64,000 nucleotides of DNA from Rhynchopus sp. YZ270_cl-10 (GCA_964035575.1 OZ037842.1:620001-684000), one strand, 5' to 3'. Counted from the first letter of the stretch, positions 1 through 64,000 are shown. Program-made: numbers and translations. Notes: generated by a model from the letters alone, not told the origin.

Positions 1-3000
1 GTGCAGTTGCCAGTGGCATCTGTCCCGGACGGCACCCCGTTGCTGCTGCAGTCGTTCGTTGCCGTGCATTCTCTGCACACCAGGCTTCCGGCAACCATGG
101 AAGATGCCCACTTATGTTTGCAGACAGCGCAGTCCCGCAGTGCGCTGTAACCTTCAGGACACGTCGCACAGTTCGTCGCCTCTTCGTAGTAGTTTCTGCA
201 TGAGCAGCTGCACGACTCGCCGTCAGCAGCAAAGCTCACTTCCACACCGTTCCCGTTGCACGCTGACAGGGAACACCCGCATGCAGGGTACACCAACCCC
301 ACCTCAGCACATTGCTGGCACTGTGCACCAGAGTACGGGTGCGGGCAGATGTCGCAGCTGTCCCCCACGTAGTGTCCGCTGCACTGGCAGCCACATGCAC
401 CATCTTCTACGAAAGCAACGCCGTTGTTGCCACAGTGCGTGGTGTTCCCGGTGCACTGGAAGCACACGGGGTAGTGTGCATGGCCTTCTTTGCACGACGA
501 GCACGTCTCGCCTTCTGTTTCGCAGCCAGCACAGAACTGTGGAGGGCAGTGCGTGCAGAGACCCTGTGCATCCTTCTCCCACGAGGCCTTGCATTCGCAT
601 TCACAGGTGTCACCGCTTGCAGAGACTACCGATGCTGCGGCACCGGTGCCACAGTTGTACTCTGTTGCACACGACTTGCACGAAGCGCCCGACACGTAGT
701 ACCCTGCTGCACAGCTTGAACATTCGCCGTCTGTAGGGTCGTAAGCGTCGGGACACGTCTCACAGCGGTCGCCCTGCCAGTTGTTCGCGCACACAGTACA
801 CACACATCCGCCGTTCTCGGCAACGATGGTAGTCCCACGTCCATTGCACCATGCTGCGCTTGTGCACTTGGTGCACTGCACGGCCTTGCCGTTCTCAACA
901 AGGCTCGGGTAGAAGCCACCAAGCGCGTCGCACTCAACACAGTCGGTAGCACTGTCAAACCCGTACGGACACACGTCACAGTCCGGGCCTGTCCACCTGT
1001 TGGGGCACGTGCACTTGCATGTTGTATGTGCAACATCGGTGGTGGGCACTCCTCTTCCTGAGCAGTCGCCACATTTTGTGCACGCAGGGTAGTCGACACG
1101 TAGTGAAGCACATGACGTGCATGCCGTGTCGTCGTACTTTGCAGGGCAGTGCGTGCATAGGGACTCGGACGTGTACTGACCTGCGCATTTGCACACACAC
1201 GCCGAGGCGTCGGTGTTGGGAATGGAAACGCCGTTGCCGTTGCACACCGCGTTCTCACATCTGGTGCACTCTGGTCCGGCGTGGTTCGCTGCACACTTGT
1301 CGCAGTTCGGCCCCGCAAAGTTGCTCGGGCACACTTCGCAACGCAAGCCGTCCCAGTTCCCGCTGCACCTACACACACAGCGCTTGCCGTCCAAGGATGT
1401 CTCCACCGAGTCTGAACGGTTGTTGCAGTGCAGCGGGATGCTGCAACCTACACAGCTGCTGCCAACAACGATATGCGCACTGGCACAGTCCTTGCAGTCC
1501 GTGGCGGCGTCGCGGGAGTCTGGGCAAACGTCACACGCATCACCTGCCCAGGAGTTGCGGCACGCACACACACACTTCGTCTGGTCGCTGTTAGAGGTGG
1601 TGGAGGCACAGTTGGGAGACAGTTCGCACTTGTGGCACAACTCATCTTGCCCCCTGATGTAGCCCACATCGCACAGCCCACACGACGAGCCTCTGTAGCC
1701 AGCATGGCAGCGGCACCCACACGACGACGCTGTCTTGCGGTAGGCTACCCCGTGGCCCTTGCAGTGCACGTCCCCAGCACACGCAGTGCACAGAGGGAAG
1801 TTGACGCGCGGGTCCTCACATTCATCGCAGCCCACCCCTGTGTACGGGGACGGGCACGTCCCGCACTGAAGCCCAGTGAACTTGCTATTGCACGTACACT
1901 CGCACACCCCGTCGGTAGAGAACACGAAGCTCGGGTCCGCGTTTCTCCCGTTGCAGTCTCCGTCATTTGTGCACTGTGTGCACGATGCTCCTGCGTAGCC
2001 GACCTGGCAAACGTCGCAGTTCGCTCCTGCAAATCCTGTCTTGCACCGCTGGCATTTGTCGCCAGCAAAGTTCCCGCTGCAGGTGCACTTGCACCGGATG
2101 CCATCGACTGGAGGGTTCTGTGTCACAACGGTGCCATGCGCACTGCAGTCATCATCAGTGCAATCCCCGCACCCAGGCTCCGAGGCACCGGCATCGCTGC
2201 ACGTCTTGCAGTCAGGCTTGTTGAAACGTGCAGGGCACACGGTGCAGTTCTCACCCGACCAGTTTTCCAGGCAGGAGCACAGACACTTTGTGTTCTCGAA
2301 GTCGGTTCCAATGAGCACACCGCCTTCACAGATGGATGCTGTGCACTCAGTGCAGTCGGGGAAGTTGACCCTCCCCGAGGCACATCTCGCGCATGTCTGC
2401 TGGTCGTACTTTGCGTCGCAGGTTGCACACGCATCGCCTGTCCACTGCGCCGAACAGTTGCACGTGCACGACAAGTCACCCGGGTTTGCCCACGCAGCCC
2501 CCTGCCCTTTGCAGTCAACTTCGGCGCTGCAGGTGCGGCAGGCGCCTTGTGCTGTCATGACAGACCCTGTGTCGCACACACACTGCGAGGCATCGGCAGA
2601 CAGTGTGAACCCTGTAACACATTCGTCGCACGCTGCACCCGCAAAGGGGTGCTGGCAGGTACACACACAGCCGGTCTGCTCTTGGTTGGCACGCATGTCA
2701 CCACGTCCGTTGCACCGGTTGGAGGGGCATTCCTCGCACTTCGTCGGGTCAGACACAGGGTGGAAGTAGCCTGAACCACATGACGCACAGTCTTGTGCAC
2801 CATCGGAGGAGTGCACGTACCCTTCTGCACATGTGTAGCAGCCTGCGGCCCACGCATGTGTCGGTTTGCACGAGCACAAGCACTTGTCTTCAGAAACATA
2901 AGAAAACTCAGTTCCCGGTCCGCAGAGAGTGTCTTGTGTGCATTTCCTGCAGGACGCAACCTCGTCGAAGTAGCCCCCTGCAGCATTGCACGACTCGCAT

Positions 3001-6000
3001 GCTGCACCGAGTGTGCCAGGCTTGCACGTACACTTGCACACACCGTTCTCGGAGGTGACAGCGGTGGCACGTCCGCTGCAGTGGACCTCGCTCCTGCAGG
3101 CAAGACAGACCTCTGCGTTAGCAGCCTTATAGTACCCTGCGGTGCAATCAGTGCAGTCGGACTCAGTGGTGAAGACAGAGGGACACACGTCGCATTGCGC
3201 ACCCGCCCAGTTGTTCCTGCATTTGCACACACACTCGCCCGAGACAACCTCAGCAGAGGACGAGCCGCTGCCATGGCAGAAGTTGTGTGTAGTGCACCGC
3301 ACACAAACCGCTTGGTTGTTTCTCACATCAGAGACGTACCCATGGTGGGTGGCGCACTCCTTGCAACCTGTACTTGCGTCGAAGCCCTCTGGACAGTTTG
3401 CACACGTGGGCCCCCACCAGCGGTTCCTGCAGTCGCAGTTGCATTGAACAGTACTAGAGCGGCGTACAAACCATGTGTTCGCGCGCACACACCCGATGGC
3501 ATCCATTGTGCATTCCGTGCATGTAGGATAGTTGATACGATGTGCCCCACAAGCATTGCACTTAGCGTTGTACAGCTGTGACGGCGTGCACTGCTGGCAG
3601 CGGTCACCTCCCCACTGACCCTCGCAAGTGCCACAGTTGCAGCGGTCGTTTGCCACATAAGCAGTGGCGCGGTTGTAGCAGTGGCTGTCCAGACACTCCC
3701 TGCAGATGGGGTAGTCGTATCTCCCCGAAGCGCATGTGTTGCACGTAGTCTGGTCGTACTTCTCTGGACAGTCCCCACAGCTGTCTCCTTCCCATTGGTG
3801 CGAGCATCTGCATGCACATTGCGTCTGGTCTCTGTTCGTCAGAACAGACACAGAGTTTTCTCCATTGCAGTGTGTTGCGCGTGTGCACTGCACACAGACG
3901 TCTGCATCCCACACATAACCAGGTGCACATCTTTGGCACTGTGCACCACTGTACCCAGTCTGACAGAAGCACTCGCAAGCGGTTTGGTTTTCATTCGGCA
4001 CAGCGACGCTGGCATGTCCGCTGCAGTGCTGTGTGCTGGTGCATTGGGCACAGTCAGGCTTCACCCCGTTGGCACATTCATTGCATGTGTTTTGATTGTA
4101 GATCGATGGACAACTGCTGCATCCTGAGCCTTCATCCCAGTTATCGATACACCTGTCACAGGTGCATGTCTTCCCGTTTCCAGAAACAATCTCCGCACGT
4201 CCGTTGCAATGGTCAGCACTGGTGCACTTCTTGCATGTCACTGCATGCCCGTCAGTGAAAGAGAGCTCTTCATACCCATTGCGGCAGAGGTCGCAGTCCG
4301 GCCTCGTGGCGAACATGCTGGGACATGTGTTGCAACGCTCCCCCTCCCAGTTGTTCCGACATGTGCAGGTGCATTTTGTGGCATCGGCCTCGTTTACCTT
4401 AACGCCAACAGCGTGGCCCGAGCAGTGTGTGTCCACATCGCACTTCAGGCAAAGTGGGTATGCAAGCGAAGCGTCCTCACACACACCACAGTCTGCTGCG
4501 GCCGATGAGTTGTACTGGCTTGGGCACACATCGCACGATGCGCCTTGCCAGGAGTTCCTGCAGTTGCATTGGCACGTGACACCATCGGACGTTGTGTTAT
4601 AGGCGTTCCCGCTGCAGGAGGTAGGCACATTGCACTGCGTGCAGTTAGGGTAGCCCACAAAGCCTTCTGCGCAAGCACCACAGTCGAGGGACGTGTCGTA
4701 TTTGAGAGGGCATTCGCTGCACTCGTCGCCTCTCCAATAGTTTCTGCACTTCACGCAGAGACACGACTCCTGCACGTCATCGGAGGTGACAGCAGTTGGT
4801 GCGGCAGCATTGCCGTTGCAGTGCATGGCGTTTGTGCACTCAGTGCAGTTCGGGAAGTTGATGCGTCCTGGGCGGCATCTGTCGCACCCAAGCCCGTCGT
4901 GCAGGACAGGGTTGCAGTGGTCGCACTTCGCAAGGCTGTCCTTCCACTCACCCCTGCACGTACACACGCACTCGGACATTTCAGCGTTCGGCTCCACCAA
5001 CACTGCATTGCCGCTGCAGTGTGCAAGGACTGTGCACATGTCGCAGTCAGGACCAGCGTGGCCTGCAGCACAGCCGAGACAGTCGTTCGTAGCGTTGAAC
5101 CGTACGGGACACACACCACACTCAGCGCCAAGCCATTCGTTCCTGCACTTGCATTGACAGCGATTGTACACAGTGCCCGTCGGCTCGCCATGTCCAGAGC
5201 AGTGGTCTGTGGCGTTGCACACTACGCACACCCCGTCCTCCTTGGCGTAGCCGTCTTCGCACTTCTTGCAGGAAGGGCCTGTGTGGCCTTCGTTGCAGTG
5301 GCACTCACACTTGTTCTCGTCGTGGTCCGCCAGGACGGAGGACGCAGATCCAGAGCAGTCGCGTTCGACGGTGCACTGCTTGTCACATGGCGTCTCGTGC
5401 GTCACGTAGTCCGACGCACATGTATCGCAGTTGTCGCCTGTGTAGCGCGACGGACAGTACGAACACTTGTCTCCTGTCGCAGGGTCGTTCTCCCAGAAGT
5501 TCTCGCATTTGCATATACACGTCCCCGTCGCTTCATGGGTGCAGGCCTTCACGGCACGCCCATTGCAGTCGAGGTCCTTGTCGCAGGGTGTGCAGGACGT
5601 GATCTTGCCGACGTCCACACAGCTGTCTTCACCAAAGCTGCCCTGCTCGCAGCACTGCGGTGCCGTCGTGTTGCCGTCTGGGTGGGCACACTCGAAGTTC
5701 TGCTCATCGATGAGCACGCATCCCTTCAGAGGGCGTGTACAGCCCTCCTGCACAGTGTACGGCACCCCGTCGCTGCCTGTAGGGCAGCGCAGGTAGTCGG
5801 GTGTCATGCAACTGATCTTCTGCACAAACTTCGGGAGGCACACGTCGCATGCCGCCCCCGTCCACCCCGCCTTGCAGTCGCAGATGCACTGCTGCCGTGA
5901 GAGCGACATCGATACACCATCGGCGTTCCCGTTGCAGTGCTCCGCCACAGAGCATTTTGTGCACAGTGGTGCATCGCTGAGTCTGTCCCCCGCACACAGA

Positions 6001-9000
6001 AGACAATCGGTCAGGCTCTCAAAGCGCTCTGGGCACGTCCCACACGCGTCACCTCTCCATTGGTTGCGGCACTCACAAGAGCACTGCCCCGTAAGCGGGT
6101 TCACAGGAAGCAGCGTCGGGTGCCCAGCAAGGGCAACCCCGTGTCCAGAGCAGAGCGCTGCGTTAGTACACGGAGAACACCCCTCACCGTTGGCCCTGAA
6201 CGGAGCGTGTCCCGGAAGGCAACGGTCGCAGCGCCCTCCGTTCCAGAGGTACCCATCTACGCAGGTGTCACACTTGTCGCCCGTGAACGTTGGTTTGCAC
6301 CTGCACTTGCAAAGAACACCGTCGGAAGGTGCAGTCAAAGTGCCCTTCGTATGGCAGAACGTCTGTTTGCAGCTGCTACACTCAGGGTACGTGTGGGTCC
6401 CGTTTGCACACGAGTTGCAAGTCTCTGGGTTGTACTTCGGGTCAGAGCAGGTGTTGCAGGACAGCCCACTCCACTCGTCTTCGCAGCTGTGGCACACACA
6501 TTCGGTACCAACAACGCTGACGTTGACACCACGGTTGTTGCAGTGCGTTGCAGTAGTACATTCACCACACGCCGGGAAGTCGACCAGACCTGCGACACAG
6601 CCAGTGCAGGCTAAGTTGTACTTTGTCTGGTCACATGTGTTGCAAGTGGGAAGGGAGTATGGAACTTTGCATTCACACAGACAGGTGGAGCGGTCATCGC
6701 TTGGGCGTGCTGCGGAAGCATGGGTGGCTCCGTTGCAGTGGGCTGCAACACTGCACTTGACACAGTCGGGCCAAATGGCGCGGTCTGGTGCACAGATGTC
6801 ACAGTCACCCTCTGCAGAGTCGTACTTCGGGTTGCACGTCTCGCACAGCGACCCAGTCCACTTGTTTCTACAGGAGCAGCCGCACTGCGCACTCACATTG
6901 CCATTGACACACTCCTGCTCGCACTTCTTGCAGTCGGGTACCTCACCGTAGAAGCCGTATGCACATTCATCGCAGTCGTCACCCCCCATGTTGCTTGGGC
7001 ACACACTGCAGCGTGGACCAGTCCAGCCATTCCTGCAGGTACATGCGCATTGGTAAGGGTCCTCGGGGTCACGGAAGATGGTGAGCCCACGTCCGTTGCA
7101 CCACTCCGAGAACACGCACACACGGCACTCGTAGCGCCCAGTAACATCGTCGGCGGCGGACGGCTGACGGTGGTATCCAAGCTCACACATCTTGCAGTCA
7201 GTGGCCTCGGAGTACCCAGGCAGGCACACCTCGCAGTTGCGGCTGGAGTCACGGAACTCGTTCTGGCACCTGCACCTGCATCTGTCGCCTTGGATGGACC
7301 ACAGCTCCGTCACGGCGTGTCCGAAGCAGTGCTGGTCCACTGTGCACTGTGTACACGTCCCGTCTGGCTGCCGTTCGTATCCCGATCTGCATGTCCAGCA
7401 CTGAGGCGTGCCCGGCTGGTAGTCGTTCCAACCAGGCTCGTAGCCTACGTTCATCCCCGGGGGGCAGTGCTGGCAGCGGCTGCCGAACCACTTCCCACGG
7501 CAGGGGCAATCGCAGGTTTGGCCGTCTTCATTTGCGAGGATGTCGTCCCACACCTTTGCCCGGCCTGTGCAGTGCGGCACACTTGAGCACAACGTGCACG
7601 TCGGGAAGTTGATGCGCTTGGGAGAACACTTTGTGCAGGTTTGCGAGTCGAACAAGGTAGGATCGCACCACTCACATGACGGCGCCTGCCAAGGTGAGTT
7701 GCACAGACACCCACACTGTGGCGGTGCCAGGCACGCTGGTTGCACGACCCATTCCTCAAAGCGCTCGTGCACGGTGCCGTTTTGCCACGCACCCACAGGG
7801 CCGCACGATGACACAATACGGTCAGTGAGACTGAACCGCACGACGTACTCACAGCCACCCAGATCGGGTCTGATGGCAGCGTATGTGTTTGCATCCACCC
7901 ACCGGCCCTGCACACCGAAGAGCTTCCCGTTCAGGCGCAGCCTTCCGGAGCTCGTCACGTTCTTGTTCTTGCCGTCTGCACCGCCCCTGAACTCAAGGTT
8001 AACAGAAGGCCAGTTGCACTCAGGTTGCGAAGTCATCAGTTGGCCACGTCCGTTGCAGTCTTTCTGGACAGAGCACAGAACGCAATCTGCACGGAGGCAG
8101 TTGCCACGGCACGCATCGACGTAGCCAAATACACATGTCCTGCAGCCAGTGTCATGGTCGTAGCCGTTCTCGCAGCTGTCGCACTGCGTACCTGTGTACC
8201 CAGACTTGCAGAAGCAGACACACTCCCCGTCTTCGTTGAACGCAGCCGACAGTGCGTTTGAGTTGCAGTAGCCCTCCAAGGTGCACGACGCAGGCGGCGG
8301 CAACGTGCTCGAGCAGTCCGGCCCTGTGTAGCCCGGCTTGCAGTCACATGTGCACTTCCACCTCAGTGCGCCACCCACAGCCCCTGCAGCAACACTCTGC
8401 ACGCCGATAGCGTTGCCGCTGCAGTCAAGGTCCTCTGAGCAGTTGCGGCATTCCACCGCCGTATCGTTGAAGAAGTGGCTGTCCGGACACTGCAGGCAGT
8501 GCGGCTCCAGCAGGCCACCTCTGCACGAGGAGCAGTCGGGCGGTGCGAAGGTGCGCTTTTTGCACACACATTCAGAGCAGGCGGCACCGGTCGGCACAAC
8601 ACCGTTCCCGTTTTGTACACAGGTGCACGGGGTGCAGGCGTCGCCTACGTAGCCTGTCAGACATGCGTCGCAGTCAGGCCCTGTGAAGGGGAAGGGGCAC
8701 AGCTCGCACCGGTCGCCTGAGAAGTTCGTTTTGCAGACACACTTGCAGACGCCGTCTGCGTCCTTGGTAACTGATGTGGCACGGTTCCTGCAGTGCACCT
8801 CGCTGGTACAGTCGCCACAGCCGTACGGGAACGACAGCCCCTGCGTGGTGCATGCGGTGCAACCGTCTGTGTACAGGTCCGAGGCACACGTGTCGCATGT
8901 GTCCCCAGTCCACTGTGGCTTGCACTCACACTCACATGTCGTGCCGTCGGAGGAGGACGACACTGCAACAGCGTTGCCATTGCAGTGCAGGTCAATGCTG

Positions 9001-12000
9001 CACAACACACAGGTCGTGCACGGAGGGTCAGCACGCTGCCGCAGGCACGGTGCATCGACCATGAGGTCTGACCACACGAGCAGCGTTGCCGGCACGACCA
9101 CAGCAGGTGGCAGTGCAGTCGCGTACTTCGCCTGCAAGATGCGTGGGAACGACCCTTCGTCCATAAACTCAAACTCATAAGTGTTGCGCCCCTGTGCCTC
9201 CTCCACCTCGACTTTGAAGCGCTGGGGTGTCGTCCACGTCCCACCTGCCACCTCCTTGCTGCCGATGAAGAATGTCCCCTCCCCTGGGACAGCGGTCCCG
9301 GCAGAAAGCTTTGCAGTAATCTTAAGCAGCATGCCCGGTGTGCTCGGGTCGTAGAACTTGAGGTCTTTGCCTACAAACGTGCACGTCAGAGTGTTCGACA
9401 CAATAAGGCATTCGTGCGGAGACCCAGCAGGGACCTGCGCCATCACATAGCCTTCGATGCACGTGCTGTTGCAGTCTGCTGCCAAGCGCCAGTCGCACTG
9501 TGTGCATGTGTTACCGTACCAGTTTGTGTTATCGTCGCAGGAGCATTTGCACGTTGCGTGGTCACCAAGGGTGGCAACAGGCTCGCCCTGCCCTGAACAG
9601 TCAATGTCTCTGTCGCATTCGCGACATTCGTTTCCGTTTGCAGCGGGGAAGTCGTTTGTCGCTTTGACGTACAGCTCCCCACACGTGGAGCATGTGGTCG
9701 GGTCGTACTGCTCATCACACAGTTCGCATGCGTCGCCGTGCCAGTTGTTCTCGCAGTCGCATTTGCACGCATTGCCTGCGTTGTTCAGGACAGGCGGTGT
9801 TGTTGACCTGTCATTGCAGTGCACGGCATTCGTGCACGGGTCGCATGCTGGGAAGGCCATGCTGCTGTCTGCACATTCGTCGCACGTAGGACCTGTCCAC
9901 TTCGGCAGACACTCGGTGCACCCATCCACAAAGCGCTCGTTAGGGCACACGCATTTGCACTGCGTTTGTGAGACCGATTCCACGTGCTGCCCTTGCCCTG
10001 TGCACGTCAAGACATCTTCGCAACGTGTGCAGCCAGACCCAGGCACGAAGTTCACCCACCCGTCGCGGCACTCTCCGCAGCGTTCTCCGGTGACACCTTT
10101 GCTCTGGTCGCAGACGCAGACGCATTTGCTTCTGTCGGTGTTGGAGCGTGCGTCCCCTGCACCGTTGCAGTCCGACGCGTCGTCGCACTGTGGGCAGTCA
10201 GGGAAGCCAGCAAAGCCATCCGCACACCTGGCACACGTGACCTGGTCGTACTTGACCTCGCACGTCTCGCACGCATCCCCGGTGAACTTCGCGGCACAGC
10301 TGCAGTTGCACACACCCCCCGCAGCATCAAACATAACGCTGCCCTGGCTGGAGCAATCCGTCGCTGCCGTGCACCTCACGCACGTGGTACCGACATTCTT
10401 GTACCCAGAGGAGCACTCCTTGCAGTTGCTCTGCTCTGTGTACGCCGAAGGGCACGTCCCGCAGGTGGGGGGAAGCCATTTGTTCTGGCATGCACACTGG
10501 CAGTCGGGATCGGCAGTGATCGAGTCAGCATGGCTGCTACAGTGCGACACGACCGTGCACTTCGGGTGAAGGCACGTGACTGTTTCGTACGCCGCATCGC
10601 ACTCACTGCAGGTAGCGCCTCTCCAGTGGTTCTTGCAAACACACTCACACGTCCCGTCAATGGATACTGTCGGCGGGTGCACACGGGTGCTGTCACCTCC
10701 GCACACAGCAAGGTTGCAGGGCACACACGCAGTCTCTTGGCGGTAGTATCCGTTTGCACATCTGCCGCAGTCGCTTCCTGTGTAGCCTTCTCTGCATTCG
10801 CAGGTGCAGGACGTCTGGCTGGGGGTGACTCCTGTGACAGCGCCATTGCCACTGCAGTGTTCTGCAGCTGTGCAAGGAACGCAGTCCGGTGGGTTGAACC
10901 AGTTCGTTGGGCATTGGGTGGTCTGGCAGTCGGGCCAAGGAGTAGCAGTCACATCTGTGCATGCGTCGCAGTCTGCTGTGGCGTTGTTGTACACAGCAGG
11001 ACACCTGTCGCAGAGCTCACCTTCGTATCCACTGCGGCAGACGCATTTGCATGTCTCTGTGCCTACCAACACTGCGTCGCTTGCCCCTGACCCACAGTGG
11101 ATTGTGTGGTCACAGAGTTCGCACACAGGCGCTGCTCCAGTGGGCTTGCGCAGTCTGTACCCATCTTTGCAGGGGTTGCACGAGTCGTCGTAGTTTGCGT
11201 GTGCACACTCTGTGCAGGTCTGGTCTGCTGCCAGTGTCCAGTAGTCTTTGCATGTGCACTCGCATTGCGTGGAAACTCCCCCCGTAGAGGTGGATGTAGA
11301 CGTCTTTGCCGCACCACCACACATCGCAAGCGTGCAGCGTTTGCAGACCTGAAGTGCAGCGTCACGGATGTACCCCACATCGCATGTGTCGCACGACGCA
11401 CCAGCGTAGCCCACTGCACACCTGCACTCGCACGCGCCAGCCTCGTTGACGAAGGCTTGGTGTCCGTTGCAGTCGTCATCCGCTGAGCACATTACGCAAC
11501 TTCCGTTCGACGATGGGAGGTACCCGTTCACACACTGCTCACAAAGCGGCCCTGTGTGGGTGGCGATACACGAGTCGCAGTACGGCTGCTGGAAGAACGT
11601 GGTGCATGTGCACGTGCACTCGTCAGCAACAACAGCGGCAATACCTTTCCCGTTGCAGCTCCCTTCAGAAGTGCATGAAGTGCATTGCGGGAAGTAAGCT
11701 CTGCCTGCTGCGCATCCTGTGCAGTCCTGTGTGAACAACGTTGCGTTGCACTCACTGCACAGTGGCATGTCAAACACACCCTGACACTGGCACTCACAGG
11801 CACCGCCCACAACACGCACACCAGGGGTACCTGTCCCCCCTGCGTTGCACTGGGCAAGCATCTGTGTGCACTCTGCACAGGTACCGTCGTTCTGCTTCAC
11901 GAAACCTTCAGCACACTCGCCACATTGCGTCTCAACGGTATATCCAGGCTGGCAATCACACGTGCAGGAGACATTGTTCAGCACCTTGCCTGTCCCGTGG

Positions 12001-15000
12001 TTGTTGCAGTCAAACAAAGTGCAGTCGCGGCATTCAGGGAAGTCAACAAGGTCTCCGCTGCACGCACCACAGTCCTTCGTCATTGTGTCGTACTTGCTCT
12101 CGCATGAGTTGCAGTCTGCGTCCTTCCACTCGTTCCTGCACTGGCATGAGCAACCTGGCGCCATGGTGTCGGCGTGGGAGTTGCAGTGGTTCTCCACTGT
12201 GCAGAGGATGCAGTCGTTGTTCACAAACTTGTAGCCCAAAGCACACCCAGTGCAGCCCGCGTCACGGTTGTACTTCGAAGGGCAACTGTCGCACGTGTCG
12301 CCCTCCCACTTGTTGTCGCATTTGCATTTGCAGATAGCACTGTCGATCACTGACGCATCCACTACACCTTGGCCAGAGCAGTGCACGGCGTCTGTGCACT
12401 GCTCACATTTTGGGTACCCAGCATACCCCCCTGCACATGAGCCGCAGTCGTCCTGAACATAAATAGCAGGGCAGTTGCTGCAGTCGTCGGGTTTGAATTG
12501 GTTGTCGCAGGTGCAGACGCACTTCTCTCCGTTAGGCGATGTTACGTTGCCCCGACCTGTGCAGTGCACTTCTGCGTCGCACTGAACACATGACGCTGCG
12601 TCGGTCGGGTCAGGCTGCCAACCACTCAGACACTGGGCACAGTTCTTTGCTGTGTCGAATCCTTCCTTACACTGCGCGCACGTGTCGCCATACCATTGGT
12701 TCTGGCAGGTGCACGCGCACTTCCCACCAATGCTCGCTGTGATGTTCACGGAGCCATGTCCGCTGCAATGAGTTGCCGCCACGCACTCAGGGCAGAGAGG
12801 GTAGCCTGTTCTCCCTTGTGCGCATTCTGTGCAGGCAGCGTCGTACTTGGGGTCGCACACACCACAGCTGTCGCTGGCCCATTGCCCAAGGGTGCAGTTG
12901 CACAGGCATTGGCTGTGCGTTGCGTCTGTTGCGACAGAAGGCGCGCGGAGTGGAAGGCACTGCTCCCCTTGCGTGGCACCGCAGCAGTCTGTCGAGAGGC
13001 TGCACGGGCGGCAGGCAGTGGCGTTGCTCCATACGTACGCCTCGGCACACTGCTTGCACTCTGTCTGCTCAAACATCGACGCACACCCACTACAATCATC
13101 CCCACTCCACTGGTCGTCGCAAGTGCACAGGCACCCCGTCTTGTCCGCATTGCTTGTCACGTGCGAAGCGCGGTTGGCACAGTGCTTGGCGGGTGAACAC
13201 TGTGTGCAGTTCACACCAAAGTACCCATTTTTGCAGCTGCTGCACGTTGGTCCTGTGAAGCCGTCCTCACATTCGCAAACACATGCTTCCTGTGAAAGGT
13301 CTGTTGAGATGCTTTTTGCACGGGAGTTGCAGTCTGATTGGTTGCACTGTCTGCATTCGGGGTAGTTTATTCTTCCTGGGGCACACACATCGCAGTTAGC
13401 ACCATAGTACGGAGCGAGACACGTTGCACAGGCAGGTGGTGCCCAGTGGGGGTTGCACGTGCAGGAGCAGTCGCTCTTGTTTGCGTTGACGGCGGCAGCA
13501 CCATGCCCGTTGCAGTCCACGGCATCGGAGCACAGCTCGCACTCGGGGTAGTTGTACCGCATTGCGGCGCAAGATGCGCATTCTGCCTGTTCAAAGATGG
13601 CTTCGCATTCCACACACGCCGCCCCACCCCACTGTGTGTCGTTCTTGCAGCTGCACTTGCACACACCGTCCACCACAGAGGCAGATGCCGTCCCAGCTCC
13701 ATGGCAGGGGCTTGTTTTCGTGCAAGCAACGCAGCTAGGCCCACTGAAGTCCTGGGCACAATTAACGCACTGATCTTGTTCGTAGTTGTGTGGGCACTGT
13801 TCGCACTGGTCGCCGTTGAACTGAGTGTTCTCATGGCACGAGCAGACACACACACCATCAACTGCAGTGGCAGTGCCGTGGTCGCTGCAGTCAGTCGCAT
13901 CGCTGCACTGCCGGCAAACTCCGTCGTCAAGGACGTAGCCAGCTGCACACCCCGTGCAGTCCGCACCGCTGTACCCGGTCTCACAAACGCACACACACAC
14001 CTGTGGGTCCTCACCCGCCTCAGGGACAGATCTCCCGTAAGGGGTGTTACAGTCCCTGTCGCGGCACTTCGTGCTACAGGTGGGGTAGCCAACGCGCGGG
14101 GGTTCGCATTGTTGGCAGGTCGTCTGATTGTATTTGGATTGGCAATGGCTGCAGTCTATATGCTTCCATTGTCCGTGACAGGTGCAGTGGCAGGTGGCAC
14201 CATTAGAAGTGACATTGGATGCACGCGAGTTGCAGTGGACATCGGTGGTGCACTGCACGCAGGCCGTGACGTCGCCGATGTACCCTTCCTTGCAAGCTTT
14301 GCAGTCGGACGCGGAGGTGTACGGGTCTGCGCAGGTGTGGCAGTTGTCTGCCGTGTTCCAATTGTTTCTGCATTGACACGCACATGACCCATCGGCATTC
14401 TCAGTCACACTGTCCGCTTTGCCGTGGCAGTCTGCACTAACACTGCAGTGTCCGCACACAACTGCGTCAGTGCATGAACTGCAGGTGGCAGAGTCGTATC
14501 CTTCAGGGCAAGTGGAGCAATCGGAGTTGTTCCACTTGTTCTCGCACTCACATGTGCAGCTGAACCCGTCTGACACTGCGTTGCCGTTCCCAGAGCAGTT
14601 GCCTGCGTTCGTGCATTCGGAGCATGTAGGAAACTCCGACAACCCTGCAGCACACTTCTCGCATGTGAGAACGTCTCCAACCCAATGCAGCGCATACGGA
14701 AGTGCACACTCAGTGCAGTTGGATGCAACGGTGAAGCTGCCAGGGCATTCGGTGCAGATGCATTCGGTTTGATCGGCGTTGGTGCTTGCTGTGCCCCCGT
14801 TGCAATGCCCGTCGCAGGTGGTGCAGCTTGGGTAGGTGATCCTGCCGTCTGCGCATTTGTCACAGTTCCCTGCGTACTTGCTGGGACATGTGCCACAATC
14901 AACACCCGTATAGGAGTCTGTGCATGTACAGTTGCATCCGAGTTTGTTGTCGGTTGCCACAATCGACGTGGAACGTCCGTTGCAGTGCAGAGTGTCGTTA

Positions 15001-18000
15001 CATTGTGTGCAGTACGGGTAGTTCACGAAGGGAGGCGTCGTGTCCAGACATGCGTCGCATGCGGGTGTGAACCTGTCCGTATCGCACGCACATCCTGTCG
15101 AAGGCAGGAAACGTTGGTCCTTGCAGCGGCATGTGCACAAGGTGCCTGTCGCATCAACCACTGCTTCGAGTGTGTTGGATGGGACAGCACACGCTGCGGA
15201 TACGTTGCAAGATGCGCACGTCACTTGAGAGTCAACAACCGAAGATGTGTAACCCGCGGCACACGACGCACACGACGGAGGAGCATAGCCTGGCAGACAT
15301 TGGCACGAACAGCCGCCGTCGGTCTTCTGCACGGAGGAGGCACGAGAGCTGCAGTTCCCTGCTATGGAGCACAACACACAGTTGGGGTACACGCCAGAAT
15401 ACAGAGGCGCGCACGCATCGCATGTGGCAGAGTATTGAGCCGCGCATTCATCACAGTTGTCTCCACTCCACTGGGTCTCTGCTGAGCACACACAGGTGCA
15501 TGTGTTTTGTGCGTCCACTGTTGCAGTTCCATGTTCGCAAGGACAAGCCTCGCACGCAATGCAGTTTCCTCGCGCCGTTTGCGCACATCTGTACCCGCCT
15601 GCTGTGTCGCACTCACTGCAGTTTGCACCACCCCAACCTGCCTTGCACGTACAGTTGCAAGCATCGCCACTCACAGCAGCCACGTTCGTCCCAAGAGCAT
15701 TGCAAGGCGAGCTGGTTGTACACGGGTCGCAACGCAGTAGAGCCCCAGCCCCGTTGTACACAGGGACGGATGTGGGCTGGCATTTGTCGCATGTGGTTTG
15801 GTCGTACTTCTCGTCGCATTCATTACACAGGGCCCCTGTCCAGAGGTCCTTGCACGGCCCGCAGGTGCAGGCGCTGCTGTCTGCAGTTGGGAAAGGAGAG
15901 TGAGCATTCCCATTGCAGACGTCCGTGCAGTCCTTTTCGCAGTTGGTGCCGTAGTACGGCGCGGTGCACAGACAGCCACAGTCCGTGCAGTGTCCCCTTC
16001 CTGAGCAGATGTTGGAGGGGTAGCCGGGGCACGTTGTATTGCAGTCGGCGCCACAGGTGCCCTCTTGGCAGTTGCACTTGCACTGGCCACCTTGGACACT
16101 CTGGCTGCCTCCGTTCAAACATGCAGGACACCCACACTCCTCCGGCAGGGGTACCTTGCCCTCGCACGATGTGCAGTGCGGCCCGTACGTCAGCGCAGAG
16201 CAGTTGCATGTGAGGAACTCTTCGCCGCCAAGCACCTGGCATTCTGCGTCAGCACCACTGTTGCATGACCCCCCGTTCAGGCAGTAGCACTTGCACGAAC
16301 AGGAAGGTCCCCCGTAGTTAGCATCGCACACACACGACCCGTGCCCCACATTCGCAAGACTCTCCTGGAACGTCCCACGTCCCGTGCAGCACGCTGTCTC
16401 AGCCGTGTCCCCATTGTCCACCAGCTGCGTTCCAAACCGGTTCACAGCCCGTCCCGAGACGGGGGTAGCTTCGTTGGACCCGTCCAGACACGCAGGGGCG
16501 GGCAGCCTTGGGCAGCATATGTCATTCTCAAGCACTGTCACTGCAAGCTGGGTTGAGTGGCACGTGGCATCAGGGTACGACACCCCGACCAGGTCGGGGC
16601 GCAGCTTGAGCACGATAGTGTCGGCTGCAGGCAGGATCTTCTGGTCGTCGCCCACAAGGAACTGCGGGTTGACACCTGTGCCCTCGGCAACGAACTTGCC
16701 GGTGAACTCTATCTTGCCAGGTGCTTGCCAGGCGAGTGTTGCTGTTGATGCGTTCTCGTACTTGAGGTCGATGCCCGACGCACCTGCAGGGCCGCCAAGC
16801 AGCTTTGCTGTGAACTCAAAGGTGGCACCTTCGAAGACAGTCTTAGACGTGATGTCTGCCTCGTGGTCCAGAAGGGGGATCTCCACCATTCGGATTGTGA
16901 ACTCCTCTGAATGCGTCTTTGTGCCATCCGCGTCCACGTACGTCAGTGTCGCCACCGCCCTGTACGAACCCGGCTGCACGTTCCCGTTCATCGACAGCTT
17001 CGCTGTGTTGGTCGACACACCGCCCACTCCGGTGGTCGTGCTCGTCGCCACAGACCCGTCTGCGTTGTAGTACGACCACACACTCTGCCCTGCCGGCGCA
17101 GTCACAATCGCACCCGACGTGTTGTGTGTGGGTGTCGAAATGATGAGCGAACCTGTCCATGCGTCACCTGTAGACATCGTGAACTTGATGGTGAAGGTGT
17201 GTTCTGCACAGGCAGAGCTGATGTGCACGAGCTCTGCATCTGAGTAGGTTGGGGACGTCACTTCTCCTGTCACTTGGGGGATGGGCGCGGTCTCCACACT
17301 CAGTGTGCGGGAAAGCTCGCGCGTGAAGGCCTCCGAGAGACAGGGGTCGACGCCTGACGCTGCAATGTGCACTTGGTATTGCCCCACCGCCCCGTCGTTG
17401 AGGTAGGTGCCGCTGTAGCGCCCGTCACCACTGTCGTCATGGAGGGTGATCTTGACCTGCGTGCCTGAGGGTGACGTCACTGTTGCGACCATAGTCACCC
17501 CGGTCACGGGCACGAGCGTGTCCTGTGGAGAGACGTACGCCTGGATCGCCACTGGATACTTTGCGAACACCGAGGCCGGGAGGATCGCTGTCAGCACCAT
17601 CTTGCTGGACCCTGTCACACGCACACTGACGGGAAGCGTTGTTGCTGACCCGATGTCAGCGACGCTGTGACCCTTCACCGCGACAGAGTACGTTGTGGGT
17701 GTGTCCGGAAGGATCCACCCTTTGCCGGTGGAGTCGCTGAACCACTCTACCGTCCCGTCTGCTGAGGAGGTTTCTGTGAGGATGTCGCCTGAGGGTAGGG
17801 TGAGGGCGAGCTGCACCTGTGAGAGGGCACCGGAGGAGACGGAGATGCGGATGGTGACGGGGCTTGCCCTGCTGTCGACGACGACGGACATGGTTGCTGT
17901 CTCTCCCTGCCGCACGCTCACTGTGCGTGTGAAGAGCAGTGCCGTACCGGTGGTCTCCTCAAAAAAGTCGGAGTACACGCTGAGCAGGTCCGACGACGAG

Positions 18001-21000
18001 GCTGCGTACCTAAACAGCCCACTGCTGCGCGAGGCAAGCTGTGTCAGCTTCGTGGCAGCATCGCCCTGCGCGCAGCTTGCGTTGAGGCACACTGTGTAGA
18101 TCTTGATACCACGCTCCCTCGCAACGTCTGCAAGGTCCTTGTACTTCTGAATAGTCGTGTCAGCATTGTCCGGTGAGTCCTCCCCATCCGTCAGCACCAT
18201 AACCGCCTCCGGCAGATCTGTGTCCGTAGAAGCAAGCTGGTCCAGCCCTTTCTGCGTACCCGCAATGATCTTGGTTGTCCCGAAGTAGAACGGGAACAAA
18301 AACGCCTTCACGTAGTTGCGGTTCGTGGAGGTCAGCTGGGTAGGGAAGAGGTAAGGGAACGCGGCAGAGGAGAAGTACGTGATGCTGACATAACTCCCGT
18401 CAAGCATCTTGTCGATAACCGCCTTGGTGGCGGTGATGCGCTTTGCCTCTGCGTCCATCCACATCATCGACCCTGACGAGTCCAGCACGATCGCAAGCTC
18501 CAGACCTTTCCCCTTCCACTTCAATGCACCCGACACTGTCACCGTTGCTGCTGACGGTGCGCTGGCACAGTCACCTCCAGCGCGCACTGCCACCGTCACA
18601 GGACACAACCCACCCGACAGAGCTACCGAGGCACCCGGCGAAAGATAGTTACATCCACTTGTGTGTGGTGGAGGCCGGATGACGATGGTGTGCAGCTGTG
18701 CGTCTGTGTCGAAGAGGACGAGCGCAGTGGTGGGGGTGGTGCCGACGTGGACTGTGAAGGACGCAGAGGAGAGACGCGCTGGGCGGCCACCCACAGTGAC
18801 ATTGACAGAGAGCGCTACTGCTGGGAGTGGCGCCTGTGCATCGCCGACAGCAAGCGGCGAGGCCGTGGTGGGAGAGAGCACGGCAATCTCCATGGTGCCC
18901 TTCACGAAGGCAAGCGTGTTCCAGATCTGCTTCACACCATCGGGGTCGAGCTCGCTAGTGTACGTAATCTCTACACGCAGGCTGTACACAGCGTCCGTAG
19001 GCGAACCATCCAACGCAGTAAATGTGTTCTCCACCTCCACATTCCCAAAGCTGTTCAACGTCACCGGAACCGACATTGGCACTGTCTCCTCTGGTGTTGT
19101 GTCCACCATTGTAGCGATGATGTTCGTTATCGTGACAGTTTGCGAGGTGGGGTTCACAAAACGGAGCTTAAGTGTGTGCCCCACGGCATCGGCAGTAATG
19201 GTGGCGCAGAGGTCAAGCGCAGTGGTCACTTGACACGAAAAGCAGACGGACTTTGCAGTGAGCGGTGCGTACACGGCGCGCTCTATCGCGTACCCCACTG
19301 AGGACACACCTGAGGAGGTGCAGACTGCGTCGGACTCCCCGTTGAGACATTGCCCGTCAATGAGCTGCCATTTTACACATGAACGAGAGAGGCAACAGGC
19401 CTCCGCACAAAGCGTCAAACTCGCAGCATCTGTCACGGCACGCATTCCTGTACAGGTCTGCCCATCAATGGCATCGCCGTTCGTACAGCGTGACGATGCG
19501 TCTGCTGTCTGCACATCTGTGTGCAGTGTTGCGCTGCCCACCATGCCCCCATCACCTGCTATCGTCAGCGGCGCGTACAGACCGGGACCCATATTGAGGT
19601 TGCTGCCACCAGCGCCGAACAGCGCCTCCCCACTGCCCTGCACAGAGTATACTTCACCCTCAAAGCTACCACGCCCCGTCAGTGTGCCGCCAACCTGACT
19701 GTACACCAACATTGCTGAAATCGACACCGACCCACCCCCAGACATATAACACTGACTCTGCAGGTCACCTTGGCCTAATGAGTTGCGCGTCAACCCGGAG
19801 AGTGTGAGCTTCACGTCAAACCCGTTGCTGTACTGGCGTGTAATGCCAGCAAGGCCGCTGTCGATGAGGGTCACCTTGTGGAGGGTGCCTTCGATGAGCG
19901 CAGTGCCGTTGGGGAAGCGTCTGAGGTCGAGACACCATGTGTCCTTGCATTCGAGGAGGGTGTCCTGTGCACCGGAGACCTTGAGTGCAGACTGCAGACC
20001 ACTTCTGCTGGGCCTGCAGGAGGTGTCGAGGATCGCGTCCCGCAGTTGGTATTCCTCTGCAGACTCGAGGTCGAGGCAGCGGTAGTTGTCCTCTACGGCA
20101 CAGTTCGCGTCGCAACCATCACCGGCATCGCGTCCACAGTCGTCACAGGTTTCGCCAGATTCGGTCAAACAGTTGCCACATACGGGTTCATCATAGAGAA
20201 TCACGGCACGTCCATCTGCCCCCTGACGTTCAATGCCGCCGCCCCTCCCTGCGTCGCCTGAGTAGAAGATGCTGTAGCTCTTCGCGACAATCGAGCGGAC
20301 AGAGTCAGACGTTGCGACAGAGACACCGGAGCAGAGGTTGACGCCACCAGCTCCTCCTTCCGTTGCATCGGGGGTGGCGTCGTGGCCTTCACTGCAGGTG
20401 CATTTTGAGGTGGCTTTGTCGCCGCAGTCTGCGCTGTGCGAAGATACATTTACACAAAGCGAGGCACACATCGCGTCGGTCACCCCATCTGCCGCACCAC
20501 TCCATAAACTGCAGGCAGAGGTGACAGAGGACGCATCTCCACCAGACTGCGTGCTGCTCCCCGCACCGCCTCCACCTGCAGTTGCGATGTGGACACCATC
20601 GAGGTAGATACGCGTGGAGCCACCACCTTTTCCTGTTGTACCTCCGGTTCCCTTTGAAATGGTGACAGCAGCGTTGCCTTGCACCGCGAATTTTACTTCA
20701 CAGAACGCGCCGTGGCCACCGTGGCCGACAATAGGGACGAAGGAGAAACCGTTTGCGGCGCAGCCAGCAGCATTGTCGTTGTACGTCGGCATCACCTCAG
20801 AGGCAACCGCCCCGCCATCCCACGCACTGAGTTTGTAGCAACGCCCTGCAGTCGATGCGGCAGACCCCCCTCCACCGCCCCACAGAAGCGCGGTAATCGT
20901 TTTCGTATTTTCAGGCACCGTAAAAGAGGCCTCCGTCGACGACGGAACGAACACCTTAGTAAACCCTGGGTAGGCCTCCTTGCTGGGGTTCCCCCGAGTA

Positions 21001-21557
21001 GTACCACTCTCTTGGGTGAAGAACACTGCGTCCAGACAGACATTCGGCTGCGACGAAGGGTCAACCCGAATCTCACTGATTTTCCAATCCTGCCCGGTTT
21101 GCTCAAACAAACCGTCCACTGAGGTGCTCCGCGTTGCCCCTACCACGCCGTTTTCATTAACAAACGACACTGTCCACGCGACTCCCGAATGATATACATC
21201 TAACGCTGCGGCTTTGACCGCTGTGGGGAAGGTTACTTTAAAACTGGTCATCCCTCTGCAAAGACAGCCGGGGCCGTTTGTTACACCGAGACCGTCCCCT
21301 CGACGGTTGTACGCAGACAAGGCGGACAGCCCACTGACGTAGTACGGATCCTTCGAGGCAACCCGAAATGCAGTGTTGCTATCGCTCGTCAACGTGAAGG
21401 AGGGTGAGAGGGACTCGACCTGACGGCAGACATCATTCGGCAGCGCGGAGACGTCTCCCGCAGCCCCCTGCATCGTCGCCTCATATTGGTAGTCACTACG
21501 CACAGCACTGCCCGCTCCTATCCAAAGCAGCAAGAGCACTCCACCCGAAGCACTCAT
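1..21557 (-). CDS. Giant intronless secreted/cell-surface protein (>7,180 aa, 3' end outside the window): signal peptide, Gly-rich domain, Cys-rich repeat, VWA domain, long EGF/laminin-like repeat array
   Basis: ATG at 21557 gives MSASGGVLLLLWIGAGSAVRSDYQ. The same frame reads ...DATGNC at positions 20-3. The ORF track has no stop-terminated minus ORF in this frame across 1-21557, consistent with one open frame running off the window. Hand-translated motifs: FTVPENTKTITALLWGGGGG (~20870-20925), CGNCLTESGETCDDCGRDAGDGCDANCAVE (~20090-20180), ELAIVLDSSGS...VMVLTDGED (~18180-18500), and recurrent C-x-G-[HR]-G/A...CxCxC-x-N-x-W-x-G-xx-C-xx-CP units. Confidence 0.93.
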   Translation of the reverse strand, partial: MSASGGVLLLLWIGAGSAVRSDYQYEATMQGAAGDVSALPNDVCRQVESLSPSFTLTSDSNTAFRVASKDPYYVSGLSALSAYNRRGDGLGVTNGPGCLCRGMTSFKVTFPTAVKAAALDVYHSGVAWTVSFVNENGVVGATRSTSVDGLFEQTGQDWKISEIRVDPSSQPNVCLDAVFFTQESGTTRGNPSKEAYPGFTKVFVPSSTEASFTVPENTKTITALLWGGGGGSAASTAGRCYKLSAWDGGAVASEVMPTYNDNAAGCAANGFSFVPIVGHGGHGAFCEVKFAVQGNAAVTISKGTGGTTGKGGGSTRIYLDGVHIATAGGGGAGSSTQSGGDASSVTSACSLWSGAADGVTDAMCASLCVNVSSHSADCGDKATSKCTCSEGHDATPDATEGGAGGVNLCSGVSVATSDSVRSIVAKSYSIFYSGDAGRGGGIERQGADGRAVILYDEPVCGNCLTESGETCDDCGRDAGDGCDANCAVEDNYRCLDLESAEEYQLRDAILDTSCRPSRSGLQSALKVSGAQDTLLECKDTWCLDLRRFPNGTALIEGTLHKVTLIDSGLAGITRQYSNGFDVKLTLSGLTRNSLGQGDLQSQCYMSGGGSVSISAMLVYSQVGGTLTGRGSFEGEVYSVQGSGEALFGAGGSNLNMGPGLYAPLTIAGDGGMVGSATLHTDVQTADASSRCTNGDAIDGQTCTGMRAVTDAASLTLCAEACCLSRSCVKWQLIDGQCLNGESDAVCTSSGVSSVGYAIERAVYAPLTAKSVCFSCQVTTALDLCATITADAVGHTLKLRFVNPTSQTVTITNIIATMVDTTPEETVPMSVPVTLNSFGNVEVENTFTALDGSPTDAVYSLRVEITYTSELDPDGVKQIWNTLAFVKGTMEIAVLSPTTASPLAVGDAQAPLPAVALSVNVTVGGRPARLSSASFTVHVGTTPTTALVLFDTDAQLHTIVIRPPPHTSGCNYLSPGASVALSGGLCPVTVAVRAGGDCASAPSAATVTVSGALKWKGKGLELAIVLDSSGSMMWMDAEAKRITATKAVIDKMLDGSYVSITYFSSAAFPYLFPTQLTSTNRNYVKAFLFPFYFGTTKIIAGTQKGLDQLASTDTDLPEAVMVLTDGEDSPDNADTTIQKYKDLADVARERGIKIYTVCLNASCAQGDAATKLTQLASRSSGLFRYAASSSDLLSVYSDFFEETTGTALLFTRTVSVRQGETATMSVVVDSRASPVTIRISVSSGALSQVQLALTLPSGDILTETSSADGTVEWFSDSTGKGWILPDTPTTYSVAVKGHSVADIGSATTLPVSVRVTGSSKMVLTAILPASVFAKYPVAIQAYVSPQDTLVPVTGVTMVATVTSPSGTQVKITLHDDSGDGRYSGTYLNDGAVGQYQVHIAASGVDPCLSEAFTRELSRTLSVETAPIPQVTGEVTSPTYSDAELVHISSACAEHTFTIKFTMSTGDAWTGSLIISTPTHNTSGAIVTAPAGQSVWSYYNADGSVATSTTTGVGGVSTNTAKLSMNGNVQPGSYRAVATLTYVDADGTKTHSEEFTIRMVEIPLLDHEADITSKTVFEGATFEFTAKLLGGPAGASGIDLKYENASTATLAWQAPGKIEFTGKFVAEGTGVNPQFLVGDDQKILPAADTIVLKLRPDLVGVSYPDATCHSTQLAVTVLENDICCPRLPAPACLDGSNEATPVSGRAVNRFGTQLVDNGDTAETACCTGRGTFQESLANVGHGSCVCDANYGGPSCSCKCYCLNGGSCNSGADAECQVLGGEEFLTCNCSALTYGPHCTSCEGKVPLPEECGCPACLNGGSQSVQGGQCKCNCQEGTCGADCNTTCPGYPSNICSGRGHCTDCGCLCTAPYYGTNCEKDCTDVCNGNAHSPFPTADSSACTCGPCKDLWTGALCNECDEKYDQTTCDKCQPTSVPVYNGAGALLRCDPCTTSSPCNALGTNVAAVSGDACNCTCKAGWGGANCSECDTAGGYRCAQTARGNCIACEACPCEHGTATVDAQNTCTCVCSAETQWSGDNCDECAAQYSATCDACAPLYSGVYPNCVLCSIAGNCSSRASSVQKTDGGCSCQCLPGYAPPSCASCAAGYTSSVVDSQVTCASCNVSAACAVPSNTLEAVVDATGTLCTCRCKDQRFLPSTGCACDTDRFTPACDACLDTTPPFVNYPYCTQCNDTLHCNGRSTSIVATDNKLGCNCTCTDSYTGVDCGTCPSKYAGNCDKCADGRITYPSCTTCDGHCNGGTASTNADQTECICTECPGSFTVASNCTECALPYALHWVGDVLTCEKCAAGLSEFPTCSECTNAGNCSGNGNAVSDGFSCTCECENKWNNSDCSTCPEGYDSATCSSCTDAVVCGHCSVSADCHGKADSVTENADGSCACQCRNNWNTADNCHTCADPYTSASDCKACKEGYIGDVTACVQCTTDVHCNSRASNVTSNGATCHCTCHGQWKHIDCSHCQSKYNQTTCQQCEPPRVGYPTCSTKCRDRDCNTPYGRSVPEAGEDPQVCVCVCETGYSGADCTGCAAGYVLDDGVCRQCSDATDCSDHGTATAVDGVCVCSCHENTQFNGDQCEQCPHNYEQDQCVNCAQDFSGPSCVACTKTSPCHGAGTASASVVDGVCKCSCKNDTQWGGAACVECEAIFEQAECASCAAMRYNYPECELCSDAVDCNGHGAAAVNANKSDCSCTCNPHWAPPACATCLAPYYGANCDVCAPGRINYPECRQCNQSDCNSRAKSISTDLSQEACVCECEDGFTGPTCSSCKNGYFGVNCTQCSPAKHCANRASHVTSNADKTGCLCTCDDQWSGDDCSGCASMFEQTECKQCAEAYVWSNATACRPCSLSTDCCGATQGEQCLPLRAPSVATDATHSQCLCNCTLGQWASDSCGVCDPKYDAACTECAQGRTGYPLCPECVAATHCSGHGSVNITASIGGKCACTCQNQWYGDTCAQCKEGFDTAKNCAQCLSGWQPDPTDAASCVQCDAEVHCTGRGNVTSPNGEKCVCTCDNQFKPDDCSNCPAIYVQDDCGSCAGGYAGYPKCEQCTDAVHCSGQGVVDASVIDSAICKCKCDNKWEGDTCDSCPSKYNRDAGCTGCALGYKFVNNDCILCTVENHCNSHADTMAPGCSCQCRNEWKDADCNSCESKYDTMTKDCGACSGDLVDFPECRDCTLFDCNNHGTGKVLNNVSCTCDCQPGYTVETQCGECAEGFVKQNDGTCAECTQMLAQCNAGGTGTPGVRVVGGACECQCQGVFDMPLCSECNATLFTQDCTGCAAGRAYFPQCTSCTSEGSCNGKGIAAVVADECTCTCTTFFQQPYCDSCIATHTGPLCEQCVNGYLPSSNGSCVMCSADDDCNGHQAFVNEAGACECRCAVGYAGASCDTCDVGYIRDAALQVCKRCTLAMCGGAAKTSTSTSTGGVSTQCECTCKDYWTLAADQTCTECAHANYDDSCNPCKDGYRLRKPTGAAPVCELCDHTIHCGSGASDAVLVGTETCKCVCRSGYEGELCDRCPAVYNNATADCDACTDVTATPWPDCQTTQCPTNWFNPPDCVPCTAAEHCSGNGAVTGVTPSQTSCTCECREGYTGSDCGRCANGYYRQETACVPCNLAVCGGDSTRVHPPTVSIDGTCECVCKNHWRGATCSECDAAYETVTCLHPKCTVVSHCSSHADSITADPDCQCACQNKWLPPTCGTCPSAYTEQSNCKECSSGYKNVGTTCVRCTAATDCSSQGSVMFDAAGGVCNCSCAAKFTGDACETCEVKYDQVTCARCADGFAGFPDCPQCDDASDCNGAGDARSNTDRSKCVCVCDQSKGVTGERCGECRDGWVNFVPGSGCTRCEDVLTCTGQGQHVESVSQTQCKCVCPNERFVDGCTECLPKWTGPTCDECADSSMAFPACDPCTNAVHCNDRSTTPPVLNNAGNACKCDCENNWHGDACELCDEQYDPTTCSTCGELYVKATNDFPAANGNECRECDRDIDCSGQGEPVATLGDHATCKCSCDDNTNWYGNTCTQCDWRLAADCNSTCIEGYVMAQVPAGSPHECLIVSNTLTCTFVGKDLKFYDPSTPGMLLKITAKLSAGTAVPGEGTFFIGSKEVAGGTWTTPQRFKVEVEEAQGRNTYEFEFMDEGSFPRILQAKYATALPPAVVVPATLLVWSDLMVDAPCLRQRADPPCTTCVLCSIDLHCNGNAVAVSSSSDGTTCECECKPQWTGDTCDTCASDLYTDGCTACTTQGLSFPYGCGDCTSEVHCRNRATSVTKDADGVCKCVCKTNFSGDRCELCPFPFTGPDCDACLTGYVGDACTPCTCVQNGNGVVPTGAACSECVCKKRTFAPPDCSSCRGGLLEPHCLQCPDSHFFNDTAVECRNCSEDLDCSGNAIGVQSVAAGAVGGALRWKCTCDCKPGYTGPDCSSTLPPPASCTLEGYCNSNALSAAFNEDGECVCFCKSGYTGTQCDSCENGYDHDTGCRTCVFGYVDACRGNCLRADCVLCSVQKDCNGRGQLMTSQPECNWPSVNLEFRGGADGKNKNVTSSGRLRLNGKLFGVQGRWVDANTYAAIRPDLGGCEYVVRFSLTDRIVSSCGPVGAWQNGTVHERFEEWVVQPACLAPPQCGCLCNSPWQAPSCEWCDPTLFDSQTCTKCSPKRINFPTCTLCSSVPHCTGRAKVWDDILANEDGQTCDCPCRGKWFGSRCQHCPPGMNVGYEPGWNDYQPGTPQCWTCRSGYERQPDGTCTQCTVDQHCFGHAVTELWSIQGDRCRCRCQNEFRDSSRNCEVCLPGYSEATDCKMCELGYHRQPSAADDVTGRYECRVCVFSEWCNGRGLTIFRDPEDPYQCACTCRNGWTGPRCSVCPSNMGGDDCDECAYGFYGEVPDCKKCEQECVNGNVSAQCGCSCRNKWTGSLCETCNPKYDSAEGDCDICAPDRAIWPDCVKCSVAAHCNGATHASAARPSDDRSTCLCECKVPYSLPTCNTCDQTKYNLACTGCVAGLVDFPACGECTTATHCNNRGVNVSVVGTECVCHSCEDEWSGLSCNTCSDPKYNPETCNSCANGTHTYPECSSCKQTFCHTKGTLTAPSDGVLCKCRCKPTFTGDKCDTCVDGYLWNGGRCDRCLPGHAPFRANGEGCSPCTNAALCSGHGVALAGHPTLLPVNPLTGQCSCECRNQWRGDACGTCPERFESLTDCLLCAGDRLSDAPLCTKCSVAEHCNGNADGVSMSLSRQQCICDCKAGWTGAACDVCLPKFVQKISCMTPDYLRCPTGSDGVPYTVQEGCTRPLKGCVLIDEQNFECAHPDGNTTAPQCCEQGSFGEDSCVDVGKITSCTPCDKDLDCNGRAVKACTHEATGTCICKCENFWENDPATGDKCSYCPSRYTGDNCDTCASDYVTHETPCDKQCTVERDCSGSASSVLADHDENKCECHCNEGHTGPSCKKCEDGYAKEDGVCVVCNATDHCSGHGEPTGTVYNRCQCKCRNEWLGAECGVCPVRFNATNDCLGCAAGHAGPDCDMCTVLAHCSGNAVLVEPNAEMSECVCTCRGEWKDSLAKCDHCNPVLHDGLGCDRCRPGRINFPNCTECTNAMHCNGNAAAPTAVTSDDVQESCLCVKCRNYWRGDECSECPLKYDTSLDCGACAEGFVGYPNCTQCNVPTSCSGNAYNTTSDGVTCQCNCRNSWQGASCDVCPSQYNSSAAADCGVCEDASLAYPLCLKCDVDTHCSGHAVGVKVNEADATKCTCTCRNNWEGERCNTCPSMFATRPDCDLCRNGYEELSFTDGHAVTCKKCTSADHCNGRAEIVSGNGKTCTCDRCIDNWDEGSGCSSCPSIYNQNTCNECANGVKPDCAQCTSTQHCSGHASVAVPNENQTACECFCQTGYSGAQCQRCAPGYVWDADVCVQCTRATHCNGENSVSVLTNRDQTQCACRCSHQWEGDSCGDCPEKYDQTTCNTCASGRYDYPICRECLDSHCYNRATAYVANDRCNCGTCEGQWGGDRCQQCTPSQLYNAKCNACGAHRINYPTCTECTMDAIGCVRANTWFVRRSSTVQCNCDCRNRWWGPTCANCPEGFDASTGCKECATHHGYVSDVRNNQAVCVRCTTHNFCHGSGSSSAEVVSGECVCKCRNNWAGAQCDVCPSVFTTESDCTDCTAGYYKAANAEVCLACRSEVHCSGRATAVTSENGVCKCTCKPGTLGAACESCNAAGGYFDEVASCRKCTQDTLCGPGTEFSYVSEDKCLCSCKPTHAWAAGCYTCAEGYVHSSDGAQDCASCGSGYFHPVSDPTKCEECPSNRCNGRGDMRANQEQTGCVCTCQHPFAGAACDECVTGFTLSADASQCVCDTGSVMTAQGACRTCSAEVDCKGQGAAWANPGDLSCTCNCSAQWTGDACATCDAKYDQQTCARCASGRVNFPDCTECTASICEGGVLIGTDFENTKCLCSCLENWSGENCTVCPARFNKPDCKTCSDAGASEPGCGDCTDDDCSAHGTVVTQNPPVDGIRCKCTCSGNFAGDKCQRCKTGFAGANCDVCQVGYAGASCTQCTNDGDCNGRNADPSFVFSTDGVCECTCNSKFTGLQCGTCPSPYTGVGCDECEDPRVNFPLCTACAGDVHCKGHGVAYRKTASSCGCRCHAGYRGSSCGLCDVGYIRGQDELCHKCELSPNCASTTSNSDQTKCVCACRNSWAGDACDVCPDSRDAATDCKDCASAHIVVGSSCVGCSIPLHCNNRSDSVETSLDGKRCVCRCSGNWDGLRCEVCPSNFAGPNCDKCAANHAGPECTRCENAVCNGNGVSIPNTDASACVCKCAGQYTSESLCTHCPAKYDDTACTSCASLRVDYPACTKCGDCSGRGVPTTDVAHTTCKCTCPNRWTGPDCDVCPYGFDSATDCVECDALGGFYPSLVENGKAVQCTKCTSAAWCNGRGTTIVAENGGCVCTVCANNWQGDRCETCPDAYDPTDGECSSCAAGYYVSGASCKSCATEYNCGTGAAASVVSASGDTCECECKASWEKDAQGLCTHCPPQFCAGCETEGETCSSCKEGHAHYPVCFQCTGNTTHCGNNGVAFVEDGACGCQCSGHYVGDSCDICPHPYSGAQCQQCAEVGLVYPACGCSLSACNGNGVEVSFAADGESCSCSCRNYYEEATNCATCPEGYSALRDCAVCKHKWASSMVAGSLVCRECTATNDCSSNGVPSGTDATGNC
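17960..18510 (-). other. von Willebrand factor A domain with MIDAS inside the giant ORF
   Basis: Translation contains LELAIVLDSSGSM (DxSxS), GTTKIIAG (T), VMVLTDGED (D), GIKIYTV and KLTQLASRSSGLF, the canonical VWA pattern. Confidence 0.9.
20200..20930 (-). other. Glycine-rich domain (ALK/LTK Gly-rich-like) inside the giant ORF
   Basis: FTVP...WGGGGG, GHGGHGA, GKGGGST.IYL, IATAGGGGAG and GADGRAVILY occur in the order typical of this fold. Confidence 0.6.
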
Positions 21558-22993
21558 TGTAAGGCCCGTCACAGGCCGGGGAAGAAAACCTTTAGGCTTC
21601 AAAAAATAAAAACTGGGAAAGGGAAAAAAGGGGGAAAAGGGGGTGCTGTGTAGACCTGTAGGTGGGTAAGTGAAGGGGGGACCATAAACCTCATGTATTA
21701 CCATTTGCTTCCTATTCTGTTGCCACTTAGACTGAGAGAATGGACTGAAGCCTCGAGGGGTGTGTTGTTATGGTTTAAAAAACGGACCTCGGGTGGAACC
21801 AGGCTAAAGAGCCTGAGGAATCAGCCTCAAGATATGACCGATTGTACCGGAAGTGGACACCCAACCATGCAGTCCTATATCCATTTCGTGGTTTTCAGCA
21901 ATATTCAGGCAGAGAAGAGTGTGCGAAAATGACAAAATCAAACAGTATCTTCTCTCGGATATCCTCAATAAGCAGTACAGTTCTGCTAAAAAGCGGGTTT
22001 TGAAAGAGAGCGGAGAGAGAAAGGAAAAGAGAAGGGGAAAATCTGTTTCTTTGTTTAAAATGCAAAAAAGGAGGTGGGGAGGGCGTTTTATGAAAAGCAA
22101 CATTTTTTTTTTTTTTTTTTTGAAGAGAGAATGGGCCTCATGAGGGGCGCATTTTTGTTTTCAAAAAAAAAAGAGAAAATGAAAAAAAATCCAATGAACA
22201 ACAATAACAACAAAAATTTCGGGAAGAGAAGGGGCGATGAAATCAGGGCCCGATCATTTCCACTTTCCTTTTTAAAAGCTGCCCGCTTTATTCGGGAATA
22301 TTTGGTTTTCCCCCTCATTCCTTAGCGTTATTTTTTGTGGACGATTTACCACACACGAAACAAGGAAAAAGGGGGGGTATCTCGTTGTAAAAATTCTGCT
22401 TAGCAAATTATCCTAACAATTGACGCTAAGTCTCTCGTGCCTGACACCAACCATGCCAATTGTTGGATTGTTTTTTGGGGGAATGGAGTGCACAGCGAAA
22501 AGGCCGAAACTTAGAAGGAGGCCTCAATACGGGCTTTCCAGAGGGGAATTTTTTCTTTTTTTTTGTGTCGACAATCACTGTACACCTACTGGTATAAAGA
22601 TCTGTACTCGCATTTTTTTTTGAAATATTTGAACATTCACTTGTGTTGCAACCGATACATCATATACCTCGAGCAAACCTTTTGTCGTCTATTTTTTAAT
22701 GTTAGCTTTTTATCGACACCCAGAGGGAGGGTGCTCAATGTCACCATGAATATTATTTTTTTGTTCACTCTCACTTCATTCTCAGCGCTACCGAGGTAGT
22801 GTGGATGCTCTTTTGCGTTCTATCCAGAGTAAACCCGGGACCGTGTCCCGGTTGGTGCCATTTTTTCACATCTTTGAGGACGCGGGTTGCCGATATACGG
22901 AGATCACCTCGCCGTTGTTACTACACAGGGTATTTTTTTTTGTCATTTCGAAGATATTCACACAAAAAAAGGAGGGGAAATGGAGGGTTACCA

Positions 22994-23095
22994 CACCGAC
23001 GGTGAAGTAAATGACTTGGCTTGTGGTTTTACTTGCAATAGTGAAACCAGAAGCAACACACCATAAGTCAAGTCAATTTGCGTTACACCGTTGTG
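22994..23095. mobile_element. MITE with CAC...GTG termini and CA 2-bp TSD
   Basis: Imperfect TIR CACCGACGGTGAAGTAAATGAC / GTCAATTTGCGTTACACCGTTGTG, with CA on both sides. Same TIR family as 53898-54132. Confidence 0.65.
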
Positions 23096-25439
23096 CAGTG
23101 ATATGTCCAAGGGTTATTTGTCGAACGGAAGAAAAAAAAAAAAAAGAAAAAGAAAAAGAAAAACTCAAAAGAGAGCGATCATCTTTCAAGTTCAATGGAT
23201 AGGTATTGTGCTTCTTATGGCAAAGTGGTATTACACAAAAAAAAAAAAAAAAAAGGTGGTAGGATGGGGGGAGAGGACCTCCCTCTCGAGGGGAGTTGCC
23301 AACACAGTTTCTTCTTGAGGGATGCAATCATTGATGACGCTGGGAATGCAAAAATAAAATCTGATTTTTTGCGAAAAAAAGGAAAATGAAGGCATCAGAA
23401 GCAAAGAAAGCATGAAAGAGCGAACGTCCCACACGTCGGGTTGCGCAGCCAATAAAAAAGAAAATTAAGTTGATAGTGCAAAACGCCTCTAAGACGCAGG
23501 CACTGGCACTCCGCGGGTTATCGAACCCCCCGGAATGTTGGAAAAAAAAAAATACAAACATACAATAATAATAACTCTATCTTGCAAAATATTGAAGAAA
23601 AAAAAAATGAACATCGCGCACCCCTTATGTAGGTTCCTTTGTAAAAAAGAAAATAAGAAAATTGCTGATCTTCACGGTGGCCTGTACGAACCCTCAGGGT
23701 ACGTTCGTAGCGGGGTACCCCGCGGGGTACCCCAAATAGGGTTTGCCAGGCCACTGTGTTTGGGTGGCGCAAGGTAGTGTTACTGGTGATGATGGTGCTA
23801 CGTGTAGGTTTACCGCACCCCCTCCAAAATCACCTAAAAAAAACCAAACAAATAGTAACCAAAGCCTAGCCCTGACCGCTTAAGGCAAAAGAGCGTCGTT
23901 CGTTGAATTCAACCAAAATAGAGAATAGTTTATAAGATGATCCTAAGCCTCTCGTGCTTCGTCACCTTATCATATTCCAAAATAGATGTCGAATTCTGGC
24001 GTAAAGTGAAGCAAATTTTCAGCGAGATCAAACCGGCTTGCTTTTTTTGGTTGGCTTCTAATCACATTGCATAAAGGAAGGAAAACGCTAAAAGAATGCA
24101 GAGATTCTTTTACGTGTCCAGTTTGTTTGTTTTTTTTTTTTATATATTTTGATTTTGCTTTTTTTTTTTTTGAAAATTTGGCTTGTATTTAGAAGTGTGC
24201 TTGCTCTTGTCCTGTATTTCGTAGAGCAAGCGGGTTGGGGAAGTCACTCAAGAGAAAAAGGTTTTCTCCCTTCGAAAAATAAAATAAAATAAAATGAGGG
24301 GGGGGTGGAGGTGGAGGGAGAGAGAGAAGTTTTAAGTTTCTTCTTTTATTGTAATACAAAAAGCCCATCTTGTCACCGAGCTCTGCAACAATGAATAGAA
24401 AGAAAGAAACAAAAAAAAATTCTCAAAAAAAAGGGGAGATCAAAATACACCATGGATATAGGAGTTAGGGAGAGAGGAACGAAGAAGTGATTAATATAAT
24501 ATTTTCAATCGAAATATCAATGAAAGGACAAAGAAAAATTCATTGGTGTGTCTCCGGGAGGGGGTCGATATTGACAGGTCGTTGACCGACTTCCGAAAGC
24601 ACCATTCATGATATCATTTAATCATCATTACCCGGTGATCAGTAAATCGTGACCACGTGGGGGGGACTCATATTTGGGGTTGGCTGAAGGGGATGATTCG
24701 CAGTTATTGCGTACGTTGTGCACCCCCCATTCAGCCACACCATAATGTATGAAAATAGTAGGATCTGGTAGGTAAGTAAAGTTGTTTTCGTTTGATTGCA
24801 CAATCCTCTGTTTGAGAGATGATTTGGCGACCGTACCCGGTAATACTATTTCTCCTTTAAAACAAGCTTCGTAGGAATAAAAAAAAAATGTGATAGAAAA
24901 CCCAGACAAATGTCATATCCAAAAAAAAATCTCGATAATATTCCTCAGAAAAGAAGACAAAAAAAAATGAGTGCTCGCTGTTAAACCGACAATCACCCAA
25001 AGATAAGAGGTGACTTCCAACTCAAATATCCATCCAAAGGGGTTAGATTAGAGGAGAGTGTGTGTATGTGCTTTTTCTTCCTCTCGTTGAGCGCAGCTGA
25101 ATTTATTGGTGTAAAGCTGTGCAAAACGAAAAACAAAAAAAAATTCCTCCGGAAATATTTTGTCAAAGATTCATTGGGTTTTGTCTTGGGTTTGTATCAC
25201 ATTCTATCAAAAAAAATACAAAGTTGCAAAAACATCTCCGTGGGTCATTTTAGAGAGAAAGAAAAAAAAAAAAGTGATTTTCCCCCACTTTTCCCTCTCG
25301 TAGAGAGTGTCTCTCTCTCTCTCTCTCTCTTTAGCCCTCTATTTGGAGTGCTTCGATTGCAAAATACATAAAGTTTTTGTTTGATTATAGACTACTATCA
25401 CTAGATAGCAGCCACGATATTTTTCTTCCGGATCCGTTA

Positions 25440-25741
25440 CTGGGGGGGGGGGCGAATAAGAGATCAGGGGTGAATAAGAGATCAGGGCCGAATAAGAGAT
25501 CAGGTTGAGATTTTGGGGGTATTTTTTTTTTTTTTTTTTGCATCCAACAGGGTTTTATCTTGAATTTTTTTTTTGAAATTTTACCCTGTCTGCCCGGTCT
25601 GGCAAAAAAGTGGTCAAAATATTTTTTTTGCCTCCGGCGAAAATGTCTTTTTGCTTTTTTTCCCCCAAAAAAAATTTTTTATTTCTGGCTCGTCCGTTCG
25701 CCTAATAAGAGATACCACATCTCTTATTCGCCCCCCCCCAG
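25440..25741. mobile_element. MITE with TA TSD (Tc1/mariner-type ends)
   Basis: TA|CTGGGGGGGGGGGCGAATAAGAGAT ... ATCTCTTATTCGCCCCCCCCCAG|TA, with a repeated subterminal GAATAAGAGAT motif. Confidence 0.8.
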
Positions 25742-26837
25742 TAAAGAAAATAAATAAAGTCTTAAAAGAAAAGGTTATAAGATGAACCTAAACCTCTCCT
25801 GCTTAGTCACCCAAAACAAAGAAGTTGAAAAGGCAAGCACCTCACCGTTCATCGGCAGACGCAAGCACTTATTTAAAAAAAAAAAAAATGAATTGGGGGT
25901 GGCTGAAGGGGGTGATTCGCACTTCTTGCGTGCTTTTGTGCACCCCCCCATCCAGCAACACCAAAGAAGGAGAGAAAAAAATATTTTGCTTTCGTCCCAT
26001 TCTGCGTTTCTCCTATATCCATGAGTAGAGCGAAGGCACTGCACGTTCCGCTCCGGGTTTAGTGGGAAGGTTATGTGAGGGAGGTGGGAGGGAAGTGGGG
26101 TTTATGTATTAAATAAAATGGTAAGACGAAAACCGGAGGCTTGGCTAAGAGAAAGCGCCAAGACAACACAAAAGAGAGAGAGAGAGTGTGTGTGTGTGTT
26201 TTTTTTTCTTTTTTTTTTTTGTTGTTGTTGGGATTTTTTTATATCATCGTCACATGTGGACATGACACTAAAGTGGCCCTTACGTGTTATTTAAAAAAAA
26301 AAATGTAGAGTCTCTCGAAAAAAGACCTTTGTGGTTGGGTGAGTGTATTTATCGTTATGCAGTTACCATTTGACCTTTAGAACGGTATTTTGTTCGAAAA
26401 TCTTTCATTTGGCCAAAAATACTGCAAAAATATAAAAATAGAAAAAAAAGAACGAAAAAGAGTCTTTCAGATGAACCTAAGCCTCTCGTGCTCAGTCACC
26501 TTGAAAAAAAAAAATCCCTGACAATAAAGGAAATTTGTAAGATGAATATGCCTCTCGTGCACACACATCTGACAATTAAGGTGTAATTTACAAAAATAAA
26601 ATATGACATTAAAATGTCATTTTCTTGTCTTATTTTTTGGTGTATTTTTTTTTCTCTTGTTTTTTTTATTGTTTTTTTTGTTTGTCATTTTTTTTTTATT
26701 ATTTTTACGTTGTTTTGCAACCGCGGAATACGTCTAAAATGTAACCAGATTTGGTTCTTTTTAAATAAATATCGTATTTTCGAAAACGGGGGAACCCGAA
26801 AAATCGGGAAGGGAGAACGGGAATTGGGGAAAAGAGA

Positions 26838-27037
26838 NNNNNNNNNNNNNNNNNNNNNNNNNNNNNNNNNNNNNNNNNNNNNNNNNNNNNNNNNNNNNNN
26901 NNNNNNNNNNNNNNNNNNNNNNNNNNNNNNNNNNNNNNNNNNNNNNNNNNNNNNNNNNNNNNNNNNNNNNNNNNNNNNNNNNNNNNNNNNNNNNNNNNNN
27001 NNNNNNNNNNNNNNNNNNNNNNNNNNNNNNNNNNNNN
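26838..27037. other. Assembly gap (200 N)
   Basis: Run of n. Confidence 1.
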
Positions 27038-29762
27038 CGCGCTTTTACCCATATGTGTTGCATATCTGAATTTCATTTTTTTTTTCACCACACAAGGTAG
27101 GTGCATATTTTTGTACTCAATGACAACTAGAACCTTGCAGGTCAAAAATAATATTTCATATACGATCTACTCTACTGAATAGAAGGTGAAAAAAAAGAAA
27201 GTAGGTAAGATGAACTTCAACATGTCTTAGGTTGGAACTCACCTGAATTTTTTTTGAATTTTTTTGAATTTTTTTTTGGACAATGTGAACAACATTTTTG
27301 TCGATCGTAAAAAAAAAGAAGGGAAAAAAAAAAAGATAAGATGAACTGTCCTTCTCACACATTGGTACTCCCATCATTAGTACGAATGAAATGTGTAACA
27401 ACTCACCTGACGAATGAATCTGTCCCGAAAAATGGATGGTGCTCAAGCGACTCACCCATAGTCCGACCGCGCTCCGGTATCGAAAAGCGCATGGATGAAT
27501 GACACCCACAGGGTGGGGGTTCAGACATCCAAGAATAGTTACCTGAGAGGTAAGGCATAAGGGGCTGGAGGGGTGGAGGACACCACCTCTGTATTGTCGG
27601 TGGTAACTATTAATAAGGGAAGTTGGTTTAAGACGAAACCTAAGCATTCACAACGCTTGGTTTATCTTAGAAAAAGGAAAAAAGGAAAAATAGAGAAAAG
27701 GGATAAAAGGGTAATGTACCTCACAGCACATCCCATTGTTGTTGTGGTGCTGTTGTGGGTTTTTGCTCATTTGCAAATAATGCAAAAGAAATAAGGAAAA
27801 AGCCCAATGTGTCCACTATTTTGAAAAGTTCGGTGCGGTTCTGTTTTGCTGTTTGCCTTTTTTTCAATTTTGACAAAAAAAAAAATATTGTTTGAGCAGT
27901 GTTCGTGGAATCCACTTTTGAGATATGGTGTTATTTTTTTTTTTTTCTTCTAAAATTCTTGTAGTGAAAACCCACCACCTGTGCACATCTCCGCGTTCAT
28001 TTTCTTTTTTGAAAACTTGGTTGTATTAGTGTAGCCACCCTAGAGTGTGCTCCACTATCCTTTTTTTTTCTCGTGGTTGTAACGTTTTACTGCGGCTGTT
28101 CCCGAGATACGGAACACCTCAGCATCGTTGTGAAGTGGCTGTCAGTAGAAAACGAGAATAATATGCGTTTACTGAGAGAGGTCAACATAAGATGTGACGT
28201 GAAAATACAAAGCCCTCTCGTGACAGTGTACCTCAATAAGAGTAGTACCTGATTCTTTTACTCTTCTACTCCTCAGTCACAAACGGAAAGAAAAAAAAAA
28301 GGATCGGGCAGGTAAATAAAGTTGTTTTCGTTTGATTGCACAATCCTCCTTGAGAGATGATTTGGCGACCGTACCCGGTAATACTATTTCTCCTTTAAAA
28401 CAAGCTTCGTAGGAATAAAAAAAAAGGGGAAAAGACAGCAAAAGAAGGCAACAGGTGAGGACAGTGCGCCACAAAAGGAAAAAAAAAAAATCGTTGTTCA
28501 GAGGGGGAAAAATAATGGAAAAGCTTGTAAGATTGTAAGATGATCCTAAGCCTTGCTTGGTCACCTAAAAGGGTAGAGGTTGTAATGTGACGCAAATGAA
28601 AGTGCGCTTTTTTGAAAGCTCCGATAAAAAGCTAAGGGCATAACAACTTATTTTTCTGGTTCTTTGTTATTCCGACATTCCCAAAATCGTGCACGCAAAA
28701 AAAAAATTTAGGGCGGCTAGTTCTACAGCTCTCCCTGGTAGAGGGGTGTTTTTAGAGGAAAATGTTTCCCTGTTGGTGACGTTTAAACACCGGCATTTGC
28801 ATTTTCGGAATCCGTCCAGCCAGTGGTGGGGTCAATTTGCCGAAATGGACAAGTTCTTATTTTTAGTACAGTACAGTACAGTACAGTTTGAGCATCTGAG
28901 GGGGTGCATCACTACCCGGTGCAGTACTAGTCAAAACTTATTTTTCTGAAGCTCAAAAAAAAAAAAAAAAAGTGCTCGCGCAAACGAGAACCAAGATAAA
29001 AAGTTGTTGTGCCCTCAGGGGAAAAAAAAACAAAAAAAAACCCCCACACGGTCGGGGTTTTTTGAACACAAAAGATTGAAATGTTCCAAACACACGTTTG
29101 ATGCACCATTTGTGAAGACCAGCAAATGGAGAAAAAGGGATGTTCGATCAGATTCGGTTCAATCTGATTTGATTGGTTCCAAAAAAAAAAAACTTTTTTT
29201 TTCTCTTCCACAGAGGAAGGTGTGGCAGACTACCAGACTTCTCGGAAACATGAAAAGCTTCGATTTTTGTTGTGTCGACAATCACCTAAAACCACCCACC
29301 TGAGCAGGGGCATAGATTCTGTACACTCAATGTCGTCCTAAGACTCTTTTTAAACTCCGGAAATTGAAAAAAAACTGTCTGCCAGTCTGCCAGACTTCCC
29401 TCTGCGCTTTTCTTCGGGTTCTTTTGTTTTCGTGGTAGCAACACACACTATTGCTTCCCCCCTTTGCGTTGCTGCATCAACACCCTCAACCCACGAGGTT
29501 CCTTCTACACCCCATCGCCAAGGGGCTAGGATCTTACATACTTTCCCTCCCCCTTTCCCTCACACAGTCGTCCATGCTATACATCCCGCTAAGGCTTGAA
29601 CGTGACATTTCTTTTTGAAGGGACATCAAAGAAAAGGGGGCTCAAATTTTGGTGGACAACGGCAATATGTTAAATTATGCGAAATTGATCTCAACAAAGT
29701 CATATACTTGCCACTTTAACAAGTAAAGGGACGCACTCTTTTGATCTAATATATATTATTAT

Positions 29763-30520
29763 CGTGAATTTATTTTCCAGTATTTCACGCACAGGTGGAA
29801 ACAGCCCGAGGGAAGCATTTTTTCCCGAGGGCGAAGCCCGAGGGGAAAAATGCTTCCCCGAGGGCTGTTTCCACCTGTAAGTGAAATACTGGTATAAATT
29901 CACGAAAATATATTATTTTATCTCCAAATGAGACCATGAATTTCACAACCCGTTTTCACGTACAAAGAGAAGAGGGTGGGGTGGTTCTTTTTATGATGAT
30001 TTTTGATTCAGTTTTTTGATGTGGAACTCTTAGCGCTGGACAGCGCCTTGAGCCAGAACTGGTGCAGCGGGTTTGTGGCGCTTACGCGGCTGTACTTCTG
30101 AGGAAGATGAGGAAGACGATGACGATGAGTCACTTGTGTTCGTGTCGGACTCACTCTCCACAGGTGCCCTCGCACGTTTTTGAGGTCTCATTTGGGATTT
30201 TTTGATGAAAATTTGGAAAAAAAAACGTGTAAATCCGTGGTTTGTGTGATACAGAAAATTAACTCAAAAATGCGTTTGAGACCCCCAGAATGGCTCAAAA
30301 TGCCTCTTTTCTGGCTTTAATTGCAAAATTGGGCCTCCAAAGGCCTCCAAAAAAATTTTCGAGAGTTCAGTTCTACGATTTTCGACCGTGAATTTATTTT
30401 TTCTGAGCGTGAATTTATTTTTCTGAGCGTGAATTTATTTTTCTGAGCGTGAAATACCGGAAAATAAATTCACGCACCTCCTTCACGATTTTGTGAAGGG
30501 GCGTGAAATTCATGGTCTCA
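29763..30520. mobile_element. Non-autonomous element with a 140-bp terminal hairpin, internal inverted repeats and an ORF remnant
   Basis: Hairpin 29763-29904 centred on GAGGGCGAAGCCCGAG. Inverted pair TGAGACCATGAATTTCAC at 29929 and 30503-30520. Three tandem CGTGAATTTATTTTTTCTGAG at ~30387-30450. 53-aa minus ORF at 30030-30191. Confidence 0.6.
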
Positions 30521-33500
30521 AGCGGGGATAAAAGCAATAAAACACATCTTCAGGATCAGACGTGAGGCGCTGTGCCAAAAAAGAGTTGATTTGTGTACGA
30601 TACCGAGGAGGCTGGACACTCACAGAACAGAACACTCGAAAAAAAAAAAATGCATCTCGTTGCACACAACACATCATATGGGTGTGCATCAAAAAAGCAT
30701 GTGGACCACTCACAACAATGAAATTGTAGCAGCAAAATAGCAAAAGAGCAAACTGGCAAAAAATGACAGTCTTTTTTTGAAAACTTTTACCATTCCTTTT
30801 TAGGGAACGGAGACGGGTCTTGGAAACTCCAAAAAAAAAAAAAAATGGAGTCGGTGCACCGAAAGAGGAAGTTGCCTTCCTAAAACGAGCACACAACAAA
30901 AGGAGGTGTCGTTCACTCACCTATATCATCATTGCAACAACACCTCCATCACACGAAAGCACGGTATAGCGATCGCCATCGTTAACAATTGTCCTTGGCT
31001 CATTTTTTTCCTCTCATTGACGAAGATCGCCCGTAATCGACCGGCGATCGCCACCATACCGTGAATAAAAACATTCACACTCACGATGTCGCACCCCCCC
31101 AAAGGCTTCAATATGCTTCTTTGGGAATGGTGCAAACCTCATCGATGAAGGGGGCTGTGGAAAGAGAACAAACAACAAAGGTGACATCTAGGATGGGGGG
31201 AAAACCCCCCTCTACCTGTAGTTGCCTCTACTGTCTTTTTCTCATCGCCACATAATAAAGATGGGGTAGAAAAAAGCTTATAAGATGCAGCCAAGCCTCT
31301 CGTGCTTAGTCATCTTAATATAAAGGGGGGGTGTTTGAGTATTCGACGAATTGGGTAGCCGAAAACTTAAAAAAAGTTGGCTTGAAATACAAAGCCCTCT
31401 CGTGACAGTGTACCTTGGTGCATGACCAGCAAGAAAAGGTTGTGAGATGACCCTAAGCCTCTCGTGCTTAGTCTTGATCGGGGGGAGTTGGATTTTGTTT
31501 TTTTTATCCACATGGTGCTCCGGGAGGGATCGATATCGACAGGTCGCTGACAGGTCGTTGGCCGACTTCCGAAAGCACCACAGAAAAAAGAAAAATTGTA
31601 AAAATGAATGTGCCTCTCGTGCACATGCATCTACCAAAAAAAAAGCGGGGGAACTCCGAGGTGAACCTAAGTAAGCCGTCTTGCTTCGTCACCTACATGA
31701 AAAAAAATCAGATGGCAGTGCGGGGTAACTATTTTTCACTAATGGAAGGATGAATATACCGTGCACACATCTTTTAAAAAAAGGGGGGCTTTTAAAAGCT
31801 TTCTGGACATTCGCTCGGACTTGAAAAGGGAAGGCTTTGGGGAGAGAAAGAGAAAGGGAAAATGGTTTTCAGAAAACAGAGATTTCCTAATCAGTGACAT
31901 TTTTACAAAAAAAAAAAAAAATTACCCCCCCACCCTCCTCGACTTGCGGCCCTTTTTTTAGGCCACAAAGATTCATACAGTTTTTTGCAATCTGGAAAAA
32001 CGTGAAAAAAACAGGGAAAATCATTAGACTCATATACTTTCAGTTCACAGAATTAAAAGCATTTGAGAGGTTCAACACATGCACCCTTTCTTTGAAAATA
32101 AGATATTATTGATGCAGACACCTCCGGGTGACGTACGAGGCCAGCCCCCGGATGAAATGCCAGAAAATGACAGAAAAATTGACAGAAAAAAAAGTTGATA
32201 AATGCAAAATAGAAAAAGAAAACAAAAACAAACAAAAACAATGATCGATCGTCGTCTGATATGCAGGTTGTCTGAACCCCCAGTGGTTTCTCCCGCCCCC
32301 CCACTCCATCCCCTCCTATTCTCTCTATCTAATATTTTGCATTGTGCTGAGCATTGTAAACGAAACAAACAAAAAGGAATCGCTCGTTAAAAAAAGTTCT
32401 GTACATGGAACACTAACGTTGGGGTTTCGTGTCGTTGATTCGAATTTAAAAAAAAAAATTGCATTCGAAAATAAAAGAATAGGCGCTAGCTGTCAACAGT
32501 TATCACCCCACAAGATCGGGTGAGACGTGGACAGTCACATTTTTTGGTGTTAGCCGTGAGAGAGTGATGTGTGAAAAAAAGGAGAGAAAAAATGGTAGCT
32601 GATGCTAAAACGCATCTCGGCCGAGCTCATGCAAAGGGCGGGGCGTGGGTGTTAGAACGGCAGGCGGTTCACAACCGCTCGGCGAATCACGCAACCTCTT
32701 AACACCCCAGCCCTTTTTTGGCTAAAAAACAAAAAACTAATATGATTCTGCACAATTGCTAATTACCGTAAAATGGTAAAATGACGCTTCACATTTTGAA
32801 GGAAGCAGACCGTTGCAAATAGCACAAATTTGGGCACAGCCAGTTTTTTTTGAAACTTATTTTCGCATTTTTTTTTTTTTTTGTCAAAGATATATTCTTT
32901 ATTGTGACAGCACACCCCCCTTCACACCGCTTCTGCCTTCCTAAAATTTAACTAACCAGGATATTGTCTGATTGGGCATAACCCCCCCTAGTTAATTTTA
33001 CGAATACGCTTCCCTTATTGGTGGCAGTATTCACCCGCTTGGAAGGTGATGTTTTATTAGCAGAGAGTACTCAAAAAAATGATAAACAAAAAGTGAGAAG
33101 GGGGGAGCTGTGCTGTCTTCAGGGCGTTCGCTATCGCCATCGTTTTTCCTGAATCGTGGCGAAATGCCAAAAAACCCGAAAATTTTGCATTTTTACTAGT
33201 GCTTAAAATAGGTCAAAAAAAATTTTTCGCCGGAGAGAAGCTAGTTCGTGGGGGTGAATCCCTGGTACTGAGTGATAAAAAAAATTTTGCGATTTGCGCG
33301 TGATACCTTCCCCAGCACTAATACCAGCAAAACGATGGAGAATTTCAGCAATCCCCCCCTCACTGAGGATCTCTTTGTGCTGTTTAATCAAACAGATGTA
33401 CTAGAGAGAGGCATCTGTCATATGAGACTTCATCCTTAGTTTGATTATTTTCAATAAACTAAACCGTCTCTCTGCCTCCACCGAGGTTGAAGATAGAGTT

Positions 33501-33720
33501 GACACGAGTAGTGACACCTTCAGCTGACTGCAGGATTGAGGAGCGAGCGGGAGTGCTGGGGAAACTTCCTCTCACGGCAGGCGGGTTTGCGGATGATTTT
33601 GAGTACAGTGGACACCCCCTCTGCGACCCCCCCTCCGGGGGGGGTCGACAGGGTGGTGGGGAGAAATGTCTCTCTTTTTTTTTTTTCTCCCTTTTTTCTT
33701 TATTTATTTATTTATTTATA

Positions 33721-33832
33721 CAGGGTTTCGCCCCGGTGGGGCGAAGCCCTGGGGCGAAATAAAATGTCATTTTTTCAGGAAAAGATTTTTTTAACGAAAA
33801 AAATTTTTTTTCGCCCCGGGGCGAACGCCCTG
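33721..33832. mobile_element. Short TIR element
   Basis: CAGGGTTTCGCCCCGG ... CCGGGGCGAACGCCCTG, followed by a ~55-nt A run at 33843-33898. Confidence 0.55.
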
Positions 33833-33841
33833 GCTGTCTTA

Positions 33842-33900
<59 letters not shown>

Positions 33901-34533
33901 GTGATGCGAGAAGGAGGGGTGAGGAATGGAGATGGTGATCAAAACTGGGGATAAAAATAATTCATATACATTCTTTTCTTAGCGAAACAAAAAGAATGCA
34001 AAGAGGGTGCAAAAAATGTACCCTTTCCTAAAACTGGGGATAAAAATAAAATAAAAATGGCAGGAGAGAAAATATGATGGCCTAGAGAAAGAGAAAAAAA
34101 AGCTGAAAGTGCTAACGCCTCACCGTTCATCGGACGCATGCAATGGAAGAAAAGGTGGTCGAAAAAAAAAACTGCCCTTCTTAGTTTTTGACAGAGGGTC
34201 TGGGAGGATAAAATTGAAGGAGTTTAAAGGAAGTCTGTCCTTTTTTTTGCGAATTTGTTTTTGCGAAGCTGTGCATACACATAGCCTCTACGAAACAGAA
34301 AACACATTATCATTGCAAAAACTGCCTCAGATCTGGGGCAGTCTTTTTTTTTTAAAAAAACTTCTGGGGTGTGTTCAAAGCAGCTGTGGGTAGTTCAGTT
34401 CGTAAGAGCGGAACATTGCCCAGCTTCTGTGGTGTCTGAGGCGGTAGGCTCCAACAAAGGAAAACCACCCTCAGCACGAAAAATGCTGAAAACTCCAAAA
34501 AAAAAGGGGGGGGGCTTTTTTTGTTGATTTTTG

Positions 34534-34913
34534 CACGGCAGACTATTCAGGGGGGGCTACTTATCGTGGCTGCATTTGTGATAATTGCCTATCACAATAC
34601 ATAATACACAATACAGTACTGTATTGTGCTGTATATTATGCATTACGATGAGCAACTATCACAATACAGCCACCACTAGACTACTAGCCGTAACGACCAA
34701 TACTAAACTACAGTGGTTAAACAAAAATTCCGCCTAAGAAAAATCCCACTTAAAAGTAATTTCCGCCATCGATTTCAATTCCGCCTTTAGTTTAGGCGTA
34801 ACATTTGTTTAACCACTATAGTAGTTGTTACTGTAACAGTAGTCGGAAAACACTAGTCATTTGGACTAGTAACACTACTAGTAGTCCAAATCCCCCCTGG
34901 CTAGTCCGCCGTG
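34534..34913. mobile_element. CAC...GTG MITE (TG TSD) carrying two nested insertions
   Basis: TIR CACGGCAGACTATTCAGGGGGG / CCCCCCTGGCTAGTCCGCCGTG. Reverse-complement relative at 53464-53633. Inserts at 34566-34673 and 34711-34818. Confidence 0.8.
34711..34818. mobile_element. Tc1/mariner-type MITE with TA TSD, nested in another MITE
   Basis: TA|CAGTGGTTAAACAAA ... TTTGTTTAACCACTA|TA. The paralog at ~53578-53595 has the empty site with a single TA. Confidence 0.85.
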
Positions 34914-35458
34914 TGAAGTCTAAGAGGGGGGAAAGGGAGGTGGAAAAATAATGATGATCGATGGTCGTAACTCCGTCAAATGCTGCAAAAATTGAGCATT
35001 CCTGATATATTTGATATAAAACCGTTTTCCTTTGAAAACTATGTTATTGTGTTGACACCCAAGGATGCGCTCCAATAATTGGTTGTCTTTTTTTTTTTTT
35101 TTTTTTTGATGATCTGTTTTTTTTTTTTTAGTGCTGTCATACAGACAGGTCTTTGCTATCAGTTTTATAAAAGTTGGTCTTTGGTTTGAACCTGACCCTT
35201 AGACGAAGTTACGTAGAAAGAAAAAAGAAAAGAGAAAAAAGAAAAAAAGAAAAAAGAAAAGAAAAAGCATCGCAGCAAACCCACTTCGAATCACTCTTTT
35301 GAGGACAGGGGGAAGAAAAAAAAATAAAAGGTAGTCACCAGCGAGTGAGCTATTGATAAAAAATGATGCACATTAGTCGTGTGCTGAGAGTGGTGTGTGG
35401 CGATACACTGCATTTTGGTTGATTTTTTTCTTTTTTTCTTTTACTTTTTTTGATAACT

Positions 35459-35566
35459 CCACCTGATTTTTACCCCGCGTATAGGCGCGTGAAGGCCCGT
35501 ATAGGCCAAATCCCACCCATTTTTCCCAGCCTTTACGCGCCTCTACGCGGGGTAAAAACCAGGTGG
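35459..35566. mobile_element. MITE with 5-bp TSD (TAACT)
   Basis: TAACT|CCACCTGATTTTTACCCCGCGTA ... TACGCGGGGTAAAAACCAGGTGG|TAACT. Confidence 0.8.
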
Positions 35567-35883
35567 TAACTGGTTGCACTACGACATCCTAGGATGTGTT
35601 TCACATGGTATGCTTATTTTTGAATGAAAAATAAAAAAAACTTGGTTGTATTAGTGGATCCGAGGATGCACTCCACTATTTTTTTTTTGTGGGGGATAAA
35701 AGTTGATTTGTTGCAGATGAACCAAAAGTTCATTTTTTTTTTTCTTTTTGTAGATGCAACAAAATGACAAAGAAAAAAACCCAACAAACGATGACAAAAA
35801 ATAGAATGAAACAAAAAAAAACAAAAATCTCAAAAAGAGGGAAAGAGCAGAAAATAGTGATAGCAAAGGGCATGAGGTAATGA

Positions 35884-35996
35884 TGGCAGTATTGTGATGG
35901 GAGCGCCCATTGGAATACGCAAAATACATCAAAATACATGATGCATGTTGATGTATTTTGGGTATTCCAATGGGCGCTCCCATCACAATACTGCCA
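35884..35996. mobile_element. Foldback palindromic element
   Basis: Perfect arms TGGCAGTATTGTGATGGGAGCGCCCATTGGAATAC / GTATTCCAATGGGCGCTCCCATCACAATACTGCCA. The ends resemble the 34566-34673 palindrome. Confidence 0.7.
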
Positions 35997-36187
35997 CCAC
36001 AAGCATGAGAGGGGGTAATACATTTATGGACTCAGGGAAAACATGGAGTCAAAAATTGAAGAAAAAAAGATTTTGCGCTGCCAAACGATAGCCTATGTTG
36101 GATGAGTGTCTTCTCTTTTTCATTGAAAAAATTGAAAACCTTGAAAAAAAAAAAAAAAAAAAACGAGTCGCCTCGCTTTTTCTCATG

Positions 36188-36864
36188 CACCATGGACTCG
36201 TAATGACATTACGTGACGAGGGACGAGGGAAATTACGTGGGAAATTACGCGCGCAATGACGTCGTCACGACGCGGGCACCCCCTCGTAATGACGACGTCA
36301 TGACGTGAGGTTTCCCTCGTTACGACGACGGCATTACGACGTCATGACGAGGGGTGCCCTCGTAATTACGAGGGCACCCCTCGTAATTACGAGGGGTGCT
36401 CCCGTGGTCATTGTCTGGCTATTGCCTCCCAGGGAAAGGGACTCTCGAATTTTTTTTTTGGCCCCTATATAGGGCTAATTTCGACGATTTGAGGCCATTA
36501 AAAGCAAAATTTGGCACTTTTAAGCATCTGTGGGGGTCTAATGACCGTATTTTGGCTGAAATTTGACTTGACATTTTTTTTCACCATTTGGTCAATCTGA
36601 GGTTTTCTTTGGATTTTTTGGGCCACTTTATGACCTACCACGCCCGATTTTTGAAAAAAAAATTTTTTTTTATTGGTCAAAAATCGCCTTGTCGTGGGTG
36701 CCCACGTCATGACGACGTCGTGACGTGGTAATTACGAGGGGGTGCCCTCGTAATTACCTCGTCATGACGAGGGCACCCCCTCGTAATTACGAGGGGGTGC
36801 CCTCGTCAAGGCACTCGTAATTACCTCGTCATGACGCGCGTAATGTCATTACGAGTCCATGGTG
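36188..36864. mobile_element. CAC...GTG (CACTA/CMC-like) non-autonomous transposon with TG TSD and subterminal repeats
   Basis: 26-bp TIR CACCATGGACTCGTAATGACATTACG. Many CTCGTAATTACGAG and CGTCATGACG palindromes in both arms. The interior is shared with 54738-55400. Confidence 0.85.
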
Positions 36865-37472
36865 TGCACCGTGCATTACTATTGTAGCCTCACAAAGCCA
36901 ACAAAACAAAAAAAAAAGCATACAAAGCACAAAGCGCAATTATTTTAAACCCAGACAAAAAAAAAAAAACTGGGGTTTTGCGCAACGTACAGACATACCT
37001 CAGGAGAGGACCAAAAAAACTAGGAAGTTGGTTGGCCCAACAGTGTTACACGGCACACATTCTGACAGCCAGCAACCATTTACTGCAACAGTGTTTTTTT
37101 GCAGTCTCCAGCGCCTCTGACCGAACCCACATACGATGCCAGCCATCCGGATGAAAGCACAAAAAAAAAGAAAGAAAAAATGGAACAAATTATGAAAGTA
37201 GTGCGAAAGGCACAGAAGAACTCGGGTACAAAAAAAAGAGACATTTTCAAAAATTGGGAAGGTTTTTTTTTTAGGCAACCCTTGAAGATTACCGTATCGC
37301 CTCACAGACGTTTCTTGTTTTGACAAAATTACTTTTTGTTAAAAAAAAGTCAAGTAGATACAAGTACAAAATAGACGCACTACTGTCTGGAAGAGCTTTG
37401 AACGGGGGAGGGTTTGTGGTAGTGAAAGAAGAATAGATCTCACGAACCCATTTTTTAAAACAAAAAATTTTT

Positions 37473-37820
37473 GAGGTGATCCAGTCTCACGCTTTTTCAC
37501 ACATTTTCACTTGGTTTCACACATTTTCACACATTTTCACATGGTTTCACACATTTTCACATGGTTTCACGGTGTGAAAAAGTGTGTACGAAAGTGAAAA
37601 AAAAACTGCTTCACGCACTCTGAGTGGATTCCTCCAGAAAAAAAACTTGGTGTTTTCACATGGTTTCACACATTTTCACTTGGTTTCACATATTTTCACT
37701 TGGTTTCACATGTTTTCACTTGATTTCACACATTTTCACCTTGGTTTCACACGTTTTCACTTGTTTTCACACATTTTCACGGTGTGAAAAAGTGTGGAAA
37801 AGTGTGCGCTGGATCACCTC
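37473..37820. mobile_element. TIR element with internal TTTCAC-rich ~10-bp tandem repeats
   Basis: GAGGTGATCCAG ... CTGGATCACCTC, with two arrays of (TT/GG)TTTCAC(AC/AT/TT) units. Confidence 0.7.
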
Positions 37821-38804
37821 AAAAAAAAACTAAAAAAAACATGATGAATGTGTCTCTCTCGCACACATCTCTATCAAAAAGGGTTGGAAAATGACCTTCT
37901 TCCTCTTTCCTTCAAACCTTTGGGGAAAAAACCCCCCGTTTTCTTTTAAAAAAAAAATGTCCCTCTTTTTCCCTGGCACTTCGTCTTGGTCCTTGTACAC
38001 TGCCAATGGGCATGGGCTCTTTTTGGTTTTTCTTTCATTTAACGATATTCGATGGAAATCCGTTGTAGGTTAAAAAAAGGGCAGGGGAGAAAAAAAAAGT
38101 GAACGAGAAGCGTTGTGCACCACAAAACGCCGTTATATCATAAATGGGAGGGAGGGAAATGACCGAACGGGAGTTCGGGAAAAAAGGAAAAAAAAAAAGA
38201 ACAAAAAAAAAAAAAAAAACGAAAGACGTGGTAGTAAAAGGTGCAAACGCCCCACAGGGCATTGGGAACCTTTCCCCCAAGAAAATGTTGTTGAGATAAA
38301 CGTCATCCTTCTTTCTCGAAATTTTTGAAAAGAGAGAAAGAGAGTACGTGAAGTCCTTTTACAGTAACACAACAGACATCATATGTTTTAAACATTTTCT
38401 CTCTTCAAAAAAATAAACGAAAAAAATAAAGCAAAAAACTTCACCGTGATAAATCATAAAAAGAAACGAACATAAAATAAAACATCATACAATAACAAAA
38501 CACCCCAAAATATGGCACTGATTATTCTTTTGTTTTCTCTGTATTTTTTTTCTTATTAAAACCTCCCCAATCCCCCCTCCCCCCCAACCCCCCCTTATTC
38601 TTTCTGATCGAACCAAAAAAACCTCTTTCTTTCTCCTCGGAGGGTATTCCCCGGGGTGTGGTCAAAAAAAAAAAGTGAAGTTGATAGTGCAAACGCCTCT
38701 GGGACGCAGGCACTACTGACACTCCGAAAAAAAAAATAAAACAATTTCCTTTTAATTCTCCTCTTTTCTTGGCACACACATGCCTTTTTATGTATTTATT
38801 TTTT

Positions 38805-39308
38805 TTACATAAAAGAGGGCACCTTTTTTGCATCTTCGACACCTTGGAGGAATATATCGTATTCGGAAACCTCGACAAAGATATCCCAGTGGAGTGCGTT
38901 GAGGAAGTCTTCTTCGAGACGGTTTGCGAGGGCGATGTCGATGCCCCAGATCATTGCGTAGTATGAGTTTGAATAGAAGGTATCTTCACGAACCTTTACT
39001 GCAACCAAGGTAGAGGCGAATAGAGCACGAAAGAAGTTGTCCCGGTTAACAGTCTGGTGTGTCCTGCAGGCCCACCTCTGCATCAAAATAACAGCCGTCA
39101 CAACAGTCTCATACGTGCATTTCAGGTACGTACACAACCGTTCGATAAACTCATGAATCTGGATCTTTGTCCGCAAATAGTACGGGCTATCAGAGCATAC
39201 GTGTCCTGGTTCTGTCTCTTCCTCTTCTTCGATACAGACAAATTCGCAGACCCGTGTCAAATTTGCCATGTCATGAGGCCCCATCTCCATTGCCATCACT
39301 GTCGCCAT
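38805..39308 (-). CDS. Cyclin, PHO80/PCL (P/U-type) family
   Basis: 167-aa ORF with IHEFIERL..Y..C, AVILMQR, N.FR...S.LVAVK.REDTFYSNSYYA.I.GI...ANRLE.DFL.AL.W, the cyclin-box signature of this family. Confidence 0.88.
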   Translation of the reverse strand: MATVMAMEMGPHDMANLTRVCEFVCIEEEEETEPGHVCSDSPYYLRTKIQIHEFIERLCTYLKCTYETVVTAVILMQRWACRTHQTVNRDNFFRALFASTLVAVKVREDTFYSNSYYAMIWGIDIALANRLEEDFLNALHWDIFVEVSEYDIFLQGVEDAKKVPSFM

Positions 39309-41622
39309 TTTGTGGCGAGAAAGAAGGGAAAAAGAAAAAGAGGGAAAATCTACTGCTCTTCAAAAGAACAGACCCGTAGCTATTGTTACGACAATAGTGT
39401 AGGGCTTCTTAAAAGGGGTGGGACGGGGAATAGGAAGGGGTATATTCTAATATAACAAAGTGTTGTGTATCGAAAGGTGGAGCAAAAAAAGGGAAGGGAA
39501 GGGAAGGGAAGGGGGGTTTTTTGCTCGGTTCTCTGTTTTTTGGGGTGTTTTGCGTTGGAAATAGATAAGAGCTTGACAGGAATTTCACCTCCACCTTCGG
39601 GGTGGCTGCATTCCCTCACATTCGTGTGGAGTGCTCCATCCTATTTTCCAAAAACGTACAAAGGAATGTCACCTCCACGGGAACGGCTGAACGCAACAGC
39701 AGAACTATTTCTGAGAAAAGGATTGTAGTGTGTGGTTATGTGTTTTTTTAAGTTTCGACGACGTATCATGAGGAACCGCTAAATTTTTCCTTCCACAAGA
39801 ACCCCTTACAGAGAGAATACACAGCGAAGTTGATAGTGCAAAACGCCTCTGGGACTCAGGCACTGAGCACTCCGGTTTATCGAACCCCCGGAGTTGTTGC
39901 ATTTTGGGAGTTAACTACAGGGGAAACTGTATAAAATCTGCTGGCTTTGTGGAAATCAAGCTTTTATCAAAAAGCTCATTAAATCCCCCCCCCACTTTTT
40001 TTTGTTTATTGTAACATACGTTCCTGCTATCCCAAATGTTGTTATATACCAGCCATATCTCAAAGGAAAAGAAAGGTGAAAAAGGGCACTCCTGGGTCGC
40101 ATTTTTTTCCCATCCTCCAAAAAAGCTGTTTGTGCAGGGGGGGGAAAGGCATTTTGTTCATATCTGTTGTCAAATGAACGAAGAAAAATCCCCACAAAAA
40201 AATAGAAAAAGAGGAAATGAAATTCATATGGGGAGAGGGAAGGTATTGACGCAACTTCTCCACCCCCCTCGGAGGAAATCACAATTATCCTGTTGAATTT
40301 TGATTTGAAATACAAAGCCATCTCGTGGATAGTGAGTACCTCAAGCAAACCGGCAGGATGAAATGTGCATCACACCAGGCGGGGAAGGTTTTTGGACAAA
40401 TCTGGTCGGGAATCTTCTTTCTTCTTACCCAGGATGTTCCGGGTCAAAACCCCCAGCCTCACTTTGAATCAAATCCTTGAACATTAAATGCAAAGTACGT
40501 TGGCACCTTTTGAGTATCAACCTAGACCCCCTATCCCCTATGAAAAACGTAATCGGGCGAATATCCGTTTTTCTTAAAATTTCAATACCATTTTTACCTG
40601 TTACTGCTATACAGTACCTTTTGGAAGGAACCGGAAAAACGCAGGAAAAGGGCAGAGAAAAAAAAAGAGAACAGGGAAGAAAAGGTATTAACCACAAATG
40701 AATACATTCTGGAAGCAATCTGTATATTTATTTTTTCTCTTTTTTCTCTTGAAAACTTGGTTGTTTTAGTGCACCCGAAGATGAACTCCACTATACACGC
40801 GTCTAAGTGTTTTTTTTTTTTTTTGTTTTTTTTGTCTTTTTGTGAGCGAATCTGAAGGACAAAATCTATTGTCACCGAGATGTTAAAGTTTTTATTAAAA
40901 AAATTGACAGCTTTTTTGTGTGGACACCACCTATGTGAAACTCCACGCATTTTTTTTTTTAAAGTTGGTAGACATCCGAGGATGAGCTCCACTCTACTGG
41001 AAGCATTCTGTATAATTATTCTTTTTCATAAAAGTCCCCCACCCACCCCCCCACAACTCTTCCCAACCCCCTCCAAAGAAAAACAAAAGCGTTTACTTTC
41101 TTTACGTTCCCACCTATTTGCAACGCATTCCTGCTACGTATGGGTTTTTTGCGGTAAAAAAAAATCACATAACAAAAACGCCCCTTTTCTCGTTACCCAG
41201 ACATTTTTTTTTCGTCGTCATTTTTCTCTTTTACGAGTAAAATATCTATCTCTTTACCTCTCAGGCTTAGTCCTAAATATTGGAAATTTTCCATATTTTT
41301 TTTTGTAGTTTTGACAATCCCCTGTCCAAGGACGGGTTCTGTACACAAAGTCGCCCGAATTTTTTTTAAAAAAAATCCAGGAAAGAGAGAAAAACAGGCA
41401 CTTCAGGAATAAGTCTGCCCCCCTCTCGCCCGACCCTTTTTTTGTTGTATCGACAATCACCTACCGAGGTAGGTTATGTACACAATGTCGCCTGAAGGCT
41501 TTGTACCTTTTTTTTTTGCCAACACGAATCCCCCCCCCTACCCCAACTATACAAAACATAGTCACCCATTTTGTTTTTTTTTATTTTTGTGACGTTTTCT
41601 TCAAAACTTCAATATTTCCACC

Positions 41623-44069
41623 TTATTTTGCAGCGCTTTCCATCTCTTTGTCTTTCTCCTTCATCTCCTCTTCAGACTTCATGTCTGGCTTCGGTTCCTT
41701 CATTGGCTCTTCTTCATGGGCGATTTTCTCTGCGCTCCTGGAAGCCTTCGATTTTGATGCCTTTTCCAACAAACTGTCAAGCAAAGCTTTCTTCTTTTCC
41801 ATCTTTGCTTTGTCGTTACCTCCTGCGGCAGTCCGTTCGTGGCTTTTTGCTGCCATTTGAGGGCTTTTATGGAGTTTTTCAAAACGTTCTTTGAACGTCC
41901 CAGCCGGAGCATCCTTCGCAATAGAAGCGTCAACTGCCTTTTTCACGCGGTCTTTTAGGTCAGAATCTTTGGAATCAGGTTTGCCAGATTTTTCGGCGCT
42001 AACAGCGGATTTTTCGGCGCTGACAGCGGATTTTTCGAAAGAAGCCGACCCTGTTGCCTTCTTCTTTAGCCGCTCCCGACGTTGCTTCAGCAATTCCTTA
42101 ATTTTTTCGGTCTTCTCCGCTGTGGTTTTGGATGCAGCCTTTTCGACGTCCTTTTCCTGGGAAGGCACTGCACCTAATGCGGCTGCGTCCTTCACCTTTT
42201 GGCGACGTTCCTTCAATGCCTCAGCCGCCTTCTCGGCAGTCGCCTTCGCAACGCGTACGTTCTTCTGTGCCGGAGTTTCGTCGGACTTCTCGTTGGAGGC
42301 GGCGCTCTTCGCAATGCTGTCGACCAAGGATGATGCCTTCCTCTTTTCCCCTATGGTGGATTTGTCCGTCTTATCAGAGGTTGCGAGGCCCTTTTTGTCG
42401 TCTTTGGTCTTTTTGGTTTCGTCGGTCGTCTTCTTGTTACGGTTGCGGCGGTCCTTGGAACCTGCAGCAGATTTCTCTACAGAAGGTGCAGCAGCAGCCT
42501 TCTCTGCCGAGATGGCATCGGGCTTGGAAACAGAGGCATCGACAACCCGCTTTTCGCGCTTTTCTTTGAGAAGGCGTGAGCGACGTTCTTTTGCAGTTTC
42601 TCCCTTCTCAGCCCCCTTGTCGCTCTTCTCATCTGTGCTTTTGTTCATCGAGGCAGTCTTCTTTGCACGCTCCTCCCTTAAACGAGTGCGACGTTCCTTG
42701 CGGGTTTCGCCGTTGGCGTCCTTTTCATCGGTGCTAGGCGTCTTCTTGCTGCCCTTTGTGTCCTTCGTGCTTTTTGTGTCGGCTGTGTCCTTCTCCTCCT
42801 TCAGCTTCTTCGGCGCGAGTGCATTGCGTCGCCGCCCCTTGCCAGGATCGTGGTGGGTGTCTGGGTCTTCTTCCTCAACAAGCTTGATGCTTTCGTCTTT
42901 GTCCTTCTCGGTGGTGTACTGCTGGACACGGTCCTCAAAGTTGCCAAGAAGGTCGCTCTTCTTCTTGTTCCCACCAGTGGAGTTCGTCACCTGCGACGAA
43001 AAGTGAGATGAGTGGCCGTGCGCCGTCGACCCACGCTGGCCTGCGCCAAAGTCCTTCTCCTCCTTTTCGTGCAGCTTTTTGTCTGTCGTCCGCCGCGTAA
43101 CAAGCTGGTTGCGAAGAGAGCTCAGCTCAAGACGCATTGCACGGACCTGCATGCGGAGGTTCTTGCGGAACTTCACTATTGTGTCGTTCGCGGCTGTGGA
43201 AAAAAAAGGGTTAACAACTCCTCACCACAGGCATGAACCTATGCGGCGAAGGGTGGGTGGCATACTTGAAAGCGAGGTCTGCATGTCTTTGTTCTCGCGT
43301 CGGAGCATGAGCAGCACGACAGAAGAGTCCTCCTCCCCCATGCGGCGCGTCTCTTGGTCCTTCAGCGTGTCGAGGCAGTCCTGTGAATCGATCCTCGCCT
43401 CCTCAAAGCTGCGCAGCTGCACTTCAATGCTGCTTTCAATGAATTTTTTTGCCTGCAGAAGTGAAGTAGGTTGGCATAGGAATGCATGAGGTGGGGTGGG
43501 GTGGTACGAGATGGATGTAGAATACCTGGTTGAAGTCGCCCTCGACCTGCTGTGTGTTTTTGTCCTTCAAGTTGCGGAGTGACGACGCACAGCCTTTGAG
43601 CTGTTCCTCTCTCGTCTGTAAAAAAAATATATATATATATGTTTGCGGCATAGTGGTAGTATCAACCTACACTGCAAAACTACATACATGGAGTTCGAGG
43701 TTGTGGTGTCCAAGGCTTCTTTGCATGGCATCAGAAGCTGCAAGCCCTCCCAAGTTGTAAGCCAATGCTGCTGTCTGTGGGTGATCAATGATGATTAAGA
43801 TAAAAAAAAAAGGAGTGAGACATTGCCATAAGACAATTGTGTCTTGTCTGAGAGTCTCAAAAGATTTTGTTTGATTATAGACTACTATCACAAGATAGTA
43901 GCCACGGTTTTTTTTTTTTCACAGGATCCTTAAAAGAGAGCAAAGAGAAGGAGTACGCTTTGCAGTAGGAGGTGTCAGAGTCCAAGAGGAAGCCCAAATT
44001 CCATACCAAAAACACACTGCTGGAAACAACCACCAGCCCGATCTTCATCTTTGTTGCTCCATCCAACAT
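41623..44069 (-). CDS. Five-exon membrane-anchored coiled-coil, Lys/Glu/Ser-rich protein (665 aa). Exons: 44069-44007, 43774-43688, 43615-43526, 43452-43266, 43193-41623
   Basis: Donors GTATGG/GTATGT/GTATTC/GTATGC and ACAG/GCAG acceptors after pyrimidine-rich tracts. Splicing gives a 1998-nt open frame and builds an N-terminal hydrophobic anchor KIGLVVVSSSVFL|TAALAYNLGGL. The last exon contains the 517-aa ORF in the track. Confidence 0.8.
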
Positions 44070-44774
44070 TGTGTGACCGCTTTCCCCCTACCCCCTAAGC
44101 AGGGTCCTCCCTCTCGTGTCCCCTAAGGGGTGAATGTCTTCCAACCCTCTGCAAGTGGATGTGTGATGCGAATGTTTAAGATGGGAACGGAGCCTCCCGA
44201 TGCAGAGGAAGCCTGCATGGAAGAGAGACGGAGAGAGAGAGGAGAGGTCCTTTTTTCTTTTTTCTTTTTTCATTCGACAAAATCCATGAACAGCACTGTA
44301 GAACAGAGTGAAGAAGCGTGGTCTTTGTTGCCCCCTTAGCTCCCTTTAGAAAAGAGTGCGAAGGGGAAAATGCAAAACGCAGGTGCTCTCCTTTGTTCGC
44401 ATCGAAGAGACGTTTGTTGTATTTTTGCAAAGGTTTTTTGGGAGGAAAGACAAACCCAAAATAACATAGAATTAAAGCAGATTTGAGTTAACAAATCGCT
44501 TTTTGTTGTCGACAATCACCCTGCTAATGCAGGATCTGTACGCAGTGTTTTTTTGTTTTTGTTGAATATGCGAAGAAGAGCTCTTATGGAGTGTGTTCAA
44601 CCTTTATTTTTTTGAAAAAAAAATTTTACCACGTTTTCGTGTACACAACGGAGGTGTCGACACTCACCTTAATCATTGAAATAACAGTGTTTACCAAATG
44701 ATTCCTCCGATACTTCCATTTTATTCAGAATCTCAAAGGAATCACAACACACTAATAAAATACAACCATGTTTT

Positions 44775-45887
44775 TCACAAAACAAAATCTTTTTGCACAC
44801 ATCGAGAATGGGAGAGAAGAGGCAAATCGTCTTCGGAGAGTGTGTAGTACCGTAACTCTAGGGAGGTATGCGAGACGACGATGTGGCAGAAGCCAAGCTC
44901 TTGTGAGTGCCACGACTCTGAGTACTTCTCTTCGTCGACTTTTGGTGCAAACTTCGACGCAATACGTTGCTTCAACGACGGCCCACTGCTTCCTTCCGAC
45001 GACGTTTCCGAATCAGACTCCCTTTCATCATCACTACAGGGACCCTCCTCTGTCTTGGAAGACGACCCTATTATGGCATATTCACAACTCTTCTTCTTCT
45101 TCTTCTTCTCCTTCTCCTCCACATCCCTCACCAAATGCGCCATCAAATGCTGATGCCCACAGATGTACAAATCGCTCACATCACCAATCACATCGCGATA
45201 TGAGGTTCCCTTAAAACGGCTTTTCGGACCACCCTTCATAAACGTAGTTGGAACATACCGAACCCCAGGTACCACATGCTCAAGGTTGTTGAGGGGTATG
45301 TACTCGATGGGGTGGTGGCCCACTACTATCTTCCAGGGGGCTGAGGAGGAGGAGAGCCGTCGCGAAAACCATTTTTTTTGGTAATGCCACCAGCGGGTGC
45401 TGGAGCCGTCTTCTCCGATGCCGGGGGCTTTGGCTGTCAAATTGTATTTGTTGGTGTTGATGACGACGATTTCACAGAGACCTTCTAGGGGTGTGATTTT
45501 GCCTTCATTGGCGCAGTGCTTTAAACCGTCGTTAAGGGAATAGCATGAGGCAGGAAGAATGTACTTCCAGGTGCGCTTTTCGTAGAGGTGGTTCCAATCC
45601 GTCATATGCCATTGCATGCCTTCTTTGCTTACATCATGGTTGCCCAAAGTAAAGAACCATGGCAGACCTATGGTATCTAACATTTCGTTCTTTAAAGCTG
45701 TAAAGACAGTCTGTGCGTCAGCAGTTTCATCGACGTCGTCATATAAATTGTCGCCGGTGGTGAGAACAAATAAAGGGGGGTCGCCCTTTTCGCGAAGTGT
45801 GTCCACCAAAGTTCGTACACCTCGGGCTACCCGGGTGCGACCTTCCCCAGGGCATCCGATGTCACCTACTACGATAAAGTTTGCCAT
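44775..45887 (-). CDS. Calcineurin-like metallophosphoesterase, purple/tartrate-resistant acid phosphatase-like
   Basis: Motifs GDIG, GDNLY, GNHD, VVGHHP and GHQH. The ATG at 45887 (MANFIVVGD) follows a CTGCAG acceptor-like site. The ORF extends upstream to 45944. Confidence 0.88.
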   Translation of the reverse strand: MANFIVVGDIGCPGEGRTRVARGVRTLVDTLREKGDPPLFVLTTGDNLYDDVDETADAQTVFTALKNEMLDTIGLPWFFTLGNHDVSKEGMQWHMTDWNHLYEKRTWKYILPASCYSLNDGLKHCANEGKITPLEGLCEIVVINTNKYNLTAKAPGIGEDGSSTRWWHYQKKWFSRRLSSSSAPWKIVVGHHPIEYIPLNNLEHVVPGVRYVPTTFMKGGPKSRFKGTSYRDVIGDVSDLYICGHQHLMAHLVRDVEEKEKKKKKKSCEYAIIGSSSKTEEGPCSDDERESDSETSSEGSSGPSLKQRIASKFAPKVDEEKYSESWHSQELGFCHIVVSHTSLELRYYTLSEDDLPLLSHSRCVQKDFVL

Positions 45888-46173
45888 AGGGGGGTGGGTC
45901 TGCAGGGTAATGTTGCAAAGGGTTGGAGAAAATGTATTGCTCATGAGAAAGGGAAAATGGGGATTTTTTTGGAATGCATTTCTGATGTAAGAGGCTAGAA
46001 AAACAAAATGCTGACTGCTTTTTTTTTGTCGAATCGCCTATCCGAAGGGGTCAAGACCCCAAGGGGCTAGAATTTTTTTTGAAAAATTGGTATTAGTGAC
46101 ACCGGATGAGCTCCACTATAAAATTTTGTTTGTGCTGAAATACACAAAATACATAAAAAAAAACCCCCCACAA

Positions 46174-47205
46174 TCAGTGCTTGAAATACAAACAATTCGA
46201 CTCTGAGAGGTGTTCATTGTATGCAATATGATGGTACTTCCAGGATTTGTCTTTTGAGGAGCGCTTTGTTTCTTCACGGCGCTCGAGGGTGGTGATGCTG
46301 CAATAGACTGGCTGGGGGAGGCGCGCACCTGCGAGAACCTGGCTGCAGAGCACGTCAATGAGGGTTTGCACACCGAACCTATGTGTCACAAAGACAAGGG
46401 CGCAGTGCGGGTTTGCGTCCACAATGCCTGTCACGACACGTTCAAACCTTGCCGCCGCCGAAGCATCCTTCTCCGGAAACACCGGCGCACCCTCCATCGG
46501 AGTGTACTCACGGCACAACCACTTCCCCACCAACATTTCCTCTGCCCCTTCACGCCCCCAACACCCCAACTTCGGCTGTCCCTTAAAGCTTCTCTTGCAG
46601 GTGTACTCCGACAACCCAGGCTCGACCAGCAAAGGCACCCTCATCTTCTCTGCAATCTCCCCGCCAGTCTGCAGGGTTCTGATAAACGGTGAGCACACCA
46701 CTGCGACCGGGCGGGCAGTGTTCTTCATCTCCTTGAAGAAAGAGGCGGTTTCGCGTGCCTGGAGCAAACCCCCTTTTGACAGCGGCGGGTCATCGACAGA
46801 GAGGGCGCACCCTGGAGCGGTGCCTGCGGAACCACAGGCAACGCCTGGGATCCATCCTGGGTTGACGTGGTCTTCACGTTCACCGTGGCGTACGATGTAT
46901 GCCAAGGTACCAGACTTCACGGGTTTATATTTGAAAGGAAGTTTGCCTGGTGTGCCTTTAATGGCAGGAGTAGGTTTGTCATCATTGGCAGCAGCCGTCT
47001 CGGTGGAATCAATGCTATCGGCGGTGGTGGTGGTGGTGGTGGTGGTAACGGGCTGTGCTGTACTGTGTCCCCAGAGTCCCATCACAAAGGCAATGAACAT
47101 TGACCAGCACTCTTGTATCGTAGAGAGCACATAGGTTAGCAGTGTCTCCGTGGGCTGGTTGATCGGGCGGTGTTGCCGACCCTGTTTCCCCTTTTGTCGG
47201 GACAT
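46174..47205 (-). CDS. Histidine phosphatase (phosphoglycerate mutase superfamily) with N-terminal hydrophobic segment
   Basis: RHGERED, DPPLS..G..QA, SPFIRTLQT, EPGLSE and VFVTH motifs. Likely start is MSRQKGK at 47205, since the upstream in-frame part is low-complexity spacer. Confidence 0.88.
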   Translation of the reverse strand: MSRQKGKQGRQHRPINQPTETLLTYVLSTIQECWSMFIAFVMGLWGHSTAQPVTTTTTTTTADSIDSTETAAANDDKPTPAIKGTPGKLPFKYKPVKSGTLAYIVRHGEREDHVNPGWIPGVACGSAGTAPGCALSVDDPPLSKGGLLQARETASFFKEMKNTARPVAVVCSPFIRTLQTGGEIAEKMRVPLLVEPGLSEYTCKRSFKGQPKLGCWGREGAEEMLVGKWLCREYTPMEGAPVFPEKDASAAARFERVVTGIVDANPHCALVFVTHRFGVQTLIDVLCSQVLAGARLPQPVYCSITTLERREETKRSSKDKSWKYHHIAYNEHLSESNCLYFKH

Positions 47206-49448
47206 TTTTTTTTGGTTGTGTGTTCTGAGGTGGGTAGGTCGTAACGTCAATTCCCAAGAATTTGTGTGTTGAGAATCAGAGATGTGAAAATATGGGGAAA
47301 AAAGGGGGTCAGTTGAGATCGTATTTGGCGTTAAAGATAGTGAAGAAAAGACAACAAAAAAACAACGTTTAAGTTTAACTTTAACCAAAAGAAAGAAAGT
47401 TTTGTGTAAGATGAACCTAAGTATCGTGCTTAAGTCACCTTCTTTTAAAAAGGGCGGAAGGTGTGGAAGTACAAAGGCCTCTGCGGGCAGAGGATATTGG
47501 GACATAGTATGTCATATAAAGTGAGAAAAAAACGAAAAAAAAGTTTGAATATGTGCCTCTCTCTCTGGGCACATATATTTCAAAAAAAGGGGGGAAATAA
47601 AACTAAAGTGGAAAAAAAAAGGAAACTAAGGGAGTGCCCCCCGTTCTATATAATGAGGAACTTGTTGTGCTGACGCCCACCTACTAAGATAAGGTCTGTG
47701 ATCGCCCGAAGGCTATTGATGGAACATATTTTTTATTTCTTTATTTGAAAACTTGGGCAAAAATCACGTGTCGCAACAGAATATATCCACGCCACGCCCA
47801 CCCTCCGCCCAGCTTACTTCCATTTCGCGGTCTACGTTGAGATGTCCTACTCCCGCTACCGCTCGTCAGTCAACGAAACGGGTATAATTGGAACACAAGG
47901 GAGCAAATCCTTGTGCGAAGTAAGTGATTCGGGATTTATTTATCAACCCAGTTGTGCGGCAAAACCGATTGATCCCTCTAGTGCTCTAATGAGAATCCTT
48001 TGCCAAACCTTTACACGTCATCTGAGGAACTAACCCAAGGACGTTAGCAATACAAAACAAAAACGAGCTTTTTCAAAAATAAAATGAAAAATGCAAAAAA
48101 TAAAATTGGGTCACACAGTGAAATAACTCAAAACCACACGCAGTTTGAACGGGAAATATCACATATTTTCGTTCCCGTGCACATTTTCACCCCCTCCAGA
48201 CAACGTTGCCTTGATAATCTGTTGATTTGGTAGAGTCATGCAGAACGTCTTTTTTTTCGTGGAGGGAAAAAAGAAGAAAAGAAGAAAGAAAACGAGAACC
48301 AAGGGTCCTTCGGCTTTTGCCGCACAATTTTTTTTTTCATAAACACACATCGGTGTTCTGACGGAGAGCGTGTCTCGGGAGTGAACAGAAGTGTTGATAA
48401 AGATAATCTAAGCATCTCGTGCTTCACCTCGAAAGAAAAATACATAAGATGACCCTAACCCTCTCGTTCTTACCTTGATAACATTCGATACCGCGCAGCA
48501 TCGTGGGTTTCCACAAATCTCAGTCATCTAGAAAAGGTTGCGAGATGACAAGCTTCTGCTGCTAAGTCACGAAATTCACTGATGTTTGTTTGCTGTGTTA
48601 CTGTACAGTAAAGTTGGAAAAGTGCACGTCTCTCAGGTGCACGGTATCCATGTAGAATACAACTGTTTTTCTTTTTGTGGAGAAGTGCTGGATCAAGGGT
48701 GCAGGGCCACCACGTATTGGCATAAATTTGAGCTGAAATACAAATCCCTCTCGTGGCAATCCTACAAAAATCTGCTGGATATTACAGAAGACTACCCCAA
48801 GATTAGACGCCTCCTGCGGATGCACTAAATAAAGGGGAGAAAGTTACACACTGAATGTACCTCTCCGTGCACATATGAGAGGGGGTGAAGAACTCATGAT
48901 GAAAAAAAAAACAAGTAATTGCTATCGGAAAAAAAACGGGGTGTGATGTGGAACTCATCCTGTAGAAATAATCTACAACACGCCCAGCATTCTGCTCTTC
49001 TGCAGGTATGCTAACGCTCTTCGTACGCTGCCAGACCCACTGGGACGCCAGCATCTGAAACATTCAAGAAGGGGGGCTGTCCTCTTCGTCCAGCACCATC
49101 TGCTCGATAGCGTTGTTGGACGTCGGCTCGGCAGGCTCGGCGTGTTCCAGCTCGTTTTTGTCCACAGGCTCCCCACATTGTCGTCGTCGTTGGAGCAGTG
49201 TGGAAGGAACACAGAGTGCACAGACTACAACACATCGATCACACCAGGCGCATCAGCACGTCCAGCAAATCGCCAGGATGCTACGGTGGTTTCGAAAATC
49301 GCGCGTCGTTTTCCACCCCACACCCCGTTTTTTCTTAGCAATTACTTGTCCTTGTTGTTATTGTTGTTTTCAACCACCTTCCTTCAACCCTTGCAGGATC
49401 ATTTTTTTCGCGAAAACATGAAATTACACATTTCAAGAGAACAAATTA

Positions 49449-50754
49449 AAAAGGGTCCTTATTTGCATTTTTGGGCTCCGCCCGTGCAGTGGTGGGGTCA
49501 ATCTCGAAAATTGGACAATTTTTTGACCACTTAAATTTTGAGAAATATGAGCCCGGTTCCTTATACGTGGAGCCCATTTTCGGCTAAAATTTTCCTCAAA
49601 ATCTGGTTTTGTAAAATTGACCCTTTACTCCCCCCCCACATCGATTTCAATACTATACCTTACTTCACCTACGGTTGCCCTTACAGGGGGGTGAAGGAAG
49701 GTAGGTTGAAAAAGGGTCCTTATTTGCATTTTTGGGCTCCGCCCGTGCAGTGGTGGGGTCAATCTCGAAAATTGGACAATTTTTTGACCACTTAAATTTT
49801 GAGAAATATGAGCCCGGTTCCTTATACGTGGAGCCCATTTTCGGCTAAAATTTTCCTCAAAATCTGGTTTTGTAAAATTGACCCTTTACTCCCCCCCCAC
49901 ATCGATTTCAATACTATACCTTACTTCACCTACGGTTGCCCTTACAGGGGGGTGAAGGAAGGTAGGTTGAAAAGGGTCCTTATTTGCATTTTTGGGCTCC
50001 GCCCGTGCAGTGGTGGGGTCAATCTCGAAAATTGGACAATTTTTTGACCACTTAAATTTTGAGAAATATGAGCCCGGTTCCTTATACGTGGAGCCCATTT
50101 TCGGCTAAAATTTTCCTCAAAATCTGGTTTTGTAAAATTGACCCTTTACTCCCCCCCCACATCGATTTCAATACTATACCTTACTTCACCTACGGTTGCC
50201 CTTACAGGGGGGTGAAGGAAGGTAGGTTGAAAAGGGTCCTTATTTGCATTTTTGGGCTCCGCCCGTGCAGTGGTGGGGTCAATCTCGAAAATTGGACAAT
50301 TTTTTGACCACTTAAATTTTGAGAAATATGAGCCCGGTTCCTTATACGTGGAGCCCATTTTCGGCTAAAATTTTCCTCAAAATCTGGTTTTGTAAAATTG
50401 ACCCTTTACTCCCCCCCCACATCGATTTCAATACTATACCTTACTTCACCTACGGTTGCCCTTACAGGGGGGTGAAGGAAGGTAGGTTGAAAAGGGTCCT
50501 TATTTGCATTTTTGGGCTCCGCCCGTGCAGTGGTGGGGTCAATCTCGAAAATTGGACAATTTTTTGACCACTTAAATTTTGAGAAATATGAGCCCGGTTC
50601 CTTATACGTGGAGCCCATTTTCGGCTAAAATTTTCCTCAAAATCTGGTTTTGTAAAATTGACCCTTTACTCCCCCCCCCACATCGATTTCAATACTATAC
50701 CTTACTTCACCTACGGTTGCCCTTACAGGGGGGTGAAGGAAGGTAGGTTGAAAA
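49449..50754. repeat. Tandem satellite, five near-identical 260-261-bp units
   Basis: Unit AAAAGGGTCCTTATTTGCATTTTTGGGCTCC...GGAAGGTAGGTTG recurs at ~49449, 49711, 49971, 50231 and 50491. Differences are limited to homopolymer lengths. Confidence 0.97.
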
Positions 50755-51751
50755 GAATGTTGATTTGACACAACCCGCTGACAGTGTACCTGGAAAAAAA
50801 AGAAGAAGAAAAGCAAATCAGGAACTCTGCTCGTCGCTATTCTTTTTGGGGTTTTCTTTAAGTTTTTTTGCGGGGTATTTGCTGGGAAGAAGGGGGGGAG
50901 TTTCAAAACAGATGACGTGATATGTCCCTGAGAAAGGGTTCAGGAACACCCTTTATTGGGGGGTATTTGTAAAACACAAAATACCACAGTTTACAATGAA
51001 AGCACTCTAACGGGCGCAGACACAAAAAACCGGAAGAAAAAAATGCAAAAGGACAAGATAAAACAGAGAGAAGATAGATCTAGGCCTCTCGAGCTTAGCC
51101 AACTAAGGAGAAAGGGGAAAAATGGTGGTTGTAATAGCACAGCACAGGTTCAACCAACTTCACCTCACTATATACACACAGCATTATAGTGTCTGCACCA
51201 CCACAGAAATGGGAGACACAGAAAGAGTCCTTTGGTTCCTTAAACAAGATTCTCCCCGAAGTCTTTCTGAGCGCTTCTTTTACGAAGCCCGAAAGAAAGA
51301 CAAAAAAAAGAGGGAAAATTTGAATGGAACTCTCCAGGGTGAATACATAAACTCATTAGGAAAAACCCGCGCGCGAATGACCCAAAAAAAACCCCCCCTA
51401 AGAGAACGCACACAAGATAACGTATACAACCTTTCCCTCCCCCCATACCTCCATACACACATAGGGTCCCCTTGGAACTTCCACTTTGACTAAATAGCCA
51501 AAAACCCATTATGATAATGTATCATTCTGCAATATTCTTCGAAATGATACACAAAAAAACTAATGTTTGAAGCACACTTTTTTCAAGTAAAAAAAAACTA
51601 ACTTGAACCCCACAAAAATCCCCTCAAAAGTGAATATCATGCAGAAACCACTCTAATTGCAGACATATCCAAAAAGAAAGAAAAAAAATGTAAAGATGGA
51701 TGCGATCCATCTAAGAAGAAGCACTCCTTCATTTTTTTCTCCACCCCTTTT

Positions 51752-52609
51752 TTAGAATACACCTTTTTGGTTTTGGTTTTGAGACATCCCAGAAACGGAG
51801 GCATTTCGGGAGCCTCGGTAGGGTGTGGGTCCGAGCATCATTGAGGAGGAGGAGGGGGTTTGCGACGGGTTGTAGGTTCCGAAGACGGTTGACCCGCGGA
51901 GGCCGGAGAGCTGTTGCCGGGTGAGGCGGCTGGAGGCCTCGAGGCCGTCTTGCGCTGTGGTGAAGGACTGCACTGTGTCGCCAAGCTTATCCTCACCACC
52001 ACCACCACCACCACTACCTCCACCACCACCCTTCCCCCTCCCTGCCGCCAATAGCGGCGAATCCCCTCTGTCACTCTGCGCAACACTCGCCGCCATCTCA
52101 TCTGCCAGACTCATTGTCGTTGCGTTCTGCAGCTTCCTACGATGCCCCTGCTCTATCGCACCGTCAAGGATGGAGTAGCGCTGCATCCGGTCGTTCAACT
52201 CCTTCTCTTGCTGTGACCTGCGCACATAGCAGCACCAGATGCCTATACACGCAGCCACCGTCAGCAACGCCACAACCCCAATGAGGACAAGAAAGGAAGA
52301 CCCAAAGACGATGCTGTCCTCCCCGACACACTCCAGCTTCGTGGCATCCCAGGTTTCGCTGTCCGAACAAGGGGAGGGGGTGCTTGGGCTAGTTGAGTAA
52401 GGGTTAGGTGTGGGCGCGGCAGATGCGGCAGGGACCGTGCAGTTGCAGTCGTCAGCCAGCACAGAGGCTGCGCGTTCAAGATACGCATCACCCACAGCAG
52501 TCGCAATGCATTCCTCAAGCGGTGCGCGAAGTGGCGCATGTTCTACACACGAAAGCAGCAGAATCTTGCTCGCAATAACGCTGACCAACTCTGGAGGAAG
52601 AGATGGCAT
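51752..52609 (-). CDS. Single-pass membrane protein of unknown function (285 aa)
   Basis: GC-rich ORF with a Cys/Pro/Ser-rich ectodomain, TM segment FLVLIGVVALLTVAACIGIWCCYV, then RR and a low-complexity tail. Confidence 0.75.
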   Translation of the reverse strand: MPSLPPELVSVIASKILLLSCVEHAPLRAPLEECIATAVGDAYLERAASVLADDCNCTVPAASAAPTPNPYSTSPSTPSPCSDSETWDATKLECVGEDSIVFGSSFLVLIGVVALLTVAACIGIWCCYVRRSQQEKELNDRMQRYSILDGAIEQGHRRKLQNATTMSLADEMAASVAQSDRGDSPLLAAGRGKGGGGGSGGGGGGEDKLGDTVQSFTTAQDGLEASSRLTRQQLSGLRGSTVFGTYNPSQTPSSSSMMLGPTPYRGSRNASVSGMSQNQNQKGVF

Positions 52610-53463
52610 AGTTATGTGTTTCTTTTCTAGAATGTGATGAGAGGTGGGTCAGTTTTGCTAGAGAAAAAAAAAACGGTAGGACGTTGAAGAGGGGCAAAGA
52701 TATCAATAATAATTGAGGGACAGAGGGAACCTCAGGGGAGGGGGGAAGGGAGGAGGGGCATTTTTTTTTGTTTGTCAAAAATGCGGTAGTACTGTTTCGT
52801 CTTTGATTCATTTTTGAAAAAAAGCCCTCAGTCGAGGATCCTATGTTCGCTATTTTTTATTTTTTTGTTTTGTTTTGTTTTGCTTTTTTTTTTTTTTTTT
52901 TTTTTTTTTTTGAAAACTTGGTTATATTAGCGAATCCACCCTAGAGTGTGTTCCACTATAAAAATTTTTTTTTTGTGTCTTTTACTTTTTGGGTTTTTTT
53001 TATTATTTTAGTTATGGTTATTCTTAGTTGGGTTTACTTGGCCATTTTTTCTCCTTTTTAAATTTTTTAACTTTTTTTTTTCCCCCTTCAAATCAGCGAA
53101 CGGGATCACTGAGCAACGTTCTTATAAAGATAATAAATAAAAAACATTCTCTTTTTTTTGTCGCCCTTTTTTTTTAATCTCTGAAACCAGTCAGCCACTA
53201 TACAGATGGCGAACACTACAGCCGTTTCCTCCTTCCCCTCTAAGGCTTTTAGCGTCCTCTTCTGTACTGCCATATGCCCCTATGCTTCACGTCACATAAC
53301 AATCAAACTTACAAACATCCTCCTCCTTGAGACCCCACTACAATAGCATTACAATGCAGTAACAACCTAGAAAGTTAAAAACACAGGTCTTACCTCCATC
53401 AGCCTTCCGGTTGATGGATTGCCTCAGTACGTTTAAACAATTTGTGATTTGATAAACACTTCA

Positions 53464-53633
53464 CACGCAGACTAGCCAGGAGACTACTAATAGTGTTACT
53501 GGTTCAAATGAGCGAGTGTTTTACCAATGGCGCTACTAGTACAAATGACTAGTGTTTTCCGACTACTGTTACAGTAACAACTACTAGTTTAGTGTTGGTC
53601 GTTACGATTAGTCCCCCTGAATAGTCCGCCATG
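53464..53633. mobile_element. MITE, uninterrupted relative of 34534-34913 in opposite orientation
   Basis: CACGCAGACTAGCCAGG ... CCCCCTGAATAGTCCGCCATG. The core AAATGACTAGTGTTTTCCGACTACTGTTACAGTAACAACTAC is the reverse complement of 34821-34862. Confidence 0.75.
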
Positions 53634-53897
53634 TTTTTTTTTTTTTTTTGGGGGGGGTTTTACGGGGGTTATGTCAGATGAACCTAAGCCTGTCATTGCT
53701 TAGTCTCCTTTTGATCACAAATTGTTGCAAAATTAATGTAAAAAAAAAAAAAAAGGTGGGTCTGATCACCGTGCAGACGCAGACCACCCCCTGTCAGGCA
53801 TGTATCACCTCCATTTAAAAAAAATCACCGCGACAAGGCCGTCTCTCGTCTTGGCCCCCGTATACGTTGTACTATCACCTAAAGAGCTGCAGAGGTA

Positions 53898-54132
53898 CAC
53901 GACGGTGAAGTAAATGACATGACATGCTCTTTTACATGTAAATGACATTTGCGTCATTTGACATGCACCCACATGTTATTTGACATATGGGTGCATGTCA
54001 AATGACATGTGATGCAAGGCAAACAGAGGGTTTTACCACAATAAAAAAAGTTAAAATGATGTCATTGACATGCGCATACATGTCATTTAACATGTAAAAC
54101 TAAATGTGCATGTCATTTACTTCACCGTCGTG
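53898..54132. mobile_element. CAC...GTG MITE with TA 2-bp TSD and internal ATGACATG repeats
   Basis: TA|CACGACGGTGAAGTAAATGACATG ... CATGTCATTTACTTCACCGTCGTG|TA. Confidence 0.85.
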
Positions 54133-54405
54133 TAACATTCGTTGGTGGGGTGGGCAAGGTATGGGGTTCTTTTTTCCCTTCTTTCTTTGGTTAAATTTTG
54201 GAGAAAAAAAAAGGCTTGAAACATATAGGCTCTCTGATGTACACACATCATAGAAGCAAAAAAAAAAAGGGTGAAGTTGGTAATACAAACGTCTCTGGGA
54301 CCCCACGCAGCATTCATACAAATCGTCTCATATACTAACTATTCTACTGAATAGAAGGTATAATAGGGTGCACTAAATGTACAAAGAAAACCCCGCCCCC
54401 CCCCT

Positions 54406-57400
54406 TAGGGGGGTCCACCTAGCCGGGAATTGCTGTCACAAACCCATTTTTTTGATTTTTATGCTAAAAAATCCACTAAAAAGGTCGTACCTGGGCGCAA
54501 ATCGCCCTGGGGATCACCCAAATATCCCATTAAACCACCCGACGACCTCTACACGGTGGCCCAGCGGACCCTTTTGGGGGTACCCCCGGGGGTAGGGTAC
54601 CACACAGGGTAGGGTCCGCGGGGGGTACCCCCTCGCGTGGGCTACCCCAGGGGGTACCCCACAGGGTTGGGTAGGGTCCGCGCGGGGTACCCTTTGGGGG
54701 GTTTGGGGTACCCCCCGGGGTACCCCCTGCACACCCGGTGGCTATTGCCTCCCAGGGAAAGGGACTCTCAAAAATTTTTTTTTGCCCTATATAGGCCTAA
54801 TTTCGACGATTTGAGGCCATTAAAAGCAAAAATTGGCACTTTTGAGCATCTGTGGGGGTCTAAAACGTGGTTTTGCGCAGCCGATTTTTCGTGGTTTTTT
54901 TACCAAAGACAAGTCGATTTTTGACCAATTTTTCATGAAAAATGTGAAGGAAATCGCTTAGGAACTTAGCTGTGTACGTGTTCTAGCTACTGCATACACC
55001 GCGGGGTATAACCAAAATGACCGTATTTTGGCTGAAATTTCGACTTGACAATTTTTCCTCGATTTGGTCAATCTGAGGTTTTGTTTGGGGTTTTTGGGCC
55101 ATTTTATGACCAACCACGCCCGCATACGTGGGAAATTACGCGCGCAATGACGACGTCACGGCGTGGGGAGCCCTCGTAATTACGAGGGGTGCTCCCGTGA
55201 TCCTTTGAGGCCATTAAAAGCAAAATTTGGCACTTTTGAGCATCTGTGGGGGTCTAAAACGTGGTTTCGCGCCCGAAAAGTCGTGATTTTACCAAAGACG
55301 CGTCGATTTTTGACCCAAAATTTTTTTTCTTCTCGCCCAAAATCGGGCGTGGTGGGTCATAAATGGCCCAAAAAATACAAAGCCTCAATGAGCAAATTGT
55401 GAAGAAAAAAAAAATTGGTCGAAGTTTTGGTCATTTTTACCATGTGGCAACAAATAGAATGCAGGTATCAGTATCAGTGGGATTGTTCGTGCAGTGATGT
55501 TCTCGTACCTGGAGAGTAGGCCGAGCGAGTGCTGCAAGGTATGTTTTTAAGCCCCGGTTTTTACACCCCCCCGCTCCCCCTTTTCGCCTTTGTCCCGCTC
55601 GGATGTAAATCGAAGCATATTTTTATTGTCAAAATTGTCACTTTTACTTTTTTATCATGGCATCTCGTAACCTCTACAACTCTTTTACGTCAGGGAACCG
55701 GATGAGGTGCTACTTCCGGACTGAGGAAGGGCAGTCTTTTACTTTCTTTTTTGCATGGAAGAGGTACGGAGCGGCTTCTTGTTTGTTTGTTTGATTTTTT
55801 TTGTTGTAGTCTCTACTTTTGCACTCAATTTCTCTCAACAGGTACCCGAACCGACGACCCTTCATCGTGACAGCGAAACAGTGCCGATGGAAGAGCTGGT
55901 GCAATTATTGCAAACCGGGTGGGGACCGCAAAAGTTGGGTTTTTAAACCAATTTTTCCATTAACCCACCCCATAGACCGCCCCAATTATTATGAAACTCT
56001 TAGTCAGTCACTGCTATAGCCATTTAACCCAGGGAGCATAGCTAGTGCAAAAAATTCGACTTCGGGATCCGGAAAGTCTGTCCTCTGCTCTTGCGGAGGA
56101 CTACAGTAGGCACAAGAAAATATCGCGTTCCCCCAGAAAACCAATTTTTGTCACAGTAATTTTTGCCCAGGGCATGCTCTTGAAGCATGGCGGCTTGGTG
56201 TGAGAAGGGGCAGTGTATTGTTTTGTTCTAGATTTCAACGGTTGTTAGAACGAGTCAAGTGGATGCTTATCTAAACACTGACTTTAGTACAGACCCGAGA
56301 GATCAGATATGACTTTGAGGAAAGAACAAAGCAATGCATCTGTACCCGCACGCCAGGTTGTAGTGACTCCAGAATTTTCTTAAGTTTGCGCGAAAGAGAG
56401 CGGGGGCAACTCCTTTGTGTCATGAGTCCGCTGTGTAGCACAAAGCGAGGAACCTTAAAACACTACCTGCGTGGTGGCTGAATTCACATCCCTTAGAATT
56501 ACCAGAATTCAGCCTTTGTTGAAGTAACGTACATACTTGTATGTGCGTGTCACGCTTCTCCACCCTTAAATGGGTGCACTGCTTCACTGCAGCGGGTAAG
56601 CCTCTCTCGACTAGTGCGAACTTAAGAATGTTCTGCTGCAACTTACCAAAATCGATTTTCTCACCCCAAACACCCGCAACACCCCACCTGCTACTTCGGT
56701 AGCCTGTGTTGTTGGGAGTTGGTTCTCATGTTGATCCCCAGTGACTGTCTTGCACTGCTTCTTCTGAGCCCAACGCTGTTTGGCCTGTCGACGGGGTAAT
56801 AAATACGAAGACAGGGGGGCGGTGCCAACAATTTTCCGATGATGTAACGTTTATCTGATTGATTTATCGTTTGATATACCTTGTGTGTCCTTCTTCATGC
56901 ACACCAAGCAACATATATTGAACGGTATTTTCAAGCGATACTTCGTTATGTCATCGGGGGGCGGACCCCGCGCGGACCCTTGACTCTGGCACTCTGGCTG
57001 TACCTGTGTACCTGTGTACCTGTGTACCTGTGTACCTGTGTACCTGTGTACCTGTGTACCTGTGTACCTGTGTACCTGTGTACCTGTGTACCTGTGTACC
57101 TGTGTACCTGTGTACCTGTGTACCTGTGTACCTGTGTACCTGTGTACCTGTGTACCTGTGTACCTGTGTACCTGTGTACCTGTGTACCTGTGTACCTGTG
57201 TACCTGTGTACCTGTGTACCTGTGTACCTGTACCGGGGGTACCCCATGGGGTACCCCCGGGGGTAGTCTGGGGGGTACCCCATGGGGTAGTCTGGGGGGT
57301 ACCCCATGGGGTACCCCCCGCGGACCCTACCCTAAGGGTAGGAATGGGCCACCGTGTACAGAGACTTTCCTGATTAAAAAAAATCGGTTTTTTGTGAAAA

Positions 57401-58245
57401 AAAGGCCAAAAATCTGTAACGCTCGTGTAACGCTATTGGGTCAATTTTCGACACTTGCCAAAAAAAAATTCTGAGGAGACATTATGCCTTCCAAACACCC
57501 GAAAACCACCTCGGTCCACATCCGGTGGGGTCCCAGGGTGGAAATGTATGGTTTTTTCAGCTTTTAGGGGTCCTGTGTGGGCCCCAGATGTATTCTGTAG
57601 TGTCGGAAACGCATAAAAAAGCAGTACGTCCCTCACTTCTTAGCCTAGTTACACACATAACAACCCCAAAAAAATTGTCCACAGGTCCACAGAAGTCCCC
57701 AAAACCACTCGAAAGTGATTGCCGGACCCCACTGGGGGTGGAATACCCTGTTTTCGGGTCCAAAATGCGTGTTTTTTCAGTGCCGTCCCCACCTGTAACA
57801 GCTGTAACAGTACTGTAACAGTAGCGCCTCCCAGCCAAAATGCGGTTTTTGTGTATAAAAAAAATTCAAAATTTTCAGCAAAGGTATACAAAAAAAATAG
57901 ACTTTTGGCCCCAAAACCCCCCAGAAATCGCTCTGTGCACACATCTGACTGGAAAAAACCTCTTTTCCTCGTGTTTTGGACTATTTTAAAAAATTGAATT
58001 TTTTGATAAATCGCCCTGTATCAAATCCCCTCAGAAAACGGTGAAAATGGGGTGAAAACGCTACAAAAAGTGTCAAAAAAAGTTCACAAAAGTGCCAAAA
58101 AGTCCCAAAAAGGCCTCAAATAGTGAGGATATGTCCCACAAATGTGTTTTCTGGGGTGGTTTTGCGTCTTCGAATGTTTTTTTTGCACTTTTTCATGATT
58201 TTTTGGGTAGCGTGACAGCAATTCCCACGTAGGTGGACCCCCCTA
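54406..58245. mobile_element. ~3.8-kb composite TIR element (TAGGGGGG termini) with GGGGTACCCC subterminal arrays, a microsatellite and degenerate gene-like interior
   Basis: TAGGGGGGTCCACCTA-nnn-GGGAATTGCTGTCAC at 54406 is inverted at 58212-58245. GGGGTACCCC arrays at 54575-54730 and 57234-57330. No intact transposase ORF. Confidence 0.6.
57001..57233. repeat. (TACCTGTG)n microsatellite, about 29 copies
   Basis: Perfect 8-mer tandem array. Confidence 0.97.
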
Positions 58246-58328
58246 GCCCCCCCCCTCCACCCCTCTCCCATGCAATTCGATACCCAAACCCCCCCCCCCC
58301 CCATTACCCTTTTAAAAAAAAGTACCCT

Positions 58329-60485
58329 TTAGTGTGATTTTGGTTTTGGGAGATCGTGAAGAGATGCGTATGAAGGGCGAGGTTTTCCGAGAGGAAATGG
58401 GTGGCCTTCTGTGGTCAAAACATATTTGGTGAGCGGGAGGAAGGAGGGGTCGGTGAAGAGAAGGAAGAGGTATTTGAGCGTTTCCGCGATGAAGAAGGAT
58501 TCCATGCTTTTTTTCTGTTTCGCGTCTACATCGGTCACAGCATCTACTCCTACGTAGCCCCCTTCTGCTACCTTACAATGTGTTTCAATCGCAGTAAAGA
58601 TCCTCCACCCAACCTTTCTGTACCACGGCTTCTTCGTAAACCTATAAAAGTAAAACAACGACTCCACAGCCTCAGGTCTCAAAATATTAAACGGTTTTTC
58701 TACCGTCATTTTCCCATCCTTAAATGAATATGCCTCTGCACCCAGCTGCAACTCCGTTTCATCGTACATCAAAACGCACGTTGTCATCATATCCTCCGCC
58801 CATTTGAACAACTCCTTTTCTTCCTCTCCCATAGCGTCCATGGACCATCCGGTTAAGGAGACGATGTGAAGGAGTATGGTTCCTGGTAAAAAGCAGGACA
58901 AATGATCCATCCGTTTGTGAAGACTACCGCTGCGGAGGAAGCCGAGAAGAGTGTATTTCCCTTCTTTGTCTGAAAGGTGTCTGCGCATGCCTTTGGTACT
59001 CTGTTTGAACATATCGTTATAGATGTTGTACGTCGCGTACGGCCCGGAGATGTCCCCTGCGTCATCATCCTGTTTGTTCACACCACGCTTCTCGAGGTTA
59101 AGCATCGCATCCGGGTTCGACAAAATATATTGTTTCAAAAGACACTCATAAAACGAATCCCCCAAGCTCCCGACACTATACGTATTCGAAGCGAATCTCC
59201 CCTTCAGCGGGTTAATGAACAGCGGGTAAAGCCCATCCAAATACCCTTTCCTCTGAGTCGTCTCCTCAACCTGCTCTACAACGTCTTCAGATCCGTCGCT
59301 CGTAATCCGCTTTTCGACAATATCTTTCACTACAACCGACGGAAAAAAAACCTCAAACGCTTTGGTAACCACTTGATCATATTTTCCTTCCCCAAGAAGC
59401 CAAGAAAGATACCGCCATTCAAGTTGAATGGACCCTACTTCACTGAGAATCACATTGTCTCTCGTCCACGAGTAGGTTCCGTGGTGGTGGGTGGTGGGGT
59501 TGAAGAGGGTGGGAGGAACCCCGGTGGGGTAGATGTCGAAGGCGGGGAGAAGGGTATCGGCGATGTCCTTTGCCTTCTCGAGGAGGACGTCGTCGACGGA
59601 GAGGGTGTATGCGCCAAGGAGACCGCCAATGACGCGAATGGTTACCTCAAAGACGGAAATGTTGCCGTTGTGTATGGGGTTAAGGTTTTGATCGAGGTAG
59701 GCCACGCTTTCGTCAAATTCCTGCCGCAGGCCCATGATCCAGAGGGTGTCTAGCGAATCAATCATGGTAACGGCGTATGGTTGGTCAAGAGACCAATCGC
59801 GGTAGCCGCTGCCAGGGTGCGCCTCGTCGTGGCCCCAAGCGTATTCAGTGTACCCCTTCCACGCATGGAGGGTTGCGTCCACAACCGCCGTCGCCTTCTC
59901 CATGTCTGTGTCGCCGCATTCCTGGTCGTATTCGTCCACCCGGTCGTCCTTAACCCGCCACACCCCATCGTCCTGTCTAATGAGAGGGTGGTCCACGTTC
60001 TGTGGTTCCTCCCAATTTTTTGGTGCAACACAAAACGAAGGGCGTCCCCCAAATGGTTTAAACGGCTTTCCATCCAACCCCATCCGTCTCTGGTTCAGCC
60101 CGGTTCCAGGTTTGCGGCGTGGGGTGTCCTCAGCGCGGGGTGGTTTCGCTGCTTTTCCGGTGGTGCTCCGGCTGGGGCGTTTTACTCCACTTAAAACCGG
60201 TTTGACACGCCGTTCGCCTCCCCAGCCTGGCTCTTCCAATTCATCGGGTGCGGTGGGGGGTGTGGGAACGCGTTTCTTGACCTCGCGAAGTTGGGGTTGC
60301 TCTTGAGGTCGGGTGTGCTGGTATTTGTTCACGTAGTGGAGGGAGGCGCCCAGAAGGAGCAACGCGAAGAAGACAATGGGGACAATAGGTTTGCGTGTAC
60401 TGCTGCGCGGCCGCGCAACCGTTTGAGGAAGGTGCGCCGTATGGCTCGAAGGGATCACAATGCCAACGGAGTGCCCCCTATGCAT
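58329..60485 (-). CDS. Class I alpha-1,2-mannosidase (glycoside hydrolase family 47), type II membrane protein
   Basis: 718-aa ORF with an N-terminal TM and motifs HAWKGY.EYAWGHDE, IDSLDTLWIMGL, SVFEVTIRVIGGLL, EVGSIQLEW, GSLGDSFYE.LLK, DHLSCFLPG, LRPEAVESLFY, MESFFIAETLKYLFLLF and TEGHP. Confidence 0.96.
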   Translation of the reverse strand: MHRGHSVGIVIPSSHTAHLPQTVARPRSSTRKPIVPIVFFALLLLGASLHYVNKYQHTRPQEQPQLREVKKRVPTPPTAPDELEEPGWGGERRVKPVLSGVKRPSRSTTGKAAKPPRAEDTPRRKPGTGLNQRRMGLDGKPFKPFGGRPSFCVAPKNWEEPQNVDHPLIRQDDGVWRVKDDRVDEYDQECGDTDMEKATAVVDATLHAWKGYTEYAWGHDEAHPGSGYRDWSLDQPYAVTMIDSLDTLWIMGLRQEFDESVAYLDQNLNPIHNGNISVFEVTIRVIGGLLGAYTLSVDDVLLEKAKDIADTLLPAFDIYPTGVPPTLFNPTTHHHGTYSWTRDNVILSEVGSIQLEWRYLSWLLGEGKYDQVVTKAFEVFFPSVVVKDIVEKRITSDGSEDVVEQVEETTQRKGYLDGLYPLFINPLKGRFASNTYSVGSLGDSFYECLLKQYILSNPDAMLNLEKRGVNKQDDDAGDISGPYATYNIYNDMFKQSTKGMRRHLSDKEGKYTLLGFLRSGSLHKRMDHLSCFLPGTILLHIVSLTGWSMDAMGEEEKELFKWAEDMMTTCVLMYDETELQLGAEAYSFKDGKMTVEKPFNILRPEAVESLFYFYRFTKKPWYRKVGWRIFTAIETHCKVAEGGYVGVDAVTDVDAKQKKSMESFFIAETLKYLFLLFTDPSFLPLTKYVLTTEGHPFPLGKPRPSYASLHDLPKPKSH

Positions 60486-61601
60486 GGTGCCTCCCCGCTT
60501 ACCGTCTCGCCTCCCAACTGTGGTGGTGGTGGTGTGGTGGGAGAAGGCTGGGATGGGGGGGGAGACAGTGAGGGAGGTCGTACTTCAATTGCTTTAGTGG
60601 GATCCAACCTCTGAGATGAACCAAAAGCTGGAGTCTCAACTAGAGGGTGTGATTATGACACTGTGTTCGACAGGTCAGAGGCTGGACCCCATGTAGAAGA
60701 GGTTTTCTATAAAAAAACACCATTCATTTACCCTCCCTGACAGAATGGTTTGCATAAGGGCGGACAACGGGAGGAAATATAAACTAGAGGGAGGGAGGGA
60801 GAGGTATTTTTTTTAATCGCTTTCGGCTTTTCGGCCAAAAAACATTTTTTTTTTCTGGGGGGAAAAAATGCCCAGGAATAAAAGGGGTTTTTAAAAGGGG
60901 GGTGGGAATGGGATTGGGTGGGAAGGAGTGTGTGTCTTTGTATGTTTTTTTTTGTGGGGGTTGTATCCCAGCTGTTTTTCTGAGCTCTACCGAGGAGAAT
61001 GCAGGAGGGATGTCACCCCCACCCATTTTTTTTATTGGCACCTTCACCTTACCCGATGAATGGCGATACAGTGTAGAGTATGTTTGCTGTCTTAGACACT
61101 TGTTATAGAGTACCCTCAGGAGTTGTGGGGGAGGAAAGAACAAAAATAAAAAAGGTAATATGCCCGTAAACCTCTCGTCGCTTACGTCATATCTAAGGCA
61201 ATGTGTAATGTGCAGTGCACATTTAAAAAAAAAAAATCAACAACAGGCGGTATTTTAAAATGTACAACTCGCCTGGCTTAACAGAGAATGGAGAACAAAC
61301 AAGATATTTTTTTTTGGGGGGGCAAAAAAAAAGGGAAAACAGAGGCATTAAATGATGTGAGGGCCTGGCACATTGATCCATTCTTCTCAATGGCCATCTG
61401 AACAGGGTGTAGTACGCATCCTCCTCTCTGTGACGATCCATTGTTGGGTTTTCATGTGAAGCGCGGTTGAAGGCACTTTCGTTTCCAACAATAGGTTCAC
61501 ATCGCACCGTCATAGCTATTCAGAATTTACTTATTTTTCGTGTTTTGAACACGCACCTCGCATTCAACTCATGCAAGAAAGCACTGAGGAAAGAAGAAAA
61601 C

Positions 61602-62361
61602 CAGGGGTGTCGCTAATTTTGGGGAAATTTTTGAAAAATCTGAAATCGGGGTGCAAAAATTTTTTTTTACGTGGGGATTTTTTTTTCCATTACCAGGGGG
61701 CGAAAAAACAGTGTTTTGTGGCATTTCCGAGCCAATCCCAGGCTGTGGTGGGGGATATACGGAAAAATGGACAAACTTTTAGTGACTTAAATTTTCGCAA
61801 AATATGAACCCATACTCTTAAACATGGGTCATTTTCAAGTCTGAAAACCCAAATTCAGATGAAATTGTGGTGTTTTTGACACCACTGAGAACAGTAGGTA
61901 GCGCCGCAGGCGCACGGTACCCAACTTTTGTCTTTTTGCTTTTTCCTTTTTCTCTGCGTTCTTTTGATTGTGCGAGCCGATTGCTCTCCACGCTGGGGTC
62001 ACATGTGTGCGCAAAAACACGCTATGGTACCTTTACTAAGGAAACCCTGGTTTGCAAAAAAAAAGGGTAAGACAGGGTAAGGTAAATCTGGAAATCCCAC
62101 CCAAAAAAAAAAATCTTCGCGGGGTGAGGGCGGCACCTGGGGATTTTCCCTGACCCCCAAAAACCTCGTTTTTGGAACGTTCTGACACAACCGAGTTCAC
62201 GGTGGCCTCTCTCTTAAAAAAAGAACAAGTTGTTAACACATTAAACCCACCCTGTATTAGGTGCAATTTTTTTTTTCCTACACAGATTTTACTAGGGGTG
62301 CAAAATTTTTTTTTGGTTTTGAAAAAGTCGGGACCCTGGACCCGAATTAGCGACACCCCTG
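61602..62361. mobile_element. hAT-like non-autonomous transposon with perfect 8-bp TSD
   Basis: AAGAAAAC|CAGGGGTGTCGCTAATT ... AATTAGCGACACCCCTG|AAGAAAAC. Confidence 0.9.
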
Positions 62362-63409
62362 AAGAAAACTGCAAAAAAAAAAAAAAAAAAAAAGAAGGGG
62401 AAAAAAACTGGGTAATTCGCTTAGAAAAGCAGGATAAAGAGAAAAAAAACTTGTAAAGACAAAATGCGCTTCTCATACACATCTTAAAAGAGTGGTAAAA
62501 AAATGTATCTACAGCATCGCCTGTAAACAGGTTCCCTTGCAGAAAAGAAAACAAAATGTATCGACCTAAAAAGGTGGGGACAAATTTCAGACATCTGCAC
62601 AGTATCCTAGTGTGACAGGAAAGTAGGTTTTAATACCCTGCGGTCAAGGAAACGGCAGTTACTTCTCTGTGTTCTGGTTTTTTGTTTCCTACCTTTGTTT
62701 CAACTTAGCGATTAGTATGGCACCTTCTTGGGTCGTTGTATCGTGATGGGAGGTTACTTATGTTTTTCAAAATCTAAAAAAGAAAAGGCAGTTTCCATAC
62801 TTTGTTGGAGAACCGAATACATCAAGGGGCGTAACACTGCACCCTCTGAAAATTTGAAAAAAAAACAAAAATATAGAAGTTACTCATCACGTATTTTGTA
62901 CAACGTAAAAAAATGCGCAAAGCAGAGTGCTAAGGTTTTTGTTAAGACAATCCCCTTGACGTCCTCACAGTAAAAGAACAGTATGGAAGATACACTTCAG
63001 CCAAAAAAAAGTGAAAAATTAAAGAGAGAGAAAAAAACGCTGGAAAAAAAGGGGGTGTCAGTGTGTCGGAAACACAAACACCCCCCAAAAAAATAAAATA
63101 TGATCACCAGACCAATCTTTAGGTGTATCCAAAAGGAGAGGGTGTAACGCAAATGAAGGGTGCAAAATAATATTCTCATTTTTCTTTTTCTTTTTTTTTT
63201 TGTAAATGTCGCAGCAGAAGCTACGGGAGCCTTTTTTTAATGTCTTTCATTTCTGCACCCTCCTCCTTTTTAGTCGTTATTTTCCCTTCTTCCATTTTTC
63301 AATAATCTGGAAATAGTCAGCCGGAGTCTGTACACAGCTGTCACCTCCCCCCTCCATCTCCATAAACTTTCTTTATAATTTGCAAAAAAACCCCCCCCCC
63401 CCCCCCCCC

Positions 63410-64000
63410 TAGGGGGGTCCGTCCGGCCGTTTTTGCTGTCCCAAACCACTTTTTTTTGTAAAAACCCGCGAAAAACCCGAAAAAACACCCCAAAACACCC
63501 CCAAACCCCCAAAAAATCACCCAAAACCACGAAAAACACACTTTTGAGCACTATTTCGTACTTTATTCTGATTTTTTTGGTGTTTTTTCCCGCTTTTTCA
63601 GCTTTTTTCCTGGAAATATACCCCTTAATATTGCCTATAGAATCCCTGTACTGCTCACTGAGACAGCATAGCGACCAGAGGCTCCTTATTCATCGTACCG
63701 GTGTCTTCGCCGTCAAGGGGTGCACAATCTGCCGCAAATTCCCGCAACTCTGTCTTTGTGAAGAGATGAAGCACTTTAGTGTTGTACTTTTCAAGTTGCT
63801 ACTTCTGGGTGCTTTGCATGGACCTGCCTTTGTGGTGCGCTTTGGTGTGTGCTGCGGTAAGTTCTTCCCTTGAGAGAGACGGAACCCAACCTAGACTGTA
63901 GAGGATGTCTAGGTTCCAGCGACAGTGAGTCGGTGTTGTCGGGGTGCTGGCTCCTTTCGTGGTGGCTTGCAACTTGGTCAAGGACACCGACAACGGATTC
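63410..64000. mobile_element. Left end of a second TAGGGGGGTCC-terminus element with a degenerate minus-strand ORF (runs off the window)
   Basis: C-run then TAGGGGGGTCC...TGCTGTCCCAAACCACTTTTT, matching 54406-54452. A minus frame at ~63657-64000 has one internal TAG and ends LHLFTKTELREFAADCAPLDGEDTGTMNKEPLVAMLSQ. Confidence 0.5.

Follow-up and report, generated by a model that had tools for sequence, protein, structure and literature searches.

Small hairpin repeats in the non-coding DNA of a diplonemid gene cluster all face in the same direction as the genes. They were found in a window of 64,000 nucleotides from Rhynchopus sp. YZ270_cl-10 (GCA_964035575.1, OZ037842.1:620001-684000), whose own coordinates are used throughout, and range in length from 30 to 120 nt across families. 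Within this all-minus window the co-orientation is strict, with 49 of 49 validated copies, spread over 11 families, lying on the minus strand. The copies act as mobile DNA rather than as fixed signals, a behaviour that follows from their variable distance to genes, the presence of a copy in an intron, broken base pairs, clustering and the lack of a constant order. The explanation that fits them best, with a probability of about 0.45, is that they are minimal, promoter-less retroposons that are copied via RNA and transcribed by polycistronic read-through.

The gene cluster and its hairpin families

All seven genes of the window lie on the minus strand, in a cluster that runs in one direction, and the best named match of its GH47 protein is from Diplonema papillatum (44% identity). 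For that species the parts of the genome account used here (PMC10161547) describe polycistronic clusters, gene control thought to be post-transcriptional, long 3' UTRs, LINE/SLACS/R2-type reverse transcriptase (RT) ORFs, Helitron-like ORFs and RNAi genes. No additional coding segment was detected in 21705-38804, which leaves a 17-kb spacer without genes that holds 30 of the 49 validated copies.

Copies were assessed by leave-one-out nhmmer searches of both strands, with E<=0.05 counted as a pass, among 62 candidates in 12 families. The family letters are those of this analysis, of which E and F seem to correspond to those used in a sequence-only reading that preceded it. Passes were obtained for 11 of 15 candidates in A, all six in B, five of seven in C/J, four of five in D, all eight in E, five of nine in F, both in each of G, H, I, K and L, and neither of the two in M. 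The copies located below passed and lie on the minus strand except where stated.

In the diverged A copy at 22418..22450 (E=0.02) a stem with a bulged A carries a C(GAGA)G loop and is followed by a 2-nt 3' bulge and a U-rich tail. Other A copies are at 23934..23968, where a 10-bp direct repeat on both sides is a candidate target-site duplication (TSD), 25779..25813, 26469..26502 (the reference copy), 28537..28567 (loop deleted), 31282..31316, 31445..31478 (5' arm diverged), 47408..47441 (upstream of the likely start, ~47205, of a His-phosphatase gene), 48401..48430, 48446..48480 (without the 5' arm) and 53676..53710. A weaker minus-strand copy at 31658..31697 has a leave-one-out E of 0.75 and was gained by a covariance model (E=0.004) from outside its training set, while 61155..61194, also minus, is a weak candidate (E=0.39) that was a member of the training set. 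Family B has the apical motif of A on different stems, with copies at 26538..26571 (flanked by a 12/13-bp direct repeat, again a candidate TSD), 31600..31633, 31746..31774 (loop deleted; E=0.043), 37843..37876, 47545..47582 (loop expanded) and 48850..48880. Family C occurs in a long form with an additional 5' hairpin (23467..23535; long form also at 39827..39895), a short form (38678..38726) and a diverged copy (54274..54312); a T-loop-like 5' hairpin is present on two of five C copies. Family J amounts to C with an apical-loop insert (34101..34142), with a second, weaker minus-strand copy at 25826-25866. Family D lies at 28203..28234, 31384..31416, 40307..40342 and 48735..48766.

Family E consists of an outer stem, a 5-nt 5' bulge, a YUNG-loop hairpin and an A/C-rich tail followed by an A-run. 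Its copies at 28012..28058, 35035..35076, 35637..35679 and 40960..40995 were found by nhmmer and covariance model alike, and the others are at 35570..35606 (diverged; E=0.028), 40752..40794, 46082..46119 (55 nt past a stop codon) and 52913..52959 (with a long A-run tail). In family F a variable hairpin sits within a conserved core that ends in an A/C-rich tail; copies at 22565..22612, 29270..29342 (long variable stem) and 44504..44546 (without the 5' arm) were recovered by both methods, and those at 41306..41360 and 41445..41497 by nhmmer. Two minus-strand F candidates fall below the pass, 22706..22745, gained by the covariance model from outside its training set (E=0.031), and 47662..47712, a weak training-set member with no leave-one-out match. 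The remaining families have two copies each: G at 24546..24604 and 31512..31580 (strand uncertain), H at 24676..24742 (a long hairpin) and 25895..25962, I at 25372..25416 (a 10-bp hairpin, then an A-rich tail) and 43862..43906, K at 27156..27188 and 54328..54360, and L, of ~120 nt, at 24770..24885 and 28310..28423, the L copies being 93% identical over 136 nt. Two related minus-strand repeats were recognised by other means, namely a longer repeat of ~190 nt at 47735..47930, marked by unique-contig breaks and loose ends, whose last 10 bases are those of family E and are followed by an A-rich tail, and, by tail comparison, a single hairpin at 24170..24232 with an E-like tail and A-run.

The orientation of the 49 copies represents 38 free choices, to which each two-copy family contributes only one bit. 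Assuming independence the probability is ~4e-12, an assumption weakened because copies cluster, neighbours lying a median of 138 nt apart vs 241 nt (p=0.017). Reversed-sequence controls with the 12 models gave four matches at E<1, the best at E=0.068. The sole plus-strand nhmmer match at E<=0.05, obtained with the D model at 41480-41506 (E=0.037), overlaps the small hairpin of an F copy, another (E=0.07) falls within the MITE at 34534, and the covariance models gave no plus-strand match below E=0.36; a 19-nt minus-strand match lies in the GH47 coding sequence (58722, E=0.006). An unbiased count of shared 13-mers, with coding sequence and transposon blocks masked, gave 37 on the same strand vs 2 on opposite strands, which became 0 vs 2 once the families were also masked, when 9-mers stood at 230 vs 229.

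These counts bear out the sequence-only reading, which had proposed about 50 copies from at least eight families, each in one orientation, and had noted that nearby MITEs occur in either; the MITEs at 34534 and 53464 do face in opposite directions, with 98% identity over 53 nt, as a pair of only two copies. Its placement of copies in the spacers between genes holds with one exception, the I copy at 43862..43906, which sits in a GT-AG intron (~43776-43956). In the spacer 45888-46173, for which it had listed an E and an F-like copy, the E copy at 46082-46119 passes and the F-like one is not significant. Distances to the nearest stop codon run from 55 nt to 16.4 kb, and among the 49 copies in this window no constant spacing to start, stop or splice sites was found. 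The 23 adjacent copy pairs show 19 different family orders.

Folding and stem decay

More stable folds are obtained on the minus strand for 41 of the 49 copies, with 7 favouring plus and one tie, compared with 732 minus and 667 plus for 1500 background sequences. The earlier proposal that the motifs fold on minus stands for most copies and does not extend to family G of the present lettering, which folds better on plus. With DNA parameters the minus strand is still more stable in 34 of 49, the strand difference shrinking to -0.43 kcal/mol. Family medians are -7.3 to -14.2 kcal/mol for RNA and -0.1 to -5.5 kcal/mol for DNA, and as DNA the stems drop more than half their stability. Among 464 stem cells there are 58 G-U and 14 A-C combinations, a count that leans towards minus because the structures derive from minus-strand folds. 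Departures from Watson-Crick consensus pairs include 21 G-U, 10 A-C, 5 double changes and 43 other mismatches, and many copies have broken stems or missing loops.

An arm-swap test detected compensation in F (p=0.0007), E (p=0.004) and B (p=0.026) and none in A, C and D; against shuffles, covariation, which had been suggested as a check, showed no excess in A (287/500) or E (55/500). One apical 7-mer is common to families with unrelated stems and is distributed 17:0 by strand in non-coding DNA. The UUCG loop read earlier turns out to be confined, in E, to one copy of eight (40752..40794), the others having CUAG, CUCG or CUUG. At position 43899, in the intronic I copy, there is a genome-wide A-U/G-U polymorphism in which pairing is kept only on the sense strand. 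Differences from the majority are more frequent in 5' than in 3' arms (39 vs 22, p=0.04), although the count by copies, 15 vs 7, is not significant (p=0.13). On the transcribed strand the copies present a stem-loop with a conserved loop, an internal loop and a short tail, as is expected of a LINE-dependent, SINE-like element.

Copy number, tails and insertion

Judged by sequencing depth, C, E, F and I are repeats of high copy number across the genome. In run X1 coding sequence and introns have a depth of ~100-120x, whereas two F positions reach 97,389 and 141,977, an I position (43862..43906 copy) 47,565 and a C bin (short form) a mean of 65,281; the ratios of ~400-1,250 at single positions are inflated by overlapping contigs and indicate order of magnitude only. 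At the C end 88 and 84 contigs exit the window into dissimilar flanks. Tails are U-rich in A-D and A-rich in E, F and I, and the 5' flanks are likewise U-rich for A-D (22/28) and A-rich for E, F and I (15/17; p=4e-7). Family E, the repeat at 47735 and the hairpin at 24170 share a terminal 10-mer, which has six matches in the window, all on one strand, against 0.89 expected; reading the tails by eye revealed no terminal motif running through every family. Candidate TSDs scoring >=16 were found at 2 of 53 copies (10 and 12/13 bp), with 0.58 expected and a rank-test p of 0.19. Target sequence alone cannot produce the strand lock, because A-runs and T-runs are nearly equal in number (308 vs 269).

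Rfam and tRNA (ARAGORN) searches returned no match for the hairpin families, in keeping with the earlier failure to recognise a known RNA family, and the same searches show no Pol III head of tRNA, 7SL or 5S derivation. There was no match to an Rfam ribozyme model that would signal an HDV-like ribozyme or Pr77, and the length of most families falls short of 79 nt, the size of the SIDER 5' signature. A MITE identity was rejected, since MITEs have TIRs, TSDs and random orientation, in contrast to the 49:0 orientation, asymmetric stems and unpaired tails of the hairpins.

Origin of the strand-locked hairpins

How could a hairpin of this size multiply and yet be kept on one strand? As retroposons, each element would consist of a sense-strand hairpin and a short unpaired tail, which a LINE-type RT would copy in trans. 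Sense copies would be transcribed as part of the polycistronic precursor and would need no promoter of their own; the RT may recognise the element by its conserved apical loop together with the bulge beneath, much as happens with the 3' stem-loops of L2 elements in eel and zebrafish, and the tail could anneal to a complementary homopolymer at a nick and prime reverse transcription. The weakest step concerns the lock itself, which might arise from template-strand-biased nicking, from loss of antisense copies, or both; an antisense copy would pair with many sense copies to give double-stranded RNA, and RNAi genes are present in this lineage. This explanation is preferred because of the very high depth of C, E, F and I, the decay of the stems and the lack of a positional rule. 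It is also favoured by the siting of U-tailed families in U-rich and A-tailed families in A-rich tracts, the terminal 10-mer shared with a longer non-coding repeat, the 5'-arm excess, the two candidate TSDs, the large loss of stem stability as DNA and the polycistronic clusters, RT ORFs and RNAi genes of D. papillatum. Against it count the lack of overall TSD enrichment, the non-significant 5' excess per copy and tails ending in U, which LINE partners seldom have. Within the window neither a partner RT nor an autonomous element with these tails was seen.

Leishmania SIDER1 and SIDER2, grouped with RIME/NARTc/TSIDER (ingi/L1Tc clade), the lineage's known case, are similarly non-coding, dispersed, degenerate and sense-biased repeats in the spacers and UTRs of euglenozoan directional gene clusters. 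In the portions of the SIDER papers drawn on here they measure ~550 nt, carry a signature of 79 nt at the 5' end and an A-rich stretch at the 3' end, and favour the sense orientation by ~4:1 in total, with antisense copies enriched within spacers (PMC2323293, PMC2689281). TSD vestiges of 11-19 bp occur in a minority of SIDER copies (PMC2323293); the two candidates here measure 10 and 12/13 bp. The hairpins differ in being 30-120 nt long, in forming at least 11 families, in their 49:0 orientation and in the U-rich tails of A-D, only E, F and I having an A-rich stretch. The orientation ratio and antisense-rich spacers of SIDERs weigh against the retroposon explanation, and the SIDER analogy drawn in the sequence-only reading is loose. 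SIDERs are also marked by an effect on mRNA stability. A secondary account, used in part (PMC6510757), gives the 3' tails of eel UnaL2/UnaSINE1 and zebrafish ZfL2-1/ZfL2-2 a purine-rich conserved apical loop, a hinge-like internal loop, a short tail, loop-insertion variants and a 3' end common to elements of unequal length, all of which have counterparts here. There, however, the hairpin terminates a longer element that bears a promoter and whose LINE partner is known, whereas here hairpin and tail appear to be the entire, orientation-locked element.

A possible, though rather unlikely, alternative is that the hairpins are selected cis-acting pre-mRNA elements, protein-binding sites that package long intercistronic RNA and UTRs, shield them by blocking 5'-3' exonuclease or tag them for decay. 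They would have spread through short duplications or by gene conversion, with only sense copies kept. The strict sense orientation (copies and 13-mers alike), the apical 7-mer across unrelated stems, the arm-swap compensation in F, E and B, the pairing at 43899 and the post-transcriptional control proposed for D. papillatum all fit; however, distances to genes are not constant, A and E do not covary above shuffles, A, C and D lack compensation and many stems or loops are damaged. Moreover, functional selection alone neither purges neutral antisense copies nor explains hundreds of near-identical ones. The nematode operon Ur element, a sense-strand intercistronic signal of polycistronic pre-mRNA, was considered and set aside: the part of the source used here (PMC7668243) places it ~50 nt before the trans-splice site with a TAYYTT hexamer, which occurs in just 5 of 43 tails here, and the hairpins keep no constant position relative to genes. 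Of the three options in the sequence-only reading, the retroposon branch fits best, the labels "domesticated" and "cis-acting" stay tentative, covariation being absent in A, C and D, and the small-ncRNA option fails on size and the AGA box. Such ncRNAs, cut from the precursor as H/ACA-like snoRNAs or spliced-leader (SL) guides, would explain a single hairpin with an internal loop and short tail in local sense-strand clusters, as in trypanosomatids and Euglena. They are very improbable, given that H/ACA-like RNAs measure 57-91 nt with an AGA box directly after stem I in the part of the source used (PMC2613932), that A-E are 30-50 nt with no conserved post-stem AGA in tails read by eye, and that the copies are numerous, near-identical and decaying. 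The core of F shows complementarity of 7-8 nt with the conserved part of euglenozoan SL exons (PMC3795323), but chance alone would give about one 7-mer match to a 39-nt SL across ~450 positions.

The hairpins could also move as single-stranded DNA through an HUH endonuclease, inserting into one strand only (the displaced strand of R-loops or the lagging strand), which we consider doubtful. Bacterial REP/BIME with RAYT and non-autonomous Helitrons/Helentrons are imperfect palindromes of 30-60 nt, intergenic, high-copy, clustered and mostly TSD-less, features matched here by REP-like size, clustering and the absence of TSDs in 51 of 53 copies; the minus-strand advantage under DNA parameters and the Helitron-like ORFs of D. 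papillatum point the same way. Transcription and replication frames are indistinguishable within this window, and under this explanation the lock could track replication instead of transcription. The hairpins differ from those elements in their eukaryotic host, G-U-rich stems and single orientation. Set against HUH mobilisation are the low stability as DNA, the small strand difference, the failure to see a terminal motif across families and the A-rich tails that E, F and the repeat at 47735 carry. Scattering from a single larger transposon consensus, which the sequence-only reading had named as a refuting outcome, or duplication local to this region accounts for the clustering and the near-identity of the L copies but is largely refuted by the varied family orders, by spacers without residual same-strand similarity after family masking, and by the high depth and numerous dissimilar flanks elsewhere in the genome.

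Some copies of the retroposons favoured here may have been co-opted as UTR elements. Comparable minimal, promoter-less, strand-locked hairpin elements were not found described in the literature. An unlikely extension is that diplonemids harbour promoter-less RNA elements of 30-50 nt that exploit read-through, lie strictly on the gene strand and now provide a genome-wide sense hairpin code, with C-GAGA-G loops, for intercistronic RNA handling. If this is true, these elements would be among the smallest mobile units known.

Strand lock of the hairpin families

The hairpin repeats of 30-120 nt that occupy the gene spacers, sorted here into lettered families (J being a variant of C), are locked in orientation, and this lock is a real and striking feature of the window. 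Self-BLAST and profile searches yielded 62 candidates in 12 families, 49 of which, from 11 families, passed leave-one-out searches of both strands at E<=0.05, and all 49 lie on the minus strand, the sense strand of all seven genes. The 13 candidates that failed are excluded from this count, and the tests of clustering, order and direct repeats make use of 53 copies, namely the 49 together with four weaker ones. Two matches run contrary to the rule, one of the D model on the plus strand (E=0.037), overlapping the small hairpin of an F copy, and one of the I model on the plus strand inside a MITE (E=0.07); a stray 19-nt match falls on the minus strand within the GH47 CDS (E=0.006). Covariance models of A, E and F added two new minus-strand copies and gave no plus-strand match in the window below E=0.36. 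The lock is confirmed by a seed-free count, since with CDS and transposable-element blocks masked the shared 13-mers number 37 on the same strand versus 2 on opposite strands, a ratio that falls to 0 versus 2 once the families are also masked (9-mers, 230 versus 229). The claim of the sequence-only reading that within each family all copies share a single orientation is upheld, as is its observation, reproduced by self-BLAST, that a nearby pair of MITEs (34534 and 53464) face opposite ways.

To what is the orientation locked? Because every gene in the window is on one strand, the 49:0 ratio would fit a lock to transcription, to replication or to chromosome arm alike. Where C adjoins D or E in contigs from other loci, the relative orientation is the same, among the 15 joints listed of 420.

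Anatomy and folding

On the sense strand, families A, B, C/J and D have an outer and an inner stem parted by a small bulge or an internal loop; the apical loop combines a bulged base with C(NAGA)G, and a tail of 10-15 nt that terminates in U-runs follows. J differs from C by an insert in the loop. In non-coding DNA the 7-mer of this loop is found 17 times on the sense strand versus 0 on the opposite strand. Resemblance to the sarcin-ricin loop is confined to this short word, and a mimicry reading was dropped. In E, F and I the loops are of YUNG type and the A/C-rich tails finish in A-runs; F keeps its core around a hairpin that varies in sequence and length. The UUCG loop named by the sequence-only reading is present in only one of eight E copies.

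Sense-strand folding is supported, with the more stable fold on minus for 41 of the 49 copies and on plus for 7, against a background of 732 versus 667. Modelled as DNA, the stems retain less than half of their RNA stability. The exception is family G (24546-24604 and 31512-31580), which folds better on the plus strand, where a 7-bp terminal stem ends in CCA; ARAGORN makes no tRNA call on G, and a tRNA origin was dropped. Two C copies (23500-23548 and 39860-39905, minus) bear an additional 5' hairpin whose loop resembles a tRNA T-loop/B-box, and no A box was seen by eye in either. Hairpins at 39574-39618, 39662-39700 and 54362-54385 (minus) are probably members of additional families that are present locally once or twice; position 54382 is where 54 contigs from other loci stop.

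Among 464 stem cells there are 58 G-U versus 14 A-C, a comparison biased toward minus by the use of minus-strand folds, and the departures from Watson-Crick consensus pairs comprise 21 G-U, 10 A-C (p=0.07), 43 other mismatches and 5 double changes. Covariation across the families is modest, and does not exceed that of shuffles in A or in E. An arm-swap test, which is helped by subfamily relatedness and by E and F each having been split at its own fold, found compensation in F, E and B and none in A, C and D; template switching could be an alternative source of such compensation. With RNAalifold on MAFFT alignments, short stems were obtained for E and B and no consensus structure for A, F or C/D.

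The statement that no known RNA family is recognisable stands, in that Rfam gave no match in the window at the gathering threshold, and ARAGORN found no tRNA across it; at E<=10 Rfam gave 41 weak matches, among which miRNA models on MITE palindromes rank highest. Several other identities were dropped. Pairing of F with the SL exon involves a 7-8-nt complement, which is at chance level (SL exons from PMC3795323). Noncanonical hairpin introns are described from Hemistasiidae, not from spacers (PMC12621601), and the introns here are GT-AG with the copies outside CDS. The position and hexamer features given for the Ur element (PMC7668243) are not seen, nor are the size and AGA-box features given for H/ACA-like RNAs (PMC2613932).

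Genomic setting, placement and abundance

The window is taken from its coding content to be nuclear DNA of a diplonemid, because the best named relative of its GH47 mannosidase is from Diplonema papillatum (44% identity). The other six genes, likewise on minus, are a Cys-rich ORF, a cyclin, an intron-bearing charged protein, a metallophosphoesterase, a His-phosphatase and a membrane protein. The Cys-rich ORF at 3-21704 (minus) is unbroken, has at least 7,234 aa and runs off the window edge; past an N-terminal part that bears a vWA-like DxSxS motif it holds mainly Cys-rich EGF/laminin-like repeats (both labels given by eye), and its product is likely a giant surface or extrusome protein. A coding search found no coding signal in the 17-kb spacer at 21705-38804, within which lies a 200-N assembly gap (26838-27037). 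D. papillatum is reported to have unidirectional gene clusters, SL trans-splicing, spacers of >10 kb, 3' UTRs of ~800 nt, a full RNAi set and numerous ORFs of reverse transcriptases (RT) and DNA transposons (PMC10161547).

Other repeats share this setting. Palindromic MITE-like elements were located by self-BLAST at 22995-23105, 29735-29950, 33720-33830, 35455-35570, 35875-36005, 37460-37830 and 53890-54140, some with copies in opposite orientations, whereas the hairpin families keep to one. A very high-depth block at 48900-50755, whose 195-aa ORF has no Pfam match, ends in five near-identical 260-bp tandem units, with related single units at ~28795 and ~61717. A second high-depth block of ~3.9 kb (54390-58250), likely a non-autonomous DNA transposon, has a 34-nt inverted repeat near both ends (54406/58245), GC-rich palindrome arrays and an 8-bp tandem array (56999-57231). 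In the element at 36180-36865, whose terminal inverted repeats are long, a 21-22-bp palindrome forms arrays, and internal parts are shared with 54739-55400.

The hairpin copies lie from 55 nt to 16.4 kb beyond the nearest stop, 30 of the 49 within the 17-kb spacer and one inside a GT-AG intron. They are clustered (p=0.017, 53 copies), and the 23 adjacent pairs show 19 different family orders, which excludes pieces of a single consensus; the sequence-only reading had named fragments of one transposon consensus as an outcome that would speak against it. U-tailed families sit in U-rich flanks and A-tailed families in A-rich ones, the 5' side included (p=4e-7). A-runs and U/T-runs have similar frequencies on the two strands, and target sequence does not account for the strict lock. 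The last 10 bases of E are also the end of a ~190-nt repeat (47735-47930), and nearly the same end closes a lone hairpin at 24170, an A-rich tail following in each case. Changes number 39 in the 5' arm versus 22 in the 3' arm (p=0.04; per copy 15 versus 7, p=0.13). Two copies are flanked by direct repeats, one of 10 bp and one of 12/13 bp, with no excess of such repeats across the 53 copies.

Five sequencing runs contain the region, none of them recorded as RNA, a listing that carries no information on expression. Four were mapped over 38001-57000 and, as exons, introns and spacers are covered evenly, they are probably DNA. In run X1 depth is 100-120 over unique sequence, 97,389 and 141,977 at two F positions, 47,565 at an I position and on average 65,281 in the bin containing C; the single-position ratios are ~400-1,250, and as summed contig depth does not measure copy number they give an order of magnitude only. 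More direct is the finding that in two runs 88 and 84 contigs part from the window where C ends and continue into dissimilar flanks. At position 43899, ~59% of the depth carries a letter that turns A-U into G-U on the sense strand and would give a mismatch on the other. Median identity between family members in the window is 76-87%, which means that old copies coexist with young ones. Metagenome contigs (A and C) and viral contigs (A) gave no match in exact-pattern scans, a weak test of presence in other species.

Origin of the hairpins and its meaning

The elements are judged mobile by their high copy number, their decay and their freedom of placement. An RNA intermediate is indicated by the sense-strand fold with its G-U pairs, the match between tails and flanks and a common 3' end. 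Tentatively, with a probability of about 0.45, the elements are taken to be tail-only retroposons, most likely a novel, miniature kind of non-autonomous retroposon. The hairpin would be the RT recognition site, the tail would provide the primer-annealing end and transcriptional read-through would supply the RNA, the candidate causes of the lock being template-strand nicking or loss of antisense copies via RNAi.

Selected cis-acting elements find their best backing in the common loop and in the compensation shown by E and F; free placement and broken copies weaken this reading, which is rather unlikely. Movement as single-strand DNA by an HUH enzyme would suit the scarcity of target-site duplications and the REP-like size, but the stems are weak as DNA and such an origin is doubtful. 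That the copies are small ncRNAs is improbable, and that they are remnants of one element, given the diversity of order among adjacent pairs, highly improbable.

SIDERs are ~550 nt long with a 79-nt signature, shorten mRNA half-life and, for SIDER2, keep target-site duplication vestiges in 18.9% of copies (PMC2323293); they are ~4:1 sense and antisense-enriched in spacers (PMC2689281). The hairpin families may act in a similar way but do not belong to the SIDERs, and their near-absolute lock is stronger. According to a secondary account (PMC6510757), eel and zebrafish L2 tails require a specific loop and internal loop, and one such tail has a second hairpin inserted in its loop, much as J differs from C. 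A diplonemid genome note is, in its available portion, silent on repeats (PMC13598402), and no description of diplonemid repeats of this kind was found in the literature, leaving aside Additional file 1 of PMC10161547, which may list them among ~10,000 repeat motifs; the feature is apparently undescribed so far.

If these are tail-only retroposons, polycistronic transcription makes a promoter head dispensable and a mobile element can shrink to the hairpin that its enzyme recognises, and the near-absolute lock would imply transcription-coupled insertion or strong purging of antisense repeats. Structured elements have been postulated in the spacers and long UTRs of diplonemids, a marine group that is abundant and about whose gene control little is known. 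The hairpins are the first concrete candidates for such elements, and could serve as markers of transcription direction in unannotated genomes.
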